Below, one piece after another: positions 1 to 64,000 of a stretch of 64,000 bases of DNA. Source of the DNA: Heterodontus francisci (taxonomy: Eukaryota); NCBI RefSeq assembly GCF_036365525.1, contig NW_027140453.1:496001-560000 (forward strand), given 5' to 3'. Positions within the stretch are counted from its first letter, which is position 1; every line of letters starts with the position of its first letter. The position numbers were made by a program, and so were the translations under genes. The notes under the pieces were generated by a model. That model was not told where the DNA came from. It worked only from the letters and a program-made list of their open reading frames with translations, and searched no databases.

Positions 1-392
1 CTCCCTCCACCACCGACACACAGTGGCAGCAGTGTGTACCATCTACAAGATGCACTGTAGCAATGCACAAAGACTCCTCAGACAGCACCTTCCAAACTCG
101 CGACCTCTACCAACTAGAATGACAAGGGCAGCAGATGCATCGGAACACCACCACCTGCAAGCTCCCCTCCAAGTCACACACCATCCTGACTTGGAACTAT
201 ATCGCCGTTCCTTCACTGTCGCAGGGTCAAAATCCTGGAACTCCCTTCCTAACAGCACTGTGGATGTAACTACCCCACGTGGACTGCAGTGGTTCAAGAA
301 GGCAGCTCACCACCACCTTCTCAAGGGCAATTAGAGATGGGCAATAAATGCTTGCCTGGCCAGCGACGCCCACATCCTATGAACGAACTTAA
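1..392 (+). mobile_element. 3' end of a CR1/L2-clade LINE
   Basis: RT C-terminal-like RSFTVAGSKSWNSLP...FKKAAHHHL and GGGCAATAAATG tail; same tail inverted at ~24650-24915. Confidence 0.7.
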
Positions 393-858
393 AAAATGAT
401 AAAAAGCTGGTCTCAGTCATAGTCAGCATAAAACTACTGGATTTCCTGAAAAACCCATCTCTCACTGAGAGAAGGAAATCTGTCATCTTTAACCGGCCTG
501 GCCTAAAAGGTGACTCCATTCCTGCAACAATGTGGCTGACTCTGAAATGACTGGGCAAGCCAGTTGGTCATACAAAAAGCTGTGCTGGGCACCCACCCAG
601 CATCCCTTATTAACACTCCCTATTAACCCTCCATCCTAAACTCCTGCAAAATGCTGATGTGCCCGCCGTGTTATTTCCTCCCATCCTCAGGAGCCCCTTT
701 CGACTCTGTTCCTGCTGTGTGTTTCTCATGTTGTTTTCAGCTCAGTATCTGTTTTGTATTTTCTCCTGCGAGCTGGCGAATTGCAATGCCTGGTGAAATG
801 TTGTGTAAAGGTGCGAAAAGCAGAGTTAAAACCACAGCGTATCATTTCCACAGATCTT

Positions 859-864
859 TTTATT
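859..864 (-). promoter_or_regulatory. Probable polyadenylation signal of the TRBC-like transcript
   Basis: AATAAA on minus strand ~385 nt downstream of the stop codon. Confidence 0.5.
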
Positions 865-1247
865 AGCCTGCTTGATGTCACAAGAGAGAGAAGGGTGCAT
901 CATGAAGAAGCTCAACTTAAAGAAATAAAGCTCAGTGTGCAAACGGGTCAAAGATGGACAGGAGACATCTCAACTAGTTAAAGTAGCTTACCCAGTTCAG
1001 CTAACCAGCTGACAAGTGGTTAAATGAATTGAATAGAAATTGAGACATAAATTTTAATTATGTTGTAATCCAATTCCTCTGAAAGACCTAATGGGTTTTG
1101 CCAGTTGCCAAACTGTTACTAACCAATAGAAAATGACAACATATCAATGATAGGGATATGACCCAATAGCCTCCTCCTCCTTTCCCATATTTCTGCAGGA
1201 TATGTTGTGACGAGTGCCGTGTTGCAGAGTTTTTGGCCCCGGCTTAG

Positions 1248-1280
1248 TTAATCGAAATTTTTTGTCAACTTTCCCGATAT
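1248..1280 (-). CDS. TRBC: TCR beta-like constant region exon 4 (cytoplasmic tail ISGKLTKNFD*)
   Basis: Polypyrimidine+CAG acceptor (ccccttccag), phase 0 matching the TM exon end, 10 codons then TAA at 1250-1248; C-terminal FD resembles shark TCRbeta tails. Confidence 0.85.
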   Translation of the reverse strand: MSGKLTKNFD

Positions 1281-1865
1281 CTGGAAGGGGAAAAAAAGGA
1301 AGGAAAAAGATTGAGTCAGTCATGGAATATTTCTTCTACAATGCCCTGGGAAGGATTTCGAGTCAGTGGAAACACATTTCATGGCATTTAACAAGATCCA
1401 GAGGGAAGGATGAGTTCTTTTTAAAACTCAGAGCGTTGTTGTCATCTGGAAATCAGTGCCTGAAAAAGCGGACAATTGGATTAAGACATGAAAGGGTAAA
1501 TTTTGCAAGGTGATGAGGAAAGAGTAGGGGAGTAGGGCTCTCTCTCTGTCTCCCTTAAACGCTTCTCTCTCTCTCTCTTTCTCTCTCTGTCTCTCTCTTT
1601 CTCTCTTTTTGTCTATGTGTTTCTCTCTCTGTCTGTGTCTCTGTGTCACTCTGTCTCTCCCTTGTCCTCTCCTCTCTCTCTCTCTCTCCCTTCCTGTCCC
1701 TCCCACTCTCACTGTCTCTCCCGTATGTTCTCTCTGTCTATTTCTCTCTCTTAGGTTCTCCCTCTGTCTCTTCCTGTCTCCCTCTCTCTCTGTCTCTGTG
1801 TCTGTCTGTCTCTCCCTTAAACGCTCCTCTCTCTCTCTCTCTTCCTCTCTCTATGTGCCTCAATC

Positions 1866-2550
1866 TTCAAAGAACAAAGAACAGTACAGCACTGGAACAG
1901 GCCATTCGGCCCTCCAAGCCTGCGTCGATCTTGATGCCTGCCTAAATGAAAACGTTCTGCACTTCCGGGGACCATATCCCTCTATTCCCTTCCTATTCAT
2001 ATATTTGTCAAGATGCCTCTTAAACGTCGCTATCGTACCTGCTTCCACGACCTCCCCTGACAGCAAGTTCCAGGCACTCACCACCCTCTGCGTAAAGAAC
2101 TTGCCTCGCACATCCCCTCTAAACTTTGCCCCTCTCACCTTAAACCTATGTCCCCCTAGTAACTGACTCTTCCACACTGGGAAAAAGCTTCTGACTATCC
2201 ACTCTGTCCATGCCACTTGTAACTTTGTAAACCTCTATCATGTCGCCCCTCCACCTCCGTCGTTCCAGTGAAAACAATCCGAGTTTATCCAACCTCTCCT
2301 CATAGCTAATGCCCTCCAGATCAGGCAACATCCTAGTAAACCTCCTCTGTACCCTCTCCAAAGCCTCCACGTCCTTCTGGTAGTGTGGCGACCAGAATTG
2401 CAAGCAATAATCTAAGTGTGGCCTAACTAAGGTTCTGTACAGCTGCAGCATGACTTGCCAATTTTTATACTCTATGCCCCGACCGATGAAGGCAAGCATG
2501 TCGTATGCCTTCTTGACTATCTTTTCCACCTGCGTTGCCACTTTCAGTGA
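1866..2550 (-). mobile_element. CR1 LINE 3' fragment (ORF2 C-terminus + 3'UTR)
   Basis: LYRTLVRPHLDYCLQFWSP, LERVQRRFTRM, KFFTQRVV..WN motifs. Confidence 0.93.
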
Positions 2551-3179
2551 CACTTCCTTTCTCACTCTGTCTCTCTTTCATTACCCCAAACTCTTTCTCT
2601 CTTTATGTATGTAATACAGACACACTCTCTCACTCTCTGTTTATCCCTCGTATCTCAAATTCTCTTTGTTTCTGTCGATATGCCTTTCTCTCTCATTTTA
2701 TCTCCCCAGACTCTCTCTATATCTGTCACTCTCTATATTTATCTATTTCTCTCTCTCTCTATCTCTCACTCTCTCACACACACACACACACACAATTTAT
2801 CTCTAGCTATCCCTTTCTCTTACTCTCTCCAACTCTCTCAGCATTTCCCTCACTGGTTCTGTCATTCTATCTCTTTGTCTCTCTTTCTGTCAATCTCTCT
2901 CTCTCTGTCTTTTTCTTTCTCGCTCTCTGTCCCTCCCCCCCCCCCCCCCCATCACATTGTCTCTATTACTCGATAGGTACGTCTCTCTCTTTCTCCTTCT
3001 CTATCGTTCACTCTGTCCTCATGTGAGAGGGTGGGGGAGATTCAGGACCCCTTGGTGCAGGATCTAGATGGATTTCAGTCGACACTGTGGTGCTAATAGA
3101 CAGTCTGGTTTCACTGTCGAACCACATGCACAATGACATGGACTGGGTTCAGTGATTCACCCTATTTATTTACTTTTTT

Positions 3180-3425
3180 ATTTATTTAGAGATACAGCAC
3201 CAAAACAGTCCCTTCGGCCCACCGAGTCTGTGCCGACCAACAACCACCCACTTATAATAACCCTCCAGTAATCCCATATTCCCGATCACCTCCCTACATG
3301 AGGAGCAATTTACAACGGCCATTTTAGCTATCACCTGCAAGTCTTTGGATGTGGGAGGAAACCGGAGCACCCGGCGAAAACCCACGCAGACACAGGGAAA
3401 ACTTGCAAACTCCGCACAGGCAGTG
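3180..3425 (-). mobile_element. V-SINE/HE1-type SINE fragment
   Basis: GGAGTTTGCAAGTTTTCCCTGTGTCTGCGTGGGTTTTC...CTCCGGTTTCCTCCCAC core plus CR1-like tail ending in AT-rich repeats. Confidence 0.8.
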
Positions 3426-3535
3426 CGGGGAATGTGCATCACTGATGCCTGAAAACCTGGAGAGGATTGAAGTTTACAGAATAGAGAATGGGGTTCGTTT
3501 TACACTTCAGCAAAATGTCCTAGTAATTCTCATAC

Positions 3536-3645
3536 CTTCCCCTTGAGCTGCACGATGGTGATCTTTGCCATATACAGGAAGCTCTTGGAGATGAGTAAAG
3601 TGTAAGTAGCTCTTGCCACAATCTGTTGCCTCTGTATCCGCTCCA
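3536..3645 (-). CDS. TRBC: TCR beta-like constant exon 3 (connecting peptide/transmembrane): (V)ERIQRQQIVARATYTLLISKSFLYMAKITIVQLKGK
   Basis: tttcag acceptor, AAG|gtatg donor, 110 nt phase 1->0; Y-x-LL-x-x-K-x-x-L-Y antigen-receptor TM motif with the conserved Lys. Confidence 0.9.
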
Positions 3646-3810
3646 CTGAAAGACAAACAAGAAAGACCATAGTCACTGGCCCTAAAATCCAACTTAATCA
3701 TTATGTACATTCCGTAAGTGTGTGTGTATGTGCGTGAGAGAGCGAGAGTGTGAGAGAGAGAGAGACAAAGACAGATCATAGCAAACTGATAAAATATTGA
3801 ATGTTCTCAC

Positions 3811-3828
3811 CATTCCCTTCACAGAGGC
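3811..3828 (-). CDS. TRBC: TCR beta-like constant exon 2 (18-nt hinge, GLCEGN, interchain Cys)
   Basis: tttcttccag|GC CTC TGT GAA GGG AAT G|gtgaga; 18-nt phase 1/1 Cys mini-exon typical of TRBC. Confidence 0.9.
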
Positions 3829-4094
3829 CTGGAAGAAATCAAAAAGAGGAAAAAACTTCAATTAGTTGTGCATAAATCGCAGTTTTCATATCACAGCAAG
3901 AACATAAATCGGGGGAAAATTCTCTGCACAGAGATTGGNNNNNNNNNNNNNNNNNNNNNNNNNNNNNNNNNNNNNNNNNNNNNNNNNNNNNNNNNNNNNN
4001 NNNNNNNNNNNNNNNNNNNNNNNNNNNNNNNNNNNNNNNNNNNNNNNNNNNNNNNNNNNNNNNNNNNNNNNNNNNNNNNNNNNNNNNNNNNNNN

Positions 4095-6189
4095 CTTTCT
4101 CTGTCTGTCTTTCTCTGTCTTTCTGACTCTTTCTCTCTCGTTCTCCTTTTCTCTCTGTATTTGTTTCCATGCCTCTCTGCATGTCACGCTCTATCTCCGT
4201 CACTCTNNNNNNNNNNNNNNNNNNNNNNNNNNNNNNNNNNNNNNNNNNNNNNNNNNNNNNNNNNNNNNNNNNNNNNNNNNNNNNNNNNNNNNNNNNNNNN
4301 NNNNNNNNNNNNNNNNNNNNNNNNNNNNNNNNNNNNNNNNNNNNNNNNNNNNNNNNNNNNNNNNNNNNNNNNNNNNNNNNNNNNNNNNNNNNNNNNNNNN
4401 NNNNNNNNNNNNNNNNNNNNNNNNNNNNNNNNNNNNNNNNNNNNNNNNNNNNNNNNNNNNNNNNNNNNNNNNNNCTCTATCTCTCACTGTCTCTGTCTTT
4501 CCCACTGTCTCCCTGCCTTTCTCTCCCTATGTCTCTCTCTTTCCTTTCCTGTCTCTCTCTCTCTCTCTCTGTCTCTCTCTCAGTCTCTCTCTCTTTGACC
4601 ATGTGNNNNNNNNNNNNNNNNNNNNNNNNNNNNNNNNNNNNNNNNNNNNNNNNNNNNNNNNNNNNNNNNNNNNNNNNNNNNNNNNNNNNNNNNNNNNNNN
4701 NNNNNNNNNNNNNNNNNNNNNNNNNNNNNNNNNNNNNNNNNNNNNNNNNNNNNNCTCTCTGCCTCTCTCGATCTGTCACTCTTTCTCTCTGTCTCTCTTT
4801 CTCTTCCTGTCTCTGTCTCTCTCTCTGGCTCTGGCTCTCCTCCTCTCCTTGTCTCTCTGNNNNNNNNNNNNNNNNNNNNNNNNNNNNNNNNNNNNNNNNN
4901 NNNNNNNNNNNNNNNNNNNNNNNNNNNNNNNNNNNNNNNNNNNNNNNNNNNNNNNNNNNNNNNNNNNNNNNNNNNNNNNNNNNNNNNNNNNNNNNNNNNN
5001 NNNNNNNNNNNNNNNNNNNNNNNNNNNNNNNNNNNNNNNTCTCTGTCTTTCTGTCTCTGGCTCTCCCTGTCTCTGCCTCTCTTTCTCTCTGTTTCTGTCT
5101 CTCTGTCCCTGTCTCTCTCTGTCTGTCTCTCTCAATCTCTGTCTCTCTGTNNNNNNNNNNNNNNNNNNNNNNNNNNNNNNNNNNNNNNNNNNNNNNNNNN
5201 NNNNNNNNNNNNNNNNNNNNNNNNNNNNNNNNNNNNNNNNNNNNNNNNNNNNNNNNNNNNNNNNNNNNNNNNNNNNNNNNNNNNNNNNNNNNNNNNNNNN
5301 NNNNCTGTCTCTGTCTGTCTTTCTCTGTCTGTCAGACTCTTTCTCTCTCGTTCTCCTTTTCTCTCTGTATTTGTTTCCATGTCTCTCTGTGTGTCACGCT
5401 CTATCTCCGTCGCTCTNNNNNNNNNNNNNNNNNNNNNNNNNNNNNNNNNNNNNNNNNNNNNNNNNNNNNNNNNNNNNNNNNNNNNNNNNNNNNNNNNNNN
5501 NNNNNNNNNNNNNNNNNNNNNNNNNNNNNNNNNNNNNNNNNNNNNNNNNNNNNNNNNNNNNNNNNNNNNNNNNNNNNNNNNNNNNNNNNNNNNNNNNNNN
5601 NNNNNNNNNNNNNNNNNNNNNNNNNNNNNNNNNNNNNNNNNNNNNNNNNNNNNNNNNNNNNNNNNNNNNNNNNNNNNNNNNNNNNNNNNNNNNNNNNNNN
5701 NNNNNNNNNNNNNNNNNNNNNNNNNNGCCTTTCTCTCTCTATGTCNNNNNNNNNNNNNNNNNNNNNNNNNNNNNNNNNNNNNNNNNNNNNNNNNNNNNNN
5801 NNNNNNNNNNNNNNNNNNNNNNNNNNNNNNNNNNNNNNNNNNNNNNNNNNNNNNNNNNNNNNNNNNNNNNNNNNNNNNNNNNNNNNNNNNNNNNNNNNNN
5901 NNNNCTCTCACTCACTGCCTCTGTCTTTCCCGTTGTCTCTCTGCCTCTCTCGATCTGTCACTCTTTCTCTCTGTCTCTCTTTCTCTTCCTGTCTCTGTCT
6001 CTCTCTCTGGCTCTCGCTCTCCTTCTGTCCTTGTCTCTCTGNNNNNNNNNNNNNNNNNNNNNNNNNNNNNNNNNNNNNNNNNNNNNNNNNNNNNNNNNNN
6101 NNNNNNNNNNNNNNNNNNNNNNNNNNNNNNNNNNNNNNNNNNNNNNNNNNNNNNNNNNNNNNNNNNNNNNTTCTGTCTGCCTCTTTCTT

Positions 6190-6226
<37 letters not shown>

Positions 6227-6515
6227 GTGTGTTTGTCTCTTTTTCTCTGTCTCCCTTTCTCTGTCTCTGTCTCTCTGACTCTCTCTGTCTCTCTCTCTCC
6301 ATCTCTTTATCTGTCTCTCTCACTGTCTGTCTGTCTCTGTGTCACTCTCTGTCTCTANNNNNNNNNNNNNNNNNNNNNNNNNNNNNNNNNNNNNNNNNNN
6401 NNNNNNNNNNNNNNNNNNNNNNNNNNNNNNNNNNNNNNNNNNNNNNNNNNNNNNNNNNNNNNNNNNNNNNNNNNNNNNNNNNNNNNNNNNNNNNNNNNNN
6501 NNNNNNCTCTGTCTC
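4095..6515. repeat. CT-rich degenerate microsatellite with multiple assembly gaps
   Basis: (CT/CTGT)n interleaved with N runs. Confidence 0.95.
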
Positions 6516-6879
6516 TGAGTGGTGAACCATTTGGGTGAACATAAGGTTATTGATGGTTACTGAGCCGAGGCGTCAAATAGAGTAATTGTAGAGATTAATC
6601 TTTATGTAACAGAATGGTGGAACAAGCTTCAACGGCTGAATAGCCTCGGCCTCTTCCAGTGTTCTTAAGTCTCAGCTATGATGTAGACTTTCCCAAGCTA
6701 TCCACCTAACTGAATTCCTTCATCCCTGGAACCTTTGTCGTGAATATTTTGTGCACCCTCTCTAACACCTTCACATCCTCCCTCAAGGCTGTAACATTGC
6801 ATTGATAAAGGTTCAGTATAGCTTCCTTGCTTTGGGCTCGGGTGGAGCAGAGGTGATTCCAGGCATTGCAGACACTCAC

Positions 6880-7217
6880 CTGCCTTCCTGCTGATCTTGG
6901 CATCTTGAGAAATCTCCGCGCCGTCTTTACTGTAATGGGTCACTTTGCAGGAATACTGCTTGCGGGCCCATTCGGCCATGGGAATCTTCAACCGACTGGT
7001 CCACGCTGTCGCGGCCTGCATCATCCTTTACCCGCCTGTCAGTCAGCACATCCTTCGTCTCGATCTCCTCGTTGCCCCCATGTCCAGGAGAACTTCACGT
7101 AGTCCGGGAAGAAGCCACTGGCCAGGCAGACAATGGTGGCTTTCTTACGGGCCCTGATTTCTTCTTCCGATGGCTCAAAAACGGTCATGGTGGGATGCTT
7201 AACCTCTTGGTCTGCCT
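6880..7217 (-). pseudogene. TRBC: TCR beta-like constant exon 1 (Ig C1 domain), apparently frameshifted
   Basis: cccacag acceptor, G|gtgagt donor; reads [48 protein letters not shown] / [24 protein letters not shown] / TSRLKIPMAEWARKQYSCKVTHYSKDGAEISQDAKISRKA over three frames; exon is 338 nt (336+2), extra G at ~7075-7079 and ~7001-7002. Confidence 0.85.
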
Positions 7218-7465
7218 CTGTGGGAGAGTGAAACATGAGTGTTAGGAACGACGGGGATGGAAGGGGGGGTGGCGAGTGGGGGTGGGGGGGGGCGGGGGGA
7301 GTGTGCTTACCCCAGCGTTCATTCTCCTTCACCACAACATCAACAGTTTGTTGTAGACTATAAAAGAAAGGAGGGAGGGAAAAACAGAGAATTACAGACC
7401 AGTTAGCCTTACATCAGTAGTGGGGAAAATGCTAGAGACTATTATAAATGATGTGATAACAGAAC

Positions 7466-10092
7466 AGAGATAGGGAGCAGGGGGCTGCAGGACGTTACAT
7501 AGATAGGGAGAGTTGTAGGGGCTGGAGGAGGTTACAGAGATAGTGAGGGTTGTTGGGGCTGGAGGAGGTTGCAGAGATAAAGAGGGTTGGAGGGGCTGGA
7601 GGGGGTTTCAGATATAGGGAGGCGTGTAGGCGGCTGTAGGAGGTCACAGAGATAGGGAGGGGTGTAGGGGGCTGGAGGAGGTTACAGAGATAGAGAGGGG
7701 TGTGGGGGCTGCATGAGGTTACAGAGATAGGGAGGGTTGTAGAGGCTGATGGAGGTTACAGAGATAGGGAGGGGTGGAGGGGGCTGGAGAAGGTTACAGA
7801 GATAGAGAGGGCGGTAGGGGCTGGAGGAGGTTACAGAGTTCAGCAGGGTTGTAGGGGGCTGGAGGAGGTTACAGAGATAGGGAGGGGTGTAGGGGCTGGA
7901 GGAGGTAACAGAGATAGGGATGGTTGTAGGGGCTGGAGAATGTAACAGAGATAGGGAGGTTTATAGGGGCTGGAGGAAGTAACAGAGGTAGGGAGTGCTG
8001 TCGGGGCTGGAGGCTGTTACAGAGATAGGGAGGGTTTTTTGGGCTGGAGGAGGTTACAGAGATGGGAGGGGTGTAGGGGCTGAAGGAGGTTACAGAGATA
8101 GGGAGGGTTGTAGGGGCTGGAGGATGTTACAGAGATAGGGAGGTTTGGAGGAGCTGGAGGAGGTAACAGAGATAGGGAGAACTGTGGCGACTGGAGGATG
8201 TTACAGAGACAGGGAGGGTTGTAGGGGCTGGAGGAGGTTACAGAGATAGGGAAGAGTGTAGGGGGCTGGAGGATGTTACAGAAACAGGGAGGGATGTAGG
8301 GGACTGGAGGAGGCTACAGAGGGAGGGAGGTGTGTAGGGGCTGGAGGAGGTGACAGAGATAGGGAGGGCTATAGGGTCTGGAGTATGTTACAGAGATGGG
8401 GACGGTTGTGTGTACTGAAGGAGGTTACAGAGATATGGAGTGGTGTAGGAGCTGGAGGAGGTTACAGAGATAGAGAGGGTGGTTGGGGCTGGAGGAGGTT
8501 ACAGAGTTCGGCAGGGTTGTAGGGTCTGGAGGATGTTACAGAGATAGGGACGGTTGTGTGTGCTGAAGGAGGTTACAGAGATATGGAGTGGTGTAGGAGC
8601 TGGAGGAGGTTACAGAGATAGAGAGGGTGGTAGGCGCTGGAGGAGGTTACAGAGTTCGGCAGGGTTGTAAGGGGCTGGAGGAGGTTACAGAGATAGGGAG
8701 GGGTGTAGGGGCTGGAGGAGGTAACAGAGATAGGGATGGCTGTAGGGGCTGGAGGATGTAACAGAGATAGGGAGGGTTATAGGGGCTGGAGGAAGTAACA
8801 GGGGTAGGGAGTGCTGTCGGGGCTGGAGGCTGTTACAGAGATAGGGAGGGTTTTTTGGGCTGGAGGAGGTTACAGAGATGGGAGGGGTGTAGGGGCTGAA
8901 GGAGGTTACAGAGATAGGGAAGAGTTTAGGGGGCTGGAGGAGGCTACAGAGGGAGGAAGGGGTGTAGGGGCTGGAGGAGGTGACAGAAATAGGGAGGGCT
9001 ATAGGGTCTGGAGCATGTTACAGAGATGGGGATGGCTGTAGGGGCTGGAGGATGTTACAGAGATCGAGAGGGGTGTAGGAGCTGGAGGAGGTAACAGAGA
9101 TAGGGAGGGCTATAGGGTCTGGAGGATGTTACAGAGATAGGGATGGTTGTGTGTGCTGAAAGAGGTTACAGAGATATGGAGTGGTGTAGGAGCTGGAGGA
9201 GGTAACAGAGATAGGGAGGGCTATAGGGTCTGGAGTATGTTGCAGAGATGGGGAGGGCTGTAGGGGCTGGAGGATGTTACAGAGATAGAGAGGGGTGTAG
9301 GAGCTGGAGGAGGTAACAGAGATAGGGAGGGCTATAGGGTCTGGAGTATGTTACAGAGATGGGGAGGGCTGTAGGGGCTGGAGGATGTTACAGAGATAGA
9401 GAGGGGTGTAGGAGCTGGAGGAGGCAACAGAGATAGGGAGGGCTATAGGGTCTGGAGTATGTTACAGAGATGGGGAGGGCTGTAGGGGCTGGAGGATGTT
9501 ACAGAGATAGAGAGGGGTGTAGGAGCTGGAGGAGGTAACAGAGATAGGGAGGGCTATAGGGTCTGGAGGATGTTACAGAGATAGGGAGGGCTGTAGGGGC
9601 TGGAGGATGTTACAGAGATAGAGAGGGGTGTAGGAGCTGGAGGAGGTAACAGAGATAGGGAGGGCTATAGGGTCTGGAGGATGTTACAGAGATAGGGAGG
9701 GCTGTAGGGACTGGAGGAGGTTACAGAGATGGGGAGGGGTATAGGAGCTGAAGGAGGTTACAGAGATAGGGAGTGGTGTAGGGGTTGAAGGATGTTACAG
9801 AGATAGGGAGGGTGTAGGGGGCTGGAGGATGTTACAGAGACAGGGATGGATGTGGGGTGCTGATGGATGTTACAGAGATAGGGAGGGTGTAGGGGCTGGA
9901 GGATGTTACAGAAATAGGGAGGGGTGTCGGGGCTGGAGGAGGTAACAGAGATAGGAAGGGTTGTAGGGGCTGGAGGAGGTAACAGAGATAAGGAGGGGTA
10001 TATGGGCTGTAGGAGGTCACAGTGTTAGGGAGGGCTGTAGGGGCTGGAGGATGTTACAGAGATAGGGAGGGTGGTAGGGGCTGGAGGAGGTT
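7466..10092 (+). repeat. ~38-bp G-rich minisatellite in the J-C intron
   Basis: Unit ~ACAGAGATAGGGAGGGGTGTAGGGGCTGGAGGAGGTT repeated over ~2.6 kb. Confidence 0.95.
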
Positions 10093-11749
10093 GCCCGAGT
10101 CCCAGTCCAGAGCTGCAAGTCTATCATCCAGGGCAACACTACCTCCAGGACTGAGAGAAAAGCGGACTTAGAACCGGAGCATGTAGGAAAGCGAGGGAGA
10201 GGTAGATGATAGAACAGAAACAAGGTGACAAGTAGAGAGGGGGCAAGCAGAGACAAACAACAGGGAAAAGGAAGAGGGCAAGTAGAGAGAGAGATAAGGA
10301 TAAGAAATAAAGAGGATGAGGAACTTAGTGGCGGAAAGCTTTAACGAAAGAGAAATAAAGTGAGGTCACACAAGATGACACCAAGGATGAGAGACTTCAG
10401 TTAATGTGGAGAGACTGGAGGAGCTGGGATTGTTCTCCTGAAGAGAAAGTTCAGGGGAGACTTAGCAGAGACGTTTGCAATCGGTCATGGATTTGACAGA
10501 ATAAATGAGGTGAAACTGTTTCCCGTGACACAAAGCAGTGAGCTGTTGTGATGTGGAATGCATTGCCTGAAAGGGCGGTGGGATTCACTCATAGTATTAC
10601 AAAGAGAATTGGGTCAACAGCTGAAGGGAAGGAATTGCAGGTCTATAGCGATAGGGTGGGAGGGAACTGGGATCAATCAGACAGCTGTAGAAAGGAGCCA
10701 ACCCTGGCACCATGGTCAATGGTCCAGAACTGTACTGCTCTCTCTGCCCGAATCTCTCTCTCTCTCTCTCTCTGCCTGAATCTCTCTCTCCTTTTCTCTC
10801 TCAATCTCAGTAAATCTCTCCCTCTCTGATTCTCTCCCTCTCTCCCTGAATCTCTCCCTCTCTCTCTGAATCGCTCCCACTCTCTCTCTCTGAATCTCTC
10901 CCCCTCTCTCTCTTGGGTTCTCTCCCTCACTCCCTGAATCTCTCCCTCTCTCTCTGAATTGTTCTCTCTCTCTCTAAATCTCTCTCTCTCTGAAACACCC
11001 CCCCCCCTCTGAATCGCTCCCACTCTCTCTCTCTCTCTGCCTCTCTCTCTCTGAATTGCTCTCTCTCTCTCTGTCTAAATCTCTCTCTCTCTCTCTCTGA
11101 AACACACCCCCTCCCTCTGAATCGCTCCCACTCTCTCTCTCTCTCTCTCTCTGCCTCTCTCTCTGAATCTCTCCCCCGCTCTCTAAATCACTCTCTCTCT
11201 GAAACTATCTCTCTCTCTGCCACTCATTCCCTCTCGGAGTGTTTCTCTCTCAATTTGTGATTCTCTCTCTGTGTTTCTCTCACTGGCTTTCTGTCTGCCT
11301 CTCTACTGCCTGCAGTCTCCCTCTCTCTCTCTCTCTCTCTCTGTTTCTGTTTATTTTTTCTCTCCGTTTCTTTCTCTCTCTCTCTTCCCTCTCTCTTTCT
11401 CTCTGTTTCTTTCCATCGATCTCTATCATCACTCTCTCGGTGTTTCTTTCCCTCTCTCTCTGTTTCTTTCCCTCTCTTTCTGCATCTTTCTCTCTCTGCT
11501 TCCATTTTTTTCTCGCCATTTTTTCTATCTCACATTTTTCTCTGCTTATTTCCCTGTTTCTGTTGCTTTCCCTTTCTGTTTATTTCCCCCTCTCTGCACC
11601 AAAGGGACACAATGATCAAATGGCCACTTTCAACACAATAATAAGATTCCATCTGGTCAGACACGATAAACTCAGAGATATTATTGTGTGTACCGGCTCC
11701 TTTTGCTCCCCAACTCAACCTCCAGCACCTGGACTCGAGCATTACTTAC

Positions 11750-11798
11750 CCAGAACGGTGAGTCGGGTACCACCTCCGAAGGTAGCTGGATCGTTCAC
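11750..11798 (-). CDS. TRBJ: TCR beta-like J segment VNDPATFGGGTRLTVL(G)
   Basis: FGxG motif, TRLTVL, G|gtaagt donor in phase 1 matching C exon 1. Confidence 0.95.
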
Positions 11799-11826
11799 CA
11801 CAGAGAGTGAACCCACCATTGAAGCC
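11799..11826 (+). promoter_or_regulatory. J 12-RSS (CACAGAG-12 bp-ATTGAAGCC)
   Basis: Heptamer abuts J coding end; 12-bp spacer; degenerate nonamer (5/9 to ACAAAAACC). Confidence 0.75.
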
Positions 11827-12067
11827 CCCCTCCCCCAGCAAGCCTCTCGCCTTGCCTGGGCAGTTTGCTATCTCTTCAGGGGGCATGTGCCCCATGAGAT
11901 GGTCAACTCAGGATTCAGTCTGCTCCTGCCTGTCCTGACAGTGGAGGCGCCTTGCTGCAGGGGTGGGGATATCCTGGGCACTGGGGCAGGCAGTCGGGTA
12001 GCCTGTGAGAAGGGCAAGCGGACGGTGGAGTTCTTGCACGGGGTGAGCACAGGAATGTAACACGGTG

Positions 12068-12081
12068 CTATACTGACCTCC
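12068..12081 (-). CDS. TRBD: TCR beta-like D segment GGAGGTCAGTATAG
   Basis: Flanked by 5' 12-RSS (minus strand TTTTATTGA-ACTGCTTTGTAA-CATCGTG, 12082-12109) and 3' 23-RSS (CACCGTG-23 bp-GCAAGAACT, 12029-12067); 12/23 layout as for Dbeta; ~270 bp upstream of J. Confidence 0.9.
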
Positions 12082-12119
12082 CACGATGTTACAAAGCAGT
12101 TCAATAAAACCTCTCCCCC

Positions 12120-15100
12120 CTCTCTCTCTCATTTTTCTGTCCCTTTATCTCTCACTTCAAATTTCCCTTTTCATCACGTGTCCTTCCCTTTTCCGAGTTA
12201 TTATCCCATTGGAAGTCTCCTGTTTCCATCAACACTGCTCTCCTCCATATTTTAATCTTCTTCTCCCTGTATCAGTCTCTCGACAAGTCTTTCTCTCTCT
12301 GTGACTCCATTCCTGTCTCTGTCTGTCTTTCTCTCTCTCTCTCCATCTCTCCCCGTCCCTCTGAAACCCTTTTCTGTTTCTGTCTCCCTCTTTCTCTGTC
12401 TCTCCCTCTCTCTCTCTTTGCATCTCTGTCTCCCTCTCTCTCTGTCTCTCTGTCTCTCTCTATCTCTATCCCTTTCTCTCTATCTATCTATCTTCCTCTC
12501 TCTTTGTCTCTCTTTCTGTCTCCCTCTCTGTCTGTGTCTCTCAATCTCTTTGTCTTGATCTCTGTTTTGCTTCTTCCATTTATTCTTTTTCTCCCTTTCT
12601 CTCTCTCTATCTTTGCCTGTCTCTGATGTTCTTCCTTTTCTCTCTCAGCATCACATCTCTCACTGTCTCTCGTTCTCTGCCTCTCTTTGTCTCTTTCTGT
12701 CTCTCCCAGTCTCTCCATCTCTGTCTCGCTATTTCACTCTGTCTCTCTTTCTGTGTCTAAAACTATCACACTACATCTCTGTCTATCTGTCCCTGACTGT
12801 CTGTCTGTCTGTCTCTCTCTGTCTGGCTGTCTGTCTGTCTTTCCCTCTGTCTCTCTATTTACCTGTCTCTCTCTCTATCCATCTCTCTGTCTGCCTCTCT
12901 CTCTCTCTCTGTCCCTGTCTCTCCCTCTGCTTCTTTGTCTTGTTCTCTGTTTACCTTTACTCTTTCTCACCCTTTCTCTCTCTCTCTATCTTTGCCTGTC
13001 TCTGACGTTCTTCTTTCTTCTCTCTGCCTCTCACTCTCTCACGGTCTCTGTCTGCCTCTCTCTCTGTCTCTCTCTTTCGCTCTGTCTCTCCATCTGTCTC
13101 ACTACCTCACTCCGTCTCTCTTTCTCGGCCTCACGCTATTTCACTCGATCTCTGTCTGCTGTCTCTCTCGGTCTCTCTCTCTGTCTCTCCCTGTCTCTCT
13201 CTCTCTGACTCTCTCTGCCTCTTTGTCTTGTTCTCTGTATCCTTCCTCCCTTTACTCTTTCTCTCCCTTTCTCTCTCTCTATCTTTGCCTGTCTCTGACG
13301 TTCTTTTTTCTCCTCTCTGCCTCTTAGACTCACACTGTCTCTGTCTGCCCCTCTCTCCGCCTCTCCCTCTCTCCGTATCTCTGTCTCTCTCTGTCTATCT
13401 GTCTCTGTCTCGCTGTCTCTCCCTCCCTCTGTCTCTCTGTCTCTCTCTCCCTTTGTCTCTCTGTCTGCCTCTCTCTCTGTCTGTCAGTCTCTCTCTATGT
13501 CTCTCTCTCTCTCTCCCTATGCCTCTCTCTCACTCTCTCTCTGCCTCTCTCTATCTCTTTCTCTCTGTCTCTCTCTCTCGCTCGCTCTCTGTCTGCCTCT
13601 CACTCTTTGCCACTCTCTCTCTCTGCCCCATCTCTCTTTCTGACTCTCTGTCTTGTTGTATTCCTCCTTCCCTTTACTCTTTCTCTCCCTTTCTCTCTCT
13701 CTATCTCTGCCTGTCTCTGACGTTCTTCCTTCTCCTCTCTGCCTCTCACTCTCTCACTGTCTCTGTCTGCCTCGCTCTCTGTTTCTTTCTTTCTCTCTGT
13801 CTCTCCACCTGTCGCACTACCTCAACTGTTTCTCTTTCTGTGCCTGACACAATCTCACTCTATCTCTGTCTACTNNNNNNNNNNNNNNNNNNNNNNNNNN
13901 NNNNNNNNNNNNNNNNNNNNNNNNNNNNNNNNNNNNNNNNNNNNNNNNNNNNNNNNNNNNNNNNNNNNNNNNNNNNNNNNNNNNNNNNNNNNNNNNNNNN
14001 NNNNNNCTCTGTCTCTTTGTCTTGTTCTCAGTTTCCCTTCCTTCCTTTACTCTTTCTCTCCTTTCTCTCTCTCTATCTTTGCCAGTCTCTGACATTCTAA
14101 CTTCTCTCTGCCTCTTACTCTCTCACTGTCTCTGTCTGCCTCGCTCTGTGTTTCATTCTTTCTCTCTGTCTCTCCAACTGTCGCACGACCTCAACTGTTT
14201 CTCTTTCTGTGCCTGACACAATCTCACTCTATCTCTGTCTACTGTCTCTCTCTGTCTATCTGTATCTCTCTCTCTCTCTCTCTCTCTCTCGATCTCTCTC
14301 TCTCTACCTCTCTTTCTGTTTCTCTGTCTGCCCCCTCTCTCTCTTTCTTTTCTCTCTCTTCGCTCCTGTCTCTCTCAGTCTCTTTGTCTTGTTCTCGGTT
14401 TCCCTTCCTTCCTTTACTCTTTCTCTCCTTTCTCTCTCTCTATCTTTGCCTGTCTCTGACATTCTAACTTCTCTCTGCCTCTCACTCTCTCACTGTCTCT
14501 GTCTGCCTCTCTCTCTGTTTCTCTCTTTGTCTCTATCTCTCCATCTGTCTCACTACCTCATCTGTCTCTCTTTCTGTGCCTAACACTATTTCACTCGGTC
14601 TCTGTCTACTGCCTCTCTCTGTCTCTCCCTCCCTCTGTCTCTCTGTTTGTCTCTCTCTCTCTTCCTTTCACTCTCGCTCTGTCCCTCTCTCTCTCTGCCT
14701 CTTTGTCTTGTTCTCTGTCTTCCTTCCGCCCTTTACTCTTTCCCTCCTTTTCCTCCTACTTCTTTGCCTGTCTCTGACGTTCTTCTTTTTTCTCACTCTG
14801 GCTATCAGACACTCACTGTCTCTGTCTTTCTCTTTCTCTCTGTCTCTCCATCTGTCTCATTACCTCACTCTGTCTCTCTTTCTGTGCCTAATACTATCTC
14901 ACTCTATCTCTGTCTACTTTCTCTCTCTGTCTACTTTCTCTCTCCATCGCTCCCTCTCTGTCTGTCTGTCTCTCTCTCTGCCTGTCTCTCTCTCTGTCTT
15001 TCCCTCTGTCTCTCTACATCTCCCTCTGTCTCTCTCTCCCTCTGTCTCTGTCTCTCTGTCTCTCTCTCTGTCTCTATCTCAGTCTCTCGCATTCACTCCA

Positions 15101-15630
15101 TCTCTGTCTCTCTGCCTCACTCTGTCTCTCTTTTTCAAACGCGATATTACTCGAACTCCGTCTATCTGTCTCTCTCTCTGTCACTGTGGGTCTCTGTCTC
15201 TGTGTTTCTCTCTATTTTTGTCTCTTTCTCTCTCTCAGTCTCGCTCTCTTTGTCTCTATCTCTCTCTCTCAGTCTCTCGCAGTCACTCCATCTCCGTCTC
15301 TCTGCCTCACTCTTTCTCTGTTTTTCAAACGCTATATTACTCAATCTCCATCTATCTGTCTCTCTCTGACTCTCTCTGCCTCTTTGTCTTGTTCTCTGTA
15401 TCCTTCCTCCCTTTACTCTTTCTCTCTCTTTCTCTATCTCTATCTCTGCCTGTCTCTGACGTTCTTCCTTCTCCTCTCTGCCTCTCACTCTCTCACTGTC
15501 TCTGTCTGCCTCGCTCTCTGCTTCTTTCTTTCTCTCTGTCTCTCCATCTGTCGCACTACCTCAACTGTTTCTCTTTCTGTGCCTGACACAATCTCACTCT
15601 ATCTCTGTCTACTGTCTCACTCTGTCTATC

Positions 15631-15665
<35 letters not shown>

Positions 15666-17100
15666 ACCTCTCTATCTGTCTCTCTCTCCCTCTGTATCTC
15701 TGTCTGCCCCCTCTCTCTCTTTCTTTTCTCTCTCTTCGCCCCTGTCTCTCTCTGTCTCTTTGTCTTGTTCTCGGTTTCCCTTCCTTCCTTTACTCTTTCT
15801 CTCCTTTCTCTCTCTCTATCTTTGCCTGTCTCTGACATTCTAACTGCTCTCTGCCTCTCACTCTCTCACTGTCTCTGTCTGCCTCTCTCTGTGTTTCTTT
15901 CTTTCTCTCTGTCTCTCCATCTGTCGCACTACCTCAACTGTTTCTCTTTCTGTGCCTGACACAATCTCACTCTATCTGTCTACTGTCTCTNNNNNNNNNN
16001 NNNNNNNNNNNNNNNNNNNNNNNNNNNNNNNNNNNNNNNNNNNNNNNNNNNNNNNNNNNNNNNNNNNNNNNNNNNNNNNNNNNNNNNNNNNNNNNNNNNN
16101 NNNNNNNNNNNNNNNNNNNNNNNTCTCTGTCTCTTTGTCTTGTTCTCGGTTTCCCTTCATTCCTTTACTCTTTCTCTCCTTTCTCTCTCTCTATCTTTGC
16201 CTGTCTCTGACATTCTAACTTCTCTCTGCCTCTCACTCTCTCACTGTCTCTGTCTGCCTCTCTCTCTGTTTCTCTCTTTGTCTCTATCTCTCCATCTGTC
16301 TCACTACCTCATCTGTCTCTCTTTCTGTGCCTAACACTATTTCACTCGGTCTCTGTCTACCGTCTCTCTCTGTCTCTCCCTCCCTCTGTCTCTCTGTTTG
16401 TCTCTCTCTCTCTCTTCCTTTCACTCTCGCTCTGTCCCTCTCTCTCTCTGCCTCTTTGTCTTGTTCTCTGTCTTCCTTCCACCCTTTACTCTTTCCCTCC
16501 TTTTCCTCCTACTTCTTTGCCTGTCTCTGACGTTCTTCTTTTTTCTCNNNNNNNNNNNNNNNNNNNNNNNNNNNNNNNNNNNNNNNNNNNNNNNNNNNNN
16601 NNNNNNNNNNNNNNNNNNNNNNNNNNNNNNNNNNNNNNNNNNNNNNNNNNNNNNNNNNNNNNNNNNNNNNNNNNNNNNNACTCCATCTCTGTCTCTCTGC
16701 CTCACTCTGTCTCTCTTTTTCAAACGCTATATTACTCGAACTCCGTCTATCTGTCTCTCTCTCTGTCGCTGTGGGTCTCTGTCTCTGTGTTTCTCTCTAT
16801 ATATGTCTCTTTCTCTGCCTTTCTCTCTCTCAGTCTCTCTCTCTTTGTCTCTATCTCTCTCTCAGTCTCTCGCAGTCACTCCATCTCCGTCTCTCTGCCT
16901 CACTCTGTCTCTGTTTTTCAAACGCTATATTACTCAATCTCCATCGATCTGTCTCTCTCTCTGTCTCTGTGGGTCTTTGTCTCTATGTTCCTCTGTCTAT
17001 GTATCTCTTTCTCCGCCTTTCTCTCTCTCTGTCTCTCTATCTCTCCCTGTCTCCCTCTATCTCTCTATCTGTCCCTCCCCTCCCCACCCTATCACAGACT
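12120..17100. repeat. Long CT-rich low-complexity tract with internal higher-order duplications and gaps, between D and the V region
   Basis: Pyrimidine-rich strand; recurring blocks such as CACTACCTCAACTGTTTCTCTTTCTGTGCCTGACAC. Confidence 0.95.
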
Positions 17101-17264
17101 GTCTCTTTTGCATTTCTTCACGCTCAAGCATCCATTTAAGTTGCTCAAAACGCTTCTCATGTTTGCCGGTTCTGATGTGAAGCGGTAGCTCTGTTTTACT
17201 CTCTGCAGATCCTGCCTGATGCACTGAGGATTTCTAACATTTAGTGTTCTTGTTGCTGAAAACC

Positions 17265-17512
17265 CATCTACTGCTGCCGCCTGTTGGTGGGCAATGACAG
17301 CTGCACCTCCATCTACTGCTGCTCCCTGTTGGTGGGCAGAGAGCTGCACCTCCGTCCACTGCTGCCCTCTGTTGGTAGACAAAGAGAGCTGCACCTCCAG
17401 CGACTGCTGCCCACTTTTGGTGGGCAATGCGAGCTGAACCTCCATCTACTGCTGCCTCCTGTTGGTGGGCAATGACAGCTGCACCTCCAGCAACTGCTCC
17501 CCCTAATTGTGG
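17265..17512 (-). repeat. Tandem ~45-bp repeat array (5 good + 1 degenerate copies), each with a CTCF-like motif
   Basis: Minus-strand unit TGCAGCTGTCATTGCCCACCAACAGG(C/G)(G/A)GCAGCAGTAG; core matches CCA(C/G)YAG(G/A)(G/T)GGCAG with an upstream TGCAG motif. Confidence 0.75.
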
Positions 17513-17583
17513 GAAACGGGTACTGCGAAAAGATAAATGTTGATTGTCAACACAAACAGTTACGTGAGGAAAAGATCAATTAC

Positions 17584-17620
17584 ATTGAAATAATACTATC
17601 AGATTCAGTAGCAGATACAT
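17584..17620 (-). pseudogene. Orphan V-type leader exon (MYLLLNLIVLFQ) with no V exon downstream
   Basis: 37-nt phase-1 exon with gtaatt donor; same length and 5' context (agatacatcttcc...gaagctgt) as the other V leaders; GC box/CCAAT ~130 bp upstream. Confidence 0.7.
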
Positions 17621-18159
17621 CTTCCACTGGAAGCTGTGTTTGTAATCTGTAAATCAGCGAAACAAGAGCTTTGAGTCTTGTGAGGAGCTACATGAAGACT
17701 GAAGTCAGTGATTTAGGTTTGCACAACTCCTCCCTCCCTGATTGGAAGTCACGCCCCTGTCTCGATGTTTGGCTGCAAGTATAAGTTGTTGTTGCGTTTG
17801 TTGCTCTTCGTCTTCTGCTGAAGTTGTTGCTGCATTTGTTGGTGTTTTTCCTCAAGTAGTTGTTGTATTCGTTGGTGTTAATCTTTCTCTCTCCCACTGT
17901 CTCTCTGTCTGTCTGTCTGTCTCTCTCTCATGTCCCTTTAAGATCTTAGGATGCTAATGAGCTAAATTCCAGCACGTGTTCACGTGACTCTGTGCCAGAG
18001 TCACTCTGTAACTGTAGCACCTACAGGCAGGTCCTGTAATAAGTTAGCTCAGTACTGTGTATGATAGTTCAGCTGTAAATAGACTTGTTTATGATCTTCA
18101 TCGAACTGGACTCCACGCATCTCATTTATGTTGCATCAAACAACATTATGAACTCACAA

Positions 18160-18830
18160 CACTAACAGCTAATATGAAGGTGCCGAAAGCAATTCGGAAG
18201 GCTAATGGTATGCTGGCCTTCATTGCAATGGGATTTAAGTACAGGTGTAAAAATGTCTTGTTGCAATTGTATAGAACCTTGATGCGACAGCACCTCTAGT
18301 ATTGTTACAGTTTTGTTCTCCTTATCGAAGGAAGGACATACTTGCCATGGAGAGAATGCAGCAGTGTTTCATCAAAATAATCCCTGGCATGGCGGGTTTG
18401 TCTTCGGAGGAGCGATTACAGAAACTGGGTCTGTATTCTCTGGAGTTCCAAAGAATAAGAGGTGATCGCATTGAAACTTACAAAATTCTGACAAGACGTG
18501 ACACGATGGATGTGGATAGGATGTTCAGTTTAGAATCAGGATACACTGTCTCCAAATAAGTTGCAGGCCATTTAAGACTGAGATGAGGAGGAATTTATTT
18601 AACTGAGAGAGTTGTGAATCTTTGGAATTCTCTACCCAACAGGGCTTTCGTAGCTGACTACATTGAGCATGTTCGAGACTAAAAGAGCTAGATTTCTGGA
18701 TACTAATGACATCAAGGGAGATGGGGATAGTGGGGGGGGGAAATGACTCAGAGGTAGATGATCAGCCATGAGTCGGTTCGATGTGCCGAATGGCCGACTC
18801 CTTCTCCTATTCCCTATGTTCCTATGTTGT
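18160..18830 (+). mobile_element. CR1 LINE 3' fragment
   Basis: KANGMLAFI, LQLYRTL, EERLQKLGLYSLE motifs and CR1 tail. Confidence 0.88.
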
Positions 18831-19149
18831 GTCCTGAATAAGCAGGGAGCAGGCTGTTGTGTGTTTCACGGTCCTAACGCGCTCTCTGCTGTACCTGTGG
18901 AGAATGAAGATAATGTCAGGAGATAAAAACCTCAATGTTTTTAGTGATATTCCTTCCTGATATTTACATCTTCTCAATTTGGGTAACATCCCCGTTAATC
19001 ATTCATAGATAGACTGAAAGTTTTAGGGAACAGAAGCAAGCTATTTATGACATCTTTGCCAGTGCCTCTATATTTATTCTCTCACATTTATTTTCTTGGT
19101 TCCCTCATTATTGTCACAAACTCCATCGCCCTGCACAAAAATCAAGTCG

Positions 19150-19389
19150 CTGCACAGCGCAACTTTATCTCCCACAGGTAGTGGCGGGACTTTGGAGGAT
19201 AGTTTGTGAGTTCACATCTGGGAAAGAGAAAAGGACACCAACACACTCTGGGTTGTCGAGAAAGAAGAATGGAAGGGAGGAATGAAGGAGCGAAGGAATT
19301 ATAAAGTACAGAAAGATTTTTAAATCGCATTATTATTGATAAAGTTCCTTACAGTGGGAGATGGTCATCAGACCCAGTAACAGATACAT
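19150..19389 (-). pseudogene. TRBV: Truncated TRBV-like remnant (leader MYLLLGLMTISH at 19353-19389; V exon start VNSQTILQSPA at 19217, then deletion/stop)
   Basis: Homologous to V1 leader and FR1 start; no intact FR2/FR3 or V-type RSS. Confidence 0.8.
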
Positions 19390-19609
19390 CATTAACTGGA
19401 CCTTTCCCTATTCATCAATTCATCTTTCCAAACCATTGAGGAAAGCAAGGTAGTGAGGGACGTTTGGTCACGCCCCTTTCTCTCATTCAACCAATCATAA
19501 TTAGCATGGTTATTAATTTCTAATTGCTCTTTTTGCATTTGCCAATCGGAAACGCGGATCTCCACATCTGAATTTCCCAATTGGATACAAGAGCCTGACC
19601 GAAACTGTC

Positions 19610-19985
19610 ACATGTGGATGGCCTCCTAATCCTCTTCATATGTAACAGGCTCGATGGGGCTGAATGGCCTCACCCATTTACTATTTAACAGATTCGAGGG
19701 GCTGAATGGGCCTCCTCCTGTACCTGTGCAGACTGAGGGGGGAACTGAATCGGCCTCCTCTTGCTCCTGTGCAACAGGCTCAATGGGGCTGAATGGTTTA
19801 CTCCTGTTCATACTAATAGGCTCAAGGGGGACTAAGTACCCTTCTCCAATTCCTACTAACAAGCTCTACATTGATCAATAGCCTCCTCCTGTCTGTGCGC
19901 AATAAGGCAGGGGAGTAATTGGCCTCCTCATGTTCCTTTGTAAGAGGCTCTAAAAGACTGAGAGACCTCCTCCTGAATTCTTCAT
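19610..19985 (+). repeat. ~44-bp tandem repeat resembling the CR1 3' tail (GGGCTGAATGGCCTCCTCCTGT...ACAGGCTC)
   Basis: Related arrays at ~30310-30480 and inverted at ~37720-37900. Confidence 0.7.
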
Positions 19986-20738
19986 AAACAGTTTTCCAGG
20001 CAGTTGTGTGTTACTGGTCCTTTAGGGCCCTCTTCTTGGAGAAATTCGCTGTGATGCATTTTGGCTGAAGGGATAGGCAAAGGCAATATAGACTAAAAGG
20101 CAGATTTCGAAAGAGTTTGCAAGGAACAGTGGACCTGAGGCTGCATGTGCATCGACCTTTGAAGGTGGCAGGGCATGTTGAGAGAGTGGTTAGTAAAGCA
20201 GATGGGATCCTGATCTCCATAAATGGAGGTATTGAGTACAAAAGCAGTGAACCTTTAGAAAGCTCTGGTTAGGCTCCAGCTGGAGTATTGCGTCCAGTTC
20301 TGGCCGCCACACTTAAGGGAGAATGTGAGGCTCCTTATTAGGGTGCAGAGCAGATTTACGAGATTTGCTGAATGATCTCCTCCTGTTTCTATGTAACGGG
20401 ACAAAGGGACTGAATGGCCTACTCCTCTTCCTTTGTTCCTAACAAAGTGAGTTGTGTGTTTGATCATCTGAGTGAAAGAAGACACCGTGTTAGTGGATAA
20501 AACCCCAATCGCTTTCCTGATAGTTAAAACCTCAGTGTGGTGCCACCCTTCTTAATCTTTCATAGAAAGATAGAAAATGTATCAGCACAGAAAGAGGCCA
20601 GACTCTTCGCCTCTGCACCTGTGCTCTCAATTTTATTCTCACCCGTCTCTTATTTTCAAAAATATGATAGCCCTGCATCAATTCAAGTGGAGGCACCGCG
20701 CTATTGTATGTCCAACAGGTGTTTCCTGCTGCCTTTGG

Positions 20739-20777
20739 GGTTTTTGTTGAACTGCTCCAGCTCTCTGAGTCACTGTG
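20739..20777 (-). promoter_or_regulatory. V1 23-RSS (CACAGTG-23-ACAAAAACC)
   Basis: Perfect heptamer and nonamer, 23-bp spacer. Confidence 0.97.
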
Positions 20778-21231
20778 AAGACTCCAGGCACAGAAATACA
20801 CGGCCGAGTGATTCTCCCGCAGGCTGGAGGACTCCAGGTTGAACTGGGTGCCAGTCGGTCTCTCGGCAGTGAAACCGTCCACCGCCTTCTCTGGATCTTT
20901 GTGATTAGTACCCGTTGAGTAAAACATAACCTGAGGCTCCTTCCCCGGGTATTGTCTGTACCAAAACAAGGTAAGAGTACTGCTCCCCTCCACAGTGCAC
21001 TTCAGTTCCACTTCCTCCCCAACAACTCTGGAGACAGCGGCAGGAGTCTGGAGGATAGTCTGCGAGTTCACACCTGGGAGAGAGTGGGGAAGAGGAAGAG
21101 GTCAGTAAACAGGGGATTTCTAGGAAATGAAAGGAAGAGGGAATGAGTATAGGAAGGTTATTAGAGAAAACGTTGGTATTTCAGACTCACTCACAGTGCA
21201 AAAGGATTATCAGAGCCAATGACTGATACAT
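20778..21231 (-). CDS. TRBV: Intact TRBV-like segment V1 (leader 21195-21231, V exon 20778-21073): MYQSLALIILLHCVNSQTILQTP...WYRQ...AVYFCAWSL
   Basis: Canonical splice sites, Cys23/Trp41/Cys104, open frame, followed by a consensus 23-RSS. Confidence 0.95.
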
Positions 21232-21314
21232 CTTCCCCTTGAAGCTGTTTAGAAATAAGCAAAGCAGCGAGAACCGGAGTGTAAGCCTTGTGATGGTCCA
21301 AAACTGCTCTTTAC

Positions 21315-21395
21315 AAATCATTGAGGAAAATATGAAGAGCATGAGTAAGTGATGCAGTGTTGGACACGCCCCTTCCAACACCCAACCAATCAGAA
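21315..21395 (-). promoter_or_regulatory. V1 promoter block (GAGGAA ETS-like, AGTGATGCAG, GGGGCGTG GC box, CCAAT)
   Basis: Similar block recurs upstream of the leaders at 19389 (19435-19497) and 29213 (29305-29360). Confidence 0.5.
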
Positions 21396-22079
21396 TGGAC
21401 GTGGTTGCTTGTTATGGTTGAGTGACTGGATTAAGTGTTGTTAATATCACCAACAAGGATGTATGTTGTTCAGTTTCTAATTTACTGATTAGAAATCTCC
21501 AATTGAACATATCCAGATTCCCAACAAACCTCATCGGCATTCCCACATTAGCCACATGTAGATTTCCAATTTATAGACATCTGGATTCCAGTTTATCCAC
21601 ACCTTCATCTCCGAATAGCCAGATGTCGATGCCGTGTGTCTCCTGGCAAACGTTGTAAGCAACACTGGCCTGAGGCAAGTCGGTGCAACACCATCTGTGT
21701 GGCACTGGGCTCCTTACCTATTCTACAGCAGGGCTATGCACATTACTGGGCCCTTGGCAAGTTTAAATTGCACTGGGTGTGCCGGTGCCTGAACCCATGT
21801 AACCTGGGCATCAGCCTAGGCCTCTGGCTTATTATCGCAGTGACATTGCAACTACGCCATCGTTATCCTTGAACCTGGGACGGTTCAAGTAACATTTACC
21901 AAAATGGTGCCATGGTTGAGAGACGGTTGTTATGTGGAGAGACTGGAGAAGTTGGGACAGTTTTCCTGGATCAGAGCAAGCTAATGGGATGTTTTAACCC
22001 TGGAGGTACAGCCGTTCGATAGAGTAGTTAGGGAGAAATGATATCCCCTGGCAGGAGCTTCGGAAGGTAGAGACTTCAC

Positions 22080-23835
22080 ATGTAGCATCAGCAAGCAATT
22101 GGGAAGGTTAATGTTATGTTAGCCTTTATCGCAAGAGGATTTGAGTACAGGAGTAATGAAGTCTTGCTTCAATCGTGGAGAACCTTGGTTAGACCACACC
22201 TGGAGTACTGTGTGCAGTTTTAGTCCCCTGACCTTCGGAAGGATATTATTCCCATAGAGCGAGTGCTAAGAAGGTTCACCCGACTTGTTCCCGGGATGGC
22301 GGGACTGTCCTATGAAGAGAGATTGGGGAAACTGGGCCTGAATGCTCTGGAGTGTCAAAGAATGAAAGGTGATCTCATTGAAACCTACAAAGTCCTTAAA
22401 GGGATAGACAGGGTAGATGCAGGTAAGAAGTTTCCTCTGGTTGAAAGAGAAGGTAAGTCAGACACTAGAGTGTGTAAAATGGGTAAAGTGAAAGTGTTCG
22501 ATCGGCTGTCTGAACATAAAGTGGATAAAGCACCAGCACCAGATGAGATGTATTCAAGGATACTGAGGGAAGTGAGGGTGGAAATCGCGTTGGCCATAAT
22601 TTTTCAGTCTTCCTTAGACTCAGGGCTGGTGCCAGAGGACTGGAGAATTTCAAACGTTACACCCTTATTCAAAAAAGGGGGAAAGATAAGCCCAGCAACT
22701 ACAGGCCAGTCAGTTTAACTTTGGTGGTGGGGAAACTTCGGGAAAAAATAATTCGGGACAAAATCAATAGTCACATGGACGAGTTAATTAATGAAAGACA
22801 GCATGGGTTCCATCAGGGAAAATCATGTTGAACTAACCTGCTAGAATTTATTTGGAAAGGAAACAGAGAGGGTTGATGAGGGCAATGCTGTGGATGTGGT
22901 GTACATGGACTTTCAAAAGGCGTTTGATACAATGCCACACAACAAACTTGTGAGAAAACTTGTAACTCGTGGAATAAAAGGGACGATAGCAACATGGATA
23001 CGAAATTGGTTTAGTGACAGAAAACAAAGAGCAGTGATTAATGGATGCTTTTTCGGGCTGGAGGAAGGTTTGTCGTCGAGTTCCCCAGGGATCAGTGTTC
23101 GGACCCTTGTTTTTCATGAGATATATTAATGACCTAGACCTTGGTGTACAGGGCACAGTTTCAAAGTTTGCCGATGATACGAAACTTGGAAGTATTGTGA
23201 ACTATGAGGAGGATAATGTCAAACTTGAAAAGGACAGAAACAAGTTGGTGGAATGGGCAGACAGGCGGAGATGAGGTTCAATGCAGAGAAATGTGAAGTG
23301 ATTCATTTTGGTAGGATGAACAATATAGAATAAAGTGCACAATTCGAAAGGGGGTGCAGGAGCAGAGAGACCTAGGTGTATATTTGTATAAGTCATTAAA
23401 AGTGGCGGGACAGGTTGGGACTGTTTTCCTTGGAGAAGAGAAGGCTGAGAGGTGATTTGGTGTTGGTATTCAAATTCATGAGGGGGCTGGACAGAGTAGA
23501 TAGAAAGAAACTATTCCCGCTCCTGAAAGGATCAAGAATGAAGGGGCACAGATTTAAAGTATTTGGTAAGAGAAGCATAAGTGACATGAGGAAAAACTTT
23601 TTCACGCAGTGATTGGTCAAGGTCTGGAATGCGCTGCCTAAGAACATGGTGGAGGCAGGTTCAATTGAAGCATTCAAAAGGGAATTAGACAGTTATATGG
23701 AAAGGAAGGATGTGCAGAGTTATGGGGAGAAGGCAGGGGAATGGAACTGAGGGAATTTCTTTTCCAGAGAGCCAGTGCGGGCACGATGGGCTGAATGACC
23801 TCCTTCTGCACTGTAACAATTCTGTGATTCTGTGG
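22080..23835 (+). mobile_element. Composite CR1 LINE RT fragments
   Basis: DVVYMDFQKAFD, VPQGSVFGP, SKFADDTKL motifs, frameshifted. Confidence 0.93.
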
Positions 23836-25089
23836 TTGTGAAGTCTACAACCAGGGGGCACAATTTCAGTCCCACAGCGAGTAAGTTAAGGCCAATAGTG
23901 GAGATGCATTTAAGCGGGAGATTAAATCAGGACATGAGGGAGTAAGGAATAGAAGGAGGTGCTGATGGGCTGAGATGCAGAGAGATGGGAACAGGATTGT
24001 AAGCCATGGCGTGGAGTCAACTCCCCTTGGCCCCTTTATTCCCTTCACCCACTTAATCCTGGCCGTTACGTGGGACTAAGTCCTCTTAGTTCAGACTCAG
24101 GCTGGGTGTTTGGGGTATTGGGGTTACAGGAGAGCCACCGGCTGCACCTAATGGCTTAGTACAAAGAGGAGTAAACTCAGTCCTTTCTTTAACTGTCAAT
24201 TTACTTTATTCACATTGTTGTACAATGTAAGAATAAGGCTTATACACTTGGTAGCCAAAAGCATGCAACTCAAACTGGGTTATCCAGTTAATAACAAAGT
24301 TAGCTAGAATTGATAAGCACACCCACTAGGTTCCTCTGACCTTTCCCTGACCTCGTCACAGAAAACAAACGATAATTCCCGGAAAGGGGAGAGCTGACGC
24401 TGGCCAGACGTTCTGATCTCTCTCTCTTTGACGTCGTCACCGTGTTGCTCACGCAGGGTCTTCCACTTCCACGATGGTTGGTCTCTGGAGTTTCTCGCTG
24501 GCTCTATGCCTGAGATTCCCTATACTTATTCTCTTTCTTATCTCTTCAAAACTGTGCTGTCTCTTTCCCGTTGGTTTAGGCCTGCTCACCTCGTTCGTAT
24601 CTTCTCCTTATTGGCCCAGGCCCAAGGACCCCATGAAGTTTCAATGTCATTAATAAATCTGGAATTTAAAAACAAGCTCGTCTGATGGTGACCATTGTTG
24701 CAACAATCCATTGAGTTCACTGATTTCCATTAGGCAAGGTAATCTGCCGCCTTCACCTGGTCTGGCCTTCTTGTGACTCCAGATCCACACATTGTGGTTG
24801 ACTCTGAAAAGCCCTCTGCAATGGCCTAGCAAGTCAGTCAGTTCAAGGGCTATGAGGGATGGGCAATAAATGCTGGCCTAGCCAGCGAGGCCAACATCCC
24901 ATGAACGTATTAAGAAAAACAGCCAGATGTTGATTCACAAATAGTCAGCTGGGAGCCCTGGCAAACATTTTCTGCAACATTGGCCCGAGGGAAGTAGGTG
25001 CAACAATATCTGGTTCACACTGGGCTGCTGATCTATTCGACAGCTTGGTCTGTGCTCATTACTGGGCCCATAACCATCAGGGTGGCTCA

Positions 25090-25445
25090 AATCTACTGCT
25101 GCCACCTGCTGGCGGAAAATGAGCACTGAGATTCAATCTACTGCTGCCACCTGCTGGCGACAAATGAGCACTGAGATTCATTCTCTGCTGCCCCCTGCCG
25201 GGGGAGGATGAGCACTGAGATTCAATCTACTGCTGCCACCTGCTGGCGACAAATGAGCACTGAGATTCATTCTCTGCTGCCCCCTGCCGGGGGAGGATGA
25301 GCACTGAGATTCAATCTACTGCTGCCACCTGCTGGCGACAAATGAGCACTGAGATTCATTCTCTGCTGCCCCCTGCCGGGGGAAGATGAGCACTGCGAAT
25401 TCAATCTACTGCTGCCCCCTGCCAGTTGAAGATGAGCACTGAACT
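25090..25445 (-). repeat. Eight-copy 44-45-bp tandem array of CTCF-like motifs immediately 3' of the V2 RSS
   Basis: Minus-strand cores CCAGCAGGTGGCAGCA alternating with CCGGCAGGGGGCAGCA (89-bp dimer), each preceded by TCAGTGCTC. Confidence 0.85.
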
Positions 25446-25462
25446 CCCATTCATCCACTGCA

Positions 25463-25501
25463 GGTTTTTGCAGCTGAGGATCCGCTTTCTCAGACACTGT
25501 G
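25463..25501 (-). promoter_or_regulatory. V2 23-RSS (CACAGTG-23-GCAAAAACC)
   Basis: Perfect heptamer, 8/9 nonamer, 23-bp spacer. Confidence 0.95.
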
Positions 25502-26336
25502 CGATACTACAAGTGCAGAAATAGACAGCGGTGTGAGATGGAGCGGCGTCTCTCAGTGCCAAAGTAAACAGTGTATTGCTGGCTCTGTCTGCCTTAAATG
25601 ACTCGGACGTGTAATTGGTGACAGACCCTGTTCCAGCAGAATAGAACAGAGCTTCCAGTGCCCTGTCTGGTTGTTGTCTGTACCAGTACATTAATGTATA
25701 GCCAGTATTCTTCAGCGTGCATCTGAGTGTTGTCGACTCTCCTGCGGAAAGTGATAGGATAGAGGGTGACTGTTCCACATAGGAGGAGAGTATTCCTGTG
25801 GGACGGAACATCGATTAGATTATTATTTCAGTCAATAATGGATTGGAGCAGAGGCTGCATTACAAGAAAGAGAGGGCTTACATTAATATATCGCCGTTCA
25901 GGACCTCAGGGCAACAGAAAGGGCTTTGCAACCAATGTAGTTACTCCCTCAGGACGGCCTCTGCGACAGTGCGGCACTCCCTCAGTACTGCCTCTGCAAC
26001 AGTGCTGCACTCCCTCAGTACTGCCTCTGCGACAGTGCAGCACTCCCTCAGTACTGCCTCTGCGACAGTGCAGTATTCCCTCAGTACTGCCTCTGCGACA
26101 GTGCAGCACACCCTCAGTACTGCCTCTGCGACAGTCCAGCACTCCCTCAGTCCTGACACCTGGGGTGTTAGTTTTGACTTTGAGCTCAAGTGTTCTGGAG
26201 TGAGACTCTGACACAGCAGTGTTACGGAACAGAATCACCGCTGACATTACAATACATTATTCGACACAGTTTCTGACTTTGACTTACGTGGGAAGAGTGC
26301 AGCCATCAAGATTAGACAGAGAACTTCATGCAACAT
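25502..26336 (-). CDS. TRBV: Intact TRBV-like segment V2, a different family (leader 26288-26336, V exon 25502-25795): MLHEVLCLILMAALFPRILSSYVEQSP...WYRQ...AVYFCTCSI
   Basis: 49-nt leader with gtaagt donor, cacag acceptor, open V domain with canonical Cys/Trp, 23-RSS. Confidence 0.93.
25955..26155 (+). repeat. 33-bp minisatellite in the V2 leader intron
   Basis: CAGTGCAGCACTCCCTCAGTACTGCCTCTGCGA x ~6. Confidence 0.9.
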
Positions 26337-28332
26337 GATTTCTTCATTCGATACTAACTCGATGTGTGAACGTGTGGAGTTTTCAACAACACACTTGCAG
26401 GCGGTTTCTATATTGTATCCAATTAAATACCCAGCATCCGGTTGTCATTGTTATTGGCAGTCACTTACTGCGACACTCTGCTCCACCCCATTACTTTACA
26501 TAGCAATGTTGTGGAATGATACAACACAGGAGGATAGGGGGAGATTGAATAGAGGTGTTCACATTTCAGAAAGGGATTTGATAGAGTAGAATTCAGGGAA
26601 ACAACCCTCCATACCCAGAGAGTGTGTACATCCCTTATTGCCCCTGAGAAGGTGGTGGTGAACCATCTTCGGGAATACCTGCTGGGCCATATCAGAGGGC
26701 AGTTAACAGTCAACTACATTGCAGTGGGTCTGCAGTCACATATAGGCCAGACCGGGTAATAATGGCAGATTTCCTTCCCTGAAGGTTATCAATGAATACG
26801 TTGGCTTTTTACGACACTCCATGTTCAGAATTGCTCTTACTTTCCATTACAGATTTTATTTATTTACTTAATTAAATTTAAATTCCATTTCTGCCCCTGC
26901 TGAGAACTGAACTCATATCTGGGGATCATTAGTCCAGGCCTCTGGATTACTAGTCCAGTAACATAACTGCTCTGCTCCCGTACCTCGTTGCAGAATCGGA
27001 GTTAAAGTGTGAAATAGTTCACTGGTCTGAACTGCTAGTTTCTTTGAAGAACACATCAAATGTGACTCGAGTCTGAGATGAAAGTGGGTAAAGAGTTTTC
27101 AGCAGCTTCTGAACTCGCTGTCAGGAGGCAGGTGTCCCAGAGATGAAGGTATCTGGAGAGCGGTCTCGCCTTTCTACAGTGTGAAACAGTGCTCAGATGG
27201 CTAAGGGTTCTGAGCTGGGTTAGTTCCTGTACATTGGGGAGTTGTTCACCTCTGTGTAGTGAAGGTTAGAGGGAGATGAACCAGACTGGAACCAGGGATG
27301 AGGGACTTCAGTTACTGTGGAGAGACTGTAGAAGCTGGGGGTTTATCCCCTTAGAGCAGAGAAGGTTAATGGAAGATGTGATTCTAGATATTGAAGATCA
27401 TAGAGGATTTTGATAGATAATTGATGACAAACCAGATCATCAACTGGTTAATATATAGAAAATCTATGAAAAGATGGGCATTCATTACATTACTGCAATA
27501 TGTTTAATTAATTCATACAAACTGTAATCACCTAAAGATATAGTTAGATAGATAGAGAGACAGAGAGATAGATAACCAGGTAGAGAGATAGATAGATCGA
27601 GAGACAGTCAGGTAGACAGATAGATATAGAGAGAGGTAGAGAAATAGAGGGATCGAGGGAAAGTCAGATAGGTTGTGAAATAGCGAGCTGGATAGAGAGA
27701 CAGTCAGGTAGACAGGTAGATATAGAGAGAGAGGTAGATAGAGGGAAAGTCAGATAGGTAGAGAAATAGCGAGCTGCATAGAGAGACAGTCAGATAGACA
27801 GATAGATATGGAGAGAGGTCGAGAAATAGAGAGATAGAGGGAAAGTCATATAGGTAGAGAAATAACGAGCTAGATAGAGAGACAGTCAGGTAGACAGATA
27901 GATATGTGGAAAGGTAGAGAAATAGAGAGATAGAGGGAAAGTCAGAGAGGTAGAGAAATAGCGAGCGAGAGCGACAGTCACTGCCCCTGTAAAAGGCAGG
28001 GTTGTTAATTGTCATTCTCTCATTTTACACCAGCTTGGTAACTGGAGTGAGAGAGAGGGATGGAGGGAGAGAGAGAGAGAGAGGGGGGGAATGCAGAGAG
28101 GGACCGACAAGAAGTTATTGATCAGTCATGATCTCATTGAAGGACGGAGTGTTTCCGAGGTGATGAATGTTCTCCTTATGTTCCCAGGTTACTGTTAAAG
28201 TGTGTTCCAGACTCTGATGTTTATCATGGTCCTACAGCGCACTCTGCTGTCCCTTTGGAGAAAGAAAACACCGTGACATCAAACCACACCGTATGTATGT
28301 ATGTATGAATGTTTGTATGTATGTATGTATCC

Positions 28333-28383
<51 letters not shown>

Positions 28384-28756
28384 GCTCTATCTATCTGTGT
28401 TTATCTGATCTTCACTTCACATATTAAAGTCTTTAATTATCTCTCTAAGACGGATGAAGGTTTACCCTTCATTCTTCTCCTTTCTGGAACAAAGATCCCC
28501 CGATGTTCAAACTATCTTGATAACTTTAACCTCTGTTTCCTGATATCATTCCTGTAAAGTCTATTTCACAATTCCCCTGTGCTTCTATTTCTAACCAGTC
28601 TCTATCTATTTAAATCCGTCCTGTCTTGTGAAAAACATGTTCCCAATGATGAAAACACCCAACAGGACGCAGCACCGCCTGGTTTTATCTGAAACAGGTG
28701 TTTCCTGCTGCCTTTGGGGTTTTTGTTGAACTTCTCCATCTCTCTGAGTCAGTGTG

Positions 28757-29213
28757 AAGACTCCAGGCTCAGAGATACACGGCCGAGTGATTCTCCTGCA
28801 GGCTGGAGGTCTCCAGGTTGAACTGGGAGTCAGTCGGTCTCTCCACAGTGAAACCGCCCACCGTCCCCTCTGGATCCACATAGTTAGCAATACTGGAGTA
28901 AAACATCAGCAGCGGCTCCTTCCCCGGCTCTTGTCTGCACCAGTACATGGAGATGATACTGCTGCTCCCCTCCAGAGTGCACCTCAGTTCCACTCCTTTC
29001 CCGGGTAATCTGGAGACAGCGGCAGGAATCTGGTGGATAGTCTGTGAGTTCACATCTGGGAGAGAGATGGAGAGAGGAGGAGATCAGTAAACAGGGAACT
29101 TCTGGGAATGAAAGGGAGACAGAGAGAGGAGAGGAAGGTTATTAACAATAATTTTTTGCATTTCACACTCACTTACAATGAAACAGGATTCTCAGACACA
29201 GTAACTGATGCAT
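28757..29213 (-). pseudogene. TRBV: TRBV-like pseudogene V3 (V1 family)
   Basis: Leader 29177-29213, V exon from 29055; Cys104 codon is TGA (28771-28769), WYRQ->WCRQ; RSS CACACTG-23-ACAAAAACC at 28718-28756. Confidence 0.92.
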
Positions 29214-29954
29214 CTTTCACTTCAACTTGTTCTATTAATAGACATAGGAGTGAGATCAGGAGCTTAGAGTCTTGTGAGGGTCCAAATCCACTCTTTACAA
29301 ATCATTGGGAGGAACATGAAGAGCGTTAGGAAGTGATACAATGTTGGAGACGCCCATACACCCAGGTGAACAAATCACAATCAAATTGTTTGCCAATCTA
29401 CTTCTCTCTCTTTCTCTCAGTTTACCTTCCACTCTCTCCCTCTCTCTCAGTTTACCTTTCGCTGTCTCCCTCTCTCTGACTCTCTCTCTCTCTCTCAGTT
29501 TACCTTCCGCACTCTCCCTCTCTCTCAGTTTACCTTCCACTCTCTCCGTCTCTCTCTGACTCTCTCTCTCTCTCTCCCAATTTCTTAGTTTTGCTATCTC
29601 TTTAGTTCTTTCTCTGTCACTGTGTTTGTCTCTATCTCTATCGCCCTATCTGTCTCAGGCTTTGTTTTTTTTAATCTCAGTCTCTCTTTCTCTCCTCCTC
29701 TCTCCCGCTGTCCACTCTGTCGATCTCTCTCTCTCATTATGTCTCTCTTGCTGTCTCGCTGTCTTTGACGCTATCTTTGTCTCCCTATCTCGTGACATCC
29801 TTATTCATCGTTCTTTGCACCCTCGCCAGTACCTGTAAATTCAATTTGTCACTACAATCATAACTCAGTTCTTTTTATTGTAATAAACGCTTTCACTCTG
29901 CATAAGGGCCACAGAGCAATTTTATCTGAAACAGGTGTTTCCTGCAGCCTTTTG

Positions 29955-30310
29955 GGTTTTTGTTGAACAGCTCCATCCCGCTGAGTCACTGTGATGTCTT
30001 CAGGCACAGAAATACAAGGCCGAGTGATTCTCCCGCAGGCTGGAGGACTCCAGGTTGTACTCGGAGTCAGTCGGTCTCTCGGCAGTAAAATGGTCCACCG
30101 TCCCCTCTGGATCCACATAGTTAGCAGTATTGGAGTAAAACATCAACAGCGGCTTCTTCCCCAGATCTTGTCTGTACCAGTACATGCAGAGGGTACTGCT
30201 CCACTGTCCCCTCTGAGTTCACCCTTTGTGCAGTTAGGGAGTAAAACATCAGCTGCGGCTCCTTCCCCAGATATTGTCTGTCCCAGTACATCTGAGTGAT
30301 ACTGGTACCA
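29955..30310 (-). pseudogene. TRBV: Fused 5'-truncated TRBV-like fragments V4/V5 (V1 family) with intact 23-RSS
   Basis: 30185-29994 MYWYRQ...ALYFCA* (Trp->TGA) with CACAGTG-23-ACAAAAACC at 29955-29993; a second fragment QMYWDRQYLGKEPQLMFYS...EGTVE at ~30200-30310; no FR1/leader. Confidence 0.88.
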
Positions 30311-30479
30311 TGCACAGGCTCGACAGAGGGGATGAATGGGCCTCCACCTGTTCCTGTGTAACAGGCTCGACAGAGGGGCTGAATGGGCCTCCTGCTGTGC
30401 CTGCGTAACAGTCCCGACAGAGGGACTGAAAGGGCCTCCTGCTGTTCCTGCATAACAGGGTCGACGGAGGGGCTTTATG

Positions 30480-31520
30480 GACTCCCTCAGTACTGACCCT
30501 CTGACAGTGCAGCACTCACTCAGTACTGCTCCTCTGACAGGGCAGCACTCCCTCAGTACTGACCCTTGACAGTGCAGCACTCACTCAGTACTGCTCCTCT
30601 CACAGTGCAGCACTCCCTCAGTACTGACCCTCTGACAGTACAGCACTCACTCAGTACTGACCCTCTGACAGTGCAGCACTAACTCAGTACTGCTCCTCTG
30701 ACAGGGCAGCACTCCCTCAGTACTGACCCTCTGACAGTGCAGCACTCACTCAGTACTGCCCCAATAACTGTGCAGCACTCCCTCAGTACTGACCCTCTGA
30801 CAGTGCAGCACTCCCTCAGTACTGACCCTCTGACAGTACAGCACTCACTCAGTACTGACCCTTGACAGTGCAGCACTCACTCAGTACTGCTCCTCTCACA
30901 GTGCAGCACTCCCTCAGTACTGATCCACTGACAGTGCAGCACTCCCTCAGTACTGACCCTCTGACAGTACAGCACTCACTCAGTACTGACCCTCTAACAG
31001 TGCAGCACTCCCTCAGTTTGTCCCTCTGACAGTGCAGCACTCCCTCAGTTCTGACCCTCGCAGAGTGCTGCACTCCCTCAGTTAGCCCCTCTGACAGTGC
31101 AGCACTCACTCAGTACTGACCCTCGGACAGTGCAGCACTCCCTCCGTACTGACCCTCCGACAGTGCAGCACTCCTTCAGTTTTCCCCTCTGACAGTGCAG
31201 CACTCACTCAGTACTGACCCTCTGTCAGTGCAGCACTCCCTCAGTACTGGCCCTGTCACAGTGCAGCACTCACTCAGTACTGACCCTCCGACAGTGCCGC
31301 ACACCCTCAGTCCTGACCCTCTAACAGTGCAGCACTCCCTCAGTACTGACCCTCTGTGAGTGAAGCGCTCCCTCAGTACTGACCTTCCAACAGTGCAGCA
31401 CTCCCTCAGTACAGACCCTCTGACAGTGCAGCACTCCCTCAGTATTGACCCTCTGACAGTACAGCACTCTCTCAGTACTGACCCTACGACAGTGCAGCAC
31501 TCCCTCAGTACTGCCCTCAT
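30480..31520 (+). repeat. 33-bp minisatellite (CAGTGCAGCACTCCCTCAGTACTGACCCTCTGA)n
   Basis: ~30 tandem copies. Confidence 0.95.
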
Positions 31521-33235
31521 AACTGAAGCTACTGTTTTCAGTTTCCGCTCCAAACTCCATTCCTTAACTACTGACTCTACCTCTCTCCCCGGCAGCGGTC
31601 TGAGTTTAAGCCAGTCTGTTCGAAATCCTGGTGCCACATTTGACGCCGAGATGCGCTTCTGACCTCATGTAGGCACCATCACTAACGCTGCACATTTCCA
31701 CCTCTGTAAGATCACCCGAACGCGCCCCAATTTCAGCTGAAATGTGGCTGAAACCCTCATTCAAGACATTGTCAGCTCTAGACTTGACAATGTCAAGGCA
31801 GTCCTGATGCTCAAACAATTTCTGTAAACCTGAGGTCATCTAAAACTCTTCTGCCTGTGTCTTAAGTTGCTCCAAGTCCTGATCCCCTGTCACTCCTGCT
31901 CTCACTGCCCTACATTGTCTCCCAGTCAAGCAACATCCACATTTTAAGTTTCTCGTCCTTGTCCTCAAATCCCCCATGGCCCTTCCCCTCCCTATCGCGT
32001 TGACCTTCTACAGCCCTCCCTATCTCTGTAACCTGCACCAGTCTCTACAACCCTCCCTATTGCGTTAACCTCCTCAGCTCCTACAGCCCTCCCTATCTCT
32101 GTAACATCCACCAGCTCCTACAGCCCTCCCTATCTCTGTAACCTGCCCCAGTCTCTACAACCCTCCCTATCGCGTTAACCTCCTCCAGCTCCAACAGCCC
32201 TCCCAATCTCTGTAACCTCCACCAGCTCCAACAATCCTCCCTATCTCTGTAGCCTCCACCAGTCTCTACAACCCTTCCAATCGCGTTAACCTCCTCCAGC
32301 TCCTACAGCCCTCCCTATCTCTGTAACCTCCACCAGCTCCAACAATCCTCCTTATCTCTGTAATCACCACCAGTCTCTACAACTCTCCCTATCTCTGTAA
32401 CCTCCACCAGTCTCTACAACCCTCCCTATCTCTGTAACCTCCACCAGCTCGTACAGCTCTCCCTATCTCTGTAACCTCCACCAGTCTCTACAACACTCCC
32501 TATCGCGTTAACCTCCTCCAGCTCCAACAACCCTCCCTATCTCTGTAACATCCACCAGCTCGTACAGCTCTCCCTATCTCTGTAACCTCCACCAGTCTCT
32601 ACAACACTCCCTATCGCGTTAACCTCCTCCAGCTCCTACAACCCTCCTTATCTCTGTAACCTCCACCAGTCTCTACAACCCTCCCTATCTCTGTAACCTC
32701 CACCATCTCCAACAACCCTCCCTATCTCTGTAATCTCCACCAGTCTCTGCAACCCTCCCTATCTCTGTAACATCCACCAGCTCCTACATCCCTCCCTATC
32801 TCTGTAACCTCCACCAGCTCCTACAACCCTCCCTATCTCTGTAACATCCACCAGCTCCGACAGCCATCCCTCTCTCTGTAACCTTCATCAGCACCTACAG
32901 CCCTCCCTATCGCTGTAACGTCCTCCAGCCTCTACAACCTTCCGGAATCTCTGCACTCCTCTAATTCTGGCCCTTTAAGCATCCCCGACCTTAATTGTTC
33001 AACCATTGGTGGTCACACCTTCAGTTGCCTGCGGCCTAAGCTCTGGAATTGCGTCGCTACACCTCTCCGCCTCTCCACCTCACTTTTCAATTTAAAATTC
33101 TCCTTAAAACTTACCTCTTTGACTGAGATTTTGATTGTCTGACCGAATCTTTCCTTATGTCACTCAGTTTCATACTGTGTTTATAATGCTCCTGTGAAGA
33201 GCCTTGGCAGGTTTTATTACATTAAAGGTGCGACA
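31520..33235 (+). mobile_element. L2/CR1-clade LINE 3' fragment with an internally expanded ~37-bp repeat (32010-32940)
   Basis: VRNPGATFD and AETLI..VSSRLD-like decayed RT motifs; internal repeat is the reverse complement of the 7466-10092 unit. Confidence 0.75.
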
Positions 33236-33929
33236 GTATTATAAATTGCTGTTTTGTCCCTTTCCCTGCCTCTGTACTTTATTAACATTTGTACCATCTC
33301 TCACCATTGCCGTTCTGAAGAAGGCTGACCAAGCTGAAACGTTAACTCTGTTTCTCTCTCCACAAATGCTGCCAGACCTACTCAATCTTCTGTTTGTGTT
33401 TCAGAGTTCCAGCATCTGCAATATTTTCCCATTGGTGCAATGTGTCAGTCGTGGGCGAGGGATCTCTCAATAACTCCCTCAAGTGGGCAGAATTCATTCA
33501 TCTTTCTGCAATGTAATCTGGGCAATGCTTGACTGTAAATGCAAATTCATTTCAGTCCCAATGTCAGGGGCACAGCAGCAGGGACATTGATATCTGCTCA
33601 GGGGCCTCACAATGTCGCGTGTCCTGCCTACAAAAGCCTTCTCCCAGCTCTCTGGCTTTGCTCATTGTTGTTTGCATATGTTGCTGAATGTGTACCTGTG
33701 GCCTGTGGGAGATCTTGTCTGTGCCTCTGATATGAACAGTCCACTGTTCTCCGACTGTGAGCATCTTCGGAAAAACATTTTTACTTTGCAGGTATTTTAT
33801 CAGCTGCCATAGAGCAGGAAGGACATAGAGGAGCAGAGCTGTAAAGAAATAACTGAGGGGTGAAAAAAATTATGTGATGATTTGAGACTTTAACGACCCT
33901 GATATTGAATTGGGCAGTCAGTAAGGTTA

Positions 33930-35540
33930 TAAGAAATGGGAGCAAGGAGTAGGCCTTTCGGCCCCTCGAGCCTGCTCAGCCATTCTATAAGTTCATGACT
34001 GATCTGATTGCAGCTTTAACTCCACTTTCCTTTCTGCCCTCCATAACCATGACACCCTTGTAGAATCAAAATCTGTCAAACTCAGGCTTGAATATATTCA
34101 ATGACCCAGCCTCCGTTGCTCTCCAAAGAACGGAGTTCCACAGACTCACAATCCTCTGAGAGAAAAATATCCTCCGCATCTCCGTCTTAAATGGGAGACC
34201 CCCTTATTCTGAAATTGTTACGCCTCGTTCTAGATTCCCAAACGAGAAGGAACATCCACTCAGCATCTACCCAGTCAAGCCCCCTCAGAATCTTACGTGG
34301 CTCATTTTTCTAAACTCCAATGAGTATCTGCCCAACCTCTTCAAACATTCCTCATAATAATCAAAGAATCACAGAATTGTGACCACGCAGAAGGAGGCCA
34401 TTCGGCCCATCGTGTCTGCACCGGCTCTCTGAAAGTGCAACTCCCTCAGTTCCACTCCCCCGGCCTCTTCCTGTAACCCTGCAAATTCTTCCATTTCATG
34501 TAACTGTCTAATTTTATTTTAAATGTTTCAGTTGAATCTGCCTCCACCATGTTCCCAGGCAGCGCATTCCAGACCTTAACCACTCGCTGCATGAAAACTT
34601 GTTTCCCCATGTCACTTTTGCTTCTCTTACCAAATACTTTAAATCTGTGCCCTCTCGTTCTCGATAATTTCACGAGTGGGAACAGTGTCTACTCTGTCCA
34701 GGCCCCTCATGATTTTGAATAGCTCTCTCAAATCACCTCCCAGCCTTCTCTTCTCCAAGGAAAACAGTCCTAACTTCTCCAATCTATCTTCATAACTGAA
34801 ATTCCTCATCCCTGGAACCATTCTTGTGAATCTCGTCTGTACTCTCTCAAATGCCCTCACACCTTTTCTCAAGTGCAACACCTAGAATTGGAGGCAATAC
34901 TCCAGCTGAGGACAAACTAGTGACTTATATGGGTTCAACATAACTTCCTTGCTCTTGTAATCTATGCCCCTATTAATATAGCCCAGGATACTGTATGCTT
35001 TATCAACCACTCTCTCAACCAGTCCTGCCATCTTCAATGACTGATGCACAGATACACACAGGTCTCTCTGCTCCTTCACTCCCTTTAGAATTGTAACCTC
35101 GATTCTATATTGTCTCTCCATGTTCTTCCTACCAAAATTAATCACTTCAAATTTCTCCACATTGAACCTCATCTGTCACTTGTCCGCCCATTCTACCAAC
35201 TTGTCTATGTCCTTTTGAAGTTCTACACTATCCTCCTCACAGTTCACAATGCTTCCAAGTTTCGTCTCATCTGCAAATTTTGAAATTGTGCCCTGTACTC
35301 CGAGGTCTAGGACATTAATATATATCAGTAAAAGCAAGGGTCCCAACACTGATCCCTGGGGAAGTCCACTACAAACTTTCCTCCAGCCCGAAAAACATCC
35401 ATTAACCACTATTCTCTGTTTCCTGTCACTCAGCCAATTTCGTAATCCATGCTGCTACCGTCCTATGCATTCCAAGAGCTACATGTTTGCTCACAAGTCT
35501 GATGTGTGGAACTGTATCAAATGCCTTTTGAAAGGTCAGG
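33930..35540 (-). mobile_element. CR1 LINE fragments
   Basis: GLPQGSVLGP, SKFADETKL, ERVQTRFTRM motifs. Confidence 0.92.
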
Positions 35541-36064
35541 ATTTCTCATTTTCCTCTGTCAGGCCTTGAATGAGCTGGATTATCCAGGGTGGAAGCACAG
35601 ACCAGAATAGAATGGAGTAGCACAAGGTTTGGGGAATGCTGGGCAGTCCCACCACGTACAGTCACATCCCTTCTGATCTCAGCCCTCAGCAATCATTTAA
35701 CAGTGAGTGTTCCCTCCCAGAACAAAAAAACACTGGATTTCCATGATCAGATGGGAAAGCCAGCAAAATCAATCAGCTTCTTGAGACGGTCAGGTTTAGC
35801 GTTCATAGATATATTGAGCAGACAGAGAATGCAATAAAACTGTAAACACACAGTTTACAATCAGATTTACAATCACACTGGGTGGTCAGGGAGTCAAACA
35901 CGATAAAAGGCCTTTCCATGCTGCAGCTCTCCTTGTTTGAATGTCCATCAATGGAAGATACGCAGCCATGTTCACTTATTGCAGACGTTTTACATTGTTA
36001 CACTGGAGAGTTGTGACCAATGAGTCATTTCACAACAGTTCAACAGACTAATCAGGATGTTAAT

Positions 36065-36600
36065 ATTGGGAAATTGGAGAGGAGCAGGGAGTCAGTGAAT
36101 GGCAATAGTTCCAGGGGTTATGTTTGAACAGGGTTCGGAGTGAGTTAAGACACAGGCAGCAAATGTTTGTATGAGGATAAGATCAGGAAGTGTGAAAGAT
36201 GTGCGGTTGGCCAGGAGAGTATTGGAATAGTCCAGGCTCGAGGTAACAGAGGCACTGATGAGGGTTCCAGCAGCAGATGAGCTGAAGCAGGGGCGGAGTC
36301 GAGAGATGGTGTGGAGGTGGAAATGGACAGTCTTGGTGATGGTGTGGATATGTGGTCGGAAACTCATCTCGGGGTCAAACACAACAACAAAGGCTAAAAA
36401 CTGTCTTGATCAGTTTCAGACAGGTACCAGAGATGGTGTCGGTGGTCCAAGAATGACATTTGTGTCGGGGATCACAGACAATGGCTTCAGTCTTCCCAAT
36501 ATTTAGTAGGAGAAAATATCTGCTCATCCAGTATTGGATGTTAGACAAGCAGTGTGGCAGAGCAGAGACAATGGAAGCATTCACAGAGGTGTTATTGAGA
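36065..36600 (-). mobile_element. L2-clade LINE fragment
   Basis: WMSRYFLLLNIGKTE, VTSSLDYSN motifs. Confidence 0.8.
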
Positions 36601-37241
36601 TGGAGTGTTGTCAGCATTAGGTTCCTGAGCTCAGTACAACTCCCTTCCTTTGTTATTAAACATTTGACATATGCCACACATAAATGCTTTGTACTCAATG
36701 AAAGCTTTCCTTTTCAATATATTTTGATTCTGCAAAGTTCAGCATCAACCGATCCCCCATTCTGCATGAACCCTCAATTTAAAAGATGTTATCGACCCTG
36801 AGGTTCTCCTTGGACAAGGACGAACTGTTTTCCTTGCCCCAATTCTCAGTGCTGACAGCTCCATGAAACTTCGGGACCTCTACTCAATGGTAGATCTTTA
36901 AAGAAACTCCCTCATTAAACCTGAGATCACTTCATCCTGAAACTGGCCAGAGCTGTCAGGTTAGTCTGGGTTCAGCTGACCAGTGGTCACTGTACACAAA
37001 TGGGATCGTAGTTCTCTATTTAACAAAGCAATAGCGTAAAGCTCCCACACCCCCGCAGTATAAAGACACACCAATTACAGTTTAACATTAGCATACTTCT
37101 AGTCGGAGATTAACCCTTTGCTGACAATTTCCTTGAGTTAAACAAGGTGAAGATAAGATGGTACAGTGATTGAGTGAGAATCTAAAACACACAGAGACTG
37201 GATCACACGTGTCGGGTGCTTGTTGACATGTCCAAACACCT

Positions 37242-40200
37242 TCACACTTCCACAGGCTCACTAGCCGAGCACTGAACGTCTTCTGGATCCAATTCGAGCT
37301 TCGTGTGTGGACACTGATCCTGGAACATGTGCTTCATCTGCATCGCAGAGAGGAGAAACGATGAGTATTAATGCAAGGGGAGGAGTGAATAGAAAGAGAC
37401 AGAGAGGATACAGACAGAGATCGGGAGAGAGGGTGGGGGCAAGACAGTGAGAGACAGGGTGAGGCAAAGATACTCAGATAGAGGGAGAGAAGGAGAGAGA
37501 GGGTGGGAGAGCTACAGGGATTGAGACAGAGGTAGAGAAGCAGAGTGCGTGAGAGCGAGAGGTCGTCAGAGATGCAGTGAGGGAGAGGCAGACACAGACA
37601 GAAAGAAAGACAAAGAAAGAGAAATACAGAGTGGGTGAGCGAGGCAGAGAAAGAGACAGAGATAGAAAGGACATAAAGAGAGAATGGGGAGAGTGAGAGG
37701 GAAGACCAGAGAGAGGTTACCGTACAACGAGGAGGCCATTCATCCCCTCGAGTCTGTTACACAGGAACAGGAGGAGGCCATTCAGCCCCTCGTTCGAGTT
37801 AATGCACAGGAACAGGAGAAGGCCATTCAACCCCCTCACCCCCTCTCCAGCCTTTCACACAGGCTCAGGAGGAAGCCCATTCAACCCCTCACAAGCCTGA
37901 TCTGGGGGACCAGAAGATAAGCAGAGGGGGAATTCGAGCTGTTTAAATAATGACCTGGAGTTCCCATTCAGTGAATACAGACAGTGAGAGGGAGGATCTG
38001 TTGCCTCCCGTGTTTCTCCTCTATACAGTGCAGTCTCTCACCCTCTCCACAACGATTCTCTTTGCAGTTTCATCATCCAGATCAGTCATTGAAGTGATCT
38101 TCACATTAATCCTCTTGTATTTGGTATCTAAACACAACAGTCACAACATCAACAGGTTGAACACACCCAGAGTTTAGCACAGGGCACGGGACGTATTTCG
38201 AATGATCTCTCCTCTCTAATTTAAACTCTCTTTCCTCCAGTTTGTCATCCACTCGTTTGTTCATCTGTCTCTGTTATTCTCTCTATCTCAACTCGTCTTG
38301 TCTCTAATCTGCCCTCCCTGTGTTATCATCCTCTATCCTGCACTCTCTTCTCTGTTGCCTCTTGTTCCATCTCCCAAGATCATTTGCATTCCGTGTTTAC
38401 TCCGGTCTCACTGCCCTTTTCTCTGTCTCTGTCTCTCACTCTCACTCTCTCTCTCTCTCTCTGATGCTCTCTGTCCCTCTGACAAAGACAAAGACAGAGA
38501 GACAGACAAAGAGCATCTGTGAGAGAGACAGAGAGAGAAAGTGAGAGTCAGAGAGACAGACAGGGAGACAGAACATCAGAGAGAGTGGGAGACAGAGTGA
38601 GGCGAAAGAGGGAGCTGGAGAAACTGAGACCCGCATCGGAGAGAGGCGGTTACAGAAATGAAATATATTTATATATGCGTGTGAAAGGCAGATAAAGGAG
38701 AAACAGAGAGACAGAGATAAAACTGAGAGTAAGAGAGAGAGGGATGTGAGATAGAAGCTCAAAGATATTTCTGAAGGAATTTCTGAACGTTTACGTTTCT
38801 GTGTTTCCCAATGATTCCACTCAGACTGAACACAAGTGACTGCAACTCTTGTCCAACAGCACAGACAAGGCAGAGAGAGAGAGAGTGAGAACGATGGGTT
38901 TCCCTACACAGAACGATCACACAGCTGTTTGGAGGCCCTCAGTCCTGATATATTTGTGCCAGACTGAGACAGGAGGAGGGATTTAATATTCCTGAAATGT
39001 GGAGAATCTGAAATGTTCCCACCATCATCAGAAACAGGCTGGGAGTCGGGAGGTTCCTCGGGAGTAGACGGAATCCCCGAGTCTGAGAGGATCAAATAAA
39101 GACAAGAGGAATTTCACTGGGATTCAGAACGCTGGATGAGTGGACAGAAGTGTTTTAACACAGAACCTCCTCTCGTATGTAATCTCACTCCCTCTACACA
39201 CTGAATCAATGTATACCAGCCTTTACCGAGGGGAGACACCAGACATCATCGGCTGCAGAATCAGTTACTACTCCGACAAGGAAAAAAAACTAACAGAGAA
39301 AATTCAGGAGATTATCAAAGTGATCAGCGAAACGACAGGGGGAAAGTGGAGTCAGAGAACAACAGAGAGCAGGAATGAGAGAAAAGGAGGGAAGGCGACA
39401 GGAGTGAGACAGAAAAGAGTAAGGGAGATCTGGAATGAGTGAGAACAAGAGAGAGAAAAGAAAACAGCACTGTAATGTTCCCCTTAATCAATACTGATAC
39501 CCCTCCTCCTTTCCTTCCTCCCCTCTCTTTCCTGAACACCTTGTAGTCAGGAATATTCACTACCCAGTCCTGCCCCACTTAGAGCCAGGACTCTGTTATT
39601 GCCACAACATCATATTTCCACGTGGCTATCTGTGCCTGAAGCTCAACAACCTTATTTACCACTGTCCATGCATTCATATACACACACATTAAACTGAATT
39701 TACAGCTTATCACCTTTCCTCTTACACTGTCCCCGTCTAATACGATACTCTTATCGACTCCAGTGTTATCTGTCCCTCCTGCTCCTCTGTGCATCTGTGC
39801 TTTGCTCTCTAATAATGCTCAGACCACTGTTTTTCCTGATGTATATTAATGACATAGACTGGGGCGTACAGGGCACAATTTCAAATTCTGCAGATGACAC
39901 AAAACCTGGTTGTATTGTGAACTGTGAGGAGGACAGTGATAGACGTCAGGAGGTCATAGACAGGCTGGTGGGATGGGCAGACACTGGCAAATGAAATTTA
40001 TCACAGAGAATTGTGAAGTGATTCATTTTGGTCGGACGAACGAGAGGCAATATAAAATAAAGGCTACAATTCTAAAGGAGGTGCAGGGGCAGAGGGACCT
40101 GGGGGGACATGTGCACAAATCATTGAAGGTGGCAAGACAAGTCGAGAGAGCGGTTAATACTTAGGAAGGATGTTAAGGTATTCGAGAGGGTGCAGAGAAG

Positions 40201-43200
40201 ATTTACCAGAATGGTTCCCGGGATGAGGGACGTCAGTGACATGAATAGATCGGAGAAGCTGGGGCTGTTCTCCGTGGAGAAGAGAAGATTAAGAGGAGAT
40301 TTGATCAAGATGTTCATAATCAAGAGGGAACTGGACAGAGTAGTCAGGGAAAAACTGTTCCTCTTGGTGGGAGGATCCAGAACTAGAGAGCAACGGTTTT
40401 AGGTGAGTGGTAAAAGTCACAACAGAGGCAGGGAAACCTTTTCACACAGTGAGTGGTTAGGATCTGAAATGCACTGCATGAGAGTGTGCTGGAGGCAGGT
40501 TTAATTGAGGCTTTCAAAAGGGAATTGGATAATTGTCATGGCAGAAAAAATCTGCAGGGCGACAGGAAAATGGCAGGAGTGGGAGTAGGTGAGTTGCACT
40601 GCCAGAGAGCTGGCACGGTGAAGATGGGCTGAACAGAAACTTTCTGTGCCGTAACCAGTCTTTGATTCCATGATTCTGCGATGATAACCCCACAAAGCAG
40701 ATACCTTAGCTTCCAGAGCCCGCTGGGGTAGTGGATGAAACCTCAGTAGATTCTCTAGTCAATTGTTCCTCGGATTCCTGAGTTTGAGCATCATGCTGCC
40801 CTCAGTCTCTATCACAGTCCCCTCAGTCACTGCATTACACTCACCTCAGTCACTTTATCACATTCCCCTCAGTCACTGTATCACACTCTCCTCAGTCGCT
40901 GTCTCGCACTCCCTTCAGCTCACTGTATCACAATCCCCTCAATCACTGCATTACACTCACCTCAGTCACTTTATCACATTCCCCTCAGTCACTGCAACAC
41001 ACGCCCCTCAGTCGCTGTATCACACTCCCCTCAGTCACTGCAACACACGCCCCTCAGGCACTGTATCACACTCCCCTCAGTCACTGCATTATATTCCCTT
41101 CAGTCACTGCACTCCACTCCCCTCAGACAGTGTATCACACTCTCCTCAGTCACTGTATCACACTCCCCCAGTCACAGTATCACACTCCCTTCAGTTCACT
41201 GTATCCCACTCCCCTCAGACAGAGTCTCACACTCCCCTCATTCAATGTATCACACTCCACTCAGTCACTGCATTATATTCGCTTCAGTCACTGCATCCCA
41301 CTCTACTCAGACAGAGTGTCACACTCCCCTCAGTCAATGTACCACACTCCCCCAGTCACTGTATCACACTCTATCAGTCACTGTATCGCACTCCCCGCTG
41401 TCGCAGTATCACACTCCCCCAGTCACTGTATCACACTCTAACAGTCACTGTATCCCACACATTCAGTCACTGTATCCCACTTCCCTCTGTCACTGTATCA
41501 CACTCTCTCAGTCAGTGTATCACACTCCCCTCAGTCACTGTATCACTCTCCCCAGTCACTGTATCACACTCCATCAGTCACTGTATCGCACTCCCCGCTG
41601 TCGCAGTATCACACACCCCTCAGTCACTGTATCCCACACATTCAGTCACTGTATCCCACTTCCCTCTGTCACTGTATCACACTCTCTCAGTCACTGTATC
41701 ACACTCTCTCAGTCACTGTATCCCACTTCCCTCTTTCACTGTATCACGCTCACCTCAGTCACTGTATCCCAATCCCCTCAGTCACTCTATCACACTCCCC
41801 TCAGCCACTGAATTCCACTCTCCTCAGTGACTGGATCATACTCCCCTCAGTCACTGCATCACACTATGCTCAGTCGCTGATCCCACTCCCCTCAGTGACT
41901 GTATCCTACTCCCCTCAGTCACTGCATCCCACACCCCTCAGTCACTGTATCACACTCCCTTCAGTCACTGTATCCCACTCCCCTCAGTCGCTGCATTCCC
42001 CTCTCCTCAGTGACTGTATCATACTCCCCTCAGTCACTGCATCACACTACCCTCTGTGACTGTATCACATCCCCCTCAGACACTGCATCACACTACCCTC
42101 AGTCACTGTATCACACTCCCCTCAGACACTGTATCACACTCCCCTCAGTCACTGTATCACACTCCTCCAGTCTCTGAATCACACTCCCTTCAGTCACTGT
42201 ATCCCAATCCCCTCAGTCAGTGTATAACACTCCCCTCCGTAACTTTATCGCACTCCCCTCAATCACTGTATCACACTCCCGGAGTCACTGTATCACACTC
42301 CCCTCAGTCACTGCATCACACTACCCTCAGTCGCTGCCTCCCACGCCCCTCAGTGACTGTATCCTACTACCCTCAGTCACTGCATCCCACACCCCTCAGT
42401 CTCTGAATCACACTCCCTTCGGTCACTGTATCCCAATCCCCTCAGACAGTGTATAACACTACCCTCCGTAACTTTATCGCACTCCACTCAATCACTGTAT
42501 CACACTCCCTGAGTCACTGTATCACACTCCCCTCTGTCATTGTATCACTCTTCCTCTGTCACTGTATCACATCCCCCTCAGACACTGTATCACACTCCCC
42601 TCAGTCACTGTATCACACTCCCCCAGTCACTGTATCACACTCCCTTCAGTTCACTGTATCCTACACCACTCAGACACTGCATCACACTCCCCTCAGTCAC
42701 TGTATCCCACTCCCCTCAGTCACTCTATCACACTCCCCTCAATCGCTGCATTCCACTCTCCTCAGTGACTGTATCATACTCCCCTCAGTCACTGTAACAC
42801 ACTACCCTCAGTGGCTGCATCCCACTCCGCTCAGTGACTGTTTCCTACTCCCCTCAGTCACTGCATCCCACACCCCTCAGTCACTGTATCACACTCCCTT
42901 CAGTCACTGTACCCCACTCCCCTCAGTCGCTGCATTCCCCTCTCCTCAGTGACTGTATCACACTCCCCTCAGTCACTGTATCACACTACCCTCAGTCGCT
43001 GCATCCCACTCCCCTCAGTGTCTGTATCACACTCCCCTCAGTCACTGCATCCCACACCCCTCAGTCACTGTATCACACTCCCTTCAGTCACTGTATCCCA
43101 ATCCCCTCAGTTAGTGTATAACACTCCACTCCGTAACTTTATCTCACTCCCCTCAATCACTGTATCACACTCCCGGAGTCACTGTATCACACTCCCCTCA

Positions 43201-46200
43201 GTCACTGTATAATGCTCCCCTCAGTCACTGCATCACACTCCCCTCACCCACTGTATCACACTCCCCTCTGTCACTGTATCACTCTTCCTCTGTCATTGTA
43301 TCACTCTACCCTCTGTCACTGTTTCACATCCCCCTCAGACACTGTATCACACTACCCTCAGTCGCTGCATCGCACTCCCCTCAGTGACTGTATCATACTA
43401 CCCTCAGTCACTGTATCACACTCCCCTCAGTCACTGTGTCACACTCCTCCAGTCACTGTATCACACTCCCCTCAGTCACTGTATCACACCCCTCCAGTCA
43501 CTGGATCACACTCCCTTCAGTTCACTGTCTCCCAATCCCCTCAGTCAGTGTATAACACTCCCCTCCGTAACTTTATCGCACTCCCCTCAATCACTGTATC
43601 ACACTCCCGGAGTCACTGTATCACACTCCCCTCAGTCACTGTATCACACTCCCCTCAGTCACTGTATCACACTCCTCCAGTCACTGGATCACACTCCCTT
43701 CAGTTCACTGTATCCTACACCCCTCAGACAGTGCATCACACTCCCCTCAGTCACTGCATCCCACTCTCCTCAGACAGTGTATCACACTCCCGGAGTCACT
43801 GTATCACTCTACCCCAGTCACCGTATCACACTCTCTCAGTCACTGTATCACACTCCCCGCTGTCACAGTATCACAATCCCCTCAGTCACTGTATCCCACA
43901 CATTCAGTCACTGTATCCCACTTCCCTCTGTCACTGTGTCACACTCTCTCAGTCACTGTATCACACTCTCTCAGTCACTGTATCACACTTCCTCTGTCAT
44001 TGTATCACACTACCCTCAGTCACTATGTCCCACTGCCCTCAGTCACTATATCCCACTCCCCTCGGTCAGTGCAACCTTCTCCCCTCAGTCACCGCATCAC
44101 TCTACCCTCAGTAACTATGTCCCACTCCCCTCAGTCCCATTGGTGGGAGGATCCAGAACTAGAGGGCACCGGTTTTAGGTGAGTGATGTAAGTCACAACA
44201 GAGACAGGAAAATCTTTTCACACAGCGAGTGGTTAGGATCTGAAATGCACTGCCTGAGAGTGTGCTGGAGGCAGGTTCAATTGAGGCCTTCAAAAGGGAA
44301 TTGGATAATTATCATCGGAGAAACAATCTGCAGGGAGATGGGGAAATGGCAGGAGTGGGAGTAGGTGAGTTGCTCAGGCAGAGAGCTGGCACAGTGACGA
44401 TGGGCAGAACGGCCTCTTTCTGTACTGTAACCAGTCTCTGATTCCATGATTCTGCGATAATCACACCACAAGGCAGGTACCTGAGCTTCCAGAGCCCGCT
44501 GGGGTGGAGGATGAAACCTCAGTAGATTCTCTAGTTGATTGTTCCTCGGATTCCTGCGTTTGGGAAGTCACGGGTTCTGTATTAAAGGGAGGGAGACATT
44601 GCAAAGTGAGACATGGAGAAAAACACATCAGGTCAACAGGATGGTGCTCGTGTCAGGAGAATGACAGATAATAATCTTTATAAAACCATTATCTTCCATC
44701 CTGTTCACGACATTACTGCGTCACACACCCCTCAGTCACTGTATCACACTCCCAGCAGTCACTGCATCACACTCCCAGCAGTCACTGCATCACACTCACC
44801 TCAGTCACTGCATCACAATATCTCAGTCACTGTATCAACTCCTCTCAGTCACTGTATCCCACTGCCCTCAGTCACTGTATCACACTCACCTCAGTCACTG
44901 TATCCCACTCACCTCAGTCACTGCATCCCACACTCCGCAGTTACCACATCCCACTCTGCACAGTGAATACATACCACTGCCCTCAGTCACTATAACCCAC
45001 TGCCCTCAGTCACTACGACCCACTCTGCTCAGTGACTATCTCCCACTGCCCTCAATCACTGCATCCATATCCCATCAGTCACTATATCCCACTCACCTCA
45101 GTGACTATGTCCCACTGCCCTCAGTCACTATGTCCCACTGCCCACAATGACTATATCCCACTCCCCTGAATGACTATATCCCACTCCCCTCAGTCACTAT
45201 GTTCCGCACCCCTCGATGACTATATCCCACTGCCCTCAATCACTATGTCCTACTGCCCTCAGTAACTATATCCCACTCCCCTCAGTCACTATATCCCTCT
45301 CCCCTCACTCACTATATCCCACTCCCCTCATTCACTATGTCTCACTCCCCTCTGTCACGACATCCCACTGCCCTCAATCACTATGTCCAGCTGCCCTCAG
45401 TAACTACATCCCACTCCCCTCAGTCACTATGTCCCACTCCCCTCAGTCACTACATCCCTCTCCCCTCACTCACTATAACCCACTACCCTAAGTCACTCTG
45501 TCCCACTCCCCTCAGTCACTATATCCCTCTCCCCTCACTCACTATATCCCACTGCCCTCAGTCACTATGCCCCACTGCCCTCAGTCACTATATCCCACTC
45601 ACCTCGGTCAGTGCAACCTTCTCCCCTCAGTCACTACATCCATCTCCCCCACTAACTATGCCCCACTCCCCTAAGTCCCATTGGTGGGAGGATCCAGAAC
45701 TGGAGGGCACCGGTTTTAGGTGAGTGGTAAAAGTCACAACAGAGACAGGAAAACCTTTTCACACAGCGTGTGGTTAGGATCTGAAATGCACTGCCTGAGA
45801 GTGTGCTGGAGGCAGGTTCAATTGAGGCTTTCAAAAGGGAATTGGAAAATTGTCATTGGAGAAATAATCTGCAGTGCGACGGGGAAATTGCAGGAGTGGG
45901 AGTAGATGAGTTGCACAGGCATAGAGCTGTCAAGGTGACGATGGGCTCAATGGCCTCTTCCTGTGCTGTAACCAGTCTCTGATACCATGATTCTGCGATG
46001 ATGACCCCACATGACAGGTACCTGAGCTTCCAGAGCCCGCTGGGGTGGAGGATGAAACCTCAGTAGATTCTCTAGTTGATTGTTCCTCGGATTCCTGAGT
46101 TTGGGAAGTCACGGGTTCTGTATTGAAGGGAGGGAGATATTGCAAAGTGAGACATGGAGAAAAACACATCAGGTCAACAGGATGGTGCTCGTGTCAGGAG

Positions 46201-49200
46201 AATGACAGATAACAATCTTTATAAAACCATTATCTTCCATCCTGTTCACTACATTACTGCGTCACACTCCCCTCAGTCACTGTATCACACTCCCAGCAGT
46301 CACTGCATCACACTCCCAGCGGTCACTGCATCACACTCACCTCAGTCACAATATCATACTCCCCTCACTCACTGTATCCCACTCACCTCAGTCACTGTAT
46401 CACACTCACCTCAGTCACTGCATCACACTCCCCTCAGTCACTGCATCACACTCTCTCAGTCACTGTATCACACTTCCCTCAGTCACTATATCACATTCCT
46501 CTCAGTCAATGTATTCCACTCCCCACAGTCACTCGATCACACTACCCTCATTCGCTGCATTCCACTCCCCTCAGTGACTGTATCATACTCCCCTCAGTCA
46601 CGGTGTCACAGTACACTCAGTCGCTGCATCCCACTCCCCTCAGTGACCGTATCCTACTCCCCTCAGACACTGTATCACAGTCCTTGAGTCACTCCATCAC
46701 ACTCCCCTCAGTCACTGTTTCATACTCCCCTCAGACTCTGTATCACACTCCCCTCAGTCATGTATCACATTCCCCTCAGTCACTGTATCGCACTCCCCTC
46801 AGACACTGTATCGCACTCCCCTCAGACACTGTATCACACTCCCCTCAGTCACTGTGTCACACTCGCTCAGTCACAGTATCACACTTCCCTCTGTACTGCA
46901 TCACACTCCCCTCAGTCACTGTATCACACTCCCCTCACTCACTGTGTCAGACTCCACTCTGTCACTGTATCACACTTCCTCTGTCATTGTATCACACTCC
47001 CCTCAGTCACTGTATAACATTCCCTTCAGTCACTGTATCACACTCCCCTCACTCACTGTATCACACTCCCCTCTGTCACTGTATCACACTCCCTCTGTCA
47101 CTGCATCACACTACCCTCAGTCACTGTATCAAGTTCCCCTCAGACACTGTATCACACTACCCTCAGTGACTGTTTCATACTCCCCTCAGACACTGTATCA
47201 CACTCCCCTCAGTGACTGTATCACACTCCCCTCAGTTGCTGTATCCCACTCCCCTCAGACACTGTATCATACTACCCTCAGTCTCTGTATCCCACTCCCC
47301 TCAGTCACTGTATCCCACTCACCTCAGTCACTACATCCCACTCTCCGCAGTTACCACATCCCACTCCGCAAAGTCAATACATCCCACTGCCCTAAGTCAC
47401 TATATCCCACGGCCCTCAGTCACTACATCCCACTCCGCTCAGTTACTACATCCCACTGCCCTCAATCACTGCATCCCTCTCCCATCAGTCACTATATCCC
47501 ACTCACCTCAGTGACTATGTCCCACTCCCCTCAATCACTATGTCCCACAGCCCTCAGTCACTATATCCCACTGCCTTCAGTCACTATGTCCCACTGCCCT
47601 CAATGACTATATCCCACTCCCCTCAGTCACTATGTCCCACTGCCCTCAGTCACTATGTCCCACTGCCCCCAATGACTATGTCCCACTGCCCCCAATGACT
47701 ATATCCCACTCCCCACAATGACTATATCCCTCTGCCCTCAGACAATATGTCCCACTGCCCTCAGTCACTATGTCCCACTGCCCCCAATGACTATATCCCA
47801 CTCCCCACAATGACTATATCCCTCTGCCCTCAGACAATATGTCCCACTGACCTCAGTCGCTATGTCCCACTGCCCTCAGTCACTATATCCCACTCCCCAC
47901 AATGACTATATCCCTCTGCCCTCAGACAATATGTCCCACTGTCCTCATTCATTATGTTCCACTGCCCTCCGTCACTATGTTCCGCACACCTCGATGACGA
48001 TTTCCCACTGCCCTCAATCACTATGTCCTACTGCCCTCAGTAACTATATCCCACTCCCCTCAGTCACTATATCCCTCTCCCCTCACTCACTATATCCCTC
48101 TCCCCTCACTCACTATATCCCACTCCCCTCATTCACTATGTCTCTCTCCCCTCACTCACTATATCCCTCTCCCCTCACTCACTATATCCCTCTCCCCTCA
48201 CTCACTATATCCCACTCCCCTCATTCACTATGTCTCACTCCCCTCAGTCACGACATCCCACTCCCCTCAGTCACTATGTCCCACTCCCCTCAGTCACTAC
48301 ATCCTTCTCCCCTCACTCACTATATCCCACTACCCTAAGTCACTATGTCCCACTCCCCTCAGTCACTACATCCCTCTCCCCTCACTCACTATATCCCACT
48401 GCCCTCAGTCACAATGTCCCACTGCCCTCAGTCACTATATCCCACTCACCTCGGTCAGTGCAATCTTCTCCCCTCAGTCACTACATCCCTCTCCCCCAGT
48501 AACTATGCCCCACACCCCTAAGTCCCATTGGTGGGAGGATCCAGAACCAGAGGGCACCGGTTTTAGGTGAGTGGTAAAAATTACAACAGAGACAGTAAAA
48601 CCTTTTCACACAGCGTGTGGTTAGGATCTGAAATGCACTGCCTGACAGTGTGCTGGAGGTAGGTTCAATTGAGGCTTTCAAAAGGAAATTGGAAAATTGT
48701 CATTGGCGAAACAATCTGCAGTGCGACGGGGAAATAGCAGGAGTGGGAGTAGGTGAGTTGCACAGGCATCGAGCTGTCACAGTGACGATGGGCTCAACAG
48801 GCTCTTTCTGTGCTGTAACCAGTCTCTGATTCCATGATTCTGCAATGATGACCCCACAAGGCAGGTACCTGAGCTTCCAGAGCCCGCTGGGGTGGAGGAT
48901 GAAACCTCAGTCGATTCTCTAGTCGATTGTTCCTCGGATTCCTGAGTTTGGGAAGTCACGGGTTCTGTAATAAAGGGAGGGAGACATTGCCAAGTGAGAC
49001 ATGGAGAAAAACACAACAGGTCAACAGGATGGTGCTCGTGTCAGGAGAATGACAGATAACAATCTATATAAAACCATTATCTTCCATCCTGTTCAATATA
49101 TTGCTGCGTCACACTCCCCTCAGTCACTGTATCACACTCACCTCAGTACCTATGTCACACTCCCCTCAGTCACTGTATCACACTCCCCTCAGTCACTGTA

Positions 49201-52200
49201 TCACACTCACCTCAGTACCTTTATCACACTCCCCTCACTCACTGTATCACACTCACCTCAGTCACTGTATCACGCACACGCCAGTCGCTGTATCTCACTC
49301 CCCTCAGTCGCTGTCTCAGACTCTCCTCAGTCGCTGTATTACACTCCCCTCAGTCACTGCATCACACGCCCCTCAGTCACTGCATCACACTCTCAGTCAC
49401 TGTATCACACTCCTCTCAGTCACTGTATCCCACTCCCCACAGTCACACTATCACACAACCCTCAGTCGCTGCATCCCACTCCCCTCAGTGACTGTATCAT
49501 ACTCCCCTCAGTCACTTTATCACAGTACCCTCAATCACTATGTCCCACTGCCCACAGTCACTATATCCAACTCCCCTCAGTCACGATGTCCCATTCCCCT
49601 CAGTCACTGCATCCCTCTCCCCTCACTCACTATATCCCACTGCCCACAGTCACTATATCCCTCTCCCCTCAGTCATTACATCCCTCACCCCTCAGACACT
49701 ACATCCCACTCCCCTCGGTCACTATATCCCACTGTCCTCTGTCATTTGCCCACACTCCATCAGTAAGAGACTGGATGGGTCACTGAGACTGAGCACTTCA
49801 GGTGTCACGCTATGTGTGTCTATAATATGATTCCAGTTTATTTGGGTCAGATCTGTTCTCACTCTATTGAGATTGGTTCTCCCTCAATGAATTATCTTTC
49901 CTCCGGATTTCTCATTGTCCTTTTCCATTGCCAACCTAAACTACATGATATGATGGTCACTGTCCCTTAAATGTTCCCCGACTGACCCATAATTCACTTG
50001 TCCAACCACATTTCCCAGAACCAGGTCCAGCAATGCCTCCTTCCTCATTGGACTGGAAACAAACTGACGGAGGGAATCCTTCTGGACACACTCTAGAAAT
50101 TCTTGTCCCTCTCTGCCCTTTACACTATTACTATCCCAGTCTATATTCAGATAACTAAAGCCCAACGATATATCTACACTTTAACTCTTGCACTTCTTGG
50201 TTGCTCTATGCAAATCTGTTCCTCTATATCTTTCCCACTACTTGTTGGCCTATAAAATACACCCAGAAAGGTAATGGTATTTCTTTCGTTGTTTCATTCT
50301 AATCTGATGGATTCTATCCTTGGTTCCTCTCCGACATCATCTCTTTCCAGCACTGTAATGTTCCTCTTTATCAATACTGATACCCCTCCTCCTTTCCTTC
50401 CATCCCTCCCTTTCCTGAGCACCTTGTAGTCAGGAATATTCACTACCAGGTCCTGCCCCTCTTAGAGCCAGGACTCTGTTATTGCCAGAACATCATATTT
50501 CCACACGGCTATCTGCGCCTGCAGCTCAACAACCTTTTTTACCACTCTCATTGCATTCTCATATACACACACATTGAACTGAATTTACAGCTCATCACCT
50601 TCCCTCTTACACTGTCCCTGTCTAATACGTTACTCTTTTCTACTCCAGTGTTATCTGTCCCTCCTAATTCTCTGTACATCTGTGTTTTGCTCTGTAATAT
50701 TGCTCGGACCCCTGTTTTCCCTGATGTATATTAATGACATAGACTGGGGTGTACATGCCACAATTTCAAAATTTGCAGATGACACAAAACCTGGAAGTAT
50801 TGTAAACTGTGAGGAGGATAGTGATAGACGTCAGGGGGTTATCGACAGGCTGGTGGGATTGGCAGACAGTGGCAGATGAAACTTAATGCAGAGAATTGTG
50901 AAGTGATTCATTTTGGTCGGACGAACGAGGCGAGGCAATATAAAATAAAGGATACAATTGCAAAGGGGGTGCAGGGGCAGAGGGACCTGGGCGGACGTGT
51001 GCACAAATCATTGAAGGTGGCAAGACAGGTCGAGAGAGCGGTTAATACTTAGGAAGGCTGTGAAGGTATTCGAGAGGGTGCGGAAATGATTTACGAGAAT
51101 GGTTCCTGGGATGAGGGACGTCAGTTACATGGATACATTGGAGAAACTGGGGCTCTTGTCCCTGGAGAAGAGAAGATTAAGAGGTGTTTTGACCGAGATG
51201 TTCAAAATCACGAGGGATGTGGACAGAGTAGACAGGGAGAAATTGTTCCGATTGGTGGGAGGATCCAGAACCAGAGGGCACCGGCTTTAAGTGAGTGGTA
51301 AAAGTAGCAACAGAGACAGGGAAATCTTTTCACACAGCGAGTGGTTAGGGTCTGGAATGCACTGCCTGAGAGTGTGCTGGAGGCAGGTTCAATTGAGGCT
51401 TTCAAAAGGGAATTGGATAATTATCATAGGAGAAACAATCTGCAGGGAGATGGGGAAATGAGTGGGAGTGGGAGTGGGAGCGGGAGTGGGAGCAGTTGAG
51501 TTGCTCAGGCAGAGAGCTGGCACGGTGACTATTGTCTGAACGGCATCTTTCTGTGCTGTAACCGGTTTATGATTCCATGATTCTGCGATGATAACCCCAC
51601 AAGGCAGATACCTGAGCTTCCAGAGCCCGCTGGGATACAGGAGGGCCCCTCAGTGGATTCTGCAGTCGATTGTTCCTCGGATTCTTGAGTTTCGTAAGTC
51701 ACGGGTTCTGTAATAAAGGGAGGGAGACATTGCAGAGTGAGACACGGAGAAACACACAACAGGTCAAAAGGATGGTACTAGTGTCAGGAGAATGTCAGAT
51801 ATCAATCTTTATAAAACCATAATCTTCCATCTGTTCACTACATTATTGTGTCAAACTCCCCTCAGTCACGGCGTCACACTCCCCTCTGTCTCTATCACAC
51901 TCCCCTCAGTCACTGCATCACACTCATCTCAGTCACTGTATCACAGTCATCTCAGTCGCCCGATCCCACTCCCCTCAGTCACTGTATCGCACTCCCCTCA
52001 GTCAATGTATCACACTCCTCTCAGTCACTGTTCCACACTCCCCTCAGTCACTGAATCACACGCCCCTCAGTCGCTGTATTACACTCTCCTCAGTCGCTGC
52101 ATCACACTCCCCTCAGTCACTGTGTCCCATTCCCTCAGTCACTGTATCACACTCCCTTCAGTCACTGTATTCCACTCCCCTCAGTCCCTGTATCACACTC

Positions 52201-55200
52201 CCCTCAGTCACTGTATCACACTGCCATAGTCGCTGTATCACACTCCCCTCAGTCGCTGTATCATTCTTCCCTCAGTCAGTGTATCACACTTCCCTCAGTC
52301 ACTGTATCACACTCCCTTCAGTCACTGTATTCCACTCCCCTCAGTCCCTGTATCACACTCCCCTCAGTTGCTGCATCACACTCCCCTCAGACACTGTATC
52401 CCAATCTCCTCAGTCACTGTATCCCAATGCGCACAGTCAATACATCACACTCCCTTCAGTCACTAAATCTCACTGCCCTCAGTCACTATGTCCCACTGCC
52501 CTCAGTCACTATGTCCCGCTGCCCTCAGTCACTGCATCCCAATCCCCTCGGTCACTGCATCCCACCCCGCCCCCCTCAGTCACGAGATCCCTCTCCCCTC
52601 AGTCACTGTTTTCCAACTGCCCTCTATCATTGCCCCACACTCCATCATTAAGAGACTGGATGCGTCTCTTGGAATTAGCACTTCAGGCGTCACAGTGTGG
52701 GACTCTGTAATATGATTCCAGTTTATTTGGGTCAGATCTGTTCTCACTCTATTGAGATTGGTTCTCCCTCAATGAATTATCTTTCCTCTGGATTTCTCCT
52801 TGTCCTTTTCCATTGCCAACCTAAACCATATGATACGCTGGTCACTGTCCCCAAATGTTCCCCGGCTGACCCTTAATTCACTTGTCCAACCTCATTTCCC
52901 AGAATTAGATCCAGCAATGCCTCCTTCCTCGTTGGACTGGAAACAAACTGACGTAGGAAATTCTCCTGAACATATTCGAGAAACTCTTGTCCCTCTGTGC
53001 CCTTTACACTATTACTATTCCAGACTATATTCAGATAATTATTGCCCAATGATATATCTACACTTTAACTCTTGCATCTCTTGGTTGCTCTATGCAAATC
53101 TGTTCATCTATATCTTTCCCACTAGTTGTTGGCCTAGAACATACACCCAGAAAGGTCATGGTATTTCTTTCGTTGTTTCACTTTAATCTGATGGATTCTA
53201 TCCTTGGTTCCTCTGCGACATCATCTCCTTCCAGCACTGTAATTCTCCCCTTAAACAATACTGATGCCCCTCCTCCTTTCCTTCCTCCCCTCTCTTTCCT
53301 GAACACCTTGTAGTCAGGAATATTCACTACCCAGTCCTGCCTCTCTTAGAACCAGGACTCGGTTATTGCCACAACAGCATATTTCCACGTGGCTATCTGC
53401 GCCTGCAGCTCAACAACCTTATTTGTGGAGGGCACAAGACCTGGAAGTGTTGTGAACAGTGAGAAGGATAGTGATGGACTTCAAGTGGACTTAGGCAGAC
53501 CTGTGGAATGGGCAGGCAAGTGGCAGATTAAATTTAATGCAGAGAATTGTGAAGTGATGCATTTTGGTCGGAAGAAGGAGGAGAGGCAATATAAAATAAA
53601 GGATACAATTGTAAAGGGGTGCAGGGGCAGAGGGACCTGGGCGTACGTGTGCACAGATCATTGAAGGTGGCAAGACAGGTCGAGAGAGCGGTTAATACTT
53701 AGAAAGGATGTTAAGGTATTCGAGAGGGTGCGGAGATGATTTACAAGAATGTTTCCCAGGATGAGGGACGTCAGTTACTTGGATAGATTGGAGAAGATGG
53801 GGCTGTTCTCCCTGGAGAAGAGAAGATTAAGAGAAGATTTGATCGAGGTTTTCAAAATCACGAGGGATGTGGACAGAGCAGACAGGGAGAAACTGTTCCC
53901 ATTGGTGGGAGAATCCAGAACCAGAGGACACCGGTTTTAGGTGAGTGGTAAAAGTAGCAACAGAGACAGGAAAATCTTTTCACACAGCGAGTGGTTAGGG
54001 TCTGGAATGCACTGCCTGTGAGTGCGCTGGAGGCAGGTTCAATTGAGGCTTTCAAAAGGGAATTGGAAAATTATCATAGGAGAAACAGTCTGCTGGGTGA
54101 TGGGGAAATGGCAGGAGTGCGAGTAGGTGGATTGCTCTGGCAGAGAGCTGGCACGGTGACGATGGGCTGAATGGCCTCTTTCTGTGCTGTAACCAGTCTC
54201 TGATTCCATCTTTCTGTAATTATAATCCGGCACGGCAGATACCTGGGGTTCCAGAGCCCACTGGGATAGAGGATGAAACCTCAGTGGATTCTCCAGTCGA
54301 TTGTTCCTCGGATTCCTGAGTTTGGGAAGTCATGGGCTCTGTAATAAAGGGAGGGAAACATTGCAGAGTGAGAGATGGAGAAAAACACAACATTTCAACA
54401 GGATGGTACTAGTGTCAGGAGAAAGTGAGATATCAATCTTTATAAATCCATCATCTTCCATCCTGATCACGACATTACTGTTTCCCGCTCCACTCAGTCA
54501 CTGTATCCCACTCCCCTCAGTCGCTGTGTCCCATGCCCCTCCGTCGCTGTATCCCACTCCCTTCAGTCGCTGTATCCCACTCCCCTCAGTCGCTGTATCC
54601 CACTCCCCTCAGTCACTGTATCCCACTCCCCTCAGTCACTGTATCACTCTCCCCTCAGTCACTGTGTTACACTCCCCTCAGCCTGTGTAACCCACAACCC
54701 TCGGTCTCTACATTCCACTCCCCTCAGTCACTGCATCCCACTCCCATAGGTCACTACATCCCACTCAGCTCCGTTAGTCTATCCCACTCCCCTCAGTCAC
54801 TGCATCCCACCTCCCTCTGTCACTACATCCCACTACTCTCAGGCTCTAACTCGCACTCCCACTTCCCTCAGTCACAACATCCCACTCCCTCAGTCAGGCC
54901 ATCGCACTGCCCTCAGTCACGGCATCCCAAGCCCCTCCGTCACTGCCTCCCACTCTCCCTCACTCTCTGGATCTAATATCAGTCACAGTATTCCACTCCC
55001 CTCATTCACTACAACTCACTCCCCTCAAACCTTTCACACAACTCCGCTCAGCCACTCCATCCCAGTCCCCTCAGTCATTGCATTCCATTCACCTCCATCA
55101 GCCTATCCCACTCTTCTCAGTCATTACACCCCACCATCCTCTGCCATTACATTGCACTCCCCTTAGTCACTACATCCCACTCCCCTCAGTCAATGCATCC

Positions 55201-58200
55201 CACTCCCCTCAGTCAATGCATCCCACTGCCCTCAGTCACTGTGAGTGAGAGATAACGTGTGAGAGTTAGAGACAGTGAGAATGGGAGACAGAGTGAAAGA
55301 GGGCAACAGAGGGAGAGAAAAATGAGAAGAAAGAGAGCGATAGAAAATGTGAGAGATCAAGAAAGAGTCCGAGAGTGAGAGCAACAGATACAGACAGCGA
55401 GAGAAGAAGCGAAATGGGGAGAGCAGTGAGTTACAGAGATAAAGAGAGAGACAGAGGGAAAACGAAATTGTCAGATAGAGATAGACAGAGACTAAGTGAA
55501 AATGGCAGACAGAGAGAGAGAGCAAATATAGAGATATAAAGAGAAAGATACACAGAGAGCAAAAGAGATACTGACAGGAAGTGCAGAAAGAGGCAGTGGG
55601 AGAGGAGGGTGGAGAGAGAGGGATAGAAAATAAAACAGTCACAAGTAAATCCAGTGGTGATTTCAGAGGAAGCCTCTTTACTGAAAAGTGCATCACAGCC
55701 CTAGACTCATACAATTATACAGCATGGAAACAGGCCCTTCGGCCCATCGTGTCCATGCTGATCATCAAGCACGTCGCTATTCTAATCCCATTTTCCAGCA
55801 CTTGGCCCGTAATCATGTATGCTGCGGCGTTTCAAGTGCTTATCTACATACTTATTAAATGTTGTGAGGGTTCATGCCTCTACCACCTCTTCAGACAGTG
55901 TGTTCCAGATTCCAACCACCCTCAGGGTGAAAATCTGTTTCCTCAAATCGCCTATAAACCTCTTGCCTTTTATCTTAAGTCTATTCCCCCTGTTTACTGA
56001 CCCCTCCGCTAAGGGAAATAGTTTCTTCCAATCTAACCGATCAATGCCCCTTATAATTTTGTATACCTCAATCAGGTCCCCCCTCAGCCTTCTCTGCTCT
56101 AAGGAAAACAACCATAGCCTAGCCAGCCTCTCTTAACAGCTGAAATGCTCCAGCCCAGGCAACCTCCTGGTGAATCTCCTCTGTACCCTCTCCAGTGCAA
56201 TCACATCCTTCCTATAGTGTGATGCCCAGAACTGTACACAGTGCTCCAGCTGTGGCCTAACTAGTGTTTTGTACAGCTCCATCATAACCGCCCTGCTCTT
56301 ATATTCTGTGCCTCGGCTAAGACAGGCAAGTATCCCATATACCTTCCAAACCACATGATCTACCTGTGCTGCTGCCTTCAGTGAACTATGGACAAGTACA
56401 CCAAGGTGTAGTGAGAATGTAGAATTAATCCTGAATTGACCAGGGCAATGAAATTTGAGGTAAATCTGGTTAAACACCTGAAGGAGAAAGGAAAAGAGGG
56501 ATAAGGTTGGATAAAGAGGAGTAGCAAGAGGGGCCGAGTGGCCTCTTACTGTGTGGTAGATTCCATTCACCCAAATCAGGCAGTCAGTGTAAGAATCTAC
56601 CCGTCCTGCTTGATCAACACAAAACTGACACCTGAGGTGAAAGTATCGATTGGGTTAGATGGTGATTTCTCAATGGAGTGTGGAGTTGTTTGCTCCTTGG
56701 TTCTTGAGGTTGTTGAAGTCTCTGGATGTGTAATAAAGGGAAAGAAACATGATGGAGAGCAGGAGTGAGAGGAAGCTCGAACTGGATAGATTAGAGTACA
56801 GTAAATCACAGATGCTCGTCTATATGAAAACCATTGTGAGACAATCCACTGTCCACACTCACCGCATCCCAGTTGGCACAGGAACTGCATTACATTTTCC
56901 CCAGTCATAAAATGTCACTGCCCTCAGTCATTGCATCCCACTCCCCGCAATCACATCTTCTCAATCCCCTTAGTCACTTAATCCCACTCCCCTCAATTAC
57001 ATCATCCCACTCCCCTCCGTCACTGCATCCCACTCCCCTCTGTCACTGCATCCCACTCCCCTCAATTACTTCATCCCACTCCCCTCCTTCACTACATCCC
57101 AATCCCCTCAATTACATCATCCCACCCCCCTTAATCACTGCATGCCACTCCCCGCAGTCTCTACATCCCACTCCCCTCAGTCACTACATCCCACTCCCCT
57201 CAATCACTACATCCCACTCCCCCTCAGTCACCCCATCCCACTCCCCTCAGTCACCCCATTCCACTCCCCTCAGTCGCCCCATCCACTCCCCTCAGTCACT
57301 ACATTCCACTCCCCTCAGTCACTCCATCCCACTTCCCTCAGTAAGAGACTGGATGATCTCCAGGACTGATCTTCTATGATGTAACATTGGGTGTGGAATC
57401 TGTTTCGAATGGGCCCACAAGGGGGGTACCTGATGTTCCAGACACCGCTGGGGTAGACGATGATCCCCTCGTGGATTCTCGAGTTGATTGTTCCTCGGGT
57501 TCCTCAGTTGTGGCAGTCTCTGGATCTGTAATAAAGGAAGAGGGCGGAGAGGAGGAAACCCGAAGAGCTCATGTATTTAGTACTCGAGTCCAGACAGTGT
57601 CAGATTTTCATCTTTATCAAACCCTCGACTATCCAATCTGACTCCTCGTGAACATTGTTTCCTGGAGAGGGAGTGTGAGGTATCCAGCACTGCAGTGGGG
57701 ACCTGACGTGAGCCATGAACACTGCAGGGATCAGAGTGCCTGATAGACAGGGACAGCAGAGTTCAGTTCCCTAGAGTTTCAGTGAAGTACACTTTGTGTT
57801 TCAGACACTTTATTCACTGTGTCCCTTTCAATAAGGAGGGGAGCGAGTAAACTGTCTCATTTCGGTGGGTGACAAAGGACATCCCAGAATCACCCTCTGG
57901 ATGATATAGAAGCATCAATGTACCTGTACAATACGCAGCGAAATGAAACAACGACTTCAACTCATAAACGAAGTAACTGTTGCAGTATTTGATCTTTATC
58001 TCATGGACCTTGTAGCAGTGATTTGTACCCCAGTGTAAACAAACTGTCCGTGTTACTTCCCCCTCTCCCACGCTGGGATGGGAACCTGGAATGAGAATTT
58101 AGAAATATTGAAGAATGTAACCCATGTGAACAGTGCTGGACAGTGAATGTAAATCTGATATTATAAAGGCTGACAGTACCCTGTAACCAGCTTGTAACAT

Positions 58201-61200
58201 GTGTGGAGCAGTGATGATGTGGGACAGCAGTCTCCGGAATCTTCCATCCACCAGAACTGAAATAACAATCACAGAGTCAGTCCCTGAACTGATGGTAAAT
58301 ATTAACTGTTAGAGAGACTGGTACCATCAGATAGTACCAGAAGGTAGGGGAAATCCCTTATTCTGCCCATATTGACGAGATTACCCTGAAATTGTTCCTT
58401 TACATTACCTTTTAAATCGGTACCATCCGAAGTGAAGACCATCATCACACTTCACCTGGCTGGAGCACCGAGTGTCATCACAATCGCTGCTCCTCCAGGG
58501 CTGGTCCAGGACTGTGTGATTTACACACGGGTCAGTGAGTGCAGAGTCTGTGACTGAGTGACAGAAAGATGTTTAATGTTAATATGTGACCTTACATCAG
58601 AACTGGGAAAAGTTCAAGTGACAAGTGAAAGCGAGGAGGATGTGAAGATAAATGGAAGGGATCACACACCCCTCAGTCACTGTATCCCATTCCCCTCAGT
58701 CACTGTATCCCAGTCCCCTCTGTCACTGTATCCCACTCCCCTCTGTCACTGTATCACACTCCCCTCAGCCACAGTATCACACTCCCCTCAGCCACTGTAT
58801 CACACACCCCTCAGTCACTGTATCCCATTCCCCACAGTCACTGTATCACACTCCCCTCAGTCACTGTATCCCATTCCCCTCAGTCACTGCATCCCACTTC
58901 CCTCAGTCTCTGTATCCCACTCCCCTCAGTCACTGTATCACACTCCCCTCAGTCACTGTATCCTACTCCCCTCAGTCACTGCATCCCACTCCCCTCAGCC
59001 ACAGTATCACACACCCCTCAGCCACTGTATCACACTCCCCTCAGTCACTGTATCCCATTCCCCACAGTCACTGTATCACACCACCCTCAGTCACTGTATC
59101 CCACTCCCCTCAGTCACTGCATCCCCCTCCCCTCAGTCACTGCATCCCACTCCCCTCAGTCACTGCATCACACTCCCCTCAGTCACTGGATCCCACTCCA
59201 CTCAGTCACTGGATGCCACTCCCACTCAGTCACTGGATGCCACTCCCCTCAGTCACTGCTTCCCACTCCCCTCAGTCACTGTATCACACTCCCCTCAGTC
59301 ACTGTATCCCACTCCCCCCAGTCACTGTATCCCATTCCCCATAGTCACTGTATCACACTCCCCTCAGTCACTGTATCCCACTCCCCTCAGTCACTGCATC
59401 CCACTACCCTCAGTCACTGTATCCCACTCCCCTCAGTCACTGCTCCTACTACCCTCAATCACTGCATCCCACTTCTCTATGTCACCACACCCAGTCCACC
59501 GAATCACTCTATAACATGCCCTTCATTCACTGCACCTCACTCCCCGCATCTTTACATCCTACACCCCTCAGTTACCACATCCTACTCATCAGTCACTGCA
59601 TCCCACTACCCTCAGTCACTGTATCCCACTCCCATCAGTCACTACATCCTACTCCCCTCAGTCTCGTCATCCCACTCCCCTCAGTCACTGTACCCCACTC
59701 CCCTCAGTTACCACATCCTACTCATCAGTCACTGCATCCCACTTCCCTCAATTACAGCATCCCACTCCCTTCAGTCACTACATCCCACTCCCCTCAGTCA
59801 CTGTATCCCACTCCCTTCAGTCACTACATCCCACTCCCCTCAGTCACTATACCCCACTCCCCTCAGTCACTACATCCCACTACCCTCAGTCACTGTATCC
59901 CACTCCCCTCAGTCACTGTATCCCCCTCCCCTCAGTCGCTACATCCCACTCCCCACATTCACTGCATCCCACTCTCCTCAGTCACTACATCTCATTCCCC
60001 TCAGTCACTACATCCCACTGCCCTCAGTCGCTGCAGCCCACTCCTGACCGAGCTGCTAGTCTGGGACTGCGGCAGGTGATGACAGAACCAACAAGGGGAG
60101 AAAGTATACTTGACGTCATCCTCACCAATCTGCCTGCCACATATCCATCTGCTGATGACAGTATTGGTGGGAGTGACCACCGCACAGTCCTTGTGGAGAC
60201 GAAGTCCCGCCTTCACATTGAGGATACCGTCCATCGTGTTGTGTGGCACTATCACCGTGCTGAATGGGATAGATTCAAACAAGTCTAGCAATGCAACAAT
60301 GGGCATCCATGAGGTGCTGTGGGAACAACAGCAGCAGCAGAAATGTACTCAACCACAATCTGTAACCTCATGGTCCGGTATATCCCCCACTCTATCATGA
60401 CCATCAAGCCAGGAGACCAAACCTGGTTCAATGAAGAGTGCAGGAGGGCATGCAAAGTGCAGCACATGACAGACCTCAAAATGAGGTGTCAGCCTGGTGA
60501 AGCTACAACCCAGGACTATCTGCATGCCAAACAGCAGAAGCAGCATGTGATCGACAGAACTAAGCGATCCGATAACCAACGGATCAGATCTAAGCTCTGC
60601 AGTCCTGCGACATCCAGTCGTGAATGGCAGTAGACAATTAAACAACTAACTGGAGGAGGTGGCCCCACAAACATCCCCATCCTCAATGATCAGGGAGCCC
60701 AGCACATCAGTGCGAAAGATAAGGCTGAAGCATTTGCAAAATTCTTCAGCCAGAAGTGCCGAGTTGATGATACATCTCGGCCTTCTCCTGCAGTCCCAAG
60801 CATCACAGATGCCAGTCTTCAGCCAATTCGATTCACTCCGCTTGATATCAAGAAATGACTGAAGGCACTGGATACTGCAAAGGCTATGGGCCCTGACAAT
60901 ATCGCGGATGTACCTGTGCTCCAGAACTTGTTGCATCCTTAGCCAAGCTGTTCCAGTACAGCTACAACACTGGCATCTACCCTGCAATGTGGAAAACTGC
61001 CCAGGCATGTCCTGTACATAAAAAGCAGGACAAGTCAAAGCAGGGCAAGTTCAACCCACCCAATTACCGTCCCATCAGTCTACTCTCTATCATCAGTAAA
61101 ATGATGGAAGGTGTCGTTGACAGTGCTATCAAGTGGTACTTGCTCAGCAATCGCCTGTTCAGTGATGGTCAGTTTGGGTTCCGCCGGGGTCACTCAGCAC

Positions 61201-62197
61201 CTGACCTCATTACAGTGTGGTTCAAACATGGACAAAAGAGTGGAACTCAAGAGGTGAGGTGAGAGTGACTGCCCTTCACATAGAGTCTGTCAGGATCCTG
61301 CTGCTGTGTCTGATACTCACCAGAAAACCTGAATCTCCTCAATTGCAGACCTGACAGAATACGACCCAGACATGCCAGCCCTCTCTCCAGACAGTGAGCG
61401 TCTGGTTCAGTTCCCTAGAGTTTTAGTGAAGAGTTCACTCTGTTTTACAGATCTTTTATTCACTGTGTCCCTTACAAAAAGGAGGGGAGCGAGTAAACTG
61501 TCTCATTTCTATGGGTGACACGGGACATCCCAGAATCACCCATCTGCACCATAAACAAACAGCAATCTACCTGTACAATAAGCAGCGTTACAGTCGGGTG
61601 TTGGCTTCAACTCATAAACAAAATAACTGCTGCAGTTTATGATCTTTATTTCCTGGGTCCAGTGACAGCGATTTCCAGCCTTGTTAAAACAAACTGTCCT
61701 CGTTACTTCCCCCTGTCTCACACTGGGATGGGAACCTGAAATGAGAGTTTATAAATATTGAAGAATGTAACCCATGTGAACAGTGCTGGACAGTGAATGT
61801 AAATCTGATATTTTTAAGACGGAAATTACCCTGTAACCAGCCTGAGGCACGTGTGGAGCAGTGGCTATCTGGGACAACAGTGTCCGGAATCTTCCATCCA
61901 CCGGAACTGAAACAATAATCACACAGTCAGTCCCTGAACTGATGGTAAATATTAACTGTTAGAGAGACTGGTAACAGCAGATAGTACCAGAAACTGGGGG
62001 AAATCCCTTACTCCTCCCTCATTAACTGATTTACCCAGAATTTGTTCCTTTACATTACCTTTTAAATCTGTACCATCCTTGAGCAAGATTCTGATCACAC
62101 TTCACCTGAACAGAGCACTCAGTCTCATTACAATCGATGCTCCTCCAGGGCTGGTCCAGGACTGAGTGATTTACACACGGGTCAGTGAGTGTGGAGT
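37242..62197 (-). CDS. Multi-exon uromodulin/GP2/OIT3-like D8C-domain protein with mucin-like repeat stalk (5' end not identified)
   Basis: In-phase exon chain with GT-AG sites: 62059-62197, 61830-61906, 61571-61735, (61321-61350), 58409-58547, 58180-58256, 57924-58085, 57430-57525, 54243-54338, 51612-51707, 48869-48964, 46022-46117, 44481-44576, 39023-39082, 38042-38127, 37242-37337 (stop TGA). Confidence 0.75.
40705..40786 (-). pseudogene. Truncated stalk repeat pseudo-exon with in-frame TAA
   Basis: Lacks acceptor and 5' part (interrupted by the 22-bp satellite); ends AGC TAA G|gtat. Confidence 0.7.
44481..57525 (-). CDS. Array of 96-nt phase-1 Ser/Thr/Glu/Pro-rich exons (e.g. EPVTSQTQESEEQSTRESTEVSSSTPAGSGSS); six with intact splice sites
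   Basis: Copies at 57430-57525, 54243-54338, 51612-51707, 48869-48964, 46022-46117, 44481-44576, all tacag|...G|gta. Confidence 0.8.
55700..56405 (-). mobile_element. CR1 LINE 3' fragment
   Basis: LYKTLVRPQLEHCVQFWA, LERVQRRFTR motifs. Confidence 0.9.
56632..56727 (-). pseudogene. Stalk repeat pseudo-exon (acceptor CAG->CAC)
   Basis: 96-nt homologue PETSTTSRTKEQTTPHSIEKSPSNPIDTFTS preceded by ttacac. Confidence 0.65.
57924..58547 (-). CDS. D8C module B (3 exons), tandem duplicate of module A
   Basis: Exons 139/77/162 nt, same phases, near-identical introns; DPCVNHTVLDQPWRS...GWYRFK...GSHPSVGEGEVTRTVC...AAYCT. Confidence 0.9.
60045..61280 (+). mobile_element. LINE ORF2 fragment (endonuclease C-terminus to RT start), between the two D8C modules
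   Basis: EPTRGESILDVILTN, GSDH, PPNYRPISLLSIISKMME, QFGFRRGHS motifs. Confidence 0.9.
61571..62197 (-). CDS. D8C module A (3 exons): DPCVNHSVLDQPWRS...KCDQNLAQGWYRFKSSGGWKIP...CSTRASGWLQGSHPSV..GEVTRTVC...YFVYELKPTPDCNAAYCT
   Basis: Characteristic D8C motifs (DPC-x-N, LD-x-PWRS, CD...GWYRF, GWL-x-G-x-HP, V-x-R-x-VC, YCT); exon sizes 139/77/165. Confidence 0.9.
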
Positions 62198-62599
62198 CTG
62201 TGACTGAGTGACAGAAAGATGTTTAATGTTAATATAAAGTACAGTTAATGTTACACAGCGCCTTGTACCCTCCCAAAATACCAATAATCTCAGTTTCACC
62301 CTCCGCCCTGGTCAAAACCCCCCAGATTAAAGCTGGAAAATGTCCTCCTTCTCTAAACTGGGTTTCCATCTGTCTCCCAGCTCAGCCTCCCCCTCTAACT
62401 CACTGCTCACAGACAGTCCTCCCTATTCTAGATTAACCACCAGCTCTCAGGGAACAGAAAGCAGTAAATATCTCAGCTTCACTTCATCCCAGTAGGAAAG
62501 ATGTAAAGTGGAGGAGGAGCGAGAACTGCCAGGTGGAGCACAAGCGACCCAGTGTGACTGGTGGGTCCTGGAGAGGGAACGTGTAGTCTCAAAACCAAC

Positions 62600-63960
62600 A
62601 ACAACCTGCGTTTATGTCGAGCCTTTGATGTAATAAAATGTCCCAAAGCACTTCATCGGTGTGTTACCATCCCGAACTGACACCGATCCACAGAATCAGC
62701 TGGTCGGGCAGGTGGCCAAATGCTCTGTCAAAGAGGTAGATTTTAAGGAGTGTCTGAAAGGATGAAAGAGAGGTGGAGAGACGGAGAAGTTGAGGGAGAG
62801 AATTCCATAGCGTTAAGCCTCGGCAGGTGAAGGCACAGCTGCCAATGGTGGAAGGGATTCGAATCGGGAATATTCAGGAGGCCTGAATTAGAGGAGCGCA
62901 GAGATCTCCGAGGGTTGTGGGGCTGGAGATGATTTCAGAGGTAGGGAACGGCGAGGTGATAGAAGGATCTGGAAACGATTGTGAGAATATTGAAATCCAG
63001 GCCTTGCTGAACCGGGAGCCAGTGCAGGTCAGTGAGCACGGAGATGAAAGGTGAACGGGACTTGGGCAGTATCATACTGGATGACCAAAATGTACGGAAG
63101 GTGGAATGTGAGAGATCAGCCAGGAGGTCTTTGGAATAGTCAAGTCTAGAGTTACCAAAGAACTGGTAAAGTGTTTGAGCAGCAGTGAAGCTGCAAGAGC
63201 CAAGTCAGGAATACTGTTTCTGATCATCCTTCTCGAATTGTCGGCAGCCTTTGACACAATTCACCACACTATCCATCGCCAACACCTCTCCTTCCATCTC
63301 CAGTTGGGTGGAACTGCTCTGGCCTATTTCCACTCAACCCAGTCTAGTCTCAGCCAGAGAGTCTCCTGCAGTGTCTTCCCTACCCACTCCAGCACTGTTA
63401 CCTCTAGGGTACCCTGAGAATCTATCTTGTCCCTCTCCAATTTCTCATCAGCTTCCGACTGTGCCCAGCTTCTTTCCCTGTAGCCTCCTCATCACAAGGG
63501 CATCCAATTACAACCTCCGTAATATCCACCATCACTGATTTTGCCTCAGCCAATCCTCTACCAAAAACCCTCAACCTTCTAGACAATCAAATCTTCTAAT
63601 CCACTCCTGGCCAGCCTCCCAGCTTCCACTTTCCAGAAGTCAGGTCTCCTCCAACACACTGCTGTTGCATGTTATCTTGCAGAAAGTTTAAGTCACACAT
63701 CACCCCTGTGCTCACTGACACACATTGGTTCACAGCTGCAAACGCCTTTGATGTACAACTTCCATCTTCCTGTTCAAATTCTTTCATGACCTCTCCACCC
63801 TCTCCCACCTCATTTCTGTAATCTTCACCAAATCTCTGTTTCTCTGACCCAAGCCTCCTGTAGAACTTCCCTCCACTCCCTTTCCTCCAGCAGTGTCTGA
63901 TGTGGCTTCAAGATGTCTAGCCTCCTAAACCTTTCTGCCTCTCCACCTCCGTCTGCTCTT
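62600..63960. mobile_element. Decayed L2-clade LINE fragments, both orientations
   Basis: LILLELSAAFDTIHHTI (3175-type RT motif LDLSAAFDT) at ~63220-63280 and L2-like 3' sequences. Confidence 0.65.
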
Positions 63961-64000
63961 TTAAACTAACAGTTAGCCCTCCAATCATCTCCTTCCCTGC

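Follow-up and report, generated by a model that had tools for sequence, protein, structure and literature searches.

The window, i.e. the whole 64-kb stretch analysed (positions 496,001-560,000 of contig NW_027140453.1 of the horn shark, Heterodontus francisci), most probably holds one V-D-J-C unit of an anciently diverged beta-type isotype, whose C was pseudogenized in the horn shark and is still transcribed. This C type is named type B in this report; type A refers to the intact horn shark C-beta. Coordinates are those of the window.

All V, D, J and C parts are carried by the minus strand and lie at the places given by an initial annotation, which had listed two intact V, one D, one J and one C; every one of these was retrieved. 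The inventory of the window comprises two intact V segments (Va, Vb), two V pseudogenes (Vc, Vd), one V stub, one D, one J and one four-exon C. No further V, J or C segment was found between 30.6 and 64 kb. Three runs of N lie in the V-D satellite DNA (13875-16679). Nine others, separated by CT-rich low-complexity islands, are found in 3939-6506, all within C intron 1; the exon edges nearest to them are 3828 and 6880. None of the N runs is crossed by an exon or a reading frame.

Only four strong 23-spacer recombination signals are found on the minus strand, each located just after a V-set exon, and three of the four are near perfect (heptamer, 23 nt, nonamer). Va (20778-21232; leader 21232-21196, V exon 21073-20778) is followed at 20777 by a perfect signal (CACAGTG, 23 nt, ACAAAAACC). 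Its identity to the V that a Scyliorhinus torazame gene model joins to the type-B C is 52%, and both V end with CAWSL. Vb (25503-26336; V exon 25795-25503) has Cys23, Trp41 and Cys104, and its signal starts at 25501 (CACAGTG, 23 nt, GCAAAAACC). The candidate leader of Vb is found at 26336-26288, beyond a leader intron of about 490 nt that contains a 33-nt minisatellite; a leader directly upstream of the exon is ruled out, as no ATG with a donor is present there. In Vc (28757-29213; leader about 29213-29177, V exon 29053-28757), TGA replaces the second cysteine codon, and the signal reads CACACTG, 23 nt, ACAAAAACC. Vd (30003-30315) is truncated and partly duplicated, without leader or FR1; a stop follows its Cys-Ala, and a perfect 23-spacer signal is found from 29993. 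The stub (19183-19215) corresponds to the 5′ part of a V exon of the Va family, i.e. a splice acceptor and VNSQTILQSPA, followed by unrelated sequence.

The D segment (GGAGGTCAGTATAG, 12081-12068; 12029-12109 with its signals) is flanked by the only 12/23 signal pair of the window, and no such pair was obtained in 30 shuffles. Its 5′ signal is of the 12-spacer type, with the heptamer CATCGTG and a weak nonamer; its 3′ signal reads CACCGTG, 23 nt, GCAAGAACT. Both are degenerate (heptamers matching at 5/7 and 6/7 positions, nonamers at 5/9 and 6/9), and the D itself differs from the usual G-rich type. The single J (NDPATFGGGTRLTVL, 11795-11750; 11750-11830 with its signal) encodes FGGGTRLTVL and is followed by the donor GTAAGT. 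Its heptamer, CTCTGTG, keeps the key GTG and is separated by a 12-nt spacer from a nonamer that matches at 5/9 positions only. The V and D signals follow the signal logic previously proposed (V23; 12-D-23; J12), with which the J signal may also agree. No extra J is hidden in the window: a single J of the FGXG type was detected, the other match to the regular expression, at 2362, being located in a retroelement.

The C gene consists, as initially annotated, of four exons; their splice sites are good, but the first of them is broken, a point absent from the title of the initial annotation. Exon 1 (6880-7217) encodes the C1-set Ig domain (Pfam match, E = 2.6e-7), and among solved structures this piece finds its best single-domain matches in TCR beta chains. 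Exon 2 (3811-3828, 18 nt) encodes the hinge GLCEGN, which includes the interchain cysteine. Exon 3 (3536-3645) is an open reading frame encoding the connecting peptide and membrane span (ATYTLLISKSFLYMAKITIVQL); Lys and Gln occupy sites of the membrane span that are hydrophobic in catsharks. Exon 4 (859-1280) encodes the tail ISGKLTKNFD and a stop (1280-1248), followed by the 3′ untranslated region up to AATAAA (864-859). Two +1 frameshifts are found in exon 1, one near 7081-7075 and the other near 7013-7000. The exon is 338 nt long, compared with the 336 nt needed by the splice phases; in a three-frame reading, stops are found in all frames and the conserved motifs are spread across the three. 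The open reading frame through the C exons is therefore interrupted in exon 1.

For alignment and tree only, a conceptual window C was built with X at the two breaks; searches used the exon pieces one by one. Its relatives are predicted proteins of Scyliorhinus canicula (XP_038657067), S. torazame (XP_072356531 and scyTo_0012005) and Rhincodon typus (g47757). Identity reaches 64% and 63% with two Scyliorhinus proteins and 55% with the Rhincodon protein, and this likeness (55-64%) extends across all four C exons. The GLCEGN hinge, the TYxLLISKSxLYM pattern of the membrane span and the K.FD tail are common to the window and to these type-B proteins. The latter are open reading frames, whereas exon 1 of the window has two frameshifts, and the membrane span of the window is less hydrophobic than theirs. 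With the horn shark type-A proteins XP_067881638 and XP_067882223, the window C shares the four-part layout, the hinge cysteine, the FD-ending tail, a membrane span with Lys and Tyr, and the EPSxEEIRxxKKATxVCL stretch, but overall identity is only 36%. Canonical TRBC identity of the window C is ruled out by this value. In the C-domain phylogeny, which had been suggested as a check, the window C is set apart from horn shark type A and clusters with its catshark and whale shark relatives (support 87/86); type A falls in a separate group, with the bony-vertebrate TRBC. Identities and tree together support the window C as a paralogous, deeply divergent beta-type isotype. The second divergent beta isotype put forward initially is thus upheld for the gene type (36% identity to the C-beta of the same species, 55-64% to type B). 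Protein homologue searches with the catshark, whale shark and horn shark queries returned almost only the queries themselves. With the whale shark C as query, a search of solved structures gave mostly multi-domain antibody heavy chains, without resolving the chain type.

A sister type-B copy, also broken, is annotated in the horn shark as XP_067881640 ('T cell receptor beta chain MC.7.G5-like'). It has the J of the window (VVNDPATFGG.TRLTVL), and its C exon 1, compared over 67 residues, is 87% identical to that of the window. The second frameshift of the window is also found in this copy, which is present in RNA contigs, lacks the first frameshift and has a 1-nt insertion of its own after 6966. 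A comparison of the two copies shows 12 protein-altering codon changes and five silent ones; one change is a stop.

The sister copy is located on a 1.57-Mb contig, where it adjoins an intact type-A C-beta. This arrangement bears on whether the unit is self-contained. It could instead be a non-autonomous, inverted type-B cassette whose tail faces that of a type-A C-beta, with V segments that are part of a common TRB V pool. Such an organisation has a chance falling just short of even. XP_067881638 (type A) and XP_067881640 (type B), two accession numbers apart, lie on that same contig, and the window starts only 858 nt past the poly(A) signal of its C; no partner C is present anywhere in the window.

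The damage to exon 1 was examined in DNA and RNA contigs of a single sample, which probably comes from the sequenced horn shark; neither expression level nor absence can be measured from such contigs. The DNA contig family nearest to the window has no insertion or deletion at 7081-7075, and none is found at 7013-7000 in any DNA or RNA contig. No DNA or RNA contig restores the frame of C exon 1. The frameshifts are thus not assembly slips, and assembly error is ruled out as their cause. The contigs of the paralogue lack 1 nt at 7080/7081, and its RNA contigs carry an extra nt after 6966, which matches exactly the reading of the XP_067881640 protein. One nt at 7148 is absent from the DNA contig nearest to the window; an RNA contig agrees there with the window. 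The RNA contigs cover exon 1 only, and their depth on the intron (6798-6861) is zero. One is an exact match to the window over 7103-7218, and another follows the genome up to the donor (6880), where it diverges and continues for 25 further letters. Since the RNA contigs stop at the borders of exon 1, at both ends, the dead C gene is transcribed and spliced; they are consistent with a junction to the window J and to exons 2-4.

These data weigh heavily on the proposal that the window is a working second beta-like locus of the horn shark making a low-diversity chain, which would require that the frameshifts be assembly or contig errors or that an intact allele or copy exist. A working locus would be in keeping with the perfect signals of the two intact V segments, the open exons 2-4, transcription and splicing, and a gene type that looks intact in other sharks. 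Against it stand the lack of any frame-restoring insertion or deletion in the DNA or RNA contigs, an annotated sister copy that is also broken and has one frameshift in common, the degenerate D and J signals, the Lys and Gln in a membrane span that is hydrophobic at these sites in catsharks, and codon changes between copies that look neutral. A working locus is therefore very improbable, and the low-diversity chain initially proposed fails in the horn shark, given two contig-confirmed frameshifts, a broken sister copy and degenerate D and J signals. Still less credible, and practically dismissed, is that the ordinary TRB locus of the horn shark simply has its 3′ end in the window, with the canonical C-beta and the last V segments: the V(23), 12-D-23, J(12) logic, the four-exon C and the TCR beta chain matches of the exon 1 piece fit TRB, but XP_067881638 and XP_067882223 are only 36% identical to the window C and fall in a different tree group.

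Under the preferred reading, that of a type-B unit with a dead C, the type-B gene is predicted to be intact in catsharks and whale shark, and the type-B C would have become a pseudogene in the horn shark, with two 1-nt insertions in exon 1 of the window copy. As one frameshift is common to the window and the sister copy, this damage would predate the duplication of the copies, each of which would later have gained its own lesions. The locus would still be open and transcribed, with C exon 1 spliced at both borders, but unable to yield a beta chain. A different gene, that of type A (only 36% identical), would be the working C-beta of the horn shark. The two intact V may remain in use by other D-J-C clusters within the wider TRB region.

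A broader proposal, held with more doubt than belief, is that sharks have two beta-type C isotypes whose divergence is roughly as old as that between sharks and bony vertebrates. Type B would be working and rearranging separately in catsharks and whale shark, with its own small V-D-J-C unit and a conserved V family, and would have been lost in the horn shark lineage. If true, this would be an undescribed TCR chain lineage with a lineage-specific loss. The window gives the complete layout of a shark type-B unit (V family, D, J, C) and yields enough sequence for primers with which the use of two kinds of beta chain in sharks could be tested. The horn shark unit would be a transcribed relic, and the working version is to be sought in catshark and whale shark. 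For the horn shark itself the outcome would be ordinary, i.e. a pseudogene cluster in a TRB region that is large and rich in repeats.

Duplications of the TRB locus and second, divergent C-beta genes have precedents in teleosts, axolotl and squamates. A literature search found no paper on a second C-beta in cartilaginous fish. In salmonids, the C subgroups of TRB1-4 share about 70% identity, and all of them are functional (PMC10464911); in squamates, the duplicated TRB locus is named TRE (PMC11754216). As in the horn shark, these genomes carry more than one V-D-J-C unit, with distinct C subgroups, and opposite orientation is possible. Unlike those of salmonid TRB, the two horn shark types are only about 36% identical, and one of them is dead in this species.

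The constant region (C) of the TCR-beta-like unit belongs, by sequence comparison, to a second, old beta-type isotype (type B). The exon pieces were searched singly; a conceptual full C (X at the two breaks) was used for alignment. The first piece of exon 1 has a Pfam C1-set match, and its best matches among single-domain chains of solved structures are TCR beta chains. Heterodontus francisci XP_067881640.1 (sister copy: a second broken type-B copy) is the protein closest to exon 1. In 1.84 billion proteins, the best single-stretch matches reach 81% (XP_067881640), 76% (two Scyliorhinus torazame proteins) and 67% (a protein of the whale shark); the same match list includes the intact J-C models of the horn shark, XP_067881638 and XP_067882223 (type A). 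The type A C (ENDTIRPAKVTVFEPSPEEIREKKKATVVCLVSDFYPDNIKIHW ... KRFD) differs from the window C. XP_067881638 and XP_067881640 are found on the same 1,569,485-nt contig, two accession numbers apart.

In local alignment, the conceptual C shows 36% identity with horn shark type A, versus 64% and 63% with the type-B predictions of the catsharks (two Scyliorhinus proteins) and 55% with that of the whale shark (Rhincodon typus); identity with tetrapod and coelacanth TRBC is 34-38%. In a maximum-likelihood tree (outgroup: Ig light-chain constant domains), the window C clusters with the proteins of catsharks and whale shark (support 87/86), apart from type A, which joins bony-vertebrate TRBC (91/93). 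The depth of the split between the types is only indicative, since the alignment is short and includes no alpha, gamma or delta outgroups. A second divergent beta-type isotype, put forward in the initial annotation as a possibility, is supported by both the identities and the C-domain phylogeny. No description of a second shark C-beta was found in the literature searched (most subscription journals were outside its scope); the nearest described cases are duplicated TRB loci in salmonids (PMC10464911) and squamates (PMC11754216).

In the horn shark, the window C is a transcribed pseudogene. The four exons proposed for it were recovered with good splice sites (minus strand: exon 1, 7217-6880; exon 2, 3828-3811; exon 3, 3645-3536; exon 4, 1280-1248, with AATAAA at 864-859), but exon 1 is not open. 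It contains stops in all three frames, and its conserved motifs (the last one: AWTSRLKIPMAEWARKQYSCKVTHYSKDG) are split over three different frames. Its length is 338 nt instead of the 336 nt needed by the splice phases, consistent with two insertions of 1 nt each, one near 7081-7075 and the other near 7013-7000. The hinge sequence, GLCEGN, is the same as in the catsharks. The membrane span keeps Lys and Tyr and has Lys and Gln where the catsharks have hydrophobic residues. Nine N runs (3939-6506) all lie within C intron 1, among CT-rich islands (nearest exon edges: 3828 and 6880), and three others in the satellite DNA that separates V from D; none is crossed by an exon or reading frame. A reverse-transcriptase fragment of a retroelement (2146-2565, minus strand) is found in C intron 3.

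Contigs from a single horn shark sample (four public runs) were aligned to 6510-7460. One DNA contig family agrees with the window at 18/18 paralogue-distinguishing places and carries no indel at the first site (7081-7075). At the second site (7013-7000), no indel was found in any DNA or RNA contig of the sample. Another family of DNA contigs, which differs by about 7-10%, is 1 nt shorter at 7080/7081. At 7148, in the GGGCCC run of exon 1, the DNA contig family most similar to the window (~17x, X1 and X3) is 1 nt short, and an RNA contig from that sample matches the window; an allele, a further copy or an error in the contigs could account for the missing nucleotide.

The RNA label of runs X5 and X7 is a guess; they behave as RNA, since exon 1 is covered and the unique intron at 6798-6861 has no depth. 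One RNA contig is identical to the window over 7103-7218 and ends at the acceptor. Another matches 6879-6954, then continues for 25 letters past the donor (7 nt more than the length of exon 2). From the sister copy, a contig of 369 nt covers 6880-7220 and has 28 extra letters. Exon 1 is thus spliced at both borders; its partners are inferred.

The RNA contigs lack the same nucleotide at 7080/7081 as the second DNA family and have an extra one after 6966. XP_067881640 reads exactly as these contigs (FSWAGGNEEIE ... GRMGPASSIPAK, then a stop). The sister copy therefore lacks the first frameshift, has the second in common and carries one lesion of its own. Codon changes between the copies, 12 protein-altering versus 5 silent, with one stop, show a neutral pattern. 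At 6955-7047, the contigs of one animal include three or more distinct versions of type-B exon 1: window-like; a DNA family carrying a stop at 6988; an RNA form corresponding to XP_067881640 (insertion at 6966).

The entire V-D-J-C locus is on the minus strand. The other TRB-type parts proposed earlier, one D, one J and two intact V with their signal logic, were all retrieved. Only at the D (GGAGGTCAGTATAG, 12081-12068) does the window have 6-25 nt flanked by a reversed 12-type signal and a 23-type signal; no such pair occurred in any of 30 Markov shuffles. The signals of the D are weak on both sides, and it is not of the usual G-rich type. Apart from the J at 11795-11750 (NDPATFGGGTRLTVL), the window holds no real FGXG-type J; the nonamer of this J is a poor match. 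In the J-C intron, some 45 copies of a ~60-nt satellite (..ctccagcccctacaaccctccctatctctgtaac..) fill 7460-10100 (minus strand), with a GA-rich microsatellite (10760-11560) before them.

On the minus strand, a heptamer-spacer-nonamer scan of the window gave four strong signals of the 23-spacer type, and each of them immediately follows a V-set exon. The intact Va has its leader at 21232-21196 and its exon at 21073-20778; the canonical Cys23, Trp41 and Cys104 are all present and the signal is perfect. It shows 52% identity with the V joined to the type-B C in an S. torazame gene model. Vb has an open exon (25795-25503); its only plausible leader (26336-26288; MLHEVLCLILMAALFP then GTAAGT) lies beyond a leader-intron minisatellite of 33 nt. 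In Vc, TGA replaces the second cysteine codon, and the heptamer is CACACTG. Of Vd there is a fragment, truncated and duplicated in part, and 19215-19183 (minus strand) holds another V stub. Arrays of the 33-nt minisatellite (ctgcactgtcagagggtcagtactgagggagtg) occupy 25900-26250, within the Vb leader intron, and 30400-31640, just upstream of the V array. Other reverse-transcriptase fragments are found in the V-D spacer (18057-18559, plus strand), between Va and Vb (22263-23274, plus strand) and upstream of the V array (34446-35409, minus strand).

No V, J or C was found at 30.6-64 kb of the window. This part includes two copies of cysteine-rich D8C/uromodulin-like gene heads (57817-58572 and 61539-62222, minus strand), which carry DPCVNH..LDQPWRS.. 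and ..VTRTVC..YFVYELK..AAYCTG. Downstream of these heads, about 40-57 kb is taken up by long repeat arrays rich in Ser/Thr/Pro.
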